64,000 bases of DNA from Flavobacteriaceae bacterium. GTDB lineage: Bacteria > Bacteroidota > Bacteroidia > Flavobacteriales > Flavobacteriaceae. Within the stretch, counting starts at the first letter, position 1, and every line of letters starts with the position of its first letter. The translations under genes were made by a program, and so were the position numbers. The notes beneath the pieces are model-generated. The model did not search any database, was not told the DNA's origin, and worked only from the letters and a program-made list of their open reading frames with translations. The DNA is taken from NCBI GenBank assembly GCA_016744415.1, contig JADGEL010000001.1, positions 963,855 through 1,027,854 on the forward strand, read 5' to 3'. Positions 1 through 64,000 of this stretch are shown piece by piece.

Positions 1-389
1 TTTGTTAATTGATATTTGATAGCCAAATTGATAGAATCTTTTTGGGTCATTGCATCACGCACTCCATTAATATATTTATCCTTTTCGCTTAACTGATCAA
101 TTACTGTTTTAATGTTATCTGATGATGATTGCGTTAAAACCGTTAAGTTTTCAACCTGAGTTAAAGCATGTTTTTTGTCTTCTTGTAATGAAGTAACTTG
201 ACCTTCTAATGAAGCTAATTGATTAGCATTTCTGTCTTTTTCAATTAAACATTCTTGTAAACCTGCTTTGGTGTCAACCAATTCTTGTTTTGTTGATTTG
301 TAATCATTTTCTAGGTCAGTGTATTGTTTTTGAGACACACACGATGATAAGAAAACCGCTGTTAATCCGAATAGAGCTATTTTTTTCAT
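1..389 (-). CDS. Lipoprotein, N-terminal part only (gene runs off the left edge). The coiled-coil region resembles the N-termini of flavobacterial OmpA/MotB-family lipoproteins.
   Basis: My own translation from ATG (complement of 387-389) gives MKKIALFGLTAVFLSSCVSQKQYTDLENDYKSTKQELVDTKAGLQECLIEKDRNANQLASLEGQVTSLQEDKK... It has a signal peptide plus lipobox LSSC and stays open to position 1. It is absent from the ORF track because it is truncated. The OmpA guess is unverified because the C-terminal domain lies outside the window. Confidence 0.55.
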   Translation of the reverse strand, partial: MKKIALFGLTAVFLSSCVSQKQYTDLENDYKSTKQELVDTKAGLQECLIEKDRNANQLASLEGQVTSLQEDKKHALTQVENLTVLTQSSSDNIKTVIDQLSEKDKYINGVRDAMTQKDSINLAIKYQLT

Positions 390-604
390 TTATGTAAAAT
401 TTTAGATGCACAAAGTTAAAAAAAAACAAGCGCACTACATAAGATATTAGCAGAATATCATTCTTTTAACAAAGAATTAACCGTAATTTTGAGAAGTCCA
501 ATAGTACACCGCATATTATAAACTAGTATGTTCAAAATTTTTATCACCCAATGGAATGATTAATAGCGAACAACAAGTGGACGATTTAAAAAATAAATAT
601 ATAT

Positions 605-1591
605 ATGAAAAAGGCAACCCTTTTTTTATCAATTCTATTTTTGATTTCTTGTTCTGATAATGAAGTAAAACACCAAAAAATAAGTGGCAATGCTTTTGGA
701 ACTACGTATAATATTATTTATCAAGACTTTGACAATAGCAACTTTGAAAAACAAATTGATAGTTTGATTTATGTTGTTAATAAATCAATGTCAACCTATA
801 TGACAAATTCTGATATCTCAAAAATAAACCAAGGAGACACAACCATTAAAATCGACAATCACTTTAAAGAAGTGTTTTTTAAATCTCAGAGAATATTTAA
901 AGAAACTGACGGCTATTTTGATCCAACAGTTGGGGTATTAGTCAATGCTTGGGGCTTTGGCCCAGGTAATGCAATCGCAAATTTGGATGATGAAAAAATT
1001 GATTCACTTAAGCAATTTGTTGGGTTTGAAAAGGTGCAAATAGTAGATGGTAAAATTAAAAAAGAGCATCCAGCAATCTATTTTGATTTTAACGCCATAG
1101 CAAAAGGATATGGAATTGATGAGATTGGTCGTTACTTAGAAAGTCGAAATTGTAGTAATTATTTGATTGAACTGGGTGGAGAAATAAGAGCAAGAGGTGT
1201 GAATGATATTGGAGAGTTTTGGAATGTTGCAATAGAAGATCCAAATACGGATGGGACAAGGAGTTTTTCTGAAATTGTAAGTTTAGAGAATAAGGTCATG
1301 GCATCTTCTGGCAATTATAGAAAGTTTATAGTTGATGAAGAAGGAAATAAATTTGTGCACACTATTAACGCAAAAACTGGATATGCCACAGAAAGTAATT
1401 TATTAGCAGCAACCGTAATTTCTGATTTAGATTGTGCTGATGTTGATGGTTATGCAACTGCATTTATGGCTATGGGTTTAGAAAAGGTGAAATTATTTTT
1501 AAAAACACATCCAGAACTCAAAGTGTTTATCATTTTTGAAAATGATAAGAATGAATTTGAAACCTTAGCTTTAAACGGATTTCCAGAATAA
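605..1591 (+). CDS. apbE: FAD:protein FMN transferase (ApbE family) lipoprotein
   Basis: Signal peptide with lipobox (LISC). GNAFGTTYNIIY and DPTVGVLVNAWGFGP motifs and an overall length of 328 aa are typical of ApbE. Confidence 0.85.
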   Translation: MKKATLFLSILFLISCSDNEVKHQKISGNAFGTTYNIIYQDFDNSNFEKQIDSLIYVVNKSMSTYMTNSDISKINQGDTTIKIDNHFKEVFFKSQRIFKETDGYFDPTVGVLVNAWGFGPGNAIANLDDEKIDSLKQFVGFEKVQIVDGKIKKEHPAIYFDFNAIAKGYGIDEIGRYLESRNCSNYLIELGGEIRARGVNDIGEFWNVAIEDPNTDGTRSFSEIVSLENKVMASSGNYRKFIVDEEGNKFVHTINAKTGYATESNLLAATVISDLDCADVDGYATAFMAMGLEKVKLFLKTHPELKVFIIFENDKNEFETLALNGFPE

Positions 1592-1682
1592 TTTTGCTTT
1601 AGCAATTCAAATCCAACTTTAAGAAGTTTACCATCTTAATTTAATTCTATTTTATAATATTTGTAGTTACAGTTAATTATAT

Positions 1683-3656
1683 ATGAAAACCCAAATTTTA
1701 CTTTTATTACTTTTAATAAGCTCACAGCTAAGTTTTTCTCAACAAAAAGAGATTGATAGTATAAATGACATGTTCTCTCAAATTAAAAATGATAGTTTGT
1801 ATAATTTAAAGTTAGAGAAAACAATTGAATGGTATAGATATAGAGACCCAAAAATAAATTTATACTTTATTAAAAAGGCATTAAGGAAAAGTACAAACGA
1901 TAAAGATGAAATTAAGTATGCTTATTGGACTCGAGAATTGGCCTTTTATCATGAAGCTAGAGGCGACTCAGATTCAACATACTACTATTTAAACAAATCA
2001 TTATCGATTTATAAGGCTAATAATGAAGACTATTATGCACATTTTGTAAAAAGTAGTTTAGCTCAATATTGGCAAGATTTAGGTGAGTATACAAAGTCTA
2101 TTAAGTATTATAATGAAGTTATTTCTTTTTTTGAAAAACAAGGCGAAAAAGAAGCGTCGAAAGTTATACTTACAAAAATGAATTTGACATCGCTTTATGA
2201 TGACATGGAGCAATTAGAGGAAGGATTAAAAATAAACCTTGCTTTATATGCTCAACTTAAAACAGATTCAAATAAAGAAAGATTTGCACGCCTCTGTACA
2301 AATATCGCAAGTGAATATATGCATTTAGAAAAGCATAAAGAAGGCTTAAAATACGCATTAGAAGTTGAAGGAGTTGAGCAAAACCCAAAAGCAACGGCTA
2401 ATTTATACAGCACAATTGGATCGCTTTATTCAGGTTTAGAAAATTATACTTTTTCAGATAAATATTATAAAAAAGCACTAAAAATATATGAAGAAATAGG
2501 ACTGCTATACAGTATGCAAATCATTTATCATAATATAGGAAATGATTTAATGGTTCTTGGGAAATATAAAGAAGCAGAACCTTATTTGCTTAAAACCAAT
2601 GCGTTTTTTCAAAAAAATGATAGAACAGTACTCGCTGACAGCTATTTTGTGTTATCCGAACTTTATGAAGGAAAAAAAGATTTTAAAAAAGCGTTAAGCT
2701 ATTATAAAAAAAGAGAAGTAATTAGAGATTCTGTAATTGGTATTGAAAAGCAAAAAGCAATAGTAGATATAGAAATAAAATACGAAACAGAAAAAACAAA
2801 ACGAGAAAAGGAAGCTGCAGAACAACAAGTACTAATAGCAAAATTAGAAAGTAATAAAAACAGAAATTTATTTTTAGGGTCTATTGTTATAGCAGGATTA
2901 TTACTTCTAGCATCATTATTTTATTTCGGACGATTAAAAGCCAAAAAGAAAGCCCAATTAATTGCTGTAGAACTTCAAGAAACTCAAAAACGTTTAGCAA
3001 TAGAAAAGCAATATAAAGATTCCGAATTAAAAGCCTTAAAGGCGCAAATGAATCCGCATTTTATATTTAATGCCCTTAATTCTATTCAAGATTATATTGT
3101 ATTAAATCAGAAAAATTTAGCAAGTGATTATTTAGGAAAGTTTGCCGATTTAATTCGTAATTATCTTCATTTTAGCGATACAAGTTTTATTTCTATTCCA
3201 GACGAAGTACACAATTTAAACCTCTACTTAGAATTAGAAAAACTACGTTTTGAAGAAGAGTTAAGTTACAGTATTCAAGTCGATAATAACGCAAATTCCG
3301 AAATGCTAAACATACCAACCATGCTTATTCAGCCTTATGTAGAAAATGCATTAAAACATGGTTTACTTCATAAAAAGGATAATAGAAAGTTGCATATTTC
3401 TGTGTCTAAAGTTTCAGATAAACTTATAGAATGCGTGATTGAAGATAATGGTGTTGGTAGAGAAAAATCTAAAGAAATAAACCAAAAACGAGAAGCACAG
3501 CACAAATCCTTCGCCTTAAAAGCAACAACAGAGCGATTAGATTTATTAAACTACGGCAAGGACAAAAAAATAGGCGTAGAGATAATAGATTTAAAAGACG
3601 ATGATAAAGCAACAGGAACCAAAGTGATTTTAACTATACCAATTCTTAATACATAA
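1683..3656 (+). CDS. Sensor histidine kinase, LytS/YehU type, with an N-terminal TPR-like repeat region and one TM helix
   Basis: MNPHFIFNALNSIQ (His_kinase-type H box) and HATPase motifs (YVENALKHG, EDNGVGRE) are present. TPR-like YY/A-rich repeats lie in aa ~80-340, and the TM helix is LFLGSIVIAGLLLLASLFYF. There is a 2-nt gap to the LytTR regulator. Confidence 0.85.
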   Translation: MKTQILLLLLLISSQLSFSQQKEIDSINDMFSQIKNDSLYNLKLEKTIEWYRYRDPKINLYFIKKALRKSTNDKDEIKYAYWTRELAFYHEARGDSDSTYYYLNKSLSIYKANNEDYYAHFVKSSLAQYWQDLGEYTKSIKYYNEVISFFEKQGEKEASKVILTKMNLTSLYDDMEQLEEGLKINLALYAQLKTDSNKERFARLCTNIASEYMHLEKHKEGLKYALEVEGVEQNPKATANLYSTIGSLYSGLENYTFSDKYYKKALKIYEEIGLLYSMQIIYHNIGNDLMVLGKYKEAEPYLLKTNAFFQKNDRTVLADSYFVLSELYEGKKDFKKALSYYKKREVIRDSVIGIEKQKAIVDIEIKYETEKTKREKEAAEQQVLIAKLESNKNRNLFLGSIVIAGLLLLASLFYFGRLKAKKKAQLIAVELQETQKRLAIEKQYKDSELKALKAQMNPHFIFNALNSIQDYIVLNQKNLASDYLGKFADLIRNYLHFSDTSFISIPDEVHNLNLYLELEKLRFEEELSYSIQVDNNANSEMLNIPTMLIQPYVENALKHGLLHKKDNRKLHISVSKVSDKLIECVIEDNGVGREKSKEINQKREAQHKSFALKATTERLDLLNYGKDKKIGVEIIDLKDDDKATGTKVILTIPILNT

Positions 3657-3658
3657 TT

Positions 3659-4408
3659 ATGAAAGCATTAATCGTAGACGACGAAAAAAAAGCAAGACAA
3701 GTACTGCATGTTTTGGTAGAAGAAAATTGCCCAAAAGTCACAGAAATTTTTGAAGCAAGTGATTTGCTTTCTGGTGTTGAGCTTATAAAAAAAGAAGCAC
3801 CAAGCATTGTGTTTTTAGATATTGAAATGCCAGAACATTCTGGTTTAGAAATATTAAATTTTATAGAAAAAGAAGTTCATAATTTCGAAATTATTTTTAC
3901 TACAGCTTATAGCGAATATGCTATTCAAGCGTTTCAGTTGTCTGCTATAGATTATTTATTAAAACCTGTAAGACCAAGTCAGGTAAAAGAAGCGGTTGAT
4001 AAAGCAATTACCTTTTTAGGCAGCACTCAAATTAATAAACGCCTTTCAGAATTAAAGGAAAGTCTTCAAAATTCTAACTTTAAAAAAATAGGTTTGCCCA
4101 ATGCAGATGGAATTAAGTTTGTGAATTTTAATGATATTATTATGCTTTCAGCCGATGGTATGTACACCAATGTATCTACCATTAATGATGGTGCTATTTT
4201 AGTTAGTAAACCTTTAAAATTCTTTGTAGAAATACTTCAAAATATAAACACCTTCTATCGTCCACATCGTTCACACCTTATTAATCTTTCATACATTAAA
4301 GAATACATCAAAAAAGATGGTGGTTATATTGTAATGGAGAACGATAAAACCGTTTCTATTTCAAACGATAAAAAAGAAGCGTTTCTAACCATAGTTCAAA
4401 ATATCTAA
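3659..4408 (+). CDS. LytTR-family response regulator
   Basis: REC domain (VDDE, FLDIEMP, LLKP) plus a C-terminal LytTR domain (FYRPHRSHLINLSYI). Confidence 0.9.
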   Translation: MKALIVDDEKKARQVLHVLVEENCPKVTEIFEASDLLSGVELIKKEAPSIVFLDIEMPEHSGLEILNFIEKEVHNFEIIFTTAYSEYAIQAFQLSAIDYLLKPVRPSQVKEAVDKAITFLGSTQINKRLSELKESLQNSNFKKIGLPNADGIKFVNFNDIIMLSADGMYTNVSTINDGAILVSKPLKFFVEILQNINTFYRPHRSHLINLSYIKEYIKKDGGYIVMENDKTVSISNDKKEAFLTIVQNI

Positions 4409-4509
4409 AAAATGCTTTAGAAGCTGAAATGCGAGTTTCAGAAATTTCGTCATAAAACCAAGTCGTTTAATAGTGATTTTTGCATCATAATCAATAAACC
4501 AAATTTATT

Positions 4510-7053
4510 ATGAAAACAAAATTACTTTATATGCTACTTTTTATTAGTAGTTACGCATTTGCTCAAAACTGGTCTCAGGTTGGAGCAACACAATTTACAA
4601 ATTTTGCTAGTGATGGCGCAATATCATTTCATCCATCATCTGGTGAGCCTTATGTGGTTCATGACAATTTAGTAGATGGTAGTAAACCATATGTAATGAA
4701 ATTTAATGGCACCAATTGGGTTGCTGTTGGTGGTGTGATTTCATCTGAATTTTCTATAAATCACGCTATTAAATTTAATCCAGTGACTAATGAACCTTGG
4801 ATTGCTTACAGAAGAACTTCTGATAATAAATTGGACGTTTATCGATATGATGGAACGAGTTGGATAGCAGAAGGAATAGCTATAGGAACAGGTAATTTAA
4901 GTGACCATAGAGTGCAAATTCAATTTAATGCTTCTGGTAATGCAAGAGTTGGAGCAAGAGTAACTAATAAAAGATTGCGAATTTTCACTTATAGTTCTAC
5001 AAATACCTGGACAACTTCAGATCAAGTATTACAGCCTACAGGAGGAAATTCAGATCAACGTTACGATTTTACATCTTATAATAGTTTTTATAGAAGTTTA
5101 GAAAATACGTATGCTGGACAATATTCTGGAAACGCTGCTAAAAAGAATGTTGGCGCTGGTGGGAATGTAAATATTTGGAATACACCTTGGTCAAGCGCAT
5201 ATCGATTCAAAAATATTTCTGGTATTGCAGATGAAAATTATTTAGCTGTAAACAATATTCAATCTGGAAATAATCATATTTACATATTTGAAAACCTTAC
5301 AGAAATAAAATATGTAAGTAATATTACGAATGATATTGTACATTTTAGAAAAGATGTTAATAATAACGAATTGTATTTAATGTATGCTAATGCCTCAGAA
5401 AACTTAACTTTCGAAAAATATAATACTATAGATTCTGTATGGGAAACATTACCTTTAGTAGGACTAAACTTAAACAGTGTTTCATTTGATCCAAAAATGA
5501 GTATGAATGCTGTTGATGGAAATATGTATGTTTTGTATTTAGATGGAACAAGACTTTCTGTGAAAATGTATTCTATTCCAGTTCCTACAAATTTACCTAA
5601 ATATTATGTTGATGCCAATGCAACAGGAAATAATGATGGTTCTTCTTGGGCAGATGCTCATACTAATATGCAAGATGCTCTATTTAATGCAGGGAATGCA
5701 ACAACTGAAATTTGGGTAGCATCTGGAATATACAAACCAGGATCAAGTAGAAATAAAACTTTTGAATTTGAAATTGATAACCTACAAATTTATGGAGGTT
5801 TTGATGGTACAGAAACATATTTGTCTGAAAGAAATGTTTTAGCAAACCCAACAATTTTATCAGGTGATTTAAATGCAGATGATACAGGAGTAGATTTAGC
5901 AACTGCATCAAGAAGTGATAATGCTTATCATGTAACTCGTATTACAGCAAATAATGTTGTCTTAGACGGATTTAAAATAGAAGATGGTCATGCAAATGGA
6001 TCTTCATCTAATACTTATGGAGGTGGTCTGTATATCTCAGATACAGCAAATGATGTAGTTATTAAAAACTGTGAGTTTAATAATAATACAGGTTTAACAG
6101 GAGGAGCTGTAAGAGTTTATTATGATACTAACACAAGTGCCACAATAGAGAATTGTATATTTAATAATAATGTTAGTCGTTATGGAGGAGGTTTGTACTT
6201 TTTGGTTAATAATAACAGAACAGTAACTCTTGAAATGACTAACTGTTTATTTATTAATAATACATCTAAAGATCAAAACACGACTAATAAAGGTTATACA
6301 GGAAGTTCTGCTTGGTTAAGAGCTAACGGAACAGCCTCTAGTTTAACTGCAACAATTACTAATTGTACATTTGCTAATAATATGGACCTTGGTACGCAAT
6401 CAGGATCTTTAAGAGGAGCTTTAGCTATAAGTAGACGTGTTGATGGTAATGCGACACTAAATGCTACTATAAATAATAGTGTTTTTTATAATAATGAAGG
6501 AGTTAGCTCAAATACAACAGCTTCTATAAACCAAGGTCATGCCTCTTTACCAAATCTAACATTGGTAAATAATTCAATTGGTGAAGATAACTTTTCAAAT
6601 CTAATCTATTTAACAAATACAAGTAATGCAAACCCAATGTTTACAGATGCATCCAATAATGATTTTACATTAATGTCTGGTTCACCAGCAATAGATACAG
6701 GAGATAACTCTAAAATTCTTTCAGGTATCATCACAGATTTATTAGGTAACCAACGTATTTATAATACTACTGTAGATATGGGAGTTTATGAATTTGGTGC
6801 ACCTTCACTCGGAGTAGAAAATTATCAAGATAAATTAAACTTCATATTATTTCCAAACCCTACTAGAAACACCTTGCATATACAAATAGATATAGCTTTA
6901 GAAAAAGCAGAAATATATAATTTATTAGGTCAAAAAGTGTTAGAAAGCACCACTAAAACAATAGATGTGTCAAATTTAAAAAGTGGAGTTTATATGATAA
7001 AAATAGCGAATAAAAAAGGAGGTTTTATTGCCAAACATTTTGTAAAGCAATAG
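4510..7053 (+). CDS. T9SS-secreted right-handed beta-helix (PbH1-repeat) protein with an N-terminal Trp-containing repeat region
   Basis: Signal peptide. Periodic NC[IEVT]F.NN repeats (NCEFNNN, NCIFNNN, NCLFINN, NCTFANN, NSVFYNN) are present. A YYVDANATGNNDGSSWADA entry motif is common in beta-helix proteins. The C-terminal ~75 aa (FPNPTRNTLHIQ...GVYMIKI...KHFVKQ) matches a Por_Secre_tail-type sorting domain. Confidence 0.75.
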   Translation: MKTKLLYMLLFISSYAFAQNWSQVGATQFTNFASDGAISFHPSSGEPYVVHDNLVDGSKPYVMKFNGTNWVAVGGVISSEFSINHAIKFNPVTNEPWIAYRRTSDNKLDVYRYDGTSWIAEGIAIGTGNLSDHRVQIQFNASGNARVGARVTNKRLRIFTYSSTNTWTTSDQVLQPTGGNSDQRYDFTSYNSFYRSLENTYAGQYSGNAAKKNVGAGGNVNIWNTPWSSAYRFKNISGIADENYLAVNNIQSGNNHIYIFENLTEIKYVSNITNDIVHFRKDVNNNELYLMYANASENLTFEKYNTIDSVWETLPLVGLNLNSVSFDPKMSMNAVDGNMYVLYLDGTRLSVKMYSIPVPTNLPKYYVDANATGNNDGSSWADAHTNMQDALFNAGNATTEIWVASGIYKPGSSRNKTFEFEIDNLQIYGGFDGTETYLSERNVLANPTILSGDLNADDTGVDLATASRSDNAYHVTRITANNVVLDGFKIEDGHANGSSSNTYGGGLYISDTANDVVIKNCEFNNNTGLTGGAVRVYYDTNTSATIENCIFNNNVSRYGGGLYFLVNNNRTVTLEMTNCLFINNTSKDQNTTNKGYTGSSAWLRANGTASSLTATITNCTFANNMDLGTQSGSLRGALAISRRVDGNATLNATINNSVFYNNEGVSSNTTASINQGHASLPNLTLVNNSIGEDNFSNLIYLTNTSNANPMFTDASNNDFTLMSGSPAIDTGDNSKILSGIITDLLGNQRIYNTTVDMGVYEFGAPSLGVENYQDKLNFILFPNPTRNTLHIQIDIALEKAEIYNLLGQKVLESTTKTIDVSNLKSGVYMIKIANKKGGFIAKHFVKQ

Positions 7054-7080
7054 AATGTAGTTTTGTTTTGAGAAAAGAAA

Positions 7081-7110
7081 AGAGAAGTCAATTTTGGCTT
7101 CTCTTTTTTG
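7081..7110. terminator. Bidirectional rho-independent terminator between convergent genes
   Basis: Stem AGAGAAG(7081-7087)/CTTCTCT(7098-7104), extendable by two pairs. A T-run follows on the + strand and an A-rich run precedes it (a T-run for the - strand). Confidence 0.7.
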
Positions 7111-7114
7111 CATT

Positions 7115-7921
7115 TTAGAGGGTTTGCATTGAGTTTGTGAAAATTTGTGAAATTTGTTTCTGTTTATAAACTACAGGAATAATCTCACCTTTTTGTAAAC
7201 AATATTTTTTTATTTCTTCTTCGGATAATGTTGCAGAATAATCTACTTCATTAACCTTAAAACCAATGGTTCTCAATTTGTCAAAATAATCACGACCATA
7301 AATACGAACGTGATCGTATTGTCCAAAAATTTTAGCCCGCTCTTTTTTATTAGTGATGGAATCATCTTCAAAAGTTATTGCTCTATCCAGTTCTTGGGGG
7401 ATTTGAAAAATACCCATTCCACCTTTTTTTAATACACGAAACAATTCTTGCATTGCTTTAGTATCATTAGGTATATGCTCTAGTACATGATTACAAAAAA
7501 TGACATCGTAAGAATTGTCTTTGAAAGGTAAATTACAGATATCAGCTTTTACATCGGCTAAGGGCGAATTTAAATCGGTAGTGGTATAATCCAGATTTTT
7601 CATTTTTCTAAACCGTTTGTAAAATGCTTGCTCAGGTGCAAAATGCAACACTTTTTTTGAGGTAGTAAAAAAATCAGTTTCGTTTTTTAAATACAACCAC
7701 AACAATCGATGCCTTTCTAATGAAAGGGTAGAAGGAGAGAGTACGTTTTCTCGCTGTGTTTCATATCCGTAGGGTAAAAATTTTCTAAAACTTTTTTCGT
7801 CAATTGGGTCAGTGTAATTGTTTCCTTTTAAAGCTAAAGCAATAAAGGGTTTTACAACATAACTCAATTTAATTAAGAGTGGTCTTGGAATTTTATTTAA
7901 AACAATTTTGAATATTCCCAT
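7115..7921 (-). CDS. Class I SAM-dependent methyltransferase (Methyltransf_11-like)
   Basis: VLHFAPE, DVIFCNHVLEHIPND and VLKKGGMGIF motifs fit the Rossmann-type MTase pattern. Confidence 0.8.
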   Translation of the reverse strand: MGIFKIVLNKIPRPLLIKLSYVVKPFIALALKGNNYTDPIDEKSFRKFLPYGYETQRENVLSPSTLSLERHRLLWLYLKNETDFFTTSKKVLHFAPEQAFYKRFRKMKNLDYTTTDLNSPLADVKADICNLPFKDNSYDVIFCNHVLEHIPNDTKAMQELFRVLKKGGMGIFQIPQELDRAITFEDDSITNKKERAKIFGQYDHVRIYGRDYFDKLRTIGFKVNEVDYSATLSEEEIKKYCLQKGEIIPVVYKQKQISQIFTNSMQTL

Positions 7922-7954
7922 TAATTAGGTTGTTGCGTAAAAATTCTCAGAGGA

Positions 7955-8152
7955 TTACCAATTTAAAAACTCATTTAATTTATCTTTTGAAGTGAGTTTC
8001 CAAAAAATTAAAATAACAGCTACAATTCTTATAATAAAACCAATATTGGCTAATTCAAATCCAAATCCCCAATGAAGAATTTTAAATAAAGCTCCAATAA
8101 TAGAAATAAAAAAACCTATAATAAAAAGGCTTAAAAAATGTTTTATTTTCAT
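7955..8152 (-). CDS. Small two-TM membrane protein with a GALFKILHW motif
   Basis: The ORF track gives 7955..8185. I prefer the ATG at 8152 (MKIKHFLSLF...), which removes the overlap with map. Two hydrophobic helices are present. The motif resembles the N-terminal helix of GldL (recalled from memory, not searched). Confidence 0.5.
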   Translation of the reverse strand: MKIKHFLSLFIIGFFISIIGALFKILHWGFGFELANIGFIIRIVAVILIFWKLTSKDKLNEFLNW

Positions 8153-8153
8153 A

Positions 8154-8960
8154 TTAAAGCGATTTAAACTCATCTTCCTCATCACTCACAATTCCCAATG
8201 CGTCATAGATATATTTAAAGGTCGATAAAATTTCTGGTTTTCCATTTACAATAGCAACATCATGTTCAAAATGAGCACTCATTTTTTTATCTTGCGTGGT
8301 AATTGTCCAACCATCGTTGTGTTGTTTTATTTTATGAGTCCCTGCATTTACCATTGGTTCAATAGCAACCACCATTCCTTCTTTAAATTTTTTTCCACGG
8401 CCTCGTTTTCCGTAGTTTGGCATCTCAGGGTCTTCATGCATTTCGCGCCCTAAACCATGACCTACCAACTCACGAACAATTCCATAACCGTGTGCTTCAC
8501 AATAATTTTGAATAGCAAACCCCACATCACCAACTCTATTGCCCGCTTTAAATTTGCGGATACCTTCATACAAACTCTCTTTGGTAATATCCAATAATTT
8601 TTTTGTTTCAGGATCCACTTTCCCAACTTCAAAAGTATAGGCATGATCTCCATAAAAACCATTTTTTAGAGCGCCGCAATCAATAGAAATAATATCGCCT
8701 TCAACCAAAATATCTTTATTTGGAAATCCGTGAACTACTTGTTCATTCGGGCTCATGCAAAGTGTATTTGGAAAATCATACAATCCTAAAAAACCAGGGA
8801 TAGCCCCGTGATCTCTAATAAATTCTTCAGCTAATTTGTCAAGTTGTAAGGTAGTAACCCCAGGTTTTACTTCTTTTGCAAGCATCCCTAATGTTTTAGA
8901 AACAATGAGTGCACTTTCTCGCATTAATTCAATTTCTTCTCTAGTTTTTATAACAATCAT
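8154..8960 (-). CDS. map: Type I methionine aminopeptidase
   Basis: MIVIKTREEIELMRES start, metal-ligand motifs (DIISIDCG, GHGLGREMHEDP, VVAIEP, HFEHDV). The track start at 8990 adds 10 unlikely residues. Confidence 0.95.
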   Translation of the reverse strand: MIVIKTREEIELMRESALIVSKTLGMLAKEVKPGVTTLQLDKLAEEFIRDHGAIPGFLGLYDFPNTLCMSPNEQVVHGFPNKDILVEGDIISIDCGALKNGFYGDHAYTFEVGKVDPETKKLLDITKESLYEGIRKFKAGNRVGDVGFAIQNYCEAHGYGIVRELVGHGLGREMHEDPEMPNYGKRGRGKKFKEGMVVAIEPMVNAGTHKIKQHNDGWTITTQDKKMSAHFEHDVAIVNGKPEILSTFKYIYDALGIVSDEEDEFKSL

Positions 8961-9083
8961 ATTCATAAATATAATGGCAAAGATACTCAAAAATTACAAG
9001 CTAATTATTTTCTTATTACATGATATTTAGCAGTTTTTTATAACTTTATAATCAATAATTTTGTATCAATAAAATTGTAAGAA

Positions 9084-10352
9084 ATGTATAAACCAGTAAG
9101 TGCAGAAGAAGCAGTAAAAGTTATAAAATCAAATAGCAGAGTTTATATCCAGGCAGCAGCTGCGGCACCTCAAATTTTAATAAATGCCATGACCAACCGT
9201 CATGAAGAACTCAAAAATGTTGAGGTTTGTCAGTTACATACTGAAGGAGAAGCACCTTATGCTAACCCTGAATTGAGAGATAGTTTTCATGTAAACTCCT
9301 TTTTTGTAGGAAAAAACGTACGCCATACCTTGGCTGCGGGTAATGGTTCATATACTCCAGTTTTTTTAGGAGAATTGCCTTTATTGTTTAAACGAAATAT
9401 TATCAATTTAGACGTGGCATTGATTCATGTATCCGTTCCAGATAGACATGGTTATTGTTCATTAGGAGTTTCTGTTGAAGCAACTTTAGCAGCAATAGAT
9501 AATGCTACACATGTTATTGCGCAGGTAAATCCTCAAATGCCAAGAACACATGGTGATGGAATAATTCATATAACAGAGATTGATTTGTTTGTTGAACATG
9601 ATTCGCCAATACCAGCAAATATTATGGCAGAACCTACTGCTAATGAACAGAAAATAGGTGATTATGTTGCAAGCTTAATAGAAAATAGAAGTACATTACA
9701 AATGGGTATTGGCTCAATCCCCAATGCAGTTTTAACAAAATTGACAAATCATAAAGATTTGGGTTTACATACAGAAATGTTTTCTGATGGAGTCATTGAT
9801 TTGATTTTGAATGATGTTATAAATGGAAATTATAAGGGAGTTAATCCAGGGCGTTCATTAGCGACTTTTTTAATGGGATCTAAAAGACTATATGATTATG
9901 TAGATGACAATCCTTTCATTGACATGCGAGCTTCAGATTATACAAATGATGTGTCTATTATTAAGCAAAATCCTAGAATGGTAGCAATTAATTCTGCTAT
10001 TGAAGTAGATTTAAGTGGGCAAGTTTGTGCAGATTCAATTGGAACAAAAATATTTTCAGGTGTTGGTGGACAAATGGATTTTATTAGAGGAGCATCTTTA
10101 AGTGAAGGCGGGAAAGCAATCATTGCATTACCTTCTGTAACTAGAAAAGGGGTTAGTAGAATTGTACCTAGTTTAAACCCTGGAGCAGGAGTTGTAACAA
10201 CGAGGGCTCACGTGCATTATATAGTAACAGAATACGGTATTGCGAACTTGTATGGCAAGACAATTAAAGACCGTGTAAAAGCATTGGTGTCTATTGCTCA
10301 TCCAGATCATAGAGAAGCTATTGACAAGGAATATTATCATCTATCACATTAA
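9084..10352 (+). CDS. Acetyl-CoA hydrolase/transferase family protein (4-hydroxybutyrate/succinyl CoA-transferase-like)
   Basis: The 422-aa length, the SGVGGQMDFIRGA motif and the EMFSDG region are typical of this CoA-transferase family. Confidence 0.8.
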   Translation: MYKPVSAEEAVKVIKSNSRVYIQAAAAAPQILINAMTNRHEELKNVEVCQLHTEGEAPYANPELRDSFHVNSFFVGKNVRHTLAAGNGSYTPVFLGELPLLFKRNIINLDVALIHVSVPDRHGYCSLGVSVEATLAAIDNATHVIAQVNPQMPRTHGDGIIHITEIDLFVEHDSPIPANIMAEPTANEQKIGDYVASLIENRSTLQMGIGSIPNAVLTKLTNHKDLGLHTEMFSDGVIDLILNDVINGNYKGVNPGRSLATFLMGSKRLYDYVDDNPFIDMRASDYTNDVSIIKQNPRMVAINSAIEVDLSGQVCADSIGTKIFSGVGGQMDFIRGASLSEGGKAIIALPSVTRKGVSRIVPSLNPGAGVVTTRAHVHYIVTEYGIANLYGKTIKDRVKALVSIAHPDHREAIDKEYYHLSH

Positions 10353-11866
10353 ACTAAGGAGTGTCTAGTCATAGTTTTTGGTTGCTCAACGCCCATCAGT
10401 TTTAAAATGGTTGGAGCTAAATCTGCCAAGACACCATTGTTTATTTCTTTTAAATCTTTATCAATCATGATAATAGGGACAGGATTGGTTGTGTGTGCTG
10501 TATGAGGTGATCCGTCAGGATTTATCATAGTTTCACAGTTACCATGGTCAGCAATTAATAAGGTAGTATAATCATTTTCTAAGGCAGTTGTAACAACATC
10601 TTTTACACAAACATCTACAGCTTCACATGCTTTGATGGCAGCTTTCATCACACCGGTATGCCCTACCATATCTCCATTTGCAAAATTTAAACATACAAAA
10701 TCAACTTTGCCTTTTTGTAATTCAGGAACCAAAGCATCACGTAATTCATAGGCGCTCATTTCTGGTTTTAAATCGTATGTAGCAACTTTTGGAGAATTTT
10801 TTAAAATGCGGGTTTCACCTTTAAATGGCTCTTCTTGTCCGCCAGAAAAGAAAAATGTAACGTGCGGATATTTTTCAGTTTCGGCAATTCTGATTTGTGT
10901 TTTATTATTTTTTGATAGAACCTCGCCTATGGTTTCAGTTAAGTTATCTTTGGTATAAATGATTTTTATATTCTTAAATGATTCATCGTAATTTGTCATA
11001 GTTACATAATACAACTTTAGCTTATGTGTATTGTGTTCGTGAAAATCATTTTGACTTAACATATCGGTTAATTCACGCCCTCTATCTGTTCTAAAGTTAA
11101 AAAAAATGACTACATCATCTTCTTTAATAGTTGCTAAAGGTTGATAAGTATTGTCAGTAATAATGATTGGTTTTATAAATTCATCAGTAATTCCTGTATC
11201 ATAGCTTTGTTGAATTGCAGCAGTTGCGTTAGTTCCTTTTGTACCAATTCCATTTACTAATGCATCGTAGGCTAACTTCACTCTTTCCCAACGATTGTCT
11301 CTATCCATGGCGTAATACCTACCAGTAACAGATGCAATTTTAGTATTGGTATTTGCAATGTGCTTTTCTAAATCTGCAATAAATCCTTTACCCGATTTTG
11401 GATCTACATCACGCCCATCAGTAAAAGCATGGATATAAGAATTTTGAACTCCATAATCATTAGCAGCATCAGCTAATCCTTTAATGTGATTAATATGAGA
11501 ATGAACACCACCATTGCTTGCCAAACCTAAAAAATGAATAGGTTTGTTGTTTTTGTTTGCATAATTAAAAGCGTCTATCAATGCTTGTTCTTTTGCCAAC
11601 GTATTTTCTTTGACCGCCATATTTATTTTTGCTAAATCTTGATATACAATTCTACCAGCACCTAGATTCATGTGACCCACTTCGCTGTTTCCCATCTGTC
11701 CATCAGGTAAACCAACATTTAAACCATCAGTTCTTAAAGCGGCATTTGGGTAGTTATTATAAAGAGAGTCTATAAACGGAGTTTGAGCATTGTCGATTGC
11801 AGAAACTTTAGGATCGGGAGAAGTCCCCCATCCGTCTAAAATCATCAAGATTACTTTTTTATTCAT
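10349..11866 (-). CDS. gpmI: 2,3-bisphosphoglycerate-independent phosphoglycerate mutase
   Basis: ILDGWG, MGNSEVGHMNLGAGR and ADHGN motifs, 505 aa. Confidence 0.95.
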   Translation of the reverse strand: MNKKVILMILDGWGTSPDPKVSAIDNAQTPFIDSLYNNYPNAALRTDGLNVGLPDGQMGNSEVGHMNLGAGRIVYQDLAKINMAVKENTLAKEQALIDAFNYANKNNKPIHFLGLASNGGVHSHINHIKGLADAANDYGVQNSYIHAFTDGRDVDPKSGKGFIADLEKHIANTNTKIASVTGRYYAMDRDNRWERVKLAYDALVNGIGTKGTNATAAIQQSYDTGITDEFIKPIIITDNTYQPLATIKEDDVVIFFNFRTDRGRELTDMLSQNDFHEHNTHKLKLYYVTMTNYDESFKNIKIIYTKDNLTETIGEVLSKNNKTQIRIAETEKYPHVTFFFSGGQEEPFKGETRILKNSPKVATYDLKPEMSAYELRDALVPELQKGKVDFVCLNFANGDMVGHTGVMKAAIKACEAVDVCVKDVVTTALENDYTTLLIADHGNCETMINPDGSPHTAHTTNPVPIIMIDKDLKEINNGVLADLAPTILKLMGVEQPKTMTRHSLV

Positions 11867-12026
11867 GGTAATTACTAATTAAAATGTGTTTTACAAAGAT
11901 ACAAAATGAGTAGAGATATTTTCTTTAAATACTTCCGAAAAGGTTTTAGGATAGTTTAATTAAAAAACAGTAAAATAATATTTATGTTAAAATAACTTCA
12001 GTTTATATGAATTTAACATAATGAAA

Positions 12027-12061
12027 GTTAAACTCTGTTAAACAGTGTTAAACCATGTAAC
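12027..12061 (+). promoter_or_regulatory. Operator-like array of GTTAAAC heptamers phased at exactly 10 bp, ending in GTAAC
   Basis: GTTAAAC occurs at 12027, 12037 and 12047, and GTAAC at 12057. Further GTTAAA (11986) and its inverse TTTAAC (12012) lie upstream. Confidence 0.4.
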
Positions 12062-12107
12062 GGAGTTGTATTTGTGAGCGTCTTTTATACAAATACTAAT
12101 TTAAAAA
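12046..12107 (+). repeat. 62-nt conserved leader, copy 1 (upstream of the first ankyrin gene)
   Basis: tgttaaaccatgtaacggagttgtatttgtgagcgtctttTatacaaatactaatttaaaaa is identical to 12698-12759 except for one base (12086 T versus 12738 A). Confidence 0.9.
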
Positions 12108-12118
12108 CATTTATTATC

Positions 12119-12586
12119 ATGAAAAATTTATTTTTAACATCGTTATTAGTTGTAGCAGTTGTATTTAATTCTTTTGCTACCAACAACAAAACAAACCCAA
12201 CGAACGAAACAGTAACAGCTGTTGAAACAGTATCATCTGACACCACAAGCACAGAAGCTTTAACTTTGACTACCGAAAGTTTGAATTACTACAATGTCAT
12301 TAGACATTTAAAAACAGATCCTTTTGTAAAGTTGATTCAGTTAAATGATTACAATGCGGTCAAAAACCTAATTTTAGCGGGAGCAGAGATTAACAAGAAA
12401 TCAATTGGAATGACTCCTTTGATGTATGCTGCAAGACAAAACAAAGTGGCTATTGTTAAGTTACTTTTAGATGAAGGTGCAAAAATAGAATCACAGTCTC
12501 AATATGGACTTACAGCTTTAGATTATGCACAAAGGTCACATGCAACAGAGAGCTATTATTTAATTAAGAATGCAATGAATATGTAA
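12119..12586 (+). CDS. Secreted ankyrin-repeat protein (long Thr/Ser-rich linker)
   Basis: Signal peptide MKNLFLTSLLVVAVVFNSFA. Ankyrin consensus is present (GMTPLMYAARQNKVAIVKLLLDEGA, GLTALDYA). The ATG at 12119 is preferred over the track's GTG at 12074 because the paralog starts at the equivalent ATG. Confidence 0.8.
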   Translation: MKNLFLTSLLVVAVVFNSFATNNKTNPTNETVTAVETVSSDTTSTEALTLTTESLNYYNVIRHLKTDPFVKLIQLNDYNAVKNLILAGAEINKKSIGMTPLMYAARQNKVAIVKLLLDEGAKIESQSQYGLTALDYAQRSHATESYYLIKNAMNM

Positions 12587-12612
12587 GAAATATGAAATAT
12601 CAATAAATTAAA

Positions 12613-12640
12613 GCGCTTGCAATTGCAAGCACTTTTTTTA
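12613..12640 (+). terminator. Rho-independent terminator
   Basis: Perfect palindrome GCTTGCAATTGCAAGC (12615-12630) followed by T7. Confidence 0.8.
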
Positions 12641-12688
12641 TACTCTATTTTAAATTTAAAGAATTTACACGACAAAAATAAAAGTAAT

Positions 12689-12713
12689 GTTAAAGTATGT
12701 TAAACCATGTAAC
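12689..12713 (+). promoter_or_regulatory. Second phased heptamer array (GTTAAAG, GTTAAAC, GTAAC at 10-bp spacing)
   Basis: Sites start at 12689, 12699 and 12709, in the same register relative to the conserved leader as in copy 1. Confidence 0.4.
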
Positions 12714-12759
12714 GGAGTTGTATTTGTGAGCGTCTTTAATACAAATACTAATTTAAAAA
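12698..12759 (+). repeat. 62-nt conserved leader, copy 2 (upstream of the second ankyrin gene)
   Basis: 61/62 identity to 12046-12107. Confidence 0.9.
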
Positions 12760-12768
12760 TATTAAATC

Positions 12769-13149
12769 ATGAAAAACTTTTTTTTAACATCGTCATTACT
12801 AGTAGCAGTTGTATTCAGTTCTTTTGCTACAAACAATCAATTTAATCAAAAAACATCAGCTGTTGAAGTCTCAGCGTTAAGCACTCTTTGTAAGCTAATT
12901 CAATTAGGAGATATTGATGGGGTTAAGAATCTAATTAATAATGGCACAAACATCAACAAAAAATCAATGGGAATGACACCTCTAATGTTTGCTGCACGCC
13001 AAAACAAAATAGAAATTGTAAAATTATTATTATCAAGAAATGCAAAATTAAAAACTAAATCAAACAACGGGATGACCGCTTTAGACTATGCTGAAATATC
13101 AAAAGCTACCGAAAGCTATGATTTGATTAATGCAGCAATGAATTCATAA
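12769..13149 (+). CDS. Secreted ankyrin-repeat protein (short paralog)
   Basis: Signal peptide MKNFFLTSSLLVAVVFSSFA and GMTPLMFAARQNKIEIVKLLLSRNA. By manual alignment it is about 64% identical to the C-terminal 87 aa of the upstream paralog. Confidence 0.8.
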   Translation: MKNFFLTSSLLVAVVFSSFATNNQFNQKTSAVEVSALSTLCKLIQLGDIDGVKNLINNGTNINKKSMGMTPLMFAARQNKIEIVKLLLSRNAKLKTKSNNGMTALDYAEISKATESYDLINAAMNS

Positions 13150-13175
13150 AAATTTTAATCAAAATATAAGTGCAA

Positions 13176-13204
13176 AAAGAGCTTACGATATCGTAAGCTT
13201 TTTG
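13176..13204 (+). terminator. Rho-independent terminator
   Basis: GCTTACGA(13181-13188)/TCGTAAGC(13191-13198) palindrome extended by A/T pairs, followed by a T-run. Confidence 0.75.
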
Positions 13205-13300
13205 GAGGTCTTAATTTTAAAACTGTTTTTAATAATATTGTAACTTATGTAACATTGGTTGAAGAAATCTTTATTATTTTTGCCAAAATTTAATTTTGAC

Positions 13301-13615
13301 ATGGGAATCTTGAATCTGTTTAAAAGCAAGAATAGTATGAATGACGAAATACAAGAGTATTTAAAAAATGGAGCAGTTGTAATTGATGTTAGGACTGTAG
13401 GTGAGTTTGGAATGGGACATGTTGATGGATCATTAAATATTGTATTAGATACTATACCTACAAGAGTAGAAGAGCTTAAAAAATTAGGAGATCAACTTAT
13501 TGCCGTTTGTAGGTCTGGTGCTAGAAGTGGTACAGCAGCAGATTTTTTATGTGACCAAGGTTTGGATGTTATTAACGGAGGGCCGTGGCAAAATGTGGAT
13601 CAGTTTGTAAAATAA
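13301..13615 (+). CDS. Rhodanese-like single-domain sulfurtransferase
   Basis: VIDVRTVGEFGMGHVDGSLNI and the active-site loop CRSGARS are present. ATG 13301 is preferred to the track start at 13259. Confidence 0.8.
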   Translation: MGILNLFKSKNSMNDEIQEYLKNGAVVIDVRTVGEFGMGHVDGSLNIVLDTIPTRVEELKKLGDQLIAVCRSGARSGTAADFLCDQGLDVINGGPWQNVDQFVK

Positions 13616-13633
13616 TTTGACGATATAAAATTG

Positions 13634-13661
13634 AAAAGAGGAGCATTGCTCCTCTTTTTTT
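13634..13661. terminator. Bidirectional rho-independent terminator
   Basis: AAAAGAGGAGC att GCTCCTCTTTTTTT, with an A-run and a T-run flanking a GC-rich 8-bp stem between convergent genes. Confidence 0.8.
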
Positions 13662-13682
13662 ATGGTTTAAAAGTTTGATTAT

Positions 13683-14333
13683 TTAAATCAAATTATGTTT
13701 TTTCCCTTTAATAACAGCTTCCATTTTATTGTGAACTTGCAATTTTTTATAAATATTTTCGATGTGTTTACGGACAGTTCCCGAAGAAATAAATAGGTTT
13801 TTAGAAATTTCATTATAGTTTAAACCCTTGCTTAATTGCTCTAAAATTTCTGTTTCTCTTTTTGTGAGTTCTACTTTTTCTTGATCGCTCTTATTTTCAA
13901 ATTGATTTGGGTTTCGTAATAAATTTAATGTTTTTAATGCAATACTTGGCGACATGGGGGCACCCCCATTAATGACTTCTAAAATACATTTGTGTAAATT
14001 TTCAGGATCAATCTCTTTTAATAAATAGCCATTGGCGCCTGCTTTTATAGATCTAAAAATATATTCATCGTCATCATGAACTGTAAGCATAATCACTTTA
14101 ATTTGTGGGTATTTTCTTTTTACAATTTCTGTTGCCTTAATGCCATCCATTTCTGGCATTTGGATGTCCATCAAAATAACATCTATATTATGATTTTCTT
14201 CTAATTTACCTATGAGAGCAGCGCCGTTAGAGGCACGGTATTTAAAATTTAAATCTTCAAAGAATGATAATTTTTCTATAATGGCTTTGGCTAAAAAGCT
14301 ATTATCTTCGGCAAGTGCAATTTTTAAATTCAT
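13683..14333 (-). CDS. NarL/FixJ (LuxR)-family response regulator
   Basis: REC domain (ILMDIQMPEMDG) plus a C-terminal LuxR HTH (LTKRETEILEQLSKGLNYNEISKNLFISSGTVRKHIENIYKKLQV). Confidence 0.9.
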   Translation of the reverse strand: MNLKIALAEDNSFLAKAIIEKLSFFEDLNFKYRASNGAALIGKLEENHNIDVILMDIQMPEMDGIKATEIVKRKYPQIKVIMLTVHDDDEYIFRSIKAGANGYLLKEIDPENLHKCILEVINGGAPMSPSIALKTLNLLRNPNQFENKSDQEKVELTKRETEILEQLSKGLNYNEISKNLFISSGTVRKHIENIYKKLQVHNKMEAVIKGKKHNLI

Positions 14334-14395
14334 AAGAATTTATTTTGTTAATAGTCAAAACTACAAATCAAATTAATTAAAAACAATACGCCAAT

Positions 14396-16213
14396 TTACG
14401 TATTTTTTATTGTCAGGGTTATAAAGGTGCCTTCAGCAAGCTTTGATTTGATGTTGATTTTTCCATCAATTTCATCCATACGTCTTTGCATATTTTCTAA
14501 ACCATTACCCATTTTAATAGTATTGATGTCAAAACCATTTCCGTTGTCAGTAATTTTTATTTTTAGTTGGTCATTCTTTTCAACAATTTCAATTTTTACT
14601 CGTGAGGCTTCTGAGTATTTTATAGCATTATTTATTGCTTCTTGTAGTACTCTAAAAATTGTGATTCCAGTAACAGAAGAAAAAATAATTTTCGTTTGTA
14701 CTTTACTGTTTAAACTAAATTCTGTAGAATCTTTTGCAATTTTTGCTTTCTCAATAAGTGCTAAAACTCTTGCGTGAAAATCATCATACGGAATCTCATT
14801 TTTATTCATCGCCCAAATGGTATCTCTTAATTGAGAAATGGTATTTGCAGCAAAACTATTGATGTTGGTTAATTTAGATTTAAGTTTTTGGTCTGATGAT
14901 TTTGTGAGGAATTTTAGATTGTCAATAGACGAAATAATAAAGGTTAATTGCGATCCTATATTGTCATGTAAATCACGAGAGATTCTCAAACGTTGGTCTT
15001 GCAACTTGTTTTGAGTTTTCGTTTTTGCCAACTCATCTTTTAAGAGCAATTGCGTGCGTAATTGTTTACGTTTATTGCTTTGATAAAGATAAGTGCCAAA
15101 AGATATTAGCCCTAAAACTAAGATACTTGCTCCCAAAATAATGGTGATAAAATCTTTAGTTTTTATAGTCAATTTTTGCTCAGCTAATTCGGCTCTTTGC
15201 GTTAAAATTTCTTTTTCTTTTTTTTCAGTTTCAAATTCTATTTTTAAGGACTCAACTTTAGCATTTGTTCTGGCATTTAGTGTACTGTCTTTTAATGATT
15301 GAAAAACAGTATTATATTCAAATGCTTTTTTATAGTTGTTTAGTTTTATGTAGGATTTAGTTAATTTCTCTGCGCAATATTTTTCTAAATTATAAAAACT
15401 ATTTTGATTGCTTAATTTTAAGCCTTTATTAAAATAAGTGATGGCATCTGTATATTTTTCTTGTTCAAAATAAAGGTCGCCATAATAGGCATACACATCT
15501 CCAATGCCATAAACATCATTTCTTTTTGAGCGAATTACATACGAGCTATCGATGTATTTTTTTGCAATATCAAAGTTTTTTTGTAGAATGTGTACAGTGG
15601 CTATATGTGCATATCCATAAGGGATCCCGATACTATCTTGATTTTTCTTTTTAATATTTAATGATTTTTTGTGATAGTAAATAGCACTATCATTATTTTG
15701 GATAATACTCTGTAAGATTCCGTAGTTATCATAAATAGGATCAATGTTTTTTGATGAGGAATTTTGAAGAAGCTTAATACTTTTTCGCATGTAAAATAAA
15801 GAAATATCAATATCCTCATATTTTAGCATAAACCCTAAATTTCCGTATTCTTTTCCTGCCAATTTAAATTCATTAATTGCTTCAAAAAGATAGATGGATT
15901 TTAAACTGTATTCTATTTTTTTTTCACGATTATCTTTGTAGGCATAGATGGTAGAGAGCTGCGAGTATGCTTTTGCTAAGGAAAGAGAATCGTTTAATTC
16001 TAACGCAATTGAAATTGCGCTTGTGGTTAGTTTTTCTGAGATTGAAATTTGACCAACATATTTATCGTAGGGTATTTTTAAAATTCTTTCAAGTTGTTGA
16101 CTTTTAGGAATGTTTTTTATCGAAACCTCAACACTATCAACATAATTGCCTTTTTGTGCAATTAAATAAAATGGCACAAAAAGAAAAAGAGCAACACAAA
16201 TGTTTTTCATCAA
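14396..16213 (-). CDS. Sensor histidine kinase (HisKA_3 + HATPase_c) with an N-terminal TPR-like region
   Basis: Signal/TM at the N-terminus, TPR-like repeats, and a TM helix before a coiled coil. H box RISRDLHDNIGSQLT and N/G boxes QEAINNAIKYS and DNGNGF are present. It is adjacent to the NarL-type regulator. Confidence 0.85.
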   Translation of the reverse strand: MMKNICVALFLFVPFYLIAQKGNYVDSVEVSIKNIPKSQQLERILKIPYDKYVGQISISEKLTTSAISIALELNDSLSLAKAYSQLSTIYAYKDNREKKIEYSLKSIYLFEAINEFKLAGKEYGNLGFMLKYEDIDISLFYMRKSIKLLQNSSSKNIDPIYDNYGILQSIIQNNDSAIYYHKKSLNIKKKNQDSIGIPYGYAHIATVHILQKNFDIAKKYIDSSYVIRSKRNDVYGIGDVYAYYGDLYFEQEKYTDAITYFNKGLKLSNQNSFYNLEKYCAEKLTKSYIKLNNYKKAFEYNTVFQSLKDSTLNARTNAKVESLKIEFETEKKEKEILTQRAELAEQKLTIKTKDFITIILGASILVLGLISFGTYLYQSNKRKQLRTQLLLKDELAKTKTQNKLQDQRLRISRDLHDNIGSQLTFIISSIDNLKFLTKSSDQKLKSKLTNINSFAANTISQLRDTIWAMNKNEIPYDDFHARVLALIEKAKIAKDSTEFSLNSKVQTKIIFSSVTGITIFRVLQEAINNAIKYSEASRVKIEIVEKNDQLKIKITDNGNGFDINTIKMGNGLENMQRRMDEIDGKINIKSKLAEGTFITLTIKNT

Positions 16214-16237
16214 AAAATAAGTTTGGTCTAAGTTACT

Positions 16238-16272
16238 AAAAAAACCAAGGCTTACAAATTTGCAAGTCTTGG
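16238..16272 (-). terminator. Rho-independent terminator downstream of the MORN gene
   Basis: Stem CCAAGGCTT/AAGTCTTGG (16245-16272, one G-U pair), with A7 on the + strand (T7 on the - strand) immediately after it. Confidence 0.65.
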
Positions 16273-16302
16273 CTTAGGTTTCACGTAATTGATTTAGCAG
16301 GT

Positions 16303-17994
16303 TTATGATTCTATTTTTTTATCATCTTTATAGTATCCTTCTTCTATAAGCTTACCATTTTTATCATAAACTTTTCCAGCACCATTTCTTTTATTATTTT
16401 TAAATTCTCCAACATATTTTCCGTCAGAATAATATCTTGTTCCTTGTCCGTTAAATTGGTCATTTAAGTAATTGCCTTCGTATAGTTTTTGTCCATCTTT
16501 AGCATAATATATTCCATAACCATTAAACTTACCATTGGTAAATTCACCTTCATAAACATCACCCTCAACCCAAGTAAATTTTCCAATACCAGTTCTGTTA
16601 TTATTATCCCATTTACCTTCATAAACATTTCCATTAGACCAGGTCATAATGCCAACCCCAGTTTTATTATTATCTATCCATTGACCATTATAAGTATCTC
16701 CGTTTTTCCAATGGTATATTCCTTGTCCATTTCGTTTATCATTTTTATAGGAGCCTTGATACAAATCACCATTTGTAAAATTTTGTTTTCCACTTCCTTC
16801 TCTATTGCCATTTACAAATTTGCCCTCATAAATTGATTCATCAAAATGTTGTTTTCCATTCTCGTCTGTGTAGGTGTTTTCAAAACGTTTTTTACCAAAC
16901 CCATTTTCACAATCCCCAGAAAGGCAGTAATCACTTTCGTAACTTATAATTAAACTTGTGTCTAAAGCGTTACCACTAAAAACAGAAATACTAATTCCGG
17001 TCTGCTTAAAAGTGTAACCATTATAAGTTAAGAAATTGCATTTTTTTAAGGCGGCTTCTAATTCTTTTTTGGTAATTGTTAGGATATTTTTGGATTTGTT
17101 TGGAAATTCTATATTAATATTTTCATCAGCAAAAAGTCCCAGGTCATACTTCATTTTGAATAAACCTAAAAATTTTTGTTCTAAGAGGTATGATGTAAAT
17201 TCCGTTTCATTATATTTTAGAGATCTTCTTTCTGTTTTTGTTAAGGCAATCAATTCTTTTATTTCTTTTTCAAACTCATTTTGGTTTAACTTAAAACTGG
17301 TTGGGTCTATTAAATCACCATTAACCCAATCGCCTGCTGTTTTAGTACTGTTTACATCAACAGTAATTCCTTTACCATGTTTTTTACCATCTTTAAAATA
17401 GCCAGAATACTGCCCGCTAGCTGTAACTAAAATTCCATAACCATCGTAAGTGTTATTTTTTAAACCGCCAGCATAATTAGAAGTTGATGTAACAATTTTT
17501 CCATAGTATGCAATACCATTTTTAAAAACAGCTTGTATAAAACTACCATCAGCATTTGTAATTCTTCCATATCCATTTACACAATTCCCAACACAATTTA
17601 TTGGGTTGTTAGTAGCAGTTATTTGAGATATTTCAGTTTTAGCTTCTCCATTTTCCCAATCATGTGCCCACGAGTTATCTTTGTTTTCAAAAATTCCTAT
17701 TCCATGTTGTTTACCCTTTTCAATTGCTCCTAGATAGAGCGAGCCATCAGTATAAAATATAGCACCAGAACCCTGCATTTGATTATTTTTAAATTCGCCA
17801 GTATAATTACTTCCGTCAGGATAATAATAATAGCCAAAGCCATCTAAAACGCCCTCTTTAAAAGAGCCTTCATAAGTTCCGCCATCAGTAAATTTCATTG
17901 CTCCGAAGCCATTATTACAATCGCCACTTATACATTGTGAAGAAGAGATTAAAGTCATTAAGAACAATCCGAAAACGAGTAGTGTTTTTTTCAT
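16303..17994 (-). CDS. Secreted MORN-repeat protein (two MORN blocks separated by a non-repeat central domain)
   Basis: Signal peptide. Many Y.G.[FW]..[GN]...G.G units are present (YEGSFKEGVLDGFG, YNGQWIDNNKTGVG, YEGKWDNNNRTGIG and others). There are three CxxG(D)CxNGxG motifs. Confidence 0.85.
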   Translation of the reverse strand: MKKTLLVFGLFLMTLISSSQCISGDCNNGFGAMKFTDGGTYEGSFKEGVLDGFGYYYYPDGSNYTGEFKNNQMQGSGAIFYTDGSLYLGAIEKGKQHGIGIFENKDNSWAHDWENGEAKTEISQITATNNPINCVGNCVNGYGRITNADGSFIQAVFKNGIAYYGKIVTSTSNYAGGLKNNTYDGYGILVTASGQYSGYFKDGKKHGKGITVDVNSTKTAGDWVNGDLIDPTSFKLNQNEFEKEIKELIALTKTERRSLKYNETEFTSYLLEQKFLGLFKMKYDLGLFADENINIEFPNKSKNILTITKKELEAALKKCNFLTYNGYTFKQTGISISVFSGNALDTSLIISYESDYCLSGDCENGFGKKRFENTYTDENGKQHFDESIYEGKFVNGNREGSGKQNFTNGDLYQGSYKNDKRNGQGIYHWKNGDTYNGQWIDNNKTGVGIMTWSNGNVYEGKWDNNNRTGIGKFTWVEGDVYEGEFTNGKFNGYGIYYAKDGQKLYEGNYLNDQFNGQGTRYYSDGKYVGEFKNNKRNGAGKVYDKNGKLIEEGYYKDDKKIES

Positions 17995-18004
17995 AATATT
18001 GAGT

Positions 18005-18511
18005 TTAATGGTTTCTATAAAATTGAATTAATTCTAAGGCTTTTTCTTCTTTTCCTTTTGGAATAGGAATGCGTGTTTCGTCGTTCGTGTTTCCTTTATG
18101 AGTAAACCACTCAATAGTAAATTCTAAAAGTTTTAGATTGGAAGAAGTATTTACAATTTTTATATCCACAATCCATTTTCTTTTTCCGAATAAATTAATT
18201 TTTTTAGAATTGATAAGTAAATATTTTGGATAAATCTCGATGACAGCTCCTTTAGAATTACTTTTTAAATGAGTACTGGAAAAACGAATTCTAAGAAATG
18301 GTAAAAGAATAGCAAAGGGTATAGAAAATATTAAAGCGATTAAAAAACTTGCGTTTCTAAAAAGCATTAGTCCAGGTATACAAAGGATTAAAATGCCAAT
18401 TCCGAAATAGATATTATCTTCTTTTTTGTTTCCTTTTTCAATGTTCACAAAATTATTCCATTCTTTTGAAGTGAATGTCCAAGTGTCTAATATGTTGGAA
18501 TCATTAATCAA
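18005..18511 (-). CDS. Hypothetical membrane protein (two TM helices plus a C-terminal soluble domain)
   Basis: Hydrophobic helices IYFGIGILILCIPGLMLF and FLIALIFSIPFAILLPFL. It lies 10 nt upstream of the MORN gene on the same strand. No recognisable motif. Confidence 0.55.
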   Translation of the reverse strand: MINDSNILDTWTFTSKEWNNFVNIEKGNKKEDNIYFGIGILILCIPGLMLFRNASFLIALIFSIPFAILLPFLRIRFSSTHLKSNSKGAVIEIYPKYLLINSKKINLFGKRKWIVDIKIVNTSSNLKLLEFTIEWFTHKGNTNDETRIPIPKGKEEKALELIQFYRNH

Positions 18512-18532
18512 TAAATTATTTTTTTTGAGTTG

Positions 18533-19501
18533 TTATTTTTTTGATTTGTTTAGTGTGTTTACAAAATGATGGCCAACTGCTACTGCAGATGTTTTAACTA
18601 AAACGGCTACGTTTGGATCTAGATCTACAGGAACTTGTTTGGTTTTTACTTTCCCTTTTTTGTTAGTATATTCTTGCTCTTCAGTTAAATAAATACCTTT
18701 AAAAGGAGGTTTAAAAATCATATTTACAGTTGGTATTTCAATAAAAGCACCATAGGCTGTTTTTGTTCCATAAGCTGGATTTTTATAATGAAATGTAGCC
18801 GAAACTCTTTTAAGGACTCCTTCTCCAGCAGCAGTCATATCTATTGCAATAATTAAGTAGGCATCCATACCAAGTGCCGAAAAATAATCAAAGCGTTCAT
18901 TTGCAAATTTTGCTCCTGATACTAAAATGTTGTTATAGGGTAATAATCTAAATTCTTCGGCAACAGCAGATTGATCACCTCCAAGACCCCATTTAGAAGC
19001 TTTATTTTCTAATGTTGGTAAAGGATAATTAGTATATGTTTCGTACAGTTTTTCATCAATAACTCTTTTACCAGTGCTTGGGTTTATGGGAGCAAGAAAC
19101 TCAAATGGAGTTAATAACTCCATCCCTAAAGTTGTATACTCTTTCTTGATATCATCAATACATTGTTCGTAAATTCGTTGTGCCACAACATTTACTTTCT
19201 CTTTGGTAGCTTTATGTGAGGTAACAAAAATATCATCGTAAGTTCTATAATCATCGTCTTTGATATAAAAGGTAATTAATCCTACTTTTTTCGGAATTTT
19301 ATAATCGTCTTCTGTACAAAACCCTTTTTTTATTTGCCATTTTTTTACTTGACCAATTCCATAAGTATATTGTACTCCCGCCCAAAGTTTATCTGTATTA
19401 TCAACTAACTTTTGTAGGTCCTTATTTTGAGCATTCATTTTAGTACTTAATATTGAAATCAAGAATAGTAAGACAAGCGATGTAGTTAGTTTTAGTTTCA
19501 T
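18533..19501 (-). CDS. Hypothetical secreted protein
   Basis: Signal peptide from the ATG at 19501 (MKLKLTTSLVLLFLISILSTKMNAQ). The track start at 19540 would overlap the upstream hairpin region. No recognisable domain. Confidence 0.6.
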   Translation of the reverse strand: MKLKLTTSLVLLFLISILSTKMNAQNKDLQKLVDNTDKLWAGVQYTYGIGQVKKWQIKKGFCTEDDYKIPKKVGLITFYIKDDDYRTYDDIFVTSHKATKEKVNVVAQRIYEQCIDDIKKEYTTLGMELLTPFEFLAPINPSTGKRVIDEKLYETYTNYPLPTLENKASKWGLGGDQSAVAEEFRLLPYNNILVSGAKFANERFDYFSALGMDAYLIIAIDMTAAGEGVLKRVSATFHYKNPAYGTKTAYGAFIEIPTVNMIFKPPFKGIYLTEEQEYTNKKGKVKTKQVPVDLDPNVAVLVKTSAVAVGHHFVNTLNKSKK

Positions 19502-19542
19502 AGTATTTATTTTATCAGGTTTAATATAATACAAAATCAACC

Positions 19543-19569
19543 GCGCAGGTTTAAAGAGGACACCTGCGC
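19543..19569 (-). terminator. GC-rich hairpin between two cluster genes (terminator or attenuator)
   Basis: GCGCAGGT(19543-19550)/ACCTGCGC(19562-19569), an 8-bp GC-rich stem in AT-rich DNA. Only a partial T-run follows on the - strand. Confidence 0.4.
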
Positions 19570-19603
19570 AGTTTTAGCTAATTAAATTTATTAATTAACC
19601 ATC

Positions 19604-20656
19604 CTATTTAATATGTTTTAAAAACTCACTTAATGATTTGTTGAGGTATCCGCTACTAGCACTAAGAACACCATTTACATATTTTTCTTTATCACAGGGT
19701 ATTGCTTGCATTTTTAATAATACTTGGTCGGTAACATTAAATACAGTTACTGCGCCATAATCAGAGCCCCATAAATCTTGCGATGCACTTTCTATCGCTT
19801 TGTATTTTTTATCTTCAAAGACACCCTTTATTTCAATTACTTTTTTTGGAACAACATTAAGTGATGCTTGATATTTCAAACTTTTTTTATAAGCAAATAA
19901 ACTAGAGGTATTTACAATTTCTGTTTTTTCTCCAAATGCCCCTTTGGTTTTAACAGCTACATTTTTAATAACGCTTAACTCTGGGCGTACAACAATTTTT
20001 GCAACGCCACCAAACGATTTTGTTAAAGCTTTACTAGCTTGTGATTCTGCATCTTTTATAAACGGAATTGATATGTTGACACGGGCAATAATAATACCTC
20101 CCAAATCAGTTGAAGTTGACATGCCATTATCAAAAATATTTTTGGTAGATTTCTTTTTACCTTTTTTGTTTATTTTTTTTACTAGATATTCAAACCCTGT
20201 TGGTGCTGTAGAAATAAAACCTGGAAATTGTGCTTTGCCAGGAGTTCCGCCTTCTAAAAGTTGCCACCCATCAAAGGTTTTTTCATTGGCAACTTCTGAT
20301 GCTGTTACAATAGTAAATCCAGCAGCTTCTAATTTTGACTTATATTCTTTAAACAATTTGTTAGTCATCTCTTGTAAATCTGTTTCATCAATTCCCTGTA
20401 CTCCTAAAACTAATTGTGCTTTGGCATCACTTCGCTGCCCTCCACCAAATTCTCTACCTCCTTTTGCAATTTCAATTTGATCAAACATCATTTGATAATT
20501 GATAAAAAAATGTTGAATAAAAATCTTTTTAGGAGCATCGTTAAATTTTTTCATACCAAAACCTGATTCTATTTTGGTTTCAATTTTTCCAACTTCTTGT
20601 GCGTTTATTGATACAAATAAAAAGAGTATGAATGTTAGGATGATTAATTTTTTCAT
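19604..20656 (-). CDS. Hypothetical secreted protein (possible distant paralog of 18533..19501)
   Basis: Signal peptide MKKLIILTFILFLFVSINAQ, 350 aa. No recognisable catalytic motif. Confidence 0.6.
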   Translation of the reverse strand: MKKLIILTFILFLFVSINAQEVGKIETKIESGFGMKKFNDAPKKIFIQHFFINYQMMFDQIEIAKGGREFGGGQRSDAKAQLVLGVQGIDETDLQEMTNKLFKEYKSKLEAAGFTIVTASEVANEKTFDGWQLLEGGTPGKAQFPGFISTAPTGFEYLVKKINKKGKKKSTKNIFDNGMSTSTDLGGIIIARVNISIPFIKDAESQASKALTKSFGGVAKIVVRPELSVIKNVAVKTKGAFGEKTEIVNTSSLFAYKKSLKYQASLNVVPKKVIEIKGVFEDKKYKAIESASQDLWGSDYGAVTVFNVTDQVLLKMQAIPCDKEKYVNGVLSASSGYLNKSLSEFLKHIK

Positions 20657-20719
20657 AAGAGTTAGGTTTCAATTTTATTAATTTCTTTTTCTAGCAATTT
20701 TCCCAATTCAATGTTTAGT

Positions 20720-21229
20720 TTATTGTAACATTGCTTTAAATTCTCCTTGAGTTATATTTTTTGTTGACATGTCAGAAGCATTGTATCCTTCAAAAGAAAA
20801 AGTACCTTCGACAGTTACGCCATCATCAATGGTTACTTCAATTGTTCCGGGGGCTATACCTGTTATAGAAGTAACACCAGATGAATCCCAAGTAGCAACA
20901 GGGCTAATGGTAATATATCTGATTCCGTTAGTACTAGTTAAAGCATCTGCTGTTGCATAAGTGCCAATACCTGTGTAGCCAAAAATCTGAAAACTAATGG
21001 TGTTGCCAGAGTTGTCTCCCCCTTGTACAACTAATAATCCGTTGGTAATAGTGGCACCGATAATGGTTGCTGGACTTGTAGAAGCCGCGAAATCTGCACC
21101 ATCAATTTTGGCAGTTAAAAACTCGTCGCCACCAGATCCTCCCTCATCATCGTCATTATTGTTACAACTAGTAAATGCAAATACAGTTAAAAAAGTAATT
21201 AGTAAAATTTTGATTTTTGATTTTTTCAT
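20720..21229 (-). CDS. Small lipoprotein, beta-rich (lipocalin-like guess)
   Basis: Lipobox FAFTSC followed by an NNNDDDEGGSGG linker. The Gly/Thr-rich sequence ends in GTFSFEGY...GEFKAMLQ. Confidence 0.6.
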   Translation of the reverse strand: MKKSKIKILLITFLTVFAFTSCNNNDDDEGGSGGDEFLTAKIDGADFAASTSPATIIGATITNGLLVVQGGDNSGNTISFQIFGYTGIGTYATADALTSTNGIRYITISPVATWDSSGVTSITGIAPGTIEVTIDDGVTVEGTFSFEGYNASDMSTKNITQGEFKAMLQ

Positions 21230-21310
21230 AATAAGTTTTTTATAGATTAATGATTAGGTCAAAAATCAATAATAAACTACTGTGAAACAATACGATGAAT
21301 TACGTATATT

Positions 21311-22255
21311 TTAAAAAGTGATGTTGTGCTGAGATTTTAGGGCTTCTATTTTTAGTTGTAGATTTTTTAAAAACAGTTGATGTTGTTCAGATTCTTTATT
21401 AAAAGGACGATGTGTTAATCCTTTTTGGATAGTATCAATTTTATCCATTAATTCAAATGAATTATCAGAAACCCAAGTGTTTTTGAATTGATTCCAAATA
21501 TATTCAATCGCAGTTTCATTTGGGTGAATCATATCTGATTTATAAAAACGGTAATCACGTAGGTCATCCATCATTATTTCAAAAGAGGGAAAATAATGCG
21601 TATGGTTTCTTGGTCCAATTACTTGATGTATGGCAGAAATGAGATGCGCTTTACTTAATGAATTTTCGGTAAATCCATCTTTTAAATGACGGACTGGAGA
21701 AACTGTAAAAATAATTTCTATTGCTGGATTCACACTTTTTACAAGCGCAATGATATTTTCTATACTCTCAGTATTCTCATCAACAGTTAGGAGTTCTTTT
21801 AAAAACTTTTTCTGGGTTATTTTATGACAATTTGCAACAATAGTATCCGATTCAATTTGTCGATATACCCATGAAGTCCCAAAAGTAATAATAAGATGAC
21901 TTGTATTGTTTAACTGCTGATGCATGGTTGCTGTAGCATCATTTAGATTTTGTAACAGCATTTTTTTTGAAAGATTACTCAAATCAGAATGCGCATCAAA
22001 ACTATGCCAGCGTTCGTTATGAAAAAACACATCAGCATCGGTATATTCTTTTTGATTAATGCTATCAGTAATTAATTTTTCAATTGCCTTTGGATGAAAA
22101 AGTATCCCAAATGGATTTATGAAGTTTTGAAATTTAAAATATTCAAATTTACTTCCAATGTTCTTTGTAAAACAAGAGCCCAGTAATAACAAATTAGAAT
22201 CATAATCAATTTGATTGTGAGTTTTGTTTATTGGTATTTGAGTTCTGAAATTCAT
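21311..22255 (-). CDS. GSCFA-domain protein
   Basis: The eponymous LLLGSCFTKNIG motif near the N-terminus, 314 aa. Confidence 0.8.
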   Translation of the reverse strand: MNFRTQIPINKTHNQIDYDSNLLLLGSCFTKNIGSKFEYFKFQNFINPFGILFHPKAIEKLITDSINQKEYTDADVFFHNERWHSFDAHSDLSNLSKKMLLQNLNDATATMHQQLNNTSHLIITFGTSWVYRQIESDTIVANCHKITQKKFLKELLTVDENTESIENIIALVKSVNPAIEIIFTVSPVRHLKDGFTENSLSKAHLISAIHQVIGPRNHTHYFPSFEIMMDDLRDYRFYKSDMIHPNETAIEYIWNQFKNTWVSDNSFELMDKIDTIQKGLTHRPFNKESEQHQLFLKNLQLKIEALKSQHNITF

Positions 22256-22339
22256 TTTATCGTTGCTACAGTAAATTATAAACTTACTGTGGCAATCTTA
22301 TTTTAAGATTACTTTGTCATTTTATTCCTCAATGACATT

Positions 22340-24973
22340 TTAATTTAAATACTCCTTCACTTTCTCTAAAGCTTGAGGAATACCATTTGGATTTTTACCA
22401 CCAGCAGTTGCAAAAAATGGTTGTCCACCACCGCCACCTTGAATTAGTTTACCTAGTTCTCTCACCACAAGTCCTGCATTCAATTCTTTTTCTGACACTA
22501 AGTTTTTAGCAATAAAACATGTTAGCATTGCTTTGTCACCATTTTGAGTTGCGGCAAAAAAGAAGAGGTTTTCAATTTCATTACCCAATTCAAAAGCTAA
22601 ATCTTTAATGTGATTTGGTTCTAAATCTATTTTTTGAGAAATGAGGTTTATACCATTTATAGTTTCAATATTATCCTTTAAGCTTGATTTTAAGCTCTTG
22701 GCTTTATCTCTCATCAATCCTTCAATTTGCTTTTTTAATTCAGCATTCTCATTCTGAATTTGTGAGATATATTTAATAGGACTTTGTGGGTTTTTCATAG
22801 CTATTTTTAGCAACTTATAATCCTTTTCTTGCTGAATATATAAATCTTCAACGCCATCAAAAGTCATTGCTTCAATACGTCTAACTCCTGAAGCAATTGC
22901 AGATTCAGAAGTAATTTTAAAATGCCAAATATCACTAGTGTTTTGTACATGAGTTCCACCACATAATTCTTTAGATTTTCCAAATTCAACCATTCTTACT
23001 GTATCATCATATTTTTCGCCAAATAATGCTAACGCTCCTTTTTTAATAGCGGTTTCCATAGGAATATTCCGATGCTCTTTTAAATCTAATTTTCCACGGA
23101 TACGCGCATTGACAAAAAATTGAATTTCTTGTAATTCTTTTTCTGTTACTTTAGAAAAGTGAGAAAAATCAAAACGTAAATGTTTAGAATGTACAGCCGA
23201 CCCCTTTTGCTCAACATGTTTTCCTAATACACTACGTAATGCTTGATGTAATAGATGTGTAGCTGTATGATTACATGAAGTTCTAAAACGTTGACTTTCA
23301 TCAACTCTAACTGTGAAAAGCTCAGTAGGGTCTTTAGGCAATCCTTTTGTTAGGTGGATGATGAGATTATTTTCTTTTTTAGTATCTAAAATATAAATGG
23401 TATCACCATTCCTTTTTTCTAGATAGCCCTTATCACCAACTTGCCCACCACCTTCTGGATAGAAAGGGGTCATATTAAAAACCAATTGATACATAGTTCC
23501 TTCTTTTTTTGAAGAAACTTTTCTGTAACGAGCTATTTTAACTTTTGCCTCTAAAGTGTCATATCCAATAAATTCTTGGATGTCGTCATTAAATAATATT
23601 TGCCAATCATCAGTATCAACAGCAGTTGCTTTTCTACCACGCTCTTTTTGTTTTTCTAATTCTTTTGAGAATTCAGCAGAATCGTAGGTTAAGCCATTTT
23701 CTTTTAGTATTAATTTGGTTAAATCTTCTGGAAAACCAAATGTATCTTTTAATTCAAATACTTTTTTACCCGAAATTTTATCAGACGTATTGTTTTTGAT
23801 AACAGTATCTAATAAATTTAATCCTTGATCTAAAGTTCGCAAGAAAGATTGCTCCTCTTCTTTAATAACATTCTCAATAAGTTGTTTTTGTTTCTTTAGT
23901 TCAGGGAAAGTTTTACCCATTTGTTTACTGAGAACAAATACCAATCTATAAATAAAAGCTTCTTTTTGACCTAAAAAAGTAAACCCATATCTAATAGCTC
24001 TACGCAAGATTCTACGAATTACATAACCTGCACCATTGTTACTTGGCAACTGTCCGTCTGCAATAGCGAATGCTACAGCACGAACATGGTCAGCAATTAC
24101 TCGAATGGCAATATCAGTTTTTTCATCAACGCCATATTTAGTATTGGTGATGGTGGTTATTTCACGAATTAAAGGTGTAAAAATATCAGTATCATAATTA
24201 GATTGTACACCTTGCACTACCATGCACAAACGCTCAAACCCCATTCCGGTATCAACATGTTTGTTGGGTAGCTTTTCGAGAGACCCATCTGTCATTCGGT
24301 TGAATTCCATAAATACTAAATTCCAAATTTCAATTACCAATGGGTGATCATGATTCACTAAATCTTTTCCGGGAACTTTGGCTTTTTCTTCATCAGATCT
24401 AATATCAACATGGATTTCAGAACATGGCCCACAAGGACCTTGTACACCCATTTCCCAAAAGTTATCTTTTTTATTACCATTTAGAATTCGTTCTTCGGGA
24501 ACAATTTTTTTCCAGTAATCATAAGCTTCTTGGTCAAATGTTAATCCATCTTTTTTATCACCCTCAAAAACCGTTACATACAAGCTGTCTTTATCAATTT
24601 TATAAACTTCAGTTAGCAACTCCCATGCCCATTCTATAGCTTCTTTTTTAAAGTAATCTCCAAAACTCCAGTTACCCAACATCTCAAACATGGTATGGTG
24701 ATAGGTATCCATACCCACCTCTTCTAGATCGTTGTGCTTACCAGAAACACGCAAACATTTTTGAGTATCAGAAACTCTAGAATCGGTTACTTTTCTTTGT
24801 CCTAAAAAGAATTCTTTAAACGGAACCATACCTGCATTGGTAAACATCAAAGTGGGGTCGTTCTTTAATACCATAGGAGATGAAGGAACGATTTTGTGTT
24901 TTTTTTCTTTAAAGAAACTTAAAAATTGCTGTCTAATTTCTTGTGATTTCACGTGTTTATATTTATTAGTCAC
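22340..24973 (-). CDS. alaS: Alanine--tRNA ligase
   Basis: 877 aa with [24 protein letters not shown] and the editing-domain HxxxH / CGGTHV motifs. There is no ATG start. The candidates are GTG at 24973 or the in-frame GTG at 24952 (giving [10 protein letters not shown]...). Confidence 0.95.
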
Positions 24974-25031
24974 ATGAAATATCTATTTAATCATTTCCTT
25001 GTCAATCAAGTTTTAATTATAGATATTTCAT
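24974..25031. promoter_or_regulatory. 13-bp perfect inverted repeat abutting the alaS start codon
   Basis: ATGAAATATCTAT (24974-24986) and ATAGATATTTCAT (25019-25031), separated by 32 nt. Confidence 0.4.
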
Positions 25032-25170
25032 AAAAAATGTTAATTAATGTCTAAAAAAATACTGCAAACAAAGCAGTAAAGAAACATTTTGTAATTTTGT
25101 TTTTTTGACAGAAAACAATAACTCTAATTGGTTTTCCGTTGAAACTACAAAACTAACATTTTTTAGTCTT

Positions 25171-26142
25171 ATGGCGAAAGTTAAATACTATTACGATACT
25201 GAAACATTGTCGTATAAAAAAATACTGAGGAAAAAGCGAACAGTTTTCACAAAATTACTGGCAACGATAGGAGCTTTTGGGTTGGCAATGCTTCTGGGTT
25301 TTGTAGTGTTTTCGCCAATATTTGAGACTCCGAGTGAAAAAGCTTTGAAGCGTGAAATGGAGTTTTTAAAGCTCAATGAAAATTTGCACAAAAAAAGAAT
25401 TGAACAGTTTGAGGTTGTGTTAAATGACTTACAACAAAGAGATAATAATATTTATCGCACTTTTTTTGAATTAAACCCAATACCAGAAGAACAGCGTACC
25501 GCAGGATTTGGAGGAATAAACAGGTATAAATCTTTAGAGAATTTTGAGAATTCTGAAATGATTATTGACATTACTCAGAATATGGATATTCTTTCTAAAC
25601 AACTAAAAATACAATCTGAATCCTTAGATGAAATTGTAAAATATGCTAAAAACAAAGAAGATTTATTAGCTGCTATTCCAGCAATTCAACCAATACGAAA
25701 TGATGACTTAACGCGTATGGCATCTGGATATGGATGGCGAACAGATCCATTTACAAAAGCAAGAAAAAGACATTATGGAATGGATTTTACAGCGCTTAGT
25801 GGCACTCCGGTTTATGCTACTGGACCAGGAAAAGTGATTCGAGTAGATTCTAGAGCTTCAGGATTTGGTAAGCATATTAGGATAGATCATGGATTTGGAT
25901 ATATTACGTTGTATGCACATTTGAGTAAATACAATGTTAAAAAATGGCAAAAAGTAAAACGTGGAGATTTAATTGGATTTGTTGGAAATACAGGAAGATC
26001 TGAAGCGCCACATTTACATTATGAAGTGCACAAAAACAAAGAACGAATCAATCCAATTAATTTCTATTACGGAAATTTATCACCAAAAGAGTTTGAGGTG
26101 ATGCAAAAAGCAGCTCAAGTTGAAGGGCAGTCTTTGGATTAA
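25171..26142 (+). CDS. M23-family metallopeptidase (membrane-anchored)
   Basis: TM helix FGLAMLLGFVVFSPIF. HYGMDF and GNTGRSEAPHLHYEV motifs are present. ATG 25171 is preferred over the track's TTG at 25105. Confidence 0.85.
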   Translation: MAKVKYYYDTETLSYKKILRKKRTVFTKLLATIGAFGLAMLLGFVVFSPIFETPSEKALKREMEFLKLNENLHKKRIEQFEVVLNDLQQRDNNIYRTFFELNPIPEEQRTAGFGGINRYKSLENFENSEMIIDITQNMDILSKQLKIQSESLDEIVKYAKNKEDLLAAIPAIQPIRNDDLTRMASGYGWRTDPFTKARKRHYGMDFTALSGTPVYATGPGKVIRVDSRASGFGKHIRIDHGFGYITLYAHLSKYNVKKWQKVKRGDLIGFVGNTGRSEAPHLHYEVHKNKERINPINFYYGNLSPKEFEVMQKAAQVEGQSLD

Positions 26143-26237
26143 GATTTTGTTGAGAGCATTCATAAATATATATTCTTCAATACAGGATGCTATTCCTTTT
26201 TTTGTATTTTCGTATTTGATAAAAAACTGAACTGAAT

Positions 26238-26570
26238 ATGCATATTGATTTGCCAGAAAAGCGCTATTATAAAATTGGCGAAGTTGCCAAAGCCTTTGAT
26301 GTAAACAATTCGTTGATACGTTTTTGGGAAAAAGAGTTTGACATCTTAAAACCAAAGAAGAACAAAAAAGGGAACCGTCTTTTTACTGCTATTGATTTGC
26401 AAAATTTAAAACTGATTTATCACTTAGTAAAAGAAAAAGGATATACTTTAGATGGTGCAAAAAAGAAGATGAAACAAAACCCAAATGGTGTAGTTAATAA
26501 CCATGAAATCATCTTGCATTTAGAAAAAATAAAACAAGAATTAACCAATATTAAAAATCAATTATCATGA
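26238..26570 (+). CDS. MerR-family transcriptional regulator
   Basis: N-terminal HTH YYKIGEVAKAFDVNNSLIRFWEKEF. A 4-nt ATGA overlap with the next gene is present. Confidence 0.8.
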   Translation: MHIDLPEKRYYKIGEVAKAFDVNNSLIRFWEKEFDILKPKKNKKGNRLFTAIDLQNLKLIYHLVKEKGYTLDGAKKKMKQNPNGVVNNHEIILHLEKIKQELTNIKNQLS

Positions 26571-27154
26571 AAAAATGGCTTCCTTTAATAATTATAGCAG
26601 TAGTAGCTTTTGGAATATACAGTTGGGCAGTTGGGTTCAATAATGGAGCAGTAGAAAAACAAGAAACGGCGAAAGCGCAATGGGCAAATGTTGAGTCAGC
26701 TTATCAGCGTAGAGCTGATTTAATTCCTAATTTAGTGAATACCGTAAAAGGTTATGCAAGTCATGAAAAAGAGACTTTAGAAGGTGTAATTAATGCAAGA
26801 GCAAAAGCAACAAGCACTACAATAGATCCTTCAAATGTTACTCCAGAGCAAATGGCTTCATTTCAACAAAATCAATCAGGTTTGTCGAGTGCATTGAGCA
26901 AATTGATGGTGGTGGTAGAGAAGTATCCTGATCTAAAAGCCAATCAAAACTTCTTAGAATTGCAAAGTCAATTAGAAGGAACGGAAAATAGAATTAATGT
27001 AGAGCGTAATAGATTTAACGGAATGGTTAAAGGATATAATATTATGATTCGTAAATTCCCAGGTAAATTATTGGCTGGTATTTTTGGTTTTGAACCAATG
27101 GTTTTGTTTAAAGCTGCTGAAGGTAGTGATGTTGCCCCAACAGTAGAATTTTAA
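26567..27154 (+). CDS. lemA: LemA-family membrane protein
   Basis: N-terminal TM helix. RRADLIPNLVNTVKGYASHEKETL and YPDLKANQNFLELQSQLEGTENRI motifs are present. Confidence 0.9.
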   Translation: MKKWLPLIIIAVVAFGIYSWAVGFNNGAVEKQETAKAQWANVESAYQRRADLIPNLVNTVKGYASHEKETLEGVINARAKATSTTIDPSNVTPEQMASFQQNQSGLSSALSKLMVVVEKYPDLKANQNFLELQSQLEGTENRINVERNRFNGMVKGYNIMIRKFPGKLLAGIFGFEPMVLFKAAEGSDVAPTVEF

Positions 27155-27163
27155 AATTTAGAA

Positions 27164-27601
27164 ATGCCAAAAATTGAAGATTTTTTTACTGCTGATGAAG
27201 AGCAGCAAGTAATAAATGCCATAAAGATAGCTGAGACAAATACGTCTGGTGAGATTCGTGTACATATAGAAAAGGCGACTGATAAAGATGCCCTAGTAAG
27301 AGCAACCGAGGTTTTTTATGAGTTAAAAATGAATGAGACACAATTGCAAAATGGCGTTTTATTTTATGTAGCAACAGAGAGTCATCATTTTGCGGTGTTG
27401 GGTGATAAAGGAATCAATGATTTAGTGCCAGATAGTTTTTGGGATACCGAAAAAGAATTGGCTTTATCGCACTTTAAAAAGCGAGAATTTGCAAAAGGTT
27501 TAGAATTAGCAATTTTAGAGGCTGGAAAAAAGCTACAAGAGTTTTTTCCATATCAATCAGATGACACCAATGAATTATCAGACGAAATATCAAAAGGATA
27601 A
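27164..27601 (+). CDS. TPM-domain protein (TLP18.3/Psb32 family)
   Basis: Size and position after lemA fit this family. The GEIRVHIE and GVLFYVA motifs are present. Confidence 0.7.
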   Translation: MPKIEDFFTADEEQQVINAIKIAETNTSGEIRVHIEKATDKDALVRATEVFYELKMNETQLQNGVLFYVATESHHFAVLGDKGINDLVPDSFWDTEKELALSHFKKREFAKGLELAILEAGKKLQEFFPYQSDDTNELSDEISKG

Positions 27602-28395
27602 TGAAGAAAGCTAAACAATTAATTTTCATCTTTTTTGTCGGATTATTATCCATCAATTTTCAAGGGTTTTCGCAGAGTGATATTCCTGATAAACCATCGT
27701 TTATACCAGCACTAATTGATAGCGCAAAAATATTAAATCAAGTTCAATTTGATGCGCTTTCAAGGAAACTAGAAAGATATAGCGATTCAACTTCGACAGA
27801 AATGTTTGTGATGATTCGTAAATCATTGTATGGAGCAGAAGTAAGTTCATATGCCGTAGAATTAGGACATAAATGGGAAATCGGTCAAAAAGAAAAGGAT
27901 AATGGGATTGTAATTTTAGTAGCAATTGATGATCGAAAAGTTTGGATTTCTGCTGGATATGGAGTTGAACATTTATTGACTGATGCGCTAACAAGTAGAG
28001 TTTATAGAAATATAATTGTTCCAAATTTTAAGCAACAAAACTATTATCAAGGATTAGATCAAGCAACCGATGCTGTTTTTCAAATCATGATGGGTGAGTA
28101 TCAAAATGACAATCCAAAAGATGATGATAAAGGATTGTTTAGACTTATACCTGTAATCTTTTTTATCATTATTATAATTATTATTTCTCGTCGCAATAAA
28201 GGTGGAGGAAAAAACGGAGGTAAACACTCAGCAGCGAGCACTTTATTAGATGTACTTATTTTGAGCAGTTTGGGACGTGGCGGTTTTGGAGGAGGAAGTA
28301 GTTCTGGCGGTTTTGGTGGTAGCTCTGGCGGAGGCTTTGGAGGCTTCGGTGGAGGTGGCGGTTTCGGCGGTGGCGGTGCTGGTGGAGGATGGTAA
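27601..28395 (+). CDS. TPM-domain membrane protein (YgcG-like) with a Gly-rich C-terminal tail
   Basis: Signal peptide, then a TPM core (NGIVILVAIDDRKVWISAGYGVE), TM helix LIPVIFFIIIIIIIS, and a GGFGGGSSSGGFGG... tail. TAATG overlap with the previous gene. Confidence 0.8.
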   Translation: MKKAKQLIFIFFVGLLSINFQGFSQSDIPDKPSFIPALIDSAKILNQVQFDALSRKLERYSDSTSTEMFVMIRKSLYGAEVSSYAVELGHKWEIGQKEKDNGIVILVAIDDRKVWISAGYGVEHLLTDALTSRVYRNIIVPNFKQQNYYQGLDQATDAVFQIMMGEYQNDNPKDDDKGLFRLIPVIFFIIIIIIISRRNKGGGKNGGKHSAASTLLDVLILSSLGRGGFGGGSSSGGFGGSSGGGFGGFGGGGGFGGGGAGGGW

Positions 28396-28418
28396 AGCCC
28401 AATAAAAATATTAAACTA

Positions 28419-28449
28419 AAAAAGCCAAATCAATTGATTTGGCTTTTTT
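28419..28449 (+). terminator. Rho-independent terminator
   Basis: GCCAAATC aatt GATTTGGC (28424-28443) followed by T6. Confidence 0.85.
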
Positions 28450-28919
28450 AGTTTAAAGAGGAGAGTTTAAAAATATCAAAACACTCAAATGTCAGACAGT
28501 AAGTTGATTACAAAATTAATATCTCGCGGTTTACCGTGATATTTCAAAAATAATTACAAATTCTTGCCCAAATAGGTTTTTTTTTTTTTAGATTTACTAT
28601 TGTAAAAGAAAAATTTCGGACCCCAAATCCAAAAAAATTTATTATCATTCCTGTGTTGGCAGGAATCTATTATACGCATTACTTACTATTGATGTGTGTA
28701 AATACTGTATATACAAAATAGAGCGTATAGAAAACCTCTGTTTGTAAAAATTTTAAGAATACAAATGATCTAATAAATGTTTAATCTAAAACCAACAACT
28801 AATGATATAGCTATTTAAATACAAACAGAGGAAGTATTACAAAAGTAAGACACCTCGTAGGATTAACAAATTTTAATGGGCAATAATGCCTAAATTTTAA
28901 CTTATTAAATTTTACGATT

Positions 28920-29363
28920 ATGAAAAGAGCACCATATTTATTACTATTATTAACCATTCTTGTATTTACAATTTCATGTACAAACTCAATTGCAGAAGAT
29001 ATTTCAAATAATGAATCTATTGTAATTGGGGGTATGGATTTAAATGGAGCAAGAAAAGCTCAAAAAATATTTTCAATAAATGATTTTAAAGTTTTTTCTT
29101 TTGAAAAAACCTCTGTTGTTAATAAATTAAGTGAAGAAGTTAAAGAAGATTTTATTAATAATTTGATGTTTGGTGATGGCGGTATGCTTGCAACTGCAAA
29201 ATATGTTGGGATTGAAAAAGAACTTTCAAAAGAAGATCAAGAGATTTTTTGGGCTGTTCTTGGAGTTGAATATCTTTTGCTTCCTGATCATAAGGGCTAT
29301 AGATGTGAAAGCCCTAATAATTGCAAAATAAGTAGCGAATATATTTGTATGTCTGGCTGTTAG
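28920..29363 (+). CDS. Small lipoprotein with a Cys-rich extreme C-terminus
   Basis: Lipobox VFTISC. The C-terminus is ...GYRCESPNNCKISSEYICMSGC (C-x5-C-x7-C-x3-C at the very end). No recognisable family. Confidence 0.55.
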   Translation: MKRAPYLLLLLTILVFTISCTNSIAEDISNNESIVIGGMDLNGARKAQKIFSINDFKVFSFEKTSVVNKLSEEVKEDFINNLMFGDGGMLATAKYVGIEKELSKEDQEIFWAVLGVEYLLLPDHKGYRCESPNNCKISSEYICMSGC

Positions 29364-29377
29364 TAAATTTTAATGCT

Positions 29378-29411
29378 AAACCAACTAATATTAGTATTAG
29401 TTGGTTTTTTT
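29378..29411 (+). terminator. Rho-independent terminator
   Basis: CCAACTAAT(29381-29389)/ATTAGTTGG(29396-29404) followed by T7. Confidence 0.8.
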
Positions 29412-29423
29412 AATTAGTTTTTC

Positions 29424-30521
29424 ATGAATCATTTTAAATTATATTTTTTAATGTTATTGTTTTTTGGTTGTCAAAATCAATTAAATTCTGATTTTGTAAT
29501 TAAAGAATTTAACAAAAATGCAGATTCGTATAAAAAAATAGAATATCAAGTAGTTCGAATTGATACTTTTAGCCAAGAATCAACAATGAATAGAGGTGGC
29601 TTAGTTTTATTGGAACAAAATGAGAATGATAAATTGTTTGGAATGTCATTCTATGCAATTCCAAATTCAACTAACAAGGAATATTTACATGATAATAATA
29701 GAGCCTTTGAAATTTCAAAAGAAAATAAATCATATAAAGTGGAAAAGTCATATTATGGTTTTTTAGGAAGCCCTGGAGGACAATTGATATCTGAAAATTT
29801 AATTCGATTAGATACTGTTTATAAATCTGTTAGTTTAATAGAAACTAAAAATAGTTATAAGCTCAATTATCAATTTGAAAACGACACTGTCTACAATATT
29901 TCAAATATCAGAAAAGAAATTTTTATAAATAAGCAGACTTTTATACCATTCAAAATTGTAAAGACTTCTGAAAGATTTGGTGAAAAACACTCACAGTTTT
30001 TTATCATTGAAGATGTAAAAATAAATGAGCAGGTTGACAACTCAATTGAGATATATAAGAATAGTTTACAAAACTTTGTGATGGAAGAGGTTATAGAAAT
30101 AAAGAAAAATTCGAAAATTGGACTGCAGTTCTATTTGAAAAACCTTCAAAATATCAATACTAATAAATTAGTACATCTTCAAGAAAATACACCAACTCTA
30201 ATTTCTTTTTGGGAAGTCTGGTGCGGACCTTGTATTCGTTCGTTGCCTAAAATTAATTCACTCCATCATAAGTATAAAAATAATGTCCATATTATTGGGG
30301 TTACAACGGAAAGCCAAAAAAGTGTTAAGAAAATGTTGGTAGCAAAAAACATTGATTATTTAAATTTAATTGGAACAAATGAACTCCATAAATTATATGA
30401 GATAAACAGTTTTCCTACTTATTTTCTTTTGGACAAAAACGGTATCATCGTAAAAGAATATTTTCATTTTTCAAATGAAATAGAAAAAGATATAAAGAAA
30501 TTAATTCTTACTTCTGTCTAA
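29424..30521 (+). CDS. TlpA-like thiol:disulfide oxidoreductase (N-terminal unknown domain plus thioredoxin fold)
   Basis: Signal peptide. The C-terminal ~130 aa carry the [14 protein letters not shown] active site and a [14 protein letters not shown] cis-Pro region. Confidence 0.8.
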
Positions 30522-31812
30522 AATAAATTGTTATAGGTACTCCGTTAAAATCATAAATTTCGCGGAGTTTGTTTTCAATAAATCGTTTGTAAGGGTCGCG
30601 AACATATTGCGGAAGATTACAGAAAAACACAAACTGAGGTGTTGGTGTTGGTAACTGCATACAGTATTTTATTTTTACGAATTTACCTTTCCATGCTGGA
30701 GGAGAATTTTGTTTTACAATCTCTAACATCGTTTCATTTAACTTGCTAGTAGGAATCCTTTTCTTCCGATTTTCAAAAACTTGTACCGCCGTTTCAATTG
30801 CTTTAAAGATTCGTTGTTTAGTTAAAACCGATGTAAAAATAATTGGTACATCAGTAAAAGGTGCAATTTCTTTGCGAACCATAGCTTCGTAATCTCGCAT
30901 GGTATTGGTTTCTTTATCTACCAAATCCCATTTGTTTACGAGTACAACAACACCTTTTTTATTTTTCTCAGCCAACCAAAAAATACTTTGATCTTGCCCT
31001 TCAAAACTACGAGTAGCATCAATCATTACAATGGCAACATCGCAATGCTCAATGGTTCGTACAGCACGCATCACGGAGTAGAATTCTAAATCTTCTTTTA
31101 CTTTTGCTTTACGTCTAATTCCGGCAGTATCAACTAAATTAAAATCAAACCCAAAACGGTTGTATTTAGTATCAATAGAATCACGAGTAGTACCAGCAAT
31201 ATCAGTTACAATGTTTCTTTCAACTCCAATTAAAGCGTTTATAAAAGAAGATTTTCCAGCATTAGGGCGTCCAACCACAGCAAAACGAGGAAGATCATCA
31301 GCTTCTTGTTCAGCATCCTCAGGAATAATTTTAGCAACTGTATCTAACAATTCACCTGTGCCACTACCGTTGATAGAAGAGATAGTATAATATTCACCCA
31401 AACCTAAATTATAGAATTCATAAGCTTCTTCTTCTCGCATTGCATTGTCAACTTTATTGACTGCGATAAAAACAGGTTTTTTTACTTTGCGTAATAAGTT
31501 GGCAACTTCAGTATCCATCGGTGTAATACCTTCAGTAACATCCACTACAAAAACAATGATATCAGCTTCATCAATCGCTAAATCTACTTGCTTGCGAATT
31601 TCTTCTTCAAAAATATCATCAGACCCTACAGCATATCCACCAGTATCGATTACTGAAAAATTCTTACCGTTCCAGTCAGACTTTCCGTAATGTCTATCTC
31701 GGGTAACTCCACTAACGGAATCAACAATAGCATCTCTACGTTGAATTAATCTATTAAACAAGGTAGATTTTCCGACATTTGGTCTCCCAACAATTGCTAC
31801 AATGGTATTCAT
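30508..31812 (-). CDS. der: Ribosome-associated GTPase Der (EngA)
   Basis: Two tandem G domains ([32 protein letters not shown]) plus a KH-like C-terminus. Confidence 0.95.
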
Positions 31813-31914
31813 TTCTGATATATTTTTTGCAAAGATAGTGATTAGCGATTCGATTACTATAAATATTTAAAAAATAGTATATTACAATCCTTTATAATTT
31901 AGTGTTGATTTTTT

Positions 31915-32418
31915 ATGAGTGAAGAAAAAAATAGTGAGGTATTTCTTAGGCCACGTTTCAGAATTGATTTTGAAGAAAGTGAAAAGGATTTGATTGAACG
32001 ATTCAAAAATAATTTGAATGATGGTGAGTGTAAATATTGCAGTAAAATTGTAGATCAACATATTGTGATTGATGTACCTTTTGATGAAGATCATTTTTGG
32101 TCGCCACAATTAAATATCGAAATTGTAAAAGGTGAATCAAGTGAAAGTATTGTAAAAGGTTTGTTTGGTCCAAAGCCTCAAGTTTGGACTTTTTTTATGT
32201 TTTTGCACTTTGTAGTCGGAATTACATTCCTTATATTTTTAACCTTATTGTATGTAAGATGGGCGTTTGAATCTAGTATGGTTTTTCCTACAATTATGGT
32301 AATTACACTCCCAATTATATGGTTAATTCTTTATGTTTTTGGCAGATGGGGAAGAAGGCAAGGGAAAGAGCAAATGGAAGAATTACATTCTTTTTTATTA
32401 AAAACCTTAAGTAAGTAA
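31915..32418 (+). CDS. Hypothetical membrane protein
   Basis: Soluble N-terminal half followed by two TM helices (VWTFFMFLHFVVGITFLIFLTLLYV, VFPTIMVITLPIIWLILYVF). Confidence 0.6.
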   Translation: MSEEKNSEVFLRPRFRIDFEESEKDLIERFKNNLNDGECKYCSKIVDQHIVIDVPFDEDHFWSPQLNIEIVKGESSESIVKGLFGPKPQVWTFFMFLHFVVGITFLIFLTLLYVRWAFESSMVFPTIMVITLPIIWLILYVFGRWGRRQGKEQMEELHSFLLKTLSK

Positions 32419-32560
32419 CAACTAAAAATTGGATTAGATACTTGTGGTTTATTAGAACTCTTGATTTGTATAATCAATATATACACAATCAATTAACAAG
32501 ACGTTAATTTGCTGAGAAACTATCGATTTTTTTAGTGTAAACGTAGTTTAAAATAGAAGT

Positions 32561-33265
32561 TTACTTCATTAGCTTCTTTAGCACATCATTTTTATAGGTT
32601 CTCCCAATTGGGATTTTATGATTGTTTTTTAAGAAGATAAAACTTGAGGATGTTTTGATAATTTTATTAGTGTTTAGAATGTAGGATTTGTGTACTCGAA
32701 TAAAGCCATAGCTATTTAATTTTTCTTCCCAATATTTTAAAGATTCTCCCGAAATATATTTTTTATTATCCAAATAGATATCGGTATAATCTGCATCAGA
32801 ATTAATATATAAAATTGAATTGATATTTATTTTATAATGTTCATGCCCTGATTTTATATATATATTATACTTATGATTAGTATTATTTTCAGTAGTATTT
32901 TTTGATATCTTATTTAATCTTTCAGTGACTTTTGAAACGGCTTTGACAAAGCGTTGAAAAGAAAAAGGCTTTAATAAATAATCTACAACATTTAATTCAT
33001 AACTCTCTAAAGCATATTCTGTAAATGCTGTTGTAAGAATTATTTTTGGTGGATTTGTAAGGGATTTTAAAAAATCGATTCCAGATATTTTTGGCAAGTG
33101 AATATCTAAAAAAATGAGATCAACCTCATAAGATTTCAAAGTATCTAATGCTAAAATTGCATTAGAAAAAACACCTAGTAAGTTTAATGAGCCAACGTCT
33201 TCAATGTATTTTTTTAAAATACGTTGTGCAGGTAATTGATCTTCTATAATAATACAGTTCATCAT
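32561..33265 (-). CDS. LytTR-family response regulator
   Basis: REC domain (IIEDQ, FLDIHLP, LLKP) plus a LytTR domain (FIRVHKSYILN). Confidence 0.9.
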   Translation of the reverse strand: MMNCIIIEDQLPAQRILKKYIEDVGSLNLLGVFSNAILALDTLKSYEVDLIFLDIHLPKISGIDFLKSLTNPPKIILTTAFTEYALESYELNVVDYLLKPFSFQRFVKAVSKVTERLNKISKNTTENNTNHKYNIYIKSGHEHYKININSILYINSDADYTDIYLDNKKYISGESLKYWEEKLNSYGFIRVHKSYILNTNKIIKTSSSFIFLKNNHKIPIGRTYKNDVLKKLMK

Positions 33266-34287
33266 ATAAGATTATTTTTTAATTGTAATGATAATTGTAC
33301 GCTGTATATGTTATTGGTGTCAGTAATTGATAAAATGTATTCCTTAGGATATAGTAAATCAAGTCTTTTTTTTACATTTTCTAGACCAATTCCTTTTGAA
33401 AGATTTTCGGTATTTGATTCTTGTTGAAAAGAATTTTTACAGTTAAAGATAAGCAAACCAGTATCATCTAATTTTAAATCAATTTCTATATCTATATTTT
33501 CAGTAAGGCTAGAAGAGCTATGCTTAAAAGCATTTTCTACAAATACCATTAAAACAAGTGGAGCAATTTGAAAACCAGCAGTATTTATTTCGTGGGTAAA
33601 ATTTACTTTTCCTCTGCCTTCAATTTGAAGATTTCCTAATTGAATAAAGTTTTGAAGCTGTTCAATTTCTTTATTTAGAGAAACATATTTTACCTTACAT
33701 TCATAAAGCATATAACGTAAAATAGATGAAAGTGCTAATATGATTTCTGGAGTTTTTGGTGATTGTTCAACAGCATGAGCATATAAATTATTCATGTTGT
33801 TGAATAGGAAATGAGGGTTTATCTGCGACTTTAAAAACTGCAATTCACTTTCTTGTACCATCACTTTTAATTCGTCTAGTTGACGTTGTTTGGTAGTAGC
33901 ATCCCAAGCCAGTTTAAAGCCAGAAATGATAATTATTGGAGGTAGAACATCTAGTAATGTATATAAAATGTTTGAGAAATGACTTCCTCTTGTGTCCGGA
34001 AAAAAGAGTTGTTCGATTACCCCTTCTTCTATTAATATGACTGCAGAAATGAGTAGAATAAAATAAATAATAAAACGAAAATAATTCTTCTTATAAATAA
34101 ATTTAGGGAATAAGAAATAGCTAATTATTAGTGCAGCAATCGTATAATTTAAGAAGAAAATAATTTCATGAAGTTCAATAAAGGGTTTTTTCCTATCAAA
34201 AGAATAAAATAGAAAAGTAACTAAAATAAAAACACCATAGAATAGTAATTCTTTTAGGTTCTTATTTTGATTATTGAGTGTTCCCAT
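33262..34287 (-). CDS. Membrane sensor histidine kinase, LytS/YehU type
   Basis: Four or five N-terminal TM helices, the QINPHFLFNNMNNLY H box, and an HATPase region (FVENAFKHS). A 4-nt overlap with the regulator is present. Confidence 0.85.
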   Translation of the reverse strand: MGTLNNQNKNLKELLFYGVFILVTFLFYSFDRKKPFIELHEIIFFLNYTIAALIISYFLFPKFIYKKNYFRFIIYFILLISAVILIEEGVIEQLFFPDTRGSHFSNILYTLLDVLPPIIIISGFKLAWDATTKQRQLDELKVMVQESELQFLKSQINPHFLFNNMNNLYAHAVEQSPKTPEIILALSSILRYMLYECKVKYVSLNKEIEQLQNFIQLGNLQIEGRGKVNFTHEINTAGFQIAPLVLMVFVENAFKHSSSSLTENIDIEIDLKLDDTGLLIFNCKNSFQQESNTENLSKGIGLENVKKRLDLLYPKEYILSITDTNNIYSVQLSLQLKNNLI

Positions 34288-34479
34288 ATAACAAATATAA
34301 ATACAATCATATTATAGATGTAATAATTATCTGCAATCGACACTTTTCTTCTGTTCAATGACATGATATTTTAACAGAGGGTGTATTTTAAAGGAATGAA
34401 ATGGTAGTTGAAAGAAATGTATTTTTTATTAGCATAAATTGGTTTTAATTTGAGCTCGAATGAATAGCATCAGATACTT

Positions 34480-36855
34480 ATGAAATTTAATTTATATTTT
34501 ATATCAATAGCGCTTATCTTACTTTTTCAAGGCAATTTTGTAGCTCAAAATCAACAAAACAAAATATCAGGTAAGGTAGTTGATGAGGCAAGTAAAACCC
34601 CAATAGCTTTTGCAACTGTTGTACTAATTGATAAAGAATCAAAAGAAATTTTAAACGGAACAACTACAATAGATGATGGCTCTTTTGTTGTAGGATCCAA
34701 TTCTGCTAATGTTTATTTAGAAATTAGTTTTATTGGGTTTGACACAAAAATTATTTCACCTATTACTTTTTCAGCAGGTGAAGCAAATTTAGGTGTGATT
34801 ACAATAAATGAAGGACAAACCTTAGATGAGGTAACTGTTAGAGCAGAAAAATCAACCACAGAATTCAAATTGGATAAACGTGTATTTAATGTTGGGAAAG
34901 ATTTAAGCTCTACCGGTATGGGAGCGTTAGAGTTGTTGAATAACGTGCCTTCTGTAAATGTTAGTATTGAAGGAGAGGTAAGTTTAAGAGGAAGTTCTGG
35001 AGTTCAAATTTTGATAGATGGAAAACCATCAATTTTAGCAGATGACCCTAGTAATTCATTGAGCTCAATTACTGCAGAAATGATTGAAAAGATTGAGGTT
35101 ATTACGAACCCTTCAGCTAAATATGATGCAGAAGGTACATCAGGAATTTTAAACATTGTATTAAAAAAGAATGATAAAAAAGGTTTAAACGGATCAGTTA
35201 CTTTAAATGGTGGAACTCCTACAAATTATAGTGTAGGATTGAGTTTAAATAGAAGGTCTGAAAAATTTAATTTATTTGCTCAATTGGGTGTTGGTTACAG
35301 AGAGCAGCCAAATGATTTAGAAAACAGTAATCAAGATTTGGTAAACAATACAACAGTAAATAGTATTGGTAAGGAATATAGAAATGAAAATTATTACAAC
35401 ATTATTTTAGGGACAGATTATCATATAAATGATCTTAATGTTATTACCTTATCTGGTAATTTTGCATATGAAATAGAAGATCAACCATCTAGTACAGATT
35501 TTAGTTATTACGACAATTCTAATACGTTGGTTTCTGAGTGGAATCGTAGCGAAACAACTGAAGCTACTAATCCTAAATGGCAATACGAATTGCAATACAA
35601 GAAAGATTTTAAAGACCATAAGGATCATGATTTATTATTTAGTGCTTTAGGGAGGTTTTTTGGAAAAGATCAAGAATCGGAATTCGAGATTACTCCAACT
35701 TTTGGCGATATTGAGTTTGACAATCAGCAAACTGAAACAGAATTTAAACAAGCCGATTTCACTTTAAAATTTGATTATACCAAACCTTTTTCTGATAGAG
35801 TAACTATGGAAACCGGATCGCAATATGTAATTAATGACGTTGGGAATGATTATACTGTTAGAGATTATATTGGTGATGAGTGGGTAACAGACCCTAATTT
35901 AACAAACAATTTTGAATACGTTCAAAAAGTACTTGGAGTATATGGTACAGGATCTTATGAAGGTGATGTTTGGGGTGTAAAATTAGGCTTAAGGTTAGAA
36001 AATACAAATTTAAACACCTTGCTAACTAATACAAATGAAGAGAGCCAACAGAAGTATACAAACTTCTTTCCTAGTGGGCATGTATCCTATAAATTTAATG
36101 ATGAAATATCTTTACAGGGAGGTTATTCTAAACGAATTTTTAGACCAAGATTATGGGATTTAAATCCGTTTTTTAATATCAGAAATGATTATAATGTACG
36201 AGTTGGTAACCCTAATTTGAAACCAGAATACACAGACTCATTTGAATTGACGAGTATTTTTATTATTCCAAAAGCTTCAATAAATGCTGGGATGTATCAT
36301 AGATACACTACTGATGTTGTTGAGCGCGTAACTTATTTTGAAGATAATGTTAGTGTCTCTAGACCAGAAAATATTGGTCAAGAAAATACAACTGGTTTAG
36401 AGCTGAATGCAAAATATAACCCTTGGAGTTGGTTTACATTAACAGGAGATTTTAACTTTAGTTATTTTGATAGAAAAGGAGAATTTGAAGATCAAAATTT
36501 CGATTATACAGGAGAACGCTGGACATCTAGAATGACGGGTAAATTTAAATTGCCAGCTGATTTTGATTTTGAATTAACAGGTAATTTCCAGTCTAAATAT
36601 AAAACTTTACAGGGCGAAATAACACAAAATTTATATGCAGATTTAGGATTAAGAAAAAAAGTAGCAAGAGGAAAATTAGTTATAACTGCAAGCGTTAGAG
36701 ATGTATTTAACTCTCGTATTAGAGAAAGTACTGTAAGCCAACCAGAATATTATATTTATAGCAAAAGGCAAAGAGGCCGTTTTGTTTCTATTGGTTTAAG
36801 CTATGGTTTTGGTAAAGGAGAAGCAATGACCTACTCTGGTGGTAGACGAAGATAA
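34480..36855 (+). CDS. Outer-membrane beta-barrel / TonB-dependent receptor family protein with a CarboxypepD_reg-like N-terminal domain
   Basis: Signal peptide, the ISGKVVDEASKTPIAFATVVL domain, a plug-like region, and a C-terminal barrel ending ...SIGLSYGFG. Confidence 0.8.
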   Translation: MKFNLYFISIALILLFQGNFVAQNQQNKISGKVVDEASKTPIAFATVVLIDKESKEILNGTTTIDDGSFVVGSNSANVYLEISFIGFDTKIISPITFSAGEANLGVITINEGQTLDEVTVRAEKSTTEFKLDKRVFNVGKDLSSTGMGALELLNNVPSVNVSIEGEVSLRGSSGVQILIDGKPSILADDPSNSLSSITAEMIEKIEVITNPSAKYDAEGTSGILNIVLKKNDKKGLNGSVTLNGGTPTNYSVGLSLNRRSEKFNLFAQLGVGYREQPNDLENSNQDLVNNTTVNSIGKEYRNENYYNIILGTDYHINDLNVITLSGNFAYEIEDQPSSTDFSYYDNSNTLVSEWNRSETTEATNPKWQYELQYKKDFKDHKDHDLLFSALGRFFGKDQESEFEITPTFGDIEFDNQQTETEFKQADFTLKFDYTKPFSDRVTMETGSQYVINDVGNDYTVRDYIGDEWVTDPNLTNNFEYVQKVLGVYGTGSYEGDVWGVKLGLRLENTNLNTLLTNTNEESQQKYTNFFPSGHVSYKFNDEISLQGGYSKRIFRPRLWDLNPFFNIRNDYNVRVGNPNLKPEYTDSFELTSIFIIPKASINAGMYHRYTTDVVERVTYFEDNVSVSRPENIGQENTTGLELNAKYNPWSWFTLTGDFNFSYFDRKGEFEDQNFDYTGERWTSRMTGKFKLPADFDFELTGNFQSKYKTLQGEITQNLYADLGLRKKVARGKLVITASVRDVFNSRIRESTVSQPEYYIYSKRQRGRFVSIGLSYGFGKGEAMTYSGGRRR

Positions 36856-36856
36856 A

Positions 36857-37741
36857 TTACTCTTTGTACCCAAAACGTTTTAATTGGTTCTTATTATTTC
36901 TCCAATCTTTATTCACTTTAACATATAACTCTAGATGAATTTTCTTTTGAAAGAATTTTTGCAAGTCTTTTCTAGCTTCTGTGCCAACACGTTTTAAGGC
37001 AGACCCTTTGTGTCCAATAATAATTCCTTTTTGCGTTTGGCGCTCTACCATAATAATCGAACGAATTCTGATAATTTTTTCATCTTCAAAAAACTCTTCT
37101 GTTTCAATTTCTACAGCATATGGAATTTCCTTTTTGTAGTGCATTAATATTTTCTCACGGATAGCTTCATTTACAAAAAAGCGTTCAGGTTTATCAGTCA
37201 ATTGATCCTTTGGATAAAAAGCTGGAGATTCCGGCAGGTTGTCTAAAATAGCATTGAATACACCTTCAACATTAAATTTCTCTAAAGCCGAAATTAGAAA
37301 GACTTCTGCATTTGGGACTTTCTCTTGCCAATAAGCTAATTTTTCTTCAACAATAGATTGATCTTTAGCCGTATCAATTTTATTGATTAATAGCAATACA
37401 GGAATTTTTGAGGCTTTAATTTTCTCAAAGAATTTTTCATCTTTCAATTCTTTTTCTCCCAATTCTACCATATAAATTAACACGTCAGCATCCTCAAAAG
37501 CTGACTTTACAAAATCCATCATCGATTCTTGTAGTTGATATGCGGGTTTAATAATTCCTGGAGTATCAGAAAATAAGATTTGAAAATCATCACCATTTAC
37601 AATTCCTAAAATACGATGACGCGTAGTTTGAGCTTTTGAAGTAATAATTGACAAGCGCTCGCCAACTAGAGCATTCATTAAGGTTGATTTACCAACGTTT
37701 GGATTACCGATAATATTTACAAAACCTGCTTTATGAGTCAT
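36857..37741 (-). CDS. era: GTPase Era
   Basis: [16 protein letters not shown] and NKID G motifs plus a C-terminal KH domain (GIIIGHKGSALKRVG). Confidence 0.95.
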   Translation of the reverse strand: MTHKAGFVNIIGNPNVGKSTLMNALVGERLSIITSKAQTTRHRILGIVNGDDFQILFSDTPGIIKPAYQLQESMMDFVKSAFEDADVLIYMVELGEKELKDEKFFEKIKASKIPVLLLINKIDTAKDQSIVEEKLAYWQEKVPNAEVFLISALEKFNVEGVFNAILDNLPESPAFYPKDQLTDKPERFFVNEAIREKILMHYKKEIPYAVEIETEEFFEDEKIIRIRSIIMVERQTQKGIIIGHKGSALKRVGTEARKDLQKFFQKKIHLELYVKVNKDWRNNKNQLKRFGYKE

Positions 37742-37853
37742 TTATAATGTATTAAGTTACAAAGGTACAGTTATAGAAATCAACGGTCAAAATAATGACT
37801 AAAAATTGAAATATTTTTATTTATAAATGCTTTACAGATTCATTTATTAGTTA

Positions 37854-37861
37854 TATCTTTG
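37854..37861 (+). promoter_or_regulatory. Bacteroidota-type -7 promoter box (TAnnTTTG) for the tRNA gene
   Basis: TATCTTTG lies 10 nt upstream of tRNA position 1. The -33 element is not clear. Confidence 0.45.
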
Positions 37862-37871
37862 CAGTCCAAAT

Positions 37872-37944
<73 letters not shown>

Positions 37945-37950
37945 CAAAGT

Positions 37951-37981
37951 AAGAGTAATCAGAAATGGTTACTCTTTTTTT
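37951..37981 (+). terminator. Rho-independent terminator after the tRNA
   Basis: AAGAGTAA(37951-37958)/TTACTCTT(37969-37976) followed by a T-run. Confidence 0.75.
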
Positions 37982-38514
37982 ATGGGGTAAATGTAACTCG
38001 GGAACTTCGATGTTTATTAGGGTTTTATCTTCTTTACTACTTAAACATCCATTTTTTACCCTGTTCCTTATAAGGGGTGTTTTATTATGAATTTATTGCG
38101 GATGATGTAGGGGTACTTGTAAGTAGAGAAGAATCTATAATTATGTTTTGAAATAAAGTTGATTTAACTTTAAATAATTTACTGTATACGATTCTGTACT
38201 TAATTATAAATTTATCAAATATGTTATTTAAATGTAGTGTTTTTAAGTTTCGATTTTCCGTCTATGATGTTCCGTAATGAAGACTGATAGCCTATTAAAC
38301 ATCGTTATTTGTTAAATTCAATTATTGCGTGCAGAAAGCAGGTCCAAATTACCTTTAGCAAACAACAACTTATGTTTAGGCTAGATGACCAATTAAAGTT
38401 TGAGGTGTAGCTGATCCTCCTTGAATTTGCATTCTATCTCCTTATTTATTAGTATGACAGCTTCGAGAACTGAGATTACGTTTAGAATTTTTATTTTAAT
38501 TAATAGTCCGTTTT

Positions 38515-39834
38515 CTATCCTAGAAAACTTAATATAATTCCAGCTGCAATTGCTGAACCAATAACCCCTGCTACATTTGGAGCCATAGCATGCATTAACA
38601 AGTAGTTTTGGGGGTCGGCTTTAAGTCCTACTGCATGTACAACTCTAGCACTATCTGGAACAGCAGAAACTCCAGCTGCACCAATAAGTGGATTTAATTT
38701 ATCATCACCTTTAAGAAACAGGTTCATGAATTTGGCAAACAGTAACCCTCCACAAGTTGCTATTACAAATGATATAGCTCCTAAAACAAATATCATTATT
38801 GAGTCTTTAGTTATAAAAATATCGGCTTGTGTTGATGCTCCTACTGTAAGACCTAAAAGAATGGTAACAATATCAATTAATTTGGTACGAGCAGTATCTG
38901 CAAGTCGTTCTGTTCTTCCTGATTCTTTTAGTAAGTTTCCAAAGAATAACATCCCTAACAATGGCAAAGCACTAGGTGATATAAAAGTGGTTAACAACAA
39001 AGCTACAACAGGGAAAATCATTTTTTCCTTTTGCGAAACAGCTCTAGGAGGTTTCATTCTAATTAATCTTTCTTCCTTAGAGGTTAACAGCTTCATTAAA
39101 GGAGGCTGAATTACTGGTACTAATGCCATATATGAATAGGCAGCAATAGCAATTGGGCCTATTAAATTTTTAACCGTTGTACCATCTGCCAATATATTAA
39201 CACCATTGGCTAATTTTGATGATAAGAATATAGCTGTTGGCCCATCTGCACCACCAATGATACCAATAGCACCTGCCTCTGGAAGACTAAACCCTAAATA
39301 AAGGGCTCCTAAAAATGTGGCAAATACACCAATTTGAGCGGCAGCACCAAGAAGCATCAACTTGGGATTTGCTATAAGTGATGAGAAATCTGTCATTGCT
39401 CCAATTCCTAAAAATATAAGAGGTGGATAGACTCCTTTTACCACACCAAAATAAAGATAATTTAAAACCGACCCTGTTTCATAAATTCCCGTTTGGTTCC
39501 CTGCCACAAAAGGGATATTACCAATAATAACTCCTGCCCCAATAGGTATTAACAAGAGTGGTTCGTAATCAAATTTAATTCCAAGATAAATAAAAATAAT
39601 CCCTATTAAAATCATAATCATATTTCCCCATTCCGCATTTGCAAAACCTGTATATTGGTAAAATTGCAGCACCCCATCCATCGCTTCTGAAATAAAACTT
39701 CCTTCAACAGCACTTTCGGCATCCACAACCCTGGTAGACTCTGTTGCATCTGCAGAATTTGAGATCAATCCTAAAACTGGTCTTGCAAAAATAAGTAGTG
39801 ATAAAATTCCAAATATTAATATTACTTTCTTCAT
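38515..39834 (-). CDS. Sodium ion-translocating decarboxylase, beta subunit (OadB/MmdB family)
   Basis: 439-aa polytopic membrane protein with DGPT and MLLGAAAQIGVF motifs typical of OadB. It is the last gene of the decarboxylase operon. Confidence 0.9.
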   Translation of the reverse strand: MKKVILIFGILSLLIFARPVLGLISNSADATESTRVVDAESAVEGSFISEAMDGVLQFYQYTGFANAEWGNMIMILIGIIFIYLGIKFDYEPLLLIPIGAGVIIGNIPFVAGNQTGIYETGSVLNYLYFGVVKGVYPPLIFLGIGAMTDFSSLIANPKLMLLGAAAQIGVFATFLGALYLGFSLPEAGAIGIIGGADGPTAIFLSSKLANGVNILADGTTVKNLIGPIAIAAYSYMALVPVIQPPLMKLLTSKEERLIRMKPPRAVSQKEKMIFPVVALLLTTFISPSALPLLGMLFFGNLLKESGRTERLADTARTKLIDIVTILLGLTVGASTQADIFITKDSIMIFVLGAISFVIATCGGLLFAKFMNLFLKGDDKLNPLIGAAGVSAVPDSARVVHAVGLKADPQNYLLMHAMAPNVAGVIGSAIAAGIILSFLG

Positions 39835-39906
39835 TTTTTTCTGTTTTGGTCAATTCGAAATGTAAAAAGACTTGATGTTTTTTTACTTAGAATGACGTTG
39901 CCTAAT

Positions 39907-40332
39907 TTATTCTAATTCTATCATGACTTCACCTTGCAAAACTTGTTGTCCAACGTTAACATTTATAGCTGTAACAACTCCAGATTTTTCTGAAACAATA
40001 TTGTTTTCCATTTTCATTGCTTCTAAAACTAATAATAAATCATTCTCTTTAATGATATCTCCAACTTTTACATTAAGAGATAGTATAACGCCTGGAATTG
40101 GCGCTGAAATTTTTAATTTTCCGGAAGAACTCGGATTTACTTTTACTGGCTCAACAGGTGCTGTTTTAGGTGGCCTACGAACAAGTATTGGTGTTTTTCG
40201 TGCTTTTATTTCTTCTTTCATTTTTACGGAATATTTAGTTCCGTTTACTTCTAACTGTATGGTGCCATTTTCTTGTGAAACAATTTTAACACTATAATTG
40301 TTTTCATTTATTTTGAATGTGAAATTTTTCAT
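39907..40332 (-). CDS. Biotin carboxyl carrier subunit (biotinyl domain)
   Basis: C-terminal biotinyl domain with the LEAMKMEN attachment motif, preceded by a Pro/Ala-rich linker. Confidence 0.85.
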   Translation of the reverse strand: MKNFTFKINENNYSVKIVSQENGTIQLEVNGTKYSVKMKEEIKARKTPILVRRPPKTAPVEPVKVNPSSSGKLKISAPIPGVILSLNVKVGDIIKENDLLLVLEAMKMENNIVSEKSGVVTAINVNVGQQVLQGEVMIELE

Positions 40333-40374
40333 GGTTTTGTATTTCTTATAAGGTTCTTAAAAAAAATCCGAACT

Positions 40375-40737
40375 CTAAAGTCTATTTCTATATGCTCCAT
40401 ATATTTTAGAACTCCAAGGAGAATATAATTTACGTGCCTGCTTTATGGTTAGTATGGCATTTTCTTTATCATGCTGTACATCGAGATACATATGAATGGC
40501 AACTGAAATTGCTGCCGCTATTTCTCCAGTAAATTCATGATTAACTACTGGTGAAATCTCTGTAACTTTTTTGTCAGGCCCTTTAGAAATTATTTTATAG
40601 ACATAAAGCATCAGGGGTAACCCAAATTTAAAAACTAAAGTTAAAAGCAGTAGCCCACTAAAAACAATTGTGAGGCCTGTAACTAGGATAACGTACCCTT
40701 CGCTTAATGTATCGATGTATAATAGTAAATGTATCAT
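40375..40737 (-). CDS. OadG-like small membrane subunit of the decarboxylase
   Basis: One N-terminal TM helix (ILVTGLTIVFSGLLLLTLVF) and a GEIAAAISVAIHMY motif. A 1-nt overlap with the carboxyltransferase gene is present. Confidence 0.6.
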   Translation of the reverse strand: MIHLLLYIDTLSEGYVILVTGLTIVFSGLLLLTLVFKFGLPLMLYVYKIISKGPDKKVTEISPVVNHEFTGEIAAAISVAIHMYLDVQHDKENAILTIKQARKLYSPWSSKIYGAYRNRL

Positions 40738-42296
40738 TATAGTGGGATATTTGAGTGTTTTTTAGGGGGATTTATCTCTTTCTTATTAGCTAATAATTCT
40801 AAAGCTCTAATAATTCTAAACCTTGTATTTCTTGGCTCAATAACATCATCAATAAAACCATACTTAGCAGCTACATAAGGATTAGCAAACTTGGTATTAT
40901 ATTCATTTTCTTTTTCTTCAATGTAGTGCTGTTTATCATCGGCATTTTCAATTTTACGAATGTTAGCACCTTCTAAAACCTCAACAGCTCCTTTTGCACC
41001 CATAACAGCAATTTCTGCAGTTGGCCATGCATAATTTAGATCGCCACGTAGTTGTTTACAACTCATAACATCATGAGCTCCACCATACGATTTACGAAGC
41101 GTAATAGTTACTTTAGGTACAGTAGCTTCTCCGTAAGCAAATAATAATTTGGCTCCGTGTAAAATAATACCAGCATATTCTTGTCCTGTTCCTGGTAAAA
41201 ATCCTGGTACATCAACTAAAGTGACAATAGGGATATTGAAAGCATCACAGAAACGAACAAATCTAGCAGCTTTTCTTGAAGCTTCACAGTCTAAAACCCC
41301 TGCATAGTATTTTGGCTGATTTGCAACAATACCAACAGAATGTCCATTGAAACGAGCAAATCCAATAACAATATTTCGAGCATAATTTCTGTGAACTTCT
41401 AAAAATTCACTATTATCTGTAATGGTTGAAATAACATCTAAAATGTCATAAGGTTGATTCGCATTTTCTGGAATAATATCATTTAAAACATCATCCAATC
41501 TATCAATAGGGTCGGATGTTGTTATTGTTGGAGGATCTTCAAGATTATTTGAAGGTAAATAGCTTAATAATTTTCTAATAAGAATCAAGTTTTCTTCATC
41601 ATCTTCTGCTAAAAAGTGAGACACTCCAGATTTTGTAGAATGAATTGTTGCTCCTCCCAATTGTTCGGTGGTAACAACCTCTCCAGTTACCGCTTGCACA
41701 ACCTTTGGGCCAGTTACAAACATGTAACTAGTTTTATCGGTCATAATAGTGAAATCAGTTAAAGCAGGGGAATAAACAGCGCCACCAGCACATGGTCCTA
41801 AAATGGAAGATATTTGTGGAATAACACCAGATGCCATAATATTTCTTTGAAAAATCTCTGCATATCCAGCTAGCGATCTAACACCTTCTTGAATACGAGC
41901 TCCACCACTGTCATTAAGACCAATTACAGGTACGCCAATTTTCATTGCCATATCCATAATTTTACAAATTTTCAAAGCATAGGTTTCTGAAAGAGAACCT
42001 CCAAAAACTGTAAAATCTTGTGCAAAAATGTATATAATTCTACCATCAATAGTTCCGTGTCCCGTTACAACACCATCTGAAAGATAAATTTGTTTATCTA
42101 AGCCAAATGATTTTGTTCTGTGAGTAACAAACATATCAAACTCTTCAAAACTATCTTCATCTAATAGATACTCTATTCTTTCTCTAGCTGTTAATTTTCC
42201 TTTAGCATGCTGGGAATCTATACGTTTTTCGCCGCCTCCCAACTTAGCTTTAACTCTTTTTTCAATGAGTTCGTTTATTTTATCTTGATTTGTCAT
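40737..42296 (-). CDS. Methylmalonyl-CoA carboxyltransferase / acyl-CoA carboxylase beta-type subunit
   Basis: 519-aa carboxyl_trans domain ([31 protein letters not shown]). Confidence 0.9.
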
Positions 42297-42331
42297 AAGT
42301 TATATTATTACTTATCTACTCTTATTCAATA

Positions 42332-42739
42332 TTATTCTTTTTTTGAACAAAGCTCTGTTAGCACTCCTAATGTTGACTTTGGATGAAGGAAGCCAATGTT
42401 TAATCCTTCGGCTCCTTTTCTAGATTGCTTATCAATTAGTGTTACACCTCTTTCTTCTGCCATTTTTAAAGCTTCAGTGGTGTTGTCTACTGCAAATGCT
42501 ATATGATGAATGCCTTGTCCTTTTTTAGCAATAAACTTACCAATAGGGCCATCTGGAGATGTGCTTTCTAGTAATTCAATTTTTGTATTACCTACTAAAA
42601 AAAAGGCTGTCTTCACTTTTTGATCTACAACCTCCTCTACCGAATAACATTTCATTCCTAAAACATCTTCATAATATTTGATTGATTCTTCTAAATTATC
42701 GACTGCAATTCCTAAGTGTTCTATATGTGAAATATTCAT
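42332..42739 (-). CDS. mce: Methylmalonyl-CoA epimerase (VOC/glyoxalase fold)
   Basis: MNISHIEHLGIAVDNLEESIKYY... and GIHHIAFAVDN motifs. ATG 42739 is preferred, since the track start at 42850 adds 37 unlikely residues. Confidence 0.85.
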   Translation of the reverse strand: MNISHIEHLGIAVDNLEESIKYYEDVLGMKCYSVEEVVDQKVKTAFFLVGNTKIELLESTSPDGPIGKFIAKKGQGIHHIAFAVDNTTEALKMAEERGVTLIDKQSRKGAEGLNIGFLHPKSTLGVLTELCSKKE

Positions 42740-43008
42740 AACTAAGGTGTATTTAATTCTTAAATAAAAAGATAAAATTAGATTAGATATGTTTTTTAAA
42801 TGATGACATCTGTCATGTATTTCAAATTTTTTCATTAAAATATTAACCATAATAATTTGGCATATGAATTAATGGTATAAAATGAATAAGAGTTAAATAG
42901 AAGTTTAGAATATATTTAGTTAAATTGCTTTGAAATATTTTGATTTATGAAAAAACAAGAATCAAAAGAAAAGAGTATACGTTATCGCTAATAATAAAAT
43001 TTAAGAAT

Positions 43009-43158
43009 ATGAAAAACAATTTTAAAGTAAAGGTAAATTCTAAATGGGTGTATGATATTGCTGAAAAAGAAGTTCTTAACTTAGATGGTGTAAAAGTTAA
43101 CGGAACTGTGTATTAAGTTTCAATAGTAAATCAATTAGACCAATTAATAAAAACTTAG
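43009..43158 (+). pseudogene. Decayed fragment of a biotin-carrier-type gene (N-terminal region only, in-frame stops)
   Basis: It reads MKNNFKVKVNSKWVYDIAEKEVLNLDGVKVNGTVY*VSIVNQLDQLIKT*. This parallels the N-terminus of the intact carrier in this window (MKNFTFKINENNYSVKIVSQENGTIQLEVNGTKYSVKM). No biotinyl (AMKM) domain follows. Confidence 0.3.
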
Positions 43159-43495
43159 ACTCCTTAACAGACTCTTCTTAAAATGTAAAATTAATTAAAA
43201 TTTTTCAAATAGCTGGAGGGTAGACTGGTAGGTAGGTCTAAACGTAAAAATGGGAATATTTCTTTGTGAGAAGAAGCTCTTCATTTTTTTTAACAGATTC
43301 CTTATAGTACAAAATACAAAATGCTTCTCTTTTTTATGTATCTCGTCCTGAAACAGTATTATAAAAAAACAGCTTAAAGTATAAGTTGAATTTGTAAAAT
43401 ATACTCTTGAAATTTAACTCTAAAAGTTCAATTTTATTTGACGATATACAATAGTTAGTATTTCATTCAGTCAAATCTATTACGCATAATTATTT

Positions 43496-44740
43496 ATGAA
43501 ACATTTAAAAATATTTTTTTTAACGCTAAGTATTCTGTTATCTAGTTATCAGATAAATGCTTGTACAGTTGCAGTAATTTCTGGAAAGTATACAAAAGAT
43601 GGTCGACCATTATTATGGAAAAATCGTGATACTAATTACATCAATAACCAAATTATGTATTTTAATGATGGAAAATATAGTTACATGGGGTTGGTCAATT
43701 CTAAGGATATTCACGGGAAAAGCGTTTGGATAGGTCAAAATAGCGCAGGTTTTGCTATTATGAACTCCGCTTCTTATAACTTAAATATAGGAGATGATAC
43801 AAAACTTAGTGGCTTAGAAGGAAGAATTATAAAGGAAGCGCTAGCTACTTGTGCTAGTATTCAAGATTTTGAAGAGTATTTAAATAATTTGCCAATACCA
43901 ACACGGTTAGAAGCTAACTTTGGTGTTATTGATGCACAAGGAGGTGCAGTAATGTATGAGTTAAATAACAATGGATATGTGAAATTTGATGCAAACGATG
44001 CTAAAGTAGCACCATTTGGATATATTATTAGAGGAAATTATTCTTTTATGGGAAGCTTTGGAGAAGAGAGTAGTGGATACCTTCGTTATAATACAACAAA
44101 TGAGCTTTTTTATAATGCAATGGCAACAAATACTTTTGATGCCCAATTTATAATTCAAGATGTAACACGTAGCTTAAAACACTCATTAACAAAAGATGAT
44201 TTGTATAGAGATTATGCTGGGATTCCTGAAAATACACCTACATATTCATTTTTCCATGATTTTATTCCACGTAAAAGCACATCTTCTGCATGCGTTGTTC
44301 AAGGTGTAAAAAAAGGAGAAAATCCAGAGTTTACAACTTTATGGTCTGTTGTTGGCTTTCCTCTTACATCAATAGCCATACCTACTTGGGTTAAAGGCGA
44401 AAATGATTTTCCTAATGTGCTAAAGCGTAATGAGGAGTTTAATGATGCGCCAATTTGTTTTGCGGCATTAGAACTTAAAAAAGAATTTTTTTCAATTAGA
44501 TGGGGAAGATGGGCAATGAGATATTATGTAAATATCAATGCTTTGATAAATGATGATAATACAGGTATTCATCAAAAAATTCAACCTTATGAAAATAAGG
44601 TTTTTAAAGATACCAATGATAAGTTAGATATATGGAGGTCTAATGAAATGAAAAAAGAGGATATAAAATCTTACTATAACGAGCTCAATAAAATGCTATT
44701 GAAAATGTACATTGAAGAATTTGAAATTGATCTAAATTAG
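43496..44740 (+). CDS. Secreted N-terminal-nucleophile (Ntn) cysteine hydrolase, C69/C45/choloylglycine-hydrolase-like
   Basis: The signal peptide ends ...YQINA|CTVAVISGKYTKDGRPLLWKNRD. A Cys directly after the predicted cleavage site, followed by the K/NRD motif, is the Ntn-hydrolase signature. Confidence 0.6.
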   Translation: MKHLKIFFLTLSILLSSYQINACTVAVISGKYTKDGRPLLWKNRDTNYINNQIMYFNDGKYSYMGLVNSKDIHGKSVWIGQNSAGFAIMNSASYNLNIGDDTKLSGLEGRIIKEALATCASIQDFEEYLNNLPIPTRLEANFGVIDAQGGAVMYELNNNGYVKFDANDAKVAPFGYIIRGNYSFMGSFGEESSGYLRYNTTNELFYNAMATNTFDAQFIIQDVTRSLKHSLTKDDLYRDYAGIPENTPTYSFFHDFIPRKSTSSACVVQGVKKGENPEFTTLWSVVGFPLTSIAIPTWVKGENDFPNVLKRNEEFNDAPICFAALELKKEFFSIRWGRWAMRYYVNINALINDDNTGIHQKIQPYENKVFKDTNDKLDIWRSNEMKKEDIKSYYNELNKMLLKMYIEEFEIDLN

Positions 44741-44744
44741 AGTT

Positions 44745-45884
44745 ATGAGAGTTTTTGCAATTATTATAATTTCTATGTTATCTCTTTTTGCATGTCAAAA
44801 TGAAAAAGAGGATACTTTAAGATCTAATGAGAATCAAGAAAAGTTAAAAGTTGCTGTTTTTAGTGGTAATGGTGCTGGAGAAGTTTCAGTTATTGAAACA
44901 ATTGAAGCCTTAAAGATAGATACTGGAATTATAGCGATGCCATTAAGTGCTTCTGCGATTCAAGAAGGAGAATTAAGTGAATTTGATGTCTTGATATTTC
45001 CTGGCGGAAGTGGTAGTAAACAATTATTAAACCTTGGTAAAAAAGGGCAAGAAATTGTAATAGATTTTGTTAAAAAGCAAGGAAATGGAGTAATTGGTAT
45101 TTGTGCAGGAGCTTATTTACTATCGTCAACAGAAGGTTATCCTAACTTAAAATTAGCAAGTTCAATTCATATTGATAGAGCACATTATAATAGAGGCCGT
45201 GGATTGGTTGAATTTGAGTTAACACAATCGGGTTTTGAAGTTTTTCCAGAATTAAAAAGTAATCGCCTTTTTGCTCAATATTATGATGGGCCAGTTTTAG
45301 TAAAAAATGATAATGCAGAAGTACAGTTTGAAGAATTAGGAAAATACATAACTGATATACACCCTGATGATTTTGCACCTGAGGGAATAACACCAGGTAA
45401 AACATTTATTCTTAGAGAAAAAGTAGGAAAAGGGAAAGTGTTTTTAATTGCGGGTCACCCAGAATCAACACCAGGAATGCGTTGGATGGTACCTCGAATG
45501 GTACGTTGGGTTAGTGGAAGTGAACTGGTGAGCTATAATCAAAAATGGGTAAGACCTCAAATAAATAACAAAGCAATTATTTTTGATAATGCGCTCAAAA
45601 AAGAAGAAAAGAAGAATTATTGGCTTTTGTTTAGCAAGAACCCACAAGAACAATCTCAGGCAATAAATACATTGTATTCTTACCGATCAAGACCAGCTGT
45701 AAGATGGAATATTGGGCTATTGCGGAGCACGCACCCAGAAACAAGAAGGTTGGCAGCAAAAACTTTAAAGGAAACAGAGTATTCTTATGCGTTACCAGAT
45801 TTAGAAATAGCTTTAAAGGATGAAAACGATTCACTTACTAAAACAATTTTTCAGGAATCTATTAAATTCTTGAAAAATAAATAA
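44745..45884 (+). CDS. Lipoprotein with a class I glutamine-amidotransferase-like (BPL_N-type) domain and C-terminal HEAT-like repeats
   Basis: Lipobox SLFAC, DVLIFPGGSG and the nucleophile-elbow-like GVIGICAGAYLL. The C-terminal part (RPAVRWNIGLL...ETRRLAAKTL...LPDLEIALKDEN) is HEAT-like. Confidence 0.55.
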   Translation: MRVFAIIIISMLSLFACQNEKEDTLRSNENQEKLKVAVFSGNGAGEVSVIETIEALKIDTGIIAMPLSASAIQEGELSEFDVLIFPGGSGSKQLLNLGKKGQEIVIDFVKKQGNGVIGICAGAYLLSSTEGYPNLKLASSIHIDRAHYNRGRGLVEFELTQSGFEVFPELKSNRLFAQYYDGPVLVKNDNAEVQFEELGKYITDIHPDDFAPEGITPGKTFILREKVGKGKVFLIAGHPESTPGMRWMVPRMVRWVSGSELVSYNQKWVRPQINNKAIIFDNALKKEEKKNYWLLFSKNPQEQSQAINTLYSYRSRPAVRWNIGLLRSTHPETRRLAAKTLKETEYSYALPDLEIALKDENDSLTKTIFQESIKFLKNK

Positions 45885-45927
45885 AGAGACCATAATATAA
45901 TTTTTAATTAGCTTTTAGCAGTAAATT

Positions 45928-46842
45928 TTAAAAAATAGAAGAAGCTGTTTTGGTTGTGAATTTTTCTAAAACAGTCATTCCTTTTAAAGAATTTCCGTTT
46001 TTATTTAATTTAGGACTCCAAACTGTGATTGCATATTCGTTTGGGTAGATAGCAACAATACCACCTCCTACACCGCTTTTTCCAGGTAAACCTACTCTAA
46101 ATGCAAACTCTCCAGATTCATCATAAAATCCACAAGTTAAAATAGTAGCATTGATTCTTTTTGAAGCACTGCGAGTAATTATTTGCTCGTTGGTATAAGA
46201 TAATTTACCGCCATTAGAAAAAATTAAAAACGAAGTTGCTAATTCTGAACAGGTCATTTCTAAAGAACACATGTGGTAGTATAAATCTAAAACTTCATCA
46301 ACATCATTTTCAATATTGTTAAATGATTTCATCAAATTTACGTGTGCTGCATTTTTAAACCCATGTTCAGTTTCAGATTGCATCACTTCTAAATTGTAAT
46401 TGATATTTTTATTATTTGCTAGTTTTTGTACAAACTGTAGCAATTCTTTTTTAGGATTTTTTAATTCGCTAATTAAAACATCACAGACTACTAAAGCGCC
46501 AGAATTAATCAAAGGATTTCTTGGAATTCCTTTTTCAAATTCTAGTTGAACTAATGAGTTAAATGGATCGCCCGATGGTTCAACATCAACACGTTTCCAT
46601 AATTTCACTCCAATTAATTTTAAGGCTAAAGTGAGTGTAAAAACTTTTGAAATACTCTGAATCGAAAATTTTTCTTCAAAATCACCGACACCAAAACAAT
46701 CATTTTTGATAGTGCATAAGCTCACTCCAAACTTATTTGGATTCACTTTTTTCAAAGCAGGAATATAGGATGCAACGATTCCGTTATCTTTACATTCGCT
46801 CACTTCTTTGAATATTCCGTTTATTATTTTTTGATAATTCAT
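45928..46842 (-). CDS. glsA: Glutaminase A
   Basis: SIQSISKVFTLTLAL (Ser-x-x-Lys), NPLINSGAL and GKSGVGGGIVA motifs. ATG 46842 is preferred over the track start at 46863. Confidence 0.9.
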   Translation of the reverse strand: MNYQKIINGIFKEVSECKDNGIVASYIPALKKVNPNKFGVSLCTIKNDCFGVGDFEEKFSIQSISKVFTLTLALKLIGVKLWKRVDVEPSGDPFNSLVQLEFEKGIPRNPLINSGALVVCDVLISELKNPKKELLQFVQKLANNKNINYNLEVMQSETEHGFKNAAHVNLMKSFNNIENDVDEVLDLYYHMCSLEMTCSELATSFLIFSNGGKLSYTNEQIITRSASKRINATILTCGFYDESGEFAFRVGLPGKSGVGGGIVAIYPNEYAITVWSPKLNKNGNSLKGMTVLEKFTTKTASSIF

Positions 46843-46944
46843 TGGCCAAAAATAAAGAGGCAATAGTACATTTTAATTATTAAATATCAAATGCTATTTA
46901 TCATGATTAAAAATTTAAAATTATCTAAACAGTAAATATTAGCG

Positions 46945-46952
46945 TAAATTTG
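46945..46952 (+). promoter_or_regulatory. Candidate -7 promoter box (TAAATTTG) upstream of the ECF sigma gene
   Basis: It matches TAnnTTTG and lies 45 nt upstream of the TTG start. It is followed by two TTCGCAAC direct repeats (46957-46964, 46984-46991). Confidence 0.35.
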
Positions 46953-46996
46953 TACGTTCGCAACGGATATAAGTTGTATAAAATTCGCAACAAGGT

Positions 46997-47563
46997 TTGG
47001 GTAAAGTGTCAAGCATTTTAAAAGATAAATCACAAGAACAATTATGGAGATTGTTTATTAATGGCGACATGCACGCTTTTAATTTAATCTACAGTACCCA
47101 TTATCAAATGTTGCATAATTTTGGTGTTAAGTTTTTATCGCCTTCAGAAATTGAAGATGCCATTCACGACACCTTTTTAAATTTATTGAATTACAAAAAA
47201 TCACTTAATGAGGTAAACAATGTAAAAGCATATTTATTTAAATGCTTGCGAAATCAAATTTTTAAAATAAAAAAAAGTAATAAACTTGAGTTTAGTTTGG
47301 TTGAAGGAACAATTCAAAGTGATGTTGAAACTCATGATAAAGAAAAAGCCCTGATTGAATTAAAAAAAATCATTAAGCAACTGAGCCCGAGAGAGCGTGA
47401 GATTGTTTATTTAAAATATTTTCAACATTTTAATAATAAAGAGATTGCAGATTTGTTAGGGATTAAATACCAAACGGTTAGAAATATTCTAGCAAATGCA
47501 ATTATTAAATTAAGAGTCTTAGGAGAAGATATCATACCATTGTTGTTTTTACTTTTTAAATAA
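46997..47563 (+). CDS. ECF-type RNA polymerase sigma-70 factor
   Basis: Region 2 (HDTFLNLL) and region 4 HTH (REREIVYLKYFQHFNNKEIADLLGIKYQTVRNILANAIIKLR). It uses a TTG start. Confidence 0.85.
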   Translation: MGKVSSILKDKSQEQLWRLFINGDMHAFNLIYSTHYQMLHNFGVKFLSPSEIEDAIHDTFLNLLNYKKSLNEVNNVKAYLFKCLRNQIFKIKKSNKLEFSLVEGTIQSDVETHDKEKALIELKKIIKQLSPREREIVYLKYFQHFNNKEIADLLGIKYQTVRNILANAIIKLRVLGEDIIPLLFLLFK

Positions 47564-47634
47564 ATAGTTGCATTTTTATATAGTACAAAGTTTAAATTCA
47601 TACTCCTGTCCAAAGACAGTCTTAATTATTTTTC

Positions 47635-50199
47635 ATGAAAAACATATTTAAAGTATTGGTTATTTTGATCTTCATTTCATGCCAATTCACCTCCCAAGCC
47701 CAAAACTATTATTACGAGTCATACCAACCTTTTAATTCTGAGATCCCAACTCCAGAAGAATTTTTAGAATACTCAATTGGTGATTATCACACACGTCACG
47801 ATTTGGTTGTAGCTTATTTTTATAAGTTGGCTGAGTTGTCTGATAAAGCAAAAATCACAGTTTATGGTAAATCTAATGAAAACCGAAAGTTAATTATGCT
47901 AACGGTAACATCTCAAAAGAATCATTCAGATATAGAAAGCTACAAGGAAAAACATCAACAAGTAGTTGAAGGAACTCATAACATTACTGATTTTTCATCA
48001 CTCCCAATCTTTATAAATCTGGGATATGGTGTGCATGGAAATGAACCATCTAGTACCGAAGCTGCATTATTAACAGCCTATACTTTGGTGGCTTCAGAAA
48101 ATAGTGAAGTGAAAAAATATTTAGAAGAATCTATTGTATTCATTGATCCACTTATTAATCCTGATGGTCGAGATCGTCATTCTAATTGGGCAAATACTTT
48201 TAGAGGCACTCCTTTAATTGCCGATTCGTATGACATTGAACACAACGAGGGTTGGCCAAGGGGAAGAACCAATCATTATTGGTTCGATTTAAATAGAGAT
48301 TGGTTATTGGCGGTACAGCCAGAAAGTAATGCAAAGCTAAAATGGTTTCACGAATGGCATCCAAATGTGGTGACGGATTTCCACGAAATGGGAACAAGTA
48401 GTACTTACTTTTTTGAGCCAAAACAATTATCAGCATCACTAACTCCTATTACTCCTGAAGAAAATTATACCATCTTAAATGATTTATTTGCAGAGCAGTA
48501 TTCAAAAGATTTAGACGCCATAGGTTCTTTGTATTTTACGAAAGAAAAATATGATGCTACTTATCCTGGTTACGGTTCTACCTATGCAGATTTACATGGT
48601 TCTTTGGCTTTGTTATTTGAGCAAGCTAGTGCAAGAGGGCATCTGCAAGAAACCCCAACCGGTGAAATGAGTTTTTCATTTGCGATTAAAAATCAATTTG
48701 TATCTAGTTTTTCAACGATAACTGCAGCCATCAAAAATAAGAATGTATTATATGATTATCAGCAGCGTTTTTATAAAGAATCAAGAAAGAAAGCTGAACA
48801 AAGCAATTTAAAAGGATATGTTTTTGGCGATAATTATGACAAGAATAGGACAAAAGAGTTTATCGACTTATTATTAAAGCATCAGATTGAAGCCTATCCA
48901 ATCAATGATAAAATTACCATCAACAATAAAATATTTAATAAAGAATCAGGATATTTTGTACCAACAGAACAGGATAATCATTATATGGTGCAAACCATAT
49001 TTGAAACCTATGATAAATATCGCGATAGTGTTTATTACGATGCGTCGGCTTGGTCTTTGGTTAATTTTTATAATATGAATTATGAAGAAGTAAAAAAAAC
49101 ACCTGCACATGCTGATGTGATTTCTGAGGATTCAAATAAAATAAAAATCAGCAGTCTGCAAAAAAGTAATTATGCCTATGTTGTTTCTTGGGATGATTAT
49201 TATGCACCAGCATTGTTATACAAACTTCAAGATGAAGGTGTAATTGTAAAAGTTGCAACAAAAGAATTTACGGTTAACGCCAACGGAAAGAATGAAAGTT
49301 TTGATAGAGGATCGCTTTTAATTTCTGTAGGTGTTCAAAATAAAACTTCAAATAAAATATTTGAAATTGTAAAAAATGCAAGTGCCGAATTTAATATTCA
49401 GGCGTATCCTGTTGCAACCGGAATTAGTATTAGTGGTATTGATTTAGGTAGTTCAAACTTTAAAGCAATAAAACAACCTAAAGTTATGATGGTTGTTGAA
49501 GGTGGCGTATCATCTTATGAAGCTGGTGAAGTTTGGCATTTGTTTGAGCAGCGTATGAAAATGCCAATAACAAAAATTCCAGAACGTATTTTTTATAGAG
49601 CGGATTTAAGTAAATACAATACAATTATTTTAGTGTCAGGAAGCTATTCTTTATTAAATGAATCTACAAGAAACAAGTTGAAAGATTGGGTTGCTGATGG
49701 AAATACACTGATTACTTCTAGAGCTGCAAGTTCTTGGGCTCTCAAAAATAAAATTGTAAAAGAAACATTGATTAGTACTAAAAAAGATTCTACAAAAAGC
49801 CCCCGATTAAACTATGGAGAAGCAAGAGAGCATATTGGGAGAAATAGTATAGGAGGTGCCATTTTTGAAGTTGACTTAGACATCACACATCCTATTGGGT
49901 ATGGGTATCATGAGCGGACGTTACCTATTTATAAAAACAATCGTGTTTGGTTGTCACCGAGTAAAAATAATTTTTCTACGGTAGCAAAATATACTAAAGA
50001 TCCACATATTGATGGATATATAACACAAGAAAATTTAGAAAAGTACATGAATAAATCAGCTTCGATTATTGTTAGCCAGATCGGAAAAGGACGCGTTGTT
50101 CTATTTGCTGACAATCCTAATTTTAGAGGAGCTTGGTACGGAACAAATAAATTATTTATGAATGCTATCTTTTTTGGACAATTTATAAGAGTCCCTTAA
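47635..50199 (+). CDS. Secreted M14-family zinc carboxypeptidase with a large C-terminal extension
   Basis: Signal peptide. The HGNEPSSTEA (HxxE) zinc motif is present, with the third ligand in VVTDFHEMG and NPDGRD. Confidence 0.85.
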   Translation: MKNIFKVLVILIFISCQFTSQAQNYYYESYQPFNSEIPTPEEFLEYSIGDYHTRHDLVVAYFYKLAELSDKAKITVYGKSNENRKLIMLTVTSQKNHSDIESYKEKHQQVVEGTHNITDFSSLPIFINLGYGVHGNEPSSTEAALLTAYTLVASENSEVKKYLEESIVFIDPLINPDGRDRHSNWANTFRGTPLIADSYDIEHNEGWPRGRTNHYWFDLNRDWLLAVQPESNAKLKWFHEWHPNVVTDFHEMGTSSTYFFEPKQLSASLTPITPEENYTILNDLFAEQYSKDLDAIGSLYFTKEKYDATYPGYGSTYADLHGSLALLFEQASARGHLQETPTGEMSFSFAIKNQFVSSFSTITAAIKNKNVLYDYQQRFYKESRKKAEQSNLKGYVFGDNYDKNRTKEFIDLLLKHQIEAYPINDKITINNKIFNKESGYFVPTEQDNHYMVQTIFETYDKYRDSVYYDASAWSLVNFYNMNYEEVKKTPAHADVISEDSNKIKISSLQKSNYAYVVSWDDYYAPALLYKLQDEGVIVKVATKEFTVNANGKNESFDRGSLLISVGVQNKTSNKIFEIVKNASAEFNIQAYPVATGISISGIDLGSSNFKAIKQPKVMMVVEGGVSSYEAGEVWHLFEQRMKMPITKIPERIFYRADLSKYNTIILVSGSYSLLNESTRNKLKDWVADGNTLITSRAASSWALKNKIVKETLISTKKDSTKSPRLNYGEAREHIGRNSIGGAIFEVDLDITHPIGYGYHERTLPIYKNNRVWLSPSKNNFSTVAKYTKDPHIDGYITQENLEKYMNKSASIIVSQIGKGRVVLFADNPNFRGAWYGTNKLFMNAIFFGQFIRVP

Positions 50200-50221
50200 A
50201 AAATAAATTCAAATTTTTTAA

Positions 50222-50261
50222 AATCGTAATCATCTTATAAAAAGAAGGTTGCGATTTTTTT
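50222..50261 (+). terminator. Weak terminator-like hairpin after the M14 gene
   Basis: AATCGTAA(50222-50229)/TTGCGATT(50249-50256, one G-U pair), a 19-nt loop, then T7. The large loop makes this uncertain. Confidence 0.3.
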
Positions 50262-50357
50262 ATGAGCTTAACTAAAAAATAATAAAAATTTATTCTTTTT
50301 AGCATAGTACAATTTCTCTTTTTTAACTCTTCACTAATAAATAAGCGAACTAGAGTT

Positions 50358-51566
50358 ATGTCTAAAAACGAACGAACAAACGAATTACTTAACAACAACA
50401 AATTTATTGCCTGGGTATCTTCAGATAAAAAATCATTCACTGCTTATTGGGAAAATTACCAAAGTGAATTAGATGCTGATGGTTTAATAGCATTTGAAAA
50501 AGCAATTACCATACTTCAAAAATTAAATATGTTAGCTATTGATGATGAAGCTTCAAATAAATCGCCAGAATTTATTCAAGAGCAATACATCAACTTGTTA
50601 GAAGGTTTCTCTAAAATACAAAAAGGGACTATTAAAGTTATTCAATTAAAATCATATTACAAATATGCTGCAGCAATTGTACTAGTATTTGCTATAGCAG
50701 CAAGTGCTTTCTTTTTTACAGGCACTCAAAGTACATTCGAAAATCATTTAGCAAAAGTTGAATTTAACAATTCAGATATTTTAATTCAATCTGCATCAGA
50801 AGAATATTATAAAATTACTGATGAAACAAATCAGAAATGGTTGACAAAAAACGGAGTATTTGTAAATATAGATGGCGAGCAAATTAGTTTTACAGCTTCA
50901 GATAAAATTGATGCAGATGCTTATTGCAATTTTAAGATTGTTGTGCCGAATGGTAAAAATTATCAATTAAAATTAATTGACGGTACTGAAGTAGAATTAA
51001 ACTCAAATAGTACATTCTCTTTTAACAACGCAACAACTACAAATGAAAGAAACGTTACTTTAATTGGTGAAGCCTTTTTTGATGTAGCTAAAGATAAAAA
51101 TCGTCCATTTAAAGTACAATCGTCAGATATGTTGGTAGAGGTTTTAGGAACTGAATTTAATATTTCTAACAATCAAGATCAAGAATATACAAGTACAACT
51201 TTGGTTGAGGGGTCTATTAAAGTATTCAATCCACAAAACGAAAGTCAGATTATAAAACCAGGGTATCAAGCAAAGCTATTTCGTAATCAAAATGCCATAA
51301 AAGTAGACGTTGCAAATGTGCAAACCATTACTGCTTGGACTACAGGCAGGATGATATTTAACAACGAAAATTTAGAAAACTTGCTTCCAAAACTCAACAA
51401 GTGGTTTAATGTAGAATTTAAAATTGAAGGTGCTGCCATTAATAATTTTGAATTTACAGGAACTCTTAAAAGAGATAATGACCTTAACCATTTCTTGCAA
51501 ATGTTAGAGTATACCGAGGGTATTAATTATACTATTAAAAATAACCAAGTAATACTAACTAAATAG
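50358..51566 (+). CDS. FecR-family anti-sigma factor / transmembrane sensor
   Basis: Cytoplasmic N-terminus, a single TM helix (AAAIVLVFAIAASAFFF), and a periplasmic FecR domain (VTLIGEAFFDV, FKVQSSDMLVEVLGTEFNI) with a C-terminal DUF4974-like end. Confidence 0.85.
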   Translation: MSKNERTNELLNNNKFIAWVSSDKKSFTAYWENYQSELDADGLIAFEKAITILQKLNMLAIDDEASNKSPEFIQEQYINLLEGFSKIQKGTIKVIQLKSYYKYAAAIVLVFAIAASAFFFTGTQSTFENHLAKVEFNNSDILIQSASEEYYKITDETNQKWLTKNGVFVNIDGEQISFTASDKIDADAYCNFKIVVPNGKNYQLKLIDGTEVELNSNSTFSFNNATTTNERNVTLIGEAFFDVAKDKNRPFKVQSSDMLVEVLGTEFNISNNQDQEYTSTTLVEGSIKVFNPQNESQIIKPGYQAKLFRNQNAIKVDVANVQTITAWTTGRMIFNNENLENLLPKLNKWFNVEFKIEGAAINNFEFTGTLKRDNDLNHFLQMLEYTEGINYTIKNNQVILTK

Positions 51567-51631
51567 TTAACAAAAATCAATTAATCCTTTTTTGAATTAG
51601 CAATAATTCAAAATCAATAACCCAAATACGA

Positions 51632-54600
51632 ATGAAAGAATATTTTAAAATGTATTTTAAAAAATGGTTGAGTAAGAGTTTACTCACACTCATTTTGTCT
51701 TTTTGTATTTCTTTCTCTTATGCGGTCGTCCCAATAAATGATGAAAGTGTATTAGAAGTAAAACAAAAAGAATCAATTTCTATTAATGAAGAGCTATCTA
51801 TAAAGGAGTTGTTTATGAAAATAGAAAATCAAACAGATTACAGCTTTTTTTACAATAGTAATTTAAAAGAGTTATCTAATAGAGTAACAATCAATTTATC
51901 AAATGCTATAGTTAATGAAATTCTTGATTTAGCTTTCAATAATTTAAATATTGAATATTCAATCAATGATAATGATATTCTTATTAGACAAAAACAAGCA
52001 AATACACAGCAACAAACTAAAACAGTAGGTGGAGTTGTTTATGACGATTTAGGTTTAACCTTGCCAGGTGTAAATATTTTAGTTGTTGGAACTAAAGATG
52101 GGGCAACAACAGACTTTGATGGTGTTTTTTCTTTAGAAGTTTCTAATGATGATAGTTTGACGTTTTCTTTTGTAGGCTTTAAAAGCCAAACAGTAAAAGT
52201 AGCCGGAAACACCAATTTTAAAATTACAATGTCGCCAGAAGACAATGTATTAGATGAGGTAATTATAGCAGGTGTTGCTGCTGGTACATCTCGTAAAAAA
52301 ATATCTATTTCTGTAGCTAGATTAAATGAAGATGATATAAACAAAGTACCGCAAACTTCAGTTTCATCTGCATTACAAGGAAAAATTGCAGGGGTTACCT
52401 CAACCTCATTAAGTGGTTCTCCAGGATCTAGTGACCAAATTGTACTAAGAGGAGCAACAAGTTTTTTAGGATCTAATAGCCCAATGATTTTGATTGATGG
52501 TGTTATTATGCAAGGTTCATTAGCTGATATCAATGTAGATGATGTTGAAAATATGGAAATTGTAAAAGGAGCAGCAGCCTCTTCATTATATGGTTCGGAA
52601 GCTGCAAATGGAGTAATTGTTATTACTTCAAAAAGAGGTAAAAGTTCAAAAAACGGAAATGCTGCAATCACTGTTAGAAGTGAGACTGGATTTCAAGAGG
52701 TAGCTAAATATTTAGACCTGTCAACTTCGCATCATTATTATTTATCACCAGAGTGGCAAGAGAATGACACCTATACTAATTATTATTTTGTTGATTACCC
52801 TGCAGATTATGTTTCTGGATGGGATCCTAGAATTAATGGCAATAGAATTGAAAAGCCAAACCATTATCAAGATTTACCATTTAGAGTTAACAGAAACTTG
52901 CAAAAGGAAATGTTTACTGGAGGTTTGTATTCAACAAATTTTGTCAGCTTTTCTAAATCTATCAACAAAACAAATGTGTATGCCTCTTTTGAGAATAATG
53001 AAAATCAAGGGGTAGTGATAGAAACAGGAGGTTATAAACGGCAAAGTGTACGGTTAAATGTAGACTTTGATATTTCTGAAAATGTTAGCTTCTCTGCAAG
53101 TAACAATTATATCAAGACTTCTAATGATTTCTTGGGAGGTGGTACTGCAGCATTTTTTGAAGTATTAATGACTGAGCCTGATGTAGATTTATTTGCTGAT
53201 AATGTAGATGGACAGAAATACAACTTCTATCCAAACCATTGGAACACACAATTTGCAAATCCAATCTATGATTTGTGGAAAAAAGAAAGTGGTTCAGATA
53301 AATCTCGATTGATGAGTGCTTTTGACTTAAAATGGAAAACCAATGATTGGTTAAATTTTGAGACTTCTTATGCTTTTGAAAGACAAGATTACCACAGTAC
53401 TAATTATACACCAAAAGGAACCATAGTTGATTTACAACCAAACTATTTAGATCCAAACGCAAATGTTCCAATTGTTGATCCAAACAATCCTATTAACCCT
53501 CAATATTCTGATGGTTCATTAAGTAAATATAATTCTACAATTTTCAATCAAACCTTTAGAGCTACAGCTAATTTTAAAAAGAGTTGGGGAGAGTTAGACT
53601 TTAATGGAAAACTGAGTTATTTATATGAAAACAATCAATTTGAATCAATTACAACAAGAGGGTCAGAATTTTCTTTAGAAGGTTATCCGTCATTTGATTT
53701 TTTAAATCAAGAAACGATATCCGCAACTGATTATATTTTTCAAGATATTACATATAATTATTTTGTGATAGCTTCATTTGTATATAAAGACCGTTATATT
53801 TTTGATGCCTTGTATAGAAATGATAACTCATCATTGTTTGGTTCTGAAGTAAGAAGTCAAAACTATTTTAGAGTTTCGGGAGCTTATCGTATTTCTAAGG
53901 ATATTGAAATACTGGGGGTTCAAGAATTAAAATTGAGGGGGGCTTATGGTGGTTCTGGTGTGAGGCCACCTGATGGTGCTATTTATGATATTTTTACAGC
54001 TACACAAACAGGGACTGAGCCACTTCAAAAAGGAAACCCGTATTTAACACCTTCACAATCTAATGAATTAGAAATAGGTTTAGAAGCATCATTCTTAAAC
54101 AGATTCAGGTTCGAAGCTACTTACTCATTTACTCAAGTTTTAGATCAATATGTAAATGCTCCTTTGGCAGCTTGGGAGAGTGGTTTTCCACATAAATGGG
54201 TAAATGCAGGAGAACTTCAAAGCAAGTCTATTGAAGCGATGTTAAATGCCAACATTATTAATAACGAAAACTTTAAATGGGATGTTACATTAACCTTTGA
54301 TAAAATTGATCAAAAAATTACAAAGTTAAATATCCCTGAATACAGAACAGGACCAAGAGGTGCTTTTAAAATCCGTGAAGGTGAGGCTTATGGAGGTATG
54401 TACGGGTCTGATTTTGTAAGGACATTAGATCAAATGGAAGAACAATTGCCAAGCGGTACTGATATTACAGAGTATTCTGTAAACAGAGATGGTGTAGTTG
54501 TTTTAACAAGTGATATTGGTTCTGTCAATGAAAAACCATACATCCTTTTAGATGAAACTGGAGCCAGAGCAAATGTAAAAATTGGAGATATCAATCCTGA

Positions 54601-55069
54601 TTTCAGATTGGGATTAAATACCAACTTTAGTTATAAAGCATTTTCATTTTATATGTTATGGAATTGGAAACAAGGTGGAGATATTTATAACGGAACTGGC
54701 CAATATTTGGTGAGAGACAATCGTCATGTAATGATAGATCAAATCCACAATGCTCCGGGAGAAAAGAAAACGGTAGATTATTACCAGGCTCTTTATGATG
54801 CACAAGCCTTAAATGGGTTTTGGGTTGAAGACGCATCATTTGTAAAACTAAGAGAAGCATCATTATACTATACCTTAAATGGTGAAGACTTAGGAAAAGT
54901 TAATAAATTTATTAATCAAATAAGACTTGGAGTTATAGGTAGAAACTTATTAACTATTACAGATTATACAGGTTATGATCCAGAAGCAGGGTCTGGTGGT
55001 TTTGTCTTTGATAATTTTGGATATCCAAACTTTAGAACTTATTCCGCAACGGTGCAATTAAAATTTTAA
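51632..55069 (+). CDS. SusC/RagA-family TonB-linked outer-membrane transporter with an N-terminal STN signalling domain
   Basis: 1145 aa. The STN-like region (SIKELFMKIENQTDYSFFYNSN...NDILIRQK) is followed by a CarboxypepD_reg domain (VGGVVYDDLGLTLPGVNILV), a plug (NMEIVKGAAASSLYGSEAANGVIVITSKRG) and a C-terminal barrel ending ...TYSATVQLKF. Confidence 0.9.
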   Translation: MKEYFKMYFKKWLSKSLLTLILSFCISFSYAVVPINDESVLEVKQKESISINEELSIKELFMKIENQTDYSFFYNSNLKELSNRVTINLSNAIVNEILDLAFNNLNIEYSINDNDILIRQKQANTQQQTKTVGGVVYDDLGLTLPGVNILVVGTKDGATTDFDGVFSLEVSNDDSLTFSFVGFKSQTVKVAGNTNFKITMSPEDNVLDEVIIAGVAAGTSRKKISISVARLNEDDINKVPQTSVSSALQGKIAGVTSTSLSGSPGSSDQIVLRGATSFLGSNSPMILIDGVIMQGSLADINVDDVENMEIVKGAAASSLYGSEAANGVIVITSKRGKSSKNGNAAITVRSETGFQEVAKYLDLSTSHHYYLSPEWQENDTYTNYYFVDYPADYVSGWDPRINGNRIEKPNHYQDLPFRVNRNLQKEMFTGGLYSTNFVSFSKSINKTNVYASFENNENQGVVIETGGYKRQSVRLNVDFDISENVSFSASNNYIKTSNDFLGGGTAAFFEVLMTEPDVDLFADNVDGQKYNFYPNHWNTQFANPIYDLWKKESGSDKSRLMSAFDLKWKTNDWLNFETSYAFERQDYHSTNYTPKGTIVDLQPNYLDPNANVPIVDPNNPINPQYSDGSLSKYNSTIFNQTFRATANFKKSWGELDFNGKLSYLYENNQFESITTRGSEFSLEGYPSFDFLNQETISATDYIFQDITYNYFVIASFVYKDRYIFDALYRNDNSSLFGSEVRSQNYFRVSGAYRISKDIEILGVQELKLRGAYGGSGVRPPDGAIYDIFTATQTGTEPLQKGNPYLTPSQSNELEIGLEASFLNRFRFEATYSFTQVLDQYVNAPLAAWESGFPHKWVNAGELQSKSIEAMLNANIINNENFKWDVTLTFDKIDQKITKLNIPEYRTGPRGAFKIREGEAYGGMYGSDFVRTLDQMEEQLPSGTDITEYSVNRDGVVVLTSDIGSVNEKPYILLDETGARANVKIGDINPDFRLGLNTNFSYKAFSFYMLWNWKQGGDIYNGTGQYLVRDNRHVMIDQIHNAPGEKKTVDYYQALYDAQALNGFWVEDASFVKLREASLYYTLNGEDLGKVNKFINQIRLGVIGRNLLTITDYTGYDPEAGSGGFVFDNFGYPNFRTYSATVQLKF

Positions 55070-55071
55070 GA

Positions 55072-56583
55072 ATGATGATGAAAAATATAAAACGATACAT
55101 TTTATTATTAGTAATAAGCATTAATATTTCAGGATGTTCAGATGATGTATTAGATATCGAAAATAAAAATGACCCAGGTAGGCTAGAAACTTTGGCAGAC
55201 CCTGATGGCTTGTATTCTCTTACTTCAAGTTTATTTAATACATGGTTTGTACAAGAGCAACATAATTTTGGATCACCAGGTCCAGCATTGTGGGTAATGT
55301 CTGATTGGGGAACGGTAACTTTTGCCAACTACGCAACCAGAGATATGAGTGAAGAACCACGAATTTTTATGGATAACAACCCATCATATGGCTACCATGC
55401 AACCATCCGTAATTTTTGGCAAAAAATGTATGCCGTATTAACAACTGCAAATAGTGTTATAATTGGAATTGAAGGTAATGGAATTGAAATAGGCGACAAC
55501 GGAGAGGACACAATGAAGGTAAAAGGAATGGCTTATTTTATGCAAGGGCTTTCTAACGGATATATAGGCTTGTTATATGACAAAGCATACCCGTTAGATG
55601 AAACAACTGAAGGTGAAATTGAAGTGACAGATTATCAAACTTCAATTGCTATTGCCATTGAACAGTTAGAAAAAGCCATCATTGTTTTTGATAACAACTC
55701 CTTTAATATTCCTGCTGATTGGATGAATGGAAATTCCTTTTCTAATACTGAGATGTCTCAGTTGGCACATTCATTTATCGCAAGATTGATGGTGTATGGG
55801 CCAAGAAACGAAGCTGAAACAGATGCATTAGATTGGAATAAGGTTTTGATGCACGCACAAAACGGAATCACACAAGATTTTAATATTGAAGGAGATGGAA
55901 ATGGAACTACAAGAAATTGGATGTCATGGTACAAATACTATATGGCAAGACCAAATTGGGGTAAAGTTGATATGAGAGTGGTAAATGTATTAGACAATAC
56001 CATTCCTCCTAACTGGCCAGAAGGGGGGCTAGCAGATTTACCGCATGATGGTAGAATTATTTCTAGCGATTTAAGAGTATTGAGCGATTTTCAATACAAT
56101 ACTGCTAATAACAGACCAGAAAGAGGTTTGTACAGGTGGTCAACCTATCGTTATTCTAGATTAGACTCTTACTTTAATGCTAACTTTTTTGCACCGGTTA
56201 TTATGATGCGCGCAGCAGAAATTGATTTGTTCGAAGCAGAGGCTTTGTTAAGGTTAGGACGTTTATCAGAAGCAGCAACCGTAATTAATACAGGAACAAG
56301 AGTTATAAGAGGAAATCTTCCTAATGTAGCAGTTGAAGAAATTGCAATTAGAGATGCTATCTTTTACGAACGTACTATTGAATTGCCATTAACAGGTATG
56401 GGAATCGAATATTTTGATATGCGTAGAAATGATCTTTTACAAGACGGTTCTTTATTACATTTCCCAATTCCTGCACAACAATTAGAAACCATTCTAGAAC
56501 CATTTTATACCTACGGAGGTTTGAATCCACAATTTGGAGTTCCAGGGCAAGACGTAGCTATAGATGGTTGGTACAGACCATAA
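55072..56583 (+). CDS. SusD/RagB-family nutrient-binding outer-membrane lipoprotein
   Basis: Lipobox NISGC and a TPR-like helical body. The C-terminal ERTIELPLTGMGIEYFDMRRNDLL motif is present. It starts 3 nt after SusC. Confidence 0.85.
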   Translation: MMMKNIKRYILLLVISINISGCSDDVLDIENKNDPGRLETLADPDGLYSLTSSLFNTWFVQEQHNFGSPGPALWVMSDWGTVTFANYATRDMSEEPRIFMDNNPSYGYHATIRNFWQKMYAVLTTANSVIIGIEGNGIEIGDNGEDTMKVKGMAYFMQGLSNGYIGLLYDKAYPLDETTEGEIEVTDYQTSIAIAIEQLEKAIIVFDNNSFNIPADWMNGNSFSNTEMSQLAHSFIARLMVYGPRNEAETDALDWNKVLMHAQNGITQDFNIEGDGNGTTRNWMSWYKYYMARPNWGKVDMRVVNVLDNTIPPNWPEGGLADLPHDGRIISSDLRVLSDFQYNTANNRPERGLYRWSTYRYSRLDSYFNANFFAPVIMMRAAEIDLFEAEALLRLGRLSEAATVINTGTRVIRGNLPNVAVEEIAIRDAIFYERTIELPLTGMGIEYFDMRRNDLLQDGSLLHFPIPAQQLETILEPFYTYGGLNPQFGVPGQDVAIDGWYRP

Positions 56584-56619
56584 TATTAAAACAATAACAA
56601 CTTTTAAAACAATATAAAA

Positions 56620-57516
56620 ATGAAAATATTTAAATATTCAATCGCAACAATCGCTCTTTTATTGAGCATCGTTTTTACTTCTTGTGAAGCAGATCCATTA
56701 CCAGTTTATCCTGACGTAATCGTACAAATCGATACTGTTTTTGTTCAAGGAGTTAATGTTACATATCCAACTTTTACTGGTTCAGATACAGGCGATGATA
56801 GATTTTATGCTTTTAGTGGTGGTAGTGCTACAGATTTAAGTTCATTATCAGCGACTGATTGGACCTATGAAACTTGGATTAAAGTAGATGCTGATGCATT
56901 GATTGGTGATCGTACAGCATTACAAGGTGCTGATGCAGGTGGTGCTTGTATTATGGAACGTGGTAGAAACTTTGAATTGTATTTAATTGATGATGCTAAT
57001 GCAGATTTTGCCATTAAATACAACAGATTAGACAGCAGTAATGAAGCTATTGGTACTATGCAGTCTGATGAGTCAGGAATCAATTTAAGTTTTAATGAAT
57101 GGGCACATGTTGCTATTACAAGATCATCGAGTGATAATACTGCAAAGTTTTTTATTAACGGAGTTTTAATAGCGTCTAGTGATGATGATTTATGGATTCA
57201 ACCAGTAAATGATACATGGTTAGATTTTAATTATATGTATCGTGGTGGAAATATAAATTTCTTTAAAGGCTCTTTTGACAATATTAGAGTGTCTTATGTA
57301 GAAAGATATTCATCTGATTTTGAGCCAATTCAGCATGAGCGTTTACCTGTTGATGGTGATACTTTATTGCAAATGGATTTGGATGAAAATTTAACTCCTT
57401 TTGACCCGGTTACTGATTTTGACAAAGTTGAAATTAAGGGAGTTTACTCTTATTATATAAAGGTAATTAACACAGTATTTTGGACTAGCGAAGATTCTGT
57501 AATACCTACAACATAG
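56620..57516 (+). CDS. Surface lipoprotein with a LamG/concanavalin-A-like (Laminin_G_3-type) domain
   Basis: Lipobox VFTSC. The pattern WTYETWIKVDA...FNEWAHVAITRSS...AKFFINGVLI...FDNIRVS..RYSSDFEP is typical of Laminin_G_3. It occupies the SusE/F-like position after SusD. Confidence 0.7.
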   Translation: MKIFKYSIATIALLLSIVFTSCEADPLPVYPDVIVQIDTVFVQGVNVTYPTFTGSDTGDDRFYAFSGGSATDLSSLSATDWTYETWIKVDADALIGDRTALQGADAGGACIMERGRNFELYLIDDANADFAIKYNRLDSSNEAIGTMQSDESGINLSFNEWAHVAITRSSSDNTAKFFINGVLIASSDDDLWIQPVNDTWLDFNYMYRGGNINFFKGSFDNIRVSYVERYSSDFEPIQHERLPVDGDTLLQMDLDENLTPFDPVTDFDKVEIKGVYSYYIKVINTVFWTSEDSVIPTT

Positions 57517-57547
57517 TTTGTTTTTTTTGAATTAATAATAACCTGAA

Positions 57548-57579
57548 GAGTAAGTTGCCCATTTGACGGCAACTTACTC
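57548..57579 (+). other. Perfect 12-bp stem-loop between the LamG lipoprotein gene and the first C10 peptidase gene
   Basis: GAGTAAGTTGCC (57548-57559), loop catttgac, GGCAACTTACTC (57568-57579). No T-run follows. Confidence 0.6.
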
Positions 57580-57596
57580 AATACTAAAATTTTATA

Positions 57597-59933
57597 ATGA
57601 TGAAGCTAAATTACCTTAAAAATATTTTTGTATTAACCCTAACAATTTTATTGAGCTCAAATACTTATAGTCAAGAATTAAATAGAAATGTTAAAGAGGC
57701 AACTGCAAATTTTTATAATGATTTAACTGGTAATTTTAGTGAAATTAAAAGTGTTGTTACTTTAAATAAAAATGAAGCATTTAAAACCTTTGTGATTAAT
57801 TATAAAAGCGGGGGTTATGTGATTTTACAAGAAACGGCATCTGGAAACAAAATAATGGGTTTTTCTGAAGTTGGTGAATTCAGCATTGAAGGAAGTCCTT
57901 TAGAAAAAGTAATTGAAGGAACTTTTGAAAATAACTCTTTTACTGGAGAAAATACAATATTAGCTAGAACGAACAATTCATCAAACAATAACCCAGCTGG
58001 AGATATTGATCCCTTTATGACAGATGTTTGGGGTGGAGTTAATTGCTTTGATAATAATGGGCAAGCGGTATATCCAGGTAACTATTATACACCTTCTCAT
58101 TGTTCGGCAGGTTGTGTGGCAATATCAATGTCTCAAGTATTACATTATTACGAATGGCCAATTGTAGGTATGGGTAGCAATACTTATTCAGATAATTATA
58201 ATGGTACATTAACTCGCCATTCAAGGCATTTTGATGCTATTGAATATGATTGGGCGAGCATGCAAGATTTATATCAAGGTGTTGCATCAACAGATGAAAG
58301 TAGAAAAGCTATTGGCGAATTATTTTACAGCGCAGATTGTGCTTTACAAATGAATTTTGAACCTTCAGGTTCAACCTCTAACATTAATACAACACCTTTT
58401 GTTTATCAAAATTTCTTCCGTTATACTAGTAATTATCAAGATGTAACTTGGGGTTCTTTTTGGTCACGATTATATGATAATATTCAACAAGGACGTCCAG
58501 TTCCAATGGCAGTAGATGCAAGTAGAACTGAAGATGGGCATGTATTTGTTGTAAACGGGTATAAGGAAATAGGAGGCGAACCTTATTACTATTTAAACTG
58601 GGGTTGGTATAATGATAACAATATAAATGCATGGTATAATATACAAGCTTGGACAGATGCATCACCAGGATATAATAGAGTTACTGGGGCTTCTTTTGAT
58701 TTGTTGCCAAATCCACAAATAACTGATATTACTGAAACTGGGTCTGGTAACGATTTTAAAGTTACTTGGGAAATAAGCGCGAAGATTACTCCAGATGAAT
58801 ATACCTTAGAACAAAACATCAACAACGCTGGTTGGACAGAAGTTGCATCAGGTATTACAGCTACAGAATATACCATTACAAACCCACAAGACGAAGTTTA
58901 CAGGTTTAGAGTCAAAGCTATGATTCAAGGATCATACTATGCAAATTCTTGGTCAGAATCAGAAATTCATGCTGTTACTGGAGATTTTAATGGCTATGGT
59001 GAATTTGGAGGAAATCAATATGCTTATGCGTATCAAACTCCAGATACACATTTAGATTTTACAAATGATTATACATTCGAAACTTGGATTCGTTTAAAAG
59101 ATGGAAATATTGATGGAAATGTGATTTTAGATGAAGAATATGCTTTCGGAATTGATATTGCAAATGTTGATGATCAAGCAGCAACTTACGATGTGAAGTT
59201 TACAGCACATAATAGTTCAGCATCAATTATTTCAAACACAAATGGGTTTAAGTTAACATCAAATACTTGGCATCATATAGCTGTTTCTCATACAGGTACA
59301 TTTACAAGATTATATATTGATGGAACTTTACAAGCAGTTGATATTAGTAGCAACTTTAATTTGGCTTCTTCAAATTCTGCCTTGAATTTAGGAGAAAAAT
59401 ATAGAAATGGTTATCAAGGTAGAATTAAAGCTGATATGGATCAACTTAGAATTTCTACAATTGCTAGATATACTTCAGATTTTACTCCAGATAGAGAAGA
59501 GGTTTTCACTATTGATGCTAATACTATTTCTTATTTTACTTTTCAAAATTTTCATGGAGTGCGCTTAAAAGATGAAGCTTCAGGATTAAGTTTTAGAGTT
59601 AGTAATTCAACCAATAATGTTGAATGGAGTTTTGAGAGAACTTCTGGTTCATTATCTACTGATGATTATGATTTGCTAAAATCATCGCTAAATCTTTACC
59701 CAAACCCGGTAAGTAAGAACCATTTTCAAATTTCTTTTAAAGATGATATTCAATTAGAAAATGTACAAATTCAAATCTTTGATTTACTAGGGAAGCAAAT
59801 CAATTTTAACAACAACCAACGCGCATTTAATCAATGGGAAATTTCTATCAATGATAGCACTCCTACAGGAATCTATTTTGTACAAATTTCTGGCGATGGT
59901 TTTACAGCAAGTAAAAAATTAATTATACAATAA
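57597..59933 (+). CDS. T9SS-secreted C10 (streptopain-family) cysteine peptidase: prodomain, C10, Fn3-like, LamG, Por_Secre_tail
   Basis: GCVAISMSQVLHYYEWP (Cys codon 58113-58115) and GHVFVVNGY...YYLNWGWYN match the SpeB catalytic Cys and His/Trp motifs. An N-terminal Inhibitor_I69-like region is present. The LamG pattern is YTFETWIRL...WHHIAVSHTG...RLYIDGTL. The C-terminus is LYPNPVSKN...GIYFVQI...KKLIIQ. Confidence 0.85.
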   Translation: MMKLNYLKNIFVLTLTILLSSNTYSQELNRNVKEATANFYNDLTGNFSEIKSVVTLNKNEAFKTFVINYKSGGYVILQETASGNKIMGFSEVGEFSIEGSPLEKVIEGTFENNSFTGENTILARTNNSSNNNPAGDIDPFMTDVWGGVNCFDNNGQAVYPGNYYTPSHCSAGCVAISMSQVLHYYEWPIVGMGSNTYSDNYNGTLTRHSRHFDAIEYDWASMQDLYQGVASTDESRKAIGELFYSADCALQMNFEPSGSTSNINTTPFVYQNFFRYTSNYQDVTWGSFWSRLYDNIQQGRPVPMAVDASRTEDGHVFVVNGYKEIGGEPYYYLNWGWYNDNNINAWYNIQAWTDASPGYNRVTGASFDLLPNPQITDITETGSGNDFKVTWEISAKITPDEYTLEQNINNAGWTEVASGITATEYTITNPQDEVYRFRVKAMIQGSYYANSWSESEIHAVTGDFNGYGEFGGNQYAYAYQTPDTHLDFTNDYTFETWIRLKDGNIDGNVILDEEYAFGIDIANVDDQAATYDVKFTAHNSSASIISNTNGFKLTSNTWHHIAVSHTGTFTRLYIDGTLQAVDISSNFNLASSNSALNLGEKYRNGYQGRIKADMDQLRISTIARYTSDFTPDREEVFTIDANTISYFTFQNFHGVRLKDEASGLSFRVSNSTNNVEWSFERTSGSLSTDDYDLLKSSLNLYPNPVSKNHFQISFKDDIQLENVQIQIFDLLGKQINFNNNQRAFNQWEISINDSTPTGIYFVQISGDGFTASKKLIIQ

Positions 59934-60007
59934 CATATAAACAAAACAAACTCCTACAATTTTTTTTATGGAATAAAACTAATATCACTAACCTAAACTT
60001 AAATATT

Positions 60008-62437
60008 ATGAGAACTAAACTTTTTCTTTTATTATTATTTACATTTTTTAGTATTAAAACTACTTTTTCACAATTCAATAAAAACGAATTAATAGAATAT
60101 AGTAAGAACTTTATTACGCAGCAACAATTAAATAATGTAACACCTAAAAGTTTAGAACCATTAATAAATAATAAAGGGGAAGTTTATGCTAATGTAATTA
60201 ACCTTGAACCAAAAGGGTTCATTGTTTTCTCCTCATCAAAAAAGTTAGCGCCAGTTATTTCTTTTTCAACAGAAGCTGATTTTGATTTTAGCCAATCTAA
60301 AGAGAATATTCTTTTGAATATGATTAAAAGCGATACCAAAAATGAGTTGCAACTTATTAAAAGTAAGTTAAGTGTTGATAATCAAAAAGTGGTTGTTAAA
60401 AATAATAAAGCTTGGGACAAATTAAAAAATAATACAGATAGAAATAGTAATTCTAATCGATCAGCAACTCTTACACAATATGGTGCACATTTTACCAGTA
60501 TTTGGGGAGGTGTAAATTGTTATGATGATTTAGGAAATGGTGTTAATGTAGGTAATTATTATACGCCAAATAACTATTCGCCAGGTTGTGTTGCAACAAC
60601 TTTGAGTATGATTTTACATTATTATCGTTGGCCAGAAACTGGTGTTGGTTCACACACCAATTATGACACCTCGGGAAGTTCTCAAACAAGTTGGTCTGCA
60701 AATTTTGGAGCAGCAATCTATGATTGGGATAATATGTTAGATGAGTACCAAAACCAATCATCAACCTTAACTGAGCAAAAGGCAATGGGGTATATATCTT
60801 TCCATACAGCTACTGCATTAGATATGGATTATGAGTCAACAGGGTCAACAAGTAATATCAATAGAATACCATCTGCTGCTGGTTCTTATTTTAGATTTTC
60901 TGGACACCACCAATATTCAAATTGGTCAAATTTTTGGACTAGAATGCAAGAAAATTTACAAAACGGACATCCAGTTCCAATTGCTATAGATGCGACTAAT
61001 GGTTCGGGTCATGCTCCTGCTGTTGATGGATACCGTTACAATGTGGGTGATGCACAAAGTGATTATTATTACCACCTAAATATGGGTTGGTATGGATCAA
61101 GTAATGCTTGGTATAGAATAAGGGGTTCATTTAGTGCTGGTGGTTATACAAGTGTAAGTGCTGCAGTATTTGATTTATTGCCAGAGCCAATATTTACAGA
61201 AAACTCTATTGAAGCAACTAGTAAAACATTTACATTGAATTGGAGAACAAGTAAGACACTAAACTGGGATGCTTTTGAATTGCAAGAAAGTACCGATGGG
61301 GGTTCTAACTATACTACTTTAAGCAATGCAATTGTAGATACAACTTATGTTAGAACTGTTGCAACAGGAGGTTCTTATAAATACCGAGTGCGCTCTAAAG
61401 TTGATGGTAATTTTTACTCTAATAGTTATTCAGAATCTATTAATGTGACCGTGCCTTATGATTATACATATTTAGATTTTGATGGTAATGACTCATTTTT
61501 TGTGTATGAGAATTCAAACAATGATTTAGATATTTCTAACTCATATACCATAGAAACATGGGTTAAAGTTGACTCTAGAACAAGCGGGACCTATCCAGTA
61601 ATTTTAGATCGTAAAACGGTGTTTTCTATGTATCTCATTAGCGATTCAAATGCAGATTATGCGGTAAAGTTTGTTGCTAGAAATAGTTCAGGTAGCGTTA
61701 TTGCATCGGTACAGTCTGATAATTCTTCAGAAAATTTAAACTTTGGTAATTGGGTGCATGTTGCAGTCTCAAGAAGTGGAAATTCAACAAAACTTTTTAT
61801 TAATGGAACACAAGTAGGAAATTCTACAGATAGTGATTTTTCATTATCAGCATCATCAAATGCATTAAATATTGGAGCGAGATATTGGAGTGGATATGGA
61901 AGGTATTTAGATGGTAAAATTGATAAAATAAGAATTACGGATAATGCTACTTACACAGGAAGCTTTACTCCTAATAGAAAAGAAAAATATACAACAAACA
62001 GCAATACAAGAATGTTGCTTGCTTTAGATGAGGGGATTGGAACGATTTTGAATGATGGTGCAAGTAATTTTTCATCAGTACAATTAAGATCATCACCTAA
62101 CCAACCAAACTGGATAGTTGATGATGAATCTCAAAGTGCTAGAAATGCTACACTATTTGTTAAAGATAAAGAAATTAAAGAAGCAAAATCAATTAGCAAT
62201 TTATACCCTAATCCAGCTAAAGATAAAATTACAAGTTCAATAAATGTAAAAGAAGCAACCTCTGGAGAAGTATTGATATATGATAGTTTTGGAAAGCTTC
62301 AACTAACAAAAAGTATCAAGCTTAAAAAAGGAATCAATTCTATTGAAATGAATGTTTCAAAACTTAAAAACGGAATTTATTTTATCACTATTAAAACAGA
62401 AACAGACCTATTTAAATCGAAATTTTTAAAACAATAA
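60008..62437 (+). CDS. T9SS-secreted C10 (streptopain-family) cysteine peptidase, second paralog with the same architecture
   Basis: GCVATTLSMILHYYRWP (Cys codon 60587-60589) and GHAPAVDGY...YHLNMGWYG. The LamG pattern is YTIETWVKVD...WVHVAVSRSG...KLFINGTQV. The C-terminus is LYPNPAKDK...GIYFITI...KFLKQ. Confidence 0.85.
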   Translation: MRTKLFLLLLFTFFSIKTTFSQFNKNELIEYSKNFITQQQLNNVTPKSLEPLINNKGEVYANVINLEPKGFIVFSSSKKLAPVISFSTEADFDFSQSKENILLNMIKSDTKNELQLIKSKLSVDNQKVVVKNNKAWDKLKNNTDRNSNSNRSATLTQYGAHFTSIWGGVNCYDDLGNGVNVGNYYTPNNYSPGCVATTLSMILHYYRWPETGVGSHTNYDTSGSSQTSWSANFGAAIYDWDNMLDEYQNQSSTLTEQKAMGYISFHTATALDMDYESTGSTSNINRIPSAAGSYFRFSGHHQYSNWSNFWTRMQENLQNGHPVPIAIDATNGSGHAPAVDGYRYNVGDAQSDYYYHLNMGWYGSSNAWYRIRGSFSAGGYTSVSAAVFDLLPEPIFTENSIEATSKTFTLNWRTSKTLNWDAFELQESTDGGSNYTTLSNAIVDTTYVRTVATGGSYKYRVRSKVDGNFYSNSYSESINVTVPYDYTYLDFDGNDSFFVYENSNNDLDISNSYTIETWVKVDSRTSGTYPVILDRKTVFSMYLISDSNADYAVKFVARNSSGSVIASVQSDNSSENLNFGNWVHVAVSRSGNSTKLFINGTQVGNSTDSDFSLSASSNALNIGARYWSGYGRYLDGKIDKIRITDNATYTGSFTPNRKEKYTTNSNTRMLLALDEGIGTILNDGASNFSSVQLRSSPNQPNWIVDDESQSARNATLFVKDKEIKEAKSISNLYPNPAKDKITSSINVKEATSGEVLIYDSFGKLQLTKSIKLKKGINSIEMNVSKLKNGIYFITIKTETDLFKSKFLKQ

Positions 62438-62490
62438 ATCAATAATCAATTATTAATCTCCGAAATACTTCGGAACTAAATTTTACTATT

Positions 62491-63576
62491 ATGAAAAAAC
62501 AATTACTAACAATTTTAACAATCACTGTAATGGCATTTACTGCAAATGCGCAAACAGTTACTTATTTAAACTTTGACGGAGCCTCTACGAGTAATGACAG
62601 GTTTTATGCATTTAATGGAGCTAGTGCTACAGATATGAGCGACATGTCTGGAACAGACTATACTTTTGAAGTATGGATTAAAGTAGATGCAACTGCATTG
62701 ATTGGAGATAGAACTGAAGCAACAGGATTTACTGCTAATGGTGCATCTCTAATGAATAGAAGAAAAGACTTCGAATTGTATATTATTGACGATGCAGATG
62801 CAGATTATGCTATTAAATACAATAGACTAGATGCAACAGATGATACAGTTGCTACAGGTACTATGCAGTCTGATGCAGCAGTTGAAAACTTATCATTTGG
62901 TGATTGGGTACATGTTGCTATTTCACGTTCTTCAGGTGATGGAATTGCAAAATTTTATATTAACGGGGTTTTGATTGATTCAAGTTCAGATGCTCTTTGG
63001 GCTCAGGTTGCTAATAGTAATGAATGGATGGGTTTTAATTATATGTGGAGAGGATCTAATATGAACTTTTATAAAGGAGCGTTTGATAATGTTAGAGTAT
63101 CAACAGTTGATAGATATCCAACTGCTTTTACTCCGGATCAGGGAGCAGTATTTACTGTAGATGCTGATACAAAAATTCAATTAGATTTAGATCATAATAT
63201 AATTGAGTTTGACCCTGTAGATAATTTTGCAAAGGTTGAAGTTAAATCGGGTAGCGGTTACGGTTATTTTATTAAATATCACAAGTTAAATACAACTTGG
63301 ACAGATAGTGAAGTTTTGTCTGTAGATAGAAACAACCTTATCGATTTTAGTGTTTATCCAAATCCAGTGACTGAAAAAACATTTGTAATCAATGCAAATG
63401 AAGGTATTAAAAACGTACAGATATTTGATGTTTTAGGAAAATCAGTAAAAGTGGTTGAGGTATCAGAAAGAGCTACTCAATTAAATGTTGATGTAAATAA
63501 TTTGAGCAAAGGAATTTACTTTGTTAAAACAGTAACAGATGCAGGAATAGGAACTCAAAAAATTATTATTCAATAA
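62491..63576 (+). CDS. T9SS-secreted LamG-domain protein (paralog of 56620..57516)
   Basis: Signal peptide ending ANAQ. The LamG pattern is YTFEVWIKVDA...FGDWVHVAISRSS...AKFYINGVLI...FDNVRVS. The C-terminus is VYPNPVTEK...GIYFVKT...QKIIIQ. Confidence 0.75.
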   Translation: MKKQLLTILTITVMAFTANAQTVTYLNFDGASTSNDRFYAFNGASATDMSDMSGTDYTFEVWIKVDATALIGDRTEATGFTANGASLMNRRKDFELYIIDDADADYAIKYNRLDATDDTVATGTMQSDAAVENLSFGDWVHVAISRSSGDGIAKFYINGVLIDSSSDALWAQVANSNEWMGFNYMWRGSNMNFYKGAFDNVRVSTVDRYPTAFTPDQGAVFTVDADTKIQLDLDHNIIEFDPVDNFAKVEVKSGSGYGYFIKYHKLNTTWTDSEVLSVDRNNLIDFSVYPNPVTEKTFVINANEGIKNVQIFDVLGKSVKVVEVSERATQLNVDVNNLSKGIYFVKTVTDAGIGTQKIIIQ

Positions 63577-63591
63577 TTATTTTCTAAGCCT

Positions 63592-63640
63592 AAGAAAGTC
63601 CCATTTTGTTTGTTTTTATGGGACTTTCTTATTTTTTTTA
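63592..63640 (+). terminator. Rho-independent terminator closing the SusC/D-peptidase locus
   Basis: AAGAAAGTCCCA(63592-63603)/TGGGACTTTCTT(63619-63630) followed by a T8 run. Confidence 0.8.
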
Positions 63641-63697
63641 AAGAGAAGACTAGTAAGTTCTTTTTATTTTTCAATTATAATTTGATATTCCTAAGCT

Positions 63698-64000
63698 TTA
63701 ATTCTCTAATTTTAAAATCAAAGATTCTAATGGTTTTAATTTCATTTGGATAATTCCGATATTGTTTTTAACGGTTAATTCAGAAGATATTTTGCCATAA
63801 ATTTGATCTGTAACTTTATAAATTCCATTTTCCAAACTCCAAGATTCTATTACAGATGTTGGCAATTTTAAATCAAATTCATAGCTGTCAGCATTATCAA
63901 AATTTGAAATAATAATAAGCTTTTCATCATCAGACCAACGGGTAAATGAAAATACTCTGTGATTGTAATTTTTGGTGTGTTCTCTATTATATGTATGAAT
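63698..64000 (-). CDS. C-terminal fragment of a protein resembling GH13 alpha-amylase-family enzymes (5' part outside the window)
   Basis: My own translation of the - strand gives IHTYNREHTKNYNHRVFSFTRWSDDEKLIIISNFDNADSYEFDLKLPTSVIESWSLENGIYKVTDQIYGKISSELTVKNNIGIIQMKLKPLESLILKLEN*. The stop is at the complement of 63698-63700. The pattern FTRW...KLIIISNFD...L.P.ES.ILKL is what I recall from amylase-family C-terminal beta-sandwich domains. This was not searched. Confidence 0.45.
   Translation of the reverse strand: MHTYNREHTKNYNHRVFSFTRWSDDEKLIIISNFDNADSYEFDLKLPTSVIESWSLENGIYKVTDQIYGKISSELTVKNNIGIIQMKLKPLESLILKLEN

Follow-up and report, generated by a model that had tools for sequence, protein, structure and literature searches.

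The window, the whole 64-kb stretch of Flavobacteriaceae DNA that was analysed, contains nine co-directional genes (46997-63576) with open reading frames at exactly the coordinates given beforehand. These genes, three upstream genes and the transcription signals are as follows, with supporting matches in parentheses.

43496-44740, plus strand: secreted Cys-Ntn hydrolase, C45/C59/C69-like (Pfam AAT, 6.9e-4, and NCBIfam C45_proenzyme, 3.3e-10, both under cutoff)
44745-45884, plus strand: exported lipoprotein with a class I glutamine-amidotransferase-type domain and C-terminal HEAT repeats, GATase1-HEAT (Pfam BPL_N, DJ-1_PfpI, SNO, HEAT_2)
45928-46863, minus strand: glutaminase A without signal peptide, predicted cytoplasmic (NCBIfam glutaminase equivalog, 448 bits, cutoff 368)
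46997-47563, plus strand: ECF sigma factor (Pfam Sigma70_r2 and r4_2; NCBIfam TIGR02937, 85 bits)
47635-50199, plus strand: M14-type carboxypeptidase, predicted periplasmic, with a long C-terminal DUF4350/ThuA-like extension (Peptidase_M14, 4.8e-14)
50220-50261, plus strand: terminator-like hairpin and U-run 3' of the M14 gene (-14.9 kcal/mol, z = -3.8)
50358-51566, plus strand: FecR-type transmembrane anti-sigma factor (Pfam FecR, 2e-17; FecR_C, 5e-20)
51632-55069, plus strand: SusC/RagA-type TonB-dependent transporter with N-terminal STN (TIGR04056, 586 bits; STN; Plug)
55072-56583, plus strand: SusD/RagB-like surface lipoprotein of a very divergent subfamily (SusD_RagB, 29.8 bits against 23.1)
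56620-57516, plus strand: surface LamG (Laminin_G_3) lipoprotein (8e-13; lipobox TSC|EAD, Cys22)
57548-57579, plus strand: strong intergenic hairpin between uptake genes and T9SS cargo genes (-20.0 kcal/mol, z = -6.8)
57597-59933, plus strand: T9SS-secreted C10 cysteine endopeptidase 1, prodomain-C10-Fn3-like-LamG-CTD (C10, 1.2e-33; Laminin_G_3; Por_Secre_tail/TIGR04183)
60008-62437, plus strand: T9SS-secreted C10 cysteine endopeptidase 2 (C10, 1e-34; weak I69; Laminin_G_3; Por_Secre_tail)
62491-63576, plus strand: T9SS-secreted LamG protein, LamG-CTD (Laminin_G_3, 4.8e-12; Por_Secre_tail/TIGR04183, 56.8 bits)
63591-63640, plus strand: intrinsic terminator closing the locus (14-bp stem, -19.4 kcal/mol, z = -6.8, then U8)

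An earlier note on this DNA had described nine genes with these domains, found their catalytic residues intact and placed a strong terminator after them, and coordinates, profile matches, alignments and folding all agreed with that description. Profile searches supported the C10 (1e-33 and 1e-34) and Laminin_G_3 assignments and matched STN-SusC, SusD, M14 and Por_Secre_tail/TIGR04183. None of 200 shuffled sequences folded as well as the hairpin that follows the M14 gene (50220-50261). The hairpin between the LamG lipoprotein gene and the first C10 gene is followed by no clean U-run. Since the hairpins at 50220-50258 and 57548-57579 interrupt them, the nine genes probably do not form one single transcript.

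The STN domain of SusC scored 31.8 bits (cutoff, 28.4). SusC orthologues from the distant clade retain an N-terminal extension of ~95 residues, which is missing from the bare paralogue compared with them, and comparison of SusC proteins found the STN-like extension confined to those of the system. The resemblance of SusC to RagA is no better than its resemblance to a glycan SusC. The SusD-like protein has 142 homologues, and its lipobox residue Cys22 is invariant; the best PDB profile match reached only 3.4e-5 over ~90 residues and, judged by sequence, the protein is too far from any solved SusD/RagB for its ligand to be deduced. Acidic residues follow the lipobox in both SusD and the LamG lipoprotein, the latter being a paralogue of the LamG-CTD protein (58% identity over 252 residues). 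LamG domains are members of the concanavalin-like lectin/glucanase superfamily, and because of this membership they may recognize glycans. This clade has four LamG modules. As read from its sequence, the FecR protein has one hydrophobic stretch, around residue 110.

T9SS CTDs were read from the sequences of three proteins, the two C10 peptidases and the LamG-CTD protein; T9SS genes themselves were not found within the 64-kb window. Cys194, His335 and the GW motif of the second C10 peptidase aligned with the catalytic residues, including the catalytic Trp, of interpain A and of the streptopain zymogen. The first peptidase is colinear with the second and 33% identical to it; its Cys173 and His315 fall in register. 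From the prodomain-C10-Fn3-LamG-CTD architecture that had been claimed, the C10, LamG and CTD parts were recovered. The prodomain and Fn3 parts fared less well: Inhibitor_I69 was sub-threshold in the second peptidase (20.1 bits against 25) and not found by Pfam in the first, and the Fn3 domain has as its sole basis a weak PDB match (3mpc, E = 0.003).

Across 14 orthologues of the M14 protein, the motifs HGNE, NPDGR, LNRD, DFHEMG and LLFEQ show no variation, and HGNE, NPDG and the His align with carboxypeptidase N; matches of the ~500-residue extension to DUF4350/ThuA are sub-threshold. The M14 gene was confined to loci whose SusD is more than 58% identical and, by this distribution, is a clade-specific accessory.

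Gene order is kept in Lutibacter, Polaribacter, Seonamhaeicola, Allomuricauda and many metagenome-assembled genomes (MAGs), and the synteny sigma/FecR/STN-SusC/SusD/LamG/C10-CTD holds for SusD identities between 84% and 45%. At 37-44% identity, parts are rearranged (X-CTD, C10-CTD, FecR, SusC, SusD, Ntn, GATase1-HEAT, sigma) into one co-directional block that occurs in Bacteroidales and other orders. Inspected neighbourhoods of related loci all included a sigma gene. FecR was encoded in 27 of 30 full-length C10-bearing loci versus 0 of 15 loci lacking C10 (Fisher p = 2e-9). LamG proteins are nearly missing from the distant clade, in which C10, Ntn, GATase1 and SusCD persist; by this comparison, they are clade-specific additions. 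The earlier note had stressed targeting by LamG and trimming by M14, steps that thus belong to accessories.

The sigma gene, at which the locus had been said to begin, proved too narrow a boundary. In distant loci (those of Bacteroidales, Lentimicrobiaceae and Saprospiraceae and those labelled Chlorobiota), Ntn and then GATase1-HEAT lie directly 3' of susD. Among full-length distant loci, this pair accompanied C10 in 13 of 13 cases versus 0 of 14 bare SusC/D paralogues. On these comparative grounds, the Ntn hydrolase and the GATase1-HEAT lipoprotein (43496-45884) are conserved components of the system. In the window, the pair is cut off from the sigma gene by the oppositely oriented glutaminase gene, and its co-regulation with the sigma-led genes is suggested by comparative linkage only. 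Of 28 loci with SusD identity above 58%, 12 had a glutaminase gene no more than 10 kb away, and the other identity bins, distant clade included, had none; the glutaminase gene at 45928-46863 appears to represent a component that often joins the system in Flavobacteriaceae.

All 24 homologues compared share Cys23 of the Ntn hydrolase. This residue immediately follows the signal peptide, cleavage of which would bare it as the N-terminal nucleophile. An AF2 model (pLDDT 72, pTM 0.78) matched bile-salt hydrolase/penicillin V acylase, C69 dipeptidase and acid ceramidase (Foldseek probability 1.0, E ~4e-6, TM 0.3-0.5), with best TM coverage for 5iau. Of three Ntn homologues whose genomic position was checked, one is not part of a SusCD locus. 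In 25 homologues of the GATase1-HEAT protein, the triad Cys120-His238-Glu240 is invariant and lipobox Cys17 nearly so. Cys120 aligns with the DJ-1/Hsp31 nucleophile, and the AF2 model (pLDDT 90) matched the PdxT/HisH glutaminase subunits (TM 0.75-0.80).

Absence of CAZymes between the sigma gene and the terminator was confirmed, since Pfam and NCBIfam profile searches of the nine products found no CAZyme family. None was detected in ~40 large ORFs scanned over the rest of the window, and no CAZyme Pfam family occurred around SusD orthologues with identities as low as 45%, flanks included. The spans of 64 system-bearing loci held only 28 unmatched ORFs, 24 of which were scanned, the others being near-duplicate copies of one 236-239 aa ORF; among the 25 Pfam families listed (of 35) for inserted genes, none was a GH, PL, CE or sulfatase catalytic domain. 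The CAZyme-rich context that the earlier note had named as a test was therefore not seen around orthologues. The idea that the locus is the edge of a glycan PUL was rejected, gene order being conserved and orthologous loci being devoid of CAZyme Pfam families.

On balance, the locus is probably a conserved CAZyme-free Bacteroidota nutrient-acquisition locus of the SusC/SusD plan, dedicated to a proteinaceous (amide-bonded) substrate. Anatomy and CAZyme-free conservation support in part the proposal that a PUL design is applied to protein or glycoprotein; its boundary, its core parts and its novelty had to be revised. For localisations, order of action, inducer and substrate, we infer the following scheme. 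The T9SS would export one to three C10 (streptopain-type) cysteine endopeptidases and, in this clade, the LamG protein, and the polymer would be cut at or near the cell surface. SusD and the paralogous surface LamG lipoprotein would capture fragments for TonB-energized import by the STN-bearing SusC. Periplasmic breakdown would involve the Cys-Ntn hydrolase and the lipoprotein-anchored glutamine-amidotransferase-type Cys-His-Glu hydrolase, to which the M14 carboxypeptidase would add in the Lutibacter/Polaribacter/Allomuricauda clade; the cytoplasmic glutaminase encoded next door would handle released glutamine. Ligand occupancy of SusC would be relayed through STN to the FecR anti-sigma factor, freeing the ECF sigma factor and inducing the operons. 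The locus is a good candidate for protein or peptide feeding, with an importer and an envelope switch paired with amide-cleaving rather than sugar-cutting enzymes. It is a variant rather than a new idea because peptide-importing SusCD systems and "oligopeptide PULs" have already been published: RagAB and BT2263-64 import oligopeptides, as cited in PMC10132118, where oligopeptide PULs with peptidase genes also appear as an annotated class. Lapebie et al. found no CAZymes in 52% of susC/D loci (PMC6499787), and Lutibacter has been described as proteolytic, with T9SS cargo (PMC5219744).

The substrate may be a protein, a glycoprotein or an unusual amide-linked polymer. Given three conserved cysteine amidohydrolases and a glutaminase often encoded nearby, an unusual amide-bonded substrate is conceivable, and the amides cut by Ntn and GATase1 may include non-peptide ones. 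That the locus targets non-canonical amide bonds rather than ordinary protein (in polymers with gamma-glutamyl or isopeptide links, in peptides that are glutamine-rich or N-acylated, or in cell-wall-derived peptides) is unlikely, if worth weighing; the C10/Cys-Ntn/GATase trio would then carry out reactions beyond the reach of ordinary peptidases, with glutaminase completing the process. Members of the Ntn and GATase1 superfamilies typically cut side-chain or non-peptide amides, as do C59 acylases, gamma-glutamyl hydrolase (C26) and the PdxT/HisH glutaminases, and the linkage of C10 to a Cys-Ntn and a stand-alone exported GATase-type hydrolase extends to the distant clade. Identity across orders is also much higher for the Ntn protein (62-83%) than for SusD (37-45%), as would suit an enzyme of precise chemistry. 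However, C69 Ntn enzymes are plain dipeptidases, general peptidases occur among DJ-1/PfpI-type GATase1 proteins, C10 enzymes such as SpeB are endopeptidases of broad specificity, and the distant clade lacks the glutaminase.

It is quite improbable that the locus serves a glycan or glycoprotein, with peptidases stripping the protein part only and with CAZymes located elsewhere in the regulon or unrecognized (e.g., a LamG/concanavalin-fold hydrolase or lyase). Bacteroides host-glycan PULs are typically under ECF/anti-sigma control, and the LamG modules would fit such a function. Remote or unknown CAZymes have been proposed for CAZyme-free susC/D loci (Lapebie et al., PMC6499787). Nonetheless, the searches described above returned none, the near absence of LamG from the distant clade indicates that glycan recognition is not a conserved requirement, and flanking additions, where any, are more peptidases (M3, C1 and S8 beside some related loci).

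The C10 enzymes SpeB and interpain A are classical virulence factors. A mainly non-nutritional role (C10 proteases for virulence, antagonism or surface remodelling, with SusCD/FecR/sigma sensing a host or competitor cue) would accord with the listing, as a putative toxin, of a T9SS C10 protein from Tenacibaculum maritimum (PMC5561996) and with the ability of SusCD systems to import proteins for purposes other than nutrition (PMC11467351), but is very improbable, since the linked periplasmic exopeptidase-type enzymes and glutaminase fit catabolism and the locus occurs widely among free-living Bacteroidota of marine, sediment and cave habitats, many MAGs among them.

The earlier note had described nine co-directional genes at 46997 to 63576, and a check of open reading frame positions recovered all nine at these coordinates on the plus strand. 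Profile searches bore out the domain assignments of the nine products, which are listed in order of position.

From 46997, plus strand: ECF sigma factor, first of the nine genes, with regions 2 and 4 found by profile search
47635-50199, plus strand: M14 protein of 854 residues with an N-terminal Peptidase_M14 domain
Next gene, plus strand: anti-sigma factor with FecR and FecR_C domains
Next gene, plus strand: SusC/RagA transporter (TIGR04056, 586 bits) with STN and Plug domains
Next gene, plus strand: SusD_RagB protein scoring above the gathering threshold
Next gene, plus strand: LamG lipoprotein with a Laminin_G_3 domain
57597-59933, plus strand: C10-1, with C10, Laminin_G_3 and Por_Secre_tail domains
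60008-62437, plus strand: C10-2, with the same three domains
62491-63576, plus strand: LamG-CTD, with Laminin_G_3 and Por_Secre_tail domains

The susC-like and susD-like genes are adjacent and separated by 2 nt. Two finer attributions to the C10 proteins stood less firmly, since the prodomain match to I69 was sub-threshold and the Fn3 module was represented by a single weak match. Folding confirmed the strong terminator proposed at the end of the locus (14-bp stem, -19.4 kcal/mol, z = -6.8, followed by U8). A terminator-like hairpin was also found 3' of the M14 gene and a -20 kcal/mol hairpin between the LamG lipoprotein gene and C10-1, so that the nine genes are probably transcribed as two or three units. 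A consensus promoter and terminator scan returned 91 promoter-like sites versus 96 expected and overlooked the real terminator because its loop spans 13 nt. On the minus strand, a 210-codon open reading frame with a GTG start (52039-52671) is nested antisense in susC and is most likely spurious, and another (63640-64000), which starts beyond the window end, converges on the locus terminator.

The catalytic residues of the peptidases were conserved. The C10 domains matched Pfam at 1e-33 and 1e-34, and Cys194, His335 and the Trp residue of C10-2 aligned with the catalytic residues of interpain A and streptopain (SpeB), including the position of the Cys/Ala mutant. The alignment of C10-2 to the streptopain zymogen starts at residue 62, in the prodomain. 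The two C10 proteins are colinear and 33% identical, and Cys173 and His315 of C10-1 fall at the catalytic positions of C10-2. Thus, the Cys-His dyad, the conserved Trp and a zymogen-type prodomain, sub-threshold for I69, are all present. The window peptidases share these features with streptopain and interpain A but differ from both by carrying Fn3-like, LamG and T9SS sorting domains and by being encoded in an uptake locus. The M14 protein scored 53 bits versus a Pfam cutoff of 21.6, and its motifs HGNE, NPDGR, LNRD, DFHEMG and LLFEQ did not vary across 14 orthologues. These motifs supply the HxxE...H zinc ligands, the Asn-Arg pair for the substrate carboxylate and the catalytic Glu, the roles of LNRD and of the Glu being assigned from motif position. 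A search of the PDB with the full M14 sequence gave no significant match, and a relaxed search with the N-terminal domain gave a marginal alignment in which HGNE, NPDG and the His of the fourth motif matched carboxypeptidase N. The C-terminal part of about 460 residues (residues ~390-854) showed sub-threshold matches to DUF4350/ThuA (GATase1-like) alone; its elbow position is not occupied by a nucleophile Cys, and it has no sequence relative in the PDB.

Three of the proteins, C10-1, C10-2 and LamG-CTD, are predicted to be secreted by the T9SS, as each combines a C-terminal sorting domain (TIGR04183, 42-57 bits versus a cutoff of 23) with a signal peptide that has Gln at the predicted +1 position. 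No T9SS machinery genes were found in the 64 kb window; Lutibacter profundi has T9SS/gliding genes and 17 proteins with the sorting domain (PMC5219744). SusD (...SGC|SDD) and the LamG lipoprotein (...TSC|EAD) carry lipoboxes followed by acidic residues. In Bacteroidota, this pattern is linked with surface exposure. The N-terminus of the M14 protein reads as a signal peptide or perhaps a lipobox, and as the acidic motif is missing there, a periplasmic location is suggested. The LamG lipoprotein and LamG-CTD are paralogues (58% identity over 252 residues), and one module is therefore predicted to reach the surface by two different routes.

The SusD-like protein had 142 homologues. The neighbourhoods of those at 84, 69, 67, 51 and 45% identity each contained sigma, FecR, STN-SusC, SusD, the LamG lipoprotein and between one and three C10-LamG-CTD genes, in many cases with LamG-CTD after them; M3, C1 or S8 peptidases were added in some loci. 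Species-representative genomes yielded 140 relatives, from which 80 loci were kept, and the occurrence of each part was determined by tblastn, with the proteins of the window as queries, in all 87 loci. The C10 domain was present in 30 of the 45 full-length loci. FecR accompanied it in 27 of these 30 and occurred in none of the 15 others (p = 2e-9). The M14 gene was confined to loci with SusD identity above 58%, and LamG proteins were nearly confined to loci at 45% or more, so that both are clade-restricted rather than core parts, which corrects the scheme of the earlier note. Where SusD identity exceeded 58%, 12 of the 28 loci had a glutaminase gene (equivalog-level match) as a neighbour.

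Among full-length loci at 37 to 44% SusD identity, 13 contained both C10 and Ntn, the secreted Cys-Ntn hydrolase encoded in the window at 43496-44740, and 14 contained neither. The former came from Bacteroidales MAGs, Draconibacterium orientale-labelled MAGs, Maribellus, Lentimicrobiaceae, Saprospiraceae and Chlorobiota-labelled MAGs. Their SusCs keep the N-terminal extension of about 95 residues, with sub-threshold STN and FecR_C matches. In one such locus, L057, the co-directional order is X-CTD (a further T9SS protein), I69-C10-CTD, FecR, SusC, SusD, Ntn, GATase1-HEAT (an exported glutamine-amidotransferase-type lipoprotein) and sigma. Other relatives in this identity range, bare SusC/D pairs with none of the other parts, from Maribacter, Cellulophaga, Leeuwenhoekiella, Zhouia, Arenibacter, Pontimicrobium and Draconibacterium mangrovi, were rejected as members of the system and treated as paralogues; the SusC of one bare paralogue is without the extension.

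The locus boundary at 46997 proved too narrow. In the distant loci, the Ntn and GATase1-HEAT genes lie directly downstream of susD, and the census led us to assign to the system two genes that lie upstream of this boundary in the window, at 43496-44740 and 44745-45884. Two of three neighbourhoods retrieved with Ntn homologues as seeds were of the same locus type, the third being solitary. Ntn was not seen in many Flavobacteriaceae-type loci, and its occurrence is a lower bound, because the 10 kb flanks that were compared stop short of the gene (in the window it lies 11.6 kb upstream of susD). In L029, one of the two closest relatives, the GATase1 gene was found at the extreme edge of the locus (92% identity).

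Ntn comprises 414 residues, with an invariant Cys23 directly after the signal peptide, where processing would expose it as the N-terminal nucleophile. It weakly matched Pfam AAT (19.8 bits versus a cutoff of 23.2) and NCBIfam C45_proenzyme (39.8 bits versus 85), and a sequence search of the PDB gave no significant match. Its AlphaFold model, of moderate quality (pLDDT 72, pTM 0.78), resembled bile-salt hydrolase/penicillin V acylase, C69 dipeptidase and acid ceramidase (Foldseek probability 1.0, TM 0.3-0.5). The protein is thus predicted to be a Cys-Ntn hydrolase (C45/C59/C69; clan PB) at the superfamily level only, since its scores are below both curated cutoffs and the assignment of the alpha-beta-beta-alpha Ntn fold depends on a model of this quality. 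More than 5000 homologues were retrieved, the closest from Lutibacter, and every named one is a "hypothetical protein".

GATase1-HEAT (379 residues, more than 700 homologues) is a lipoprotein with Cys17 as the modified residue, a Pfam BPL_N/DJ-1-like domain and HEAT repeats. The triad Cys120, His238 and Glu240 (GICAG...GHPE) did not vary in 25 sequences, and the confident model (pLDDT 90) superimposed on PdxT/HisH glutaminase subunits with TM values of 0.75-0.80. Sequence and model thus agree on the nucleophile-elbow Cys and His-x-Glu triad of class I amidotransferases, set on the flavodoxin-like GATase1 fold. The partnership of these enzymes with a cytoplasmic synthase or acceptor domain is not preserved, as GATase1-HEAT begins with a lipoprotein signal peptide and its C-terminus consists of HEAT repeats only. 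It is therefore a stand-alone exported hydrolase, closer to C26/C56-type enzymes, which we take to be its nearest functional analogues; an exported, stand-alone triad hydrolase of the amidotransferase type is unusual.

The best-supported reading, which we consider reasonably probable, is a SusCD-based uptake system for a proteinaceous substrate. It upholds the interpretation of the earlier note in part, with the boundary and the core redrawn. From the domains, the catalytic residues, the signals and the gene linkage that were observed, we infer localization, order of action, inducer and substrate as follows. The C10 endopeptidases would cleave the substrate outside the cell or at its surface, and the fragments would be captured by SusD, with the LamG proteins contributing in the window clade. 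SusC would import the captured fragments, and Ntn, GATase1-type and, in the window clade, M14 hydrolases would complete their breakdown in the periplasm. Feedback would pass through STN, FecR and sigma. The same core of T9SS-exported C10, exported Cys-Ntn, exported GATase1-HEAT and sigma/anti-sigma-gated SusCD could also form a dedicated utilization system for an environmental polymer with non-standard amide bonds, although we regard this as rather unlikely. All three conserved enzymes are cysteine amidohydrolases, two of them belonging to superfamilies whose usual targets are side-chain or non-peptide amides, and a glutaminase gene is often found nearby. The substrate might therefore be peptide material that is gamma-glutamyl or isopeptide-linked, rich in glutamine, or N-acylated, and in that case Ntn and GATase1-HEAT would represent the first members of new extracytoplasmic amidase families.

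The sigma factor, the FecR-type anti-sigma factor, the STN-extended SusC and the adjacent SusD also occur together in the ECF-sigma/anti-sigma PULs of Bacteroides. These PULs encode glycoside hydrolases and target host glycans. Unlike them, no examined locus of the window family contained a CAZyme. Profile searches upheld the claim that the nine products belong to no CAZyme family, and none was found in about 40 other large open reading frames scanned across the window. No GH, PL, CE or sulfatase Pfam family occurred in the annotated neighbourhoods of SusD homologues, nor did any appear among the families of genes inserted in 64 loci, of which 25 out of 35 were listed. We decided against the locus being the edge of a glycan PUL, since the window flanks consist of housekeeping or amino-acid metabolism genes and the orthologous loci are CAZyme-free, none being embedded in a CAZyme-rich PUL. 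Upstream, the flank contains genes for glutaminase, the two exported hydrolases, a methylmalonyl-CoA decarboxylase-type operon, Era GTPase and a TonB-dependent receptor. A cryptic glycan PUL is quite improbable. The locus has the susC/susD pair and is without the co-located CAZymes or sulfatases of the CAZyme-based definition; it is not a PUL by that definition and is predicted to operate in a PUL-like manner. In Bacteroidota, 52% of susC/D loci are without CAZymes, and the substrates of such loci are mostly not known (PMC6499787). PUL catalogues based on CAZyme clusters omit them by construction (PMC6298971).

The proposed uptake of protein fragments resembles RagAB and the gingipains of Porphyromonas gingivalis, in which a SusC/SusD-family peptide importer is fed by T9SS-exported cysteine endopeptidases; peptide import by RagAB is cited in PMC10132118. 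The gingipain proteases are C25, whereas those of the window locus are C10 and encoded in cis, and the window locus adds an ECF sigma factor, a FecR anti-sigma factor, STN and the Ntn, GATase1-type and M14 hydrolases. RagA was the best-scoring solved relative of the window SusC (6sli, 4.6e-54), with the glycan SusC 8aa4 about equal (3.8e-53). Deducing the ligand from solved structures was therefore uninformative. The window SusD has no detectable sequence similarity to RagB, which was not among its matches; as a single sequence or a profile, it matched only about 90 C-terminal residues of uncharacterized SusD-like proteins.

The SusCD pair of BT2261-2264 from Bacteroides thetaiotaomicron is likewise reported as an oligopeptide importer, as cited in PMC10132118. 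BT_2264 was among the solved relatives of the window SusC (5fq6, 1.2e-31, nearly full length). The BT2261-2264 locus is not known to contain secreted protease or amidohydrolase genes. As cited in PMC5219744, the chitin locus of Flavobacterium johnsoniae also encodes a T9SS-exported degradative enzyme, ChiA, inside a SusC/SusD locus. ChiA is a chitinase of family GH18 with a polysaccharide as its substrate, whereas the window cargo comprises two C10 peptidases and a LamG protein. Two papers describe the F. collinsii genes TRV642_0198-0209, annotated as an "oligopeptide PUL" (PMC10132118), and a collagenase/SusCD/Dcp2 cluster of F. psychrophilum proposed to take up oligopeptides (PMC9723704), so that both SusCD oligopeptide import and the label are already in the literature. 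These loci are similarly CAZyme-free or peptidase-rich, with a role derived from annotation or transcriptomics, but the passages on them list S9, S37, M24, M43, collagenase and Dcp and describe no C10/Ntn/GATase1 trio. Our literature search found no description of the C10/SusC/anti-sigma/T9SS architecture or of the Ntn and GATase1-HEAT components. The general concept is thus established, and the architecture itself is widespread, coherent and genetically tractable, with two unstudied exported enzyme families.

All parts of ECF sigma/FecR/STN trans-envelope signalling are present in the window, and the anti-sigma factor has one membrane segment as read from its sequence. The sigma gene, with a predicted TTG start codon, is preceded at ~46940-46995 by a TAAATTTG box (Bacteroidetes housekeeping -7 motif TAnnTTTG) and a duplicated TTCGCAAC. 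The duplication was rejected as a shared ECF promoter motif, its retention being limited to L001 and L029, the closest relatives. What recurred ahead of the sigma gene in many of the orthologous loci was a housekeeping-type TAnnTTTG box, and comparison of these upstream regions did not establish a regulon motif.

A non-nutritional role is very unlikely. The locus family is a clean and widely conserved CAZyme-free susC/susD example with a coherent enzyme set. Cultured hosts include Lutibacter, Polaribacter, Seonamhaeicola, Allomuricauda/Flagellimonas and Labilibaculum. The locus also has its own sensor and regulator, and the sensing and uptake of high-molecular-weight organic nitrogen by marine Bacteroidota could therefore be studied genetically in such hosts. 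For biochemistry, Ntn and GATase1-HEAT offer two large families of predicted exported cysteine amidohydrolases.

Several other genes were recorded in the related loci and in the window. X-CTD occurs as two to four tandem paralogues in L057 (2789-3838), L053, L055, L068, L076 and L078. Its N-terminal domain of about 270 residues has no Pfam match, and its start (VLLVDDD...VIWHT) reads like a flavodoxin/GATase1-type fold. Comparison by hhalign gave no match to LamG-CTD or to the M14 C-terminal domain and a weak one to the GATase1-HEAT family (28% probability, signal peptide included). A conserved open reading frame of 236-239 codons without a precomputed Pfam match lies between two C10 genes in L003 (15384-16094) and recurs in L013, L015, L018 and L030, all Allomuricauda/Flagellimonas-type loci. 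The window encodes a 563-residue MORN-repeat protein (16303-17994, minus strand); proteins encoded close to Ntn in L089 and L090 also show faint MORN_2 matches, probably by coincidence. A TPR-His_kinase/LytTR two-component pair with a T9SS cargo protein directly after it occupies 1683-7053 on the plus strand, the cargo (4510-7053) being a further protein with the sorting domain (847 residues, Por_Secre_tail and DUF5123). A second His_kinase/LytTR pair (32561-34287) adjoins a TonB-dependent receptor. The Na+-pumping methylmalonyl-CoA/oxaloacetate decarboxylase-type operon (38515-42850, minus strand) encodes OAD_beta, a biotin carrier, OAD_gamma, a carboxyltransferase and a glyoxalase-fold epimerase, suggesting that this Lutibacter-like organism is capable of propionate-type fermentation.
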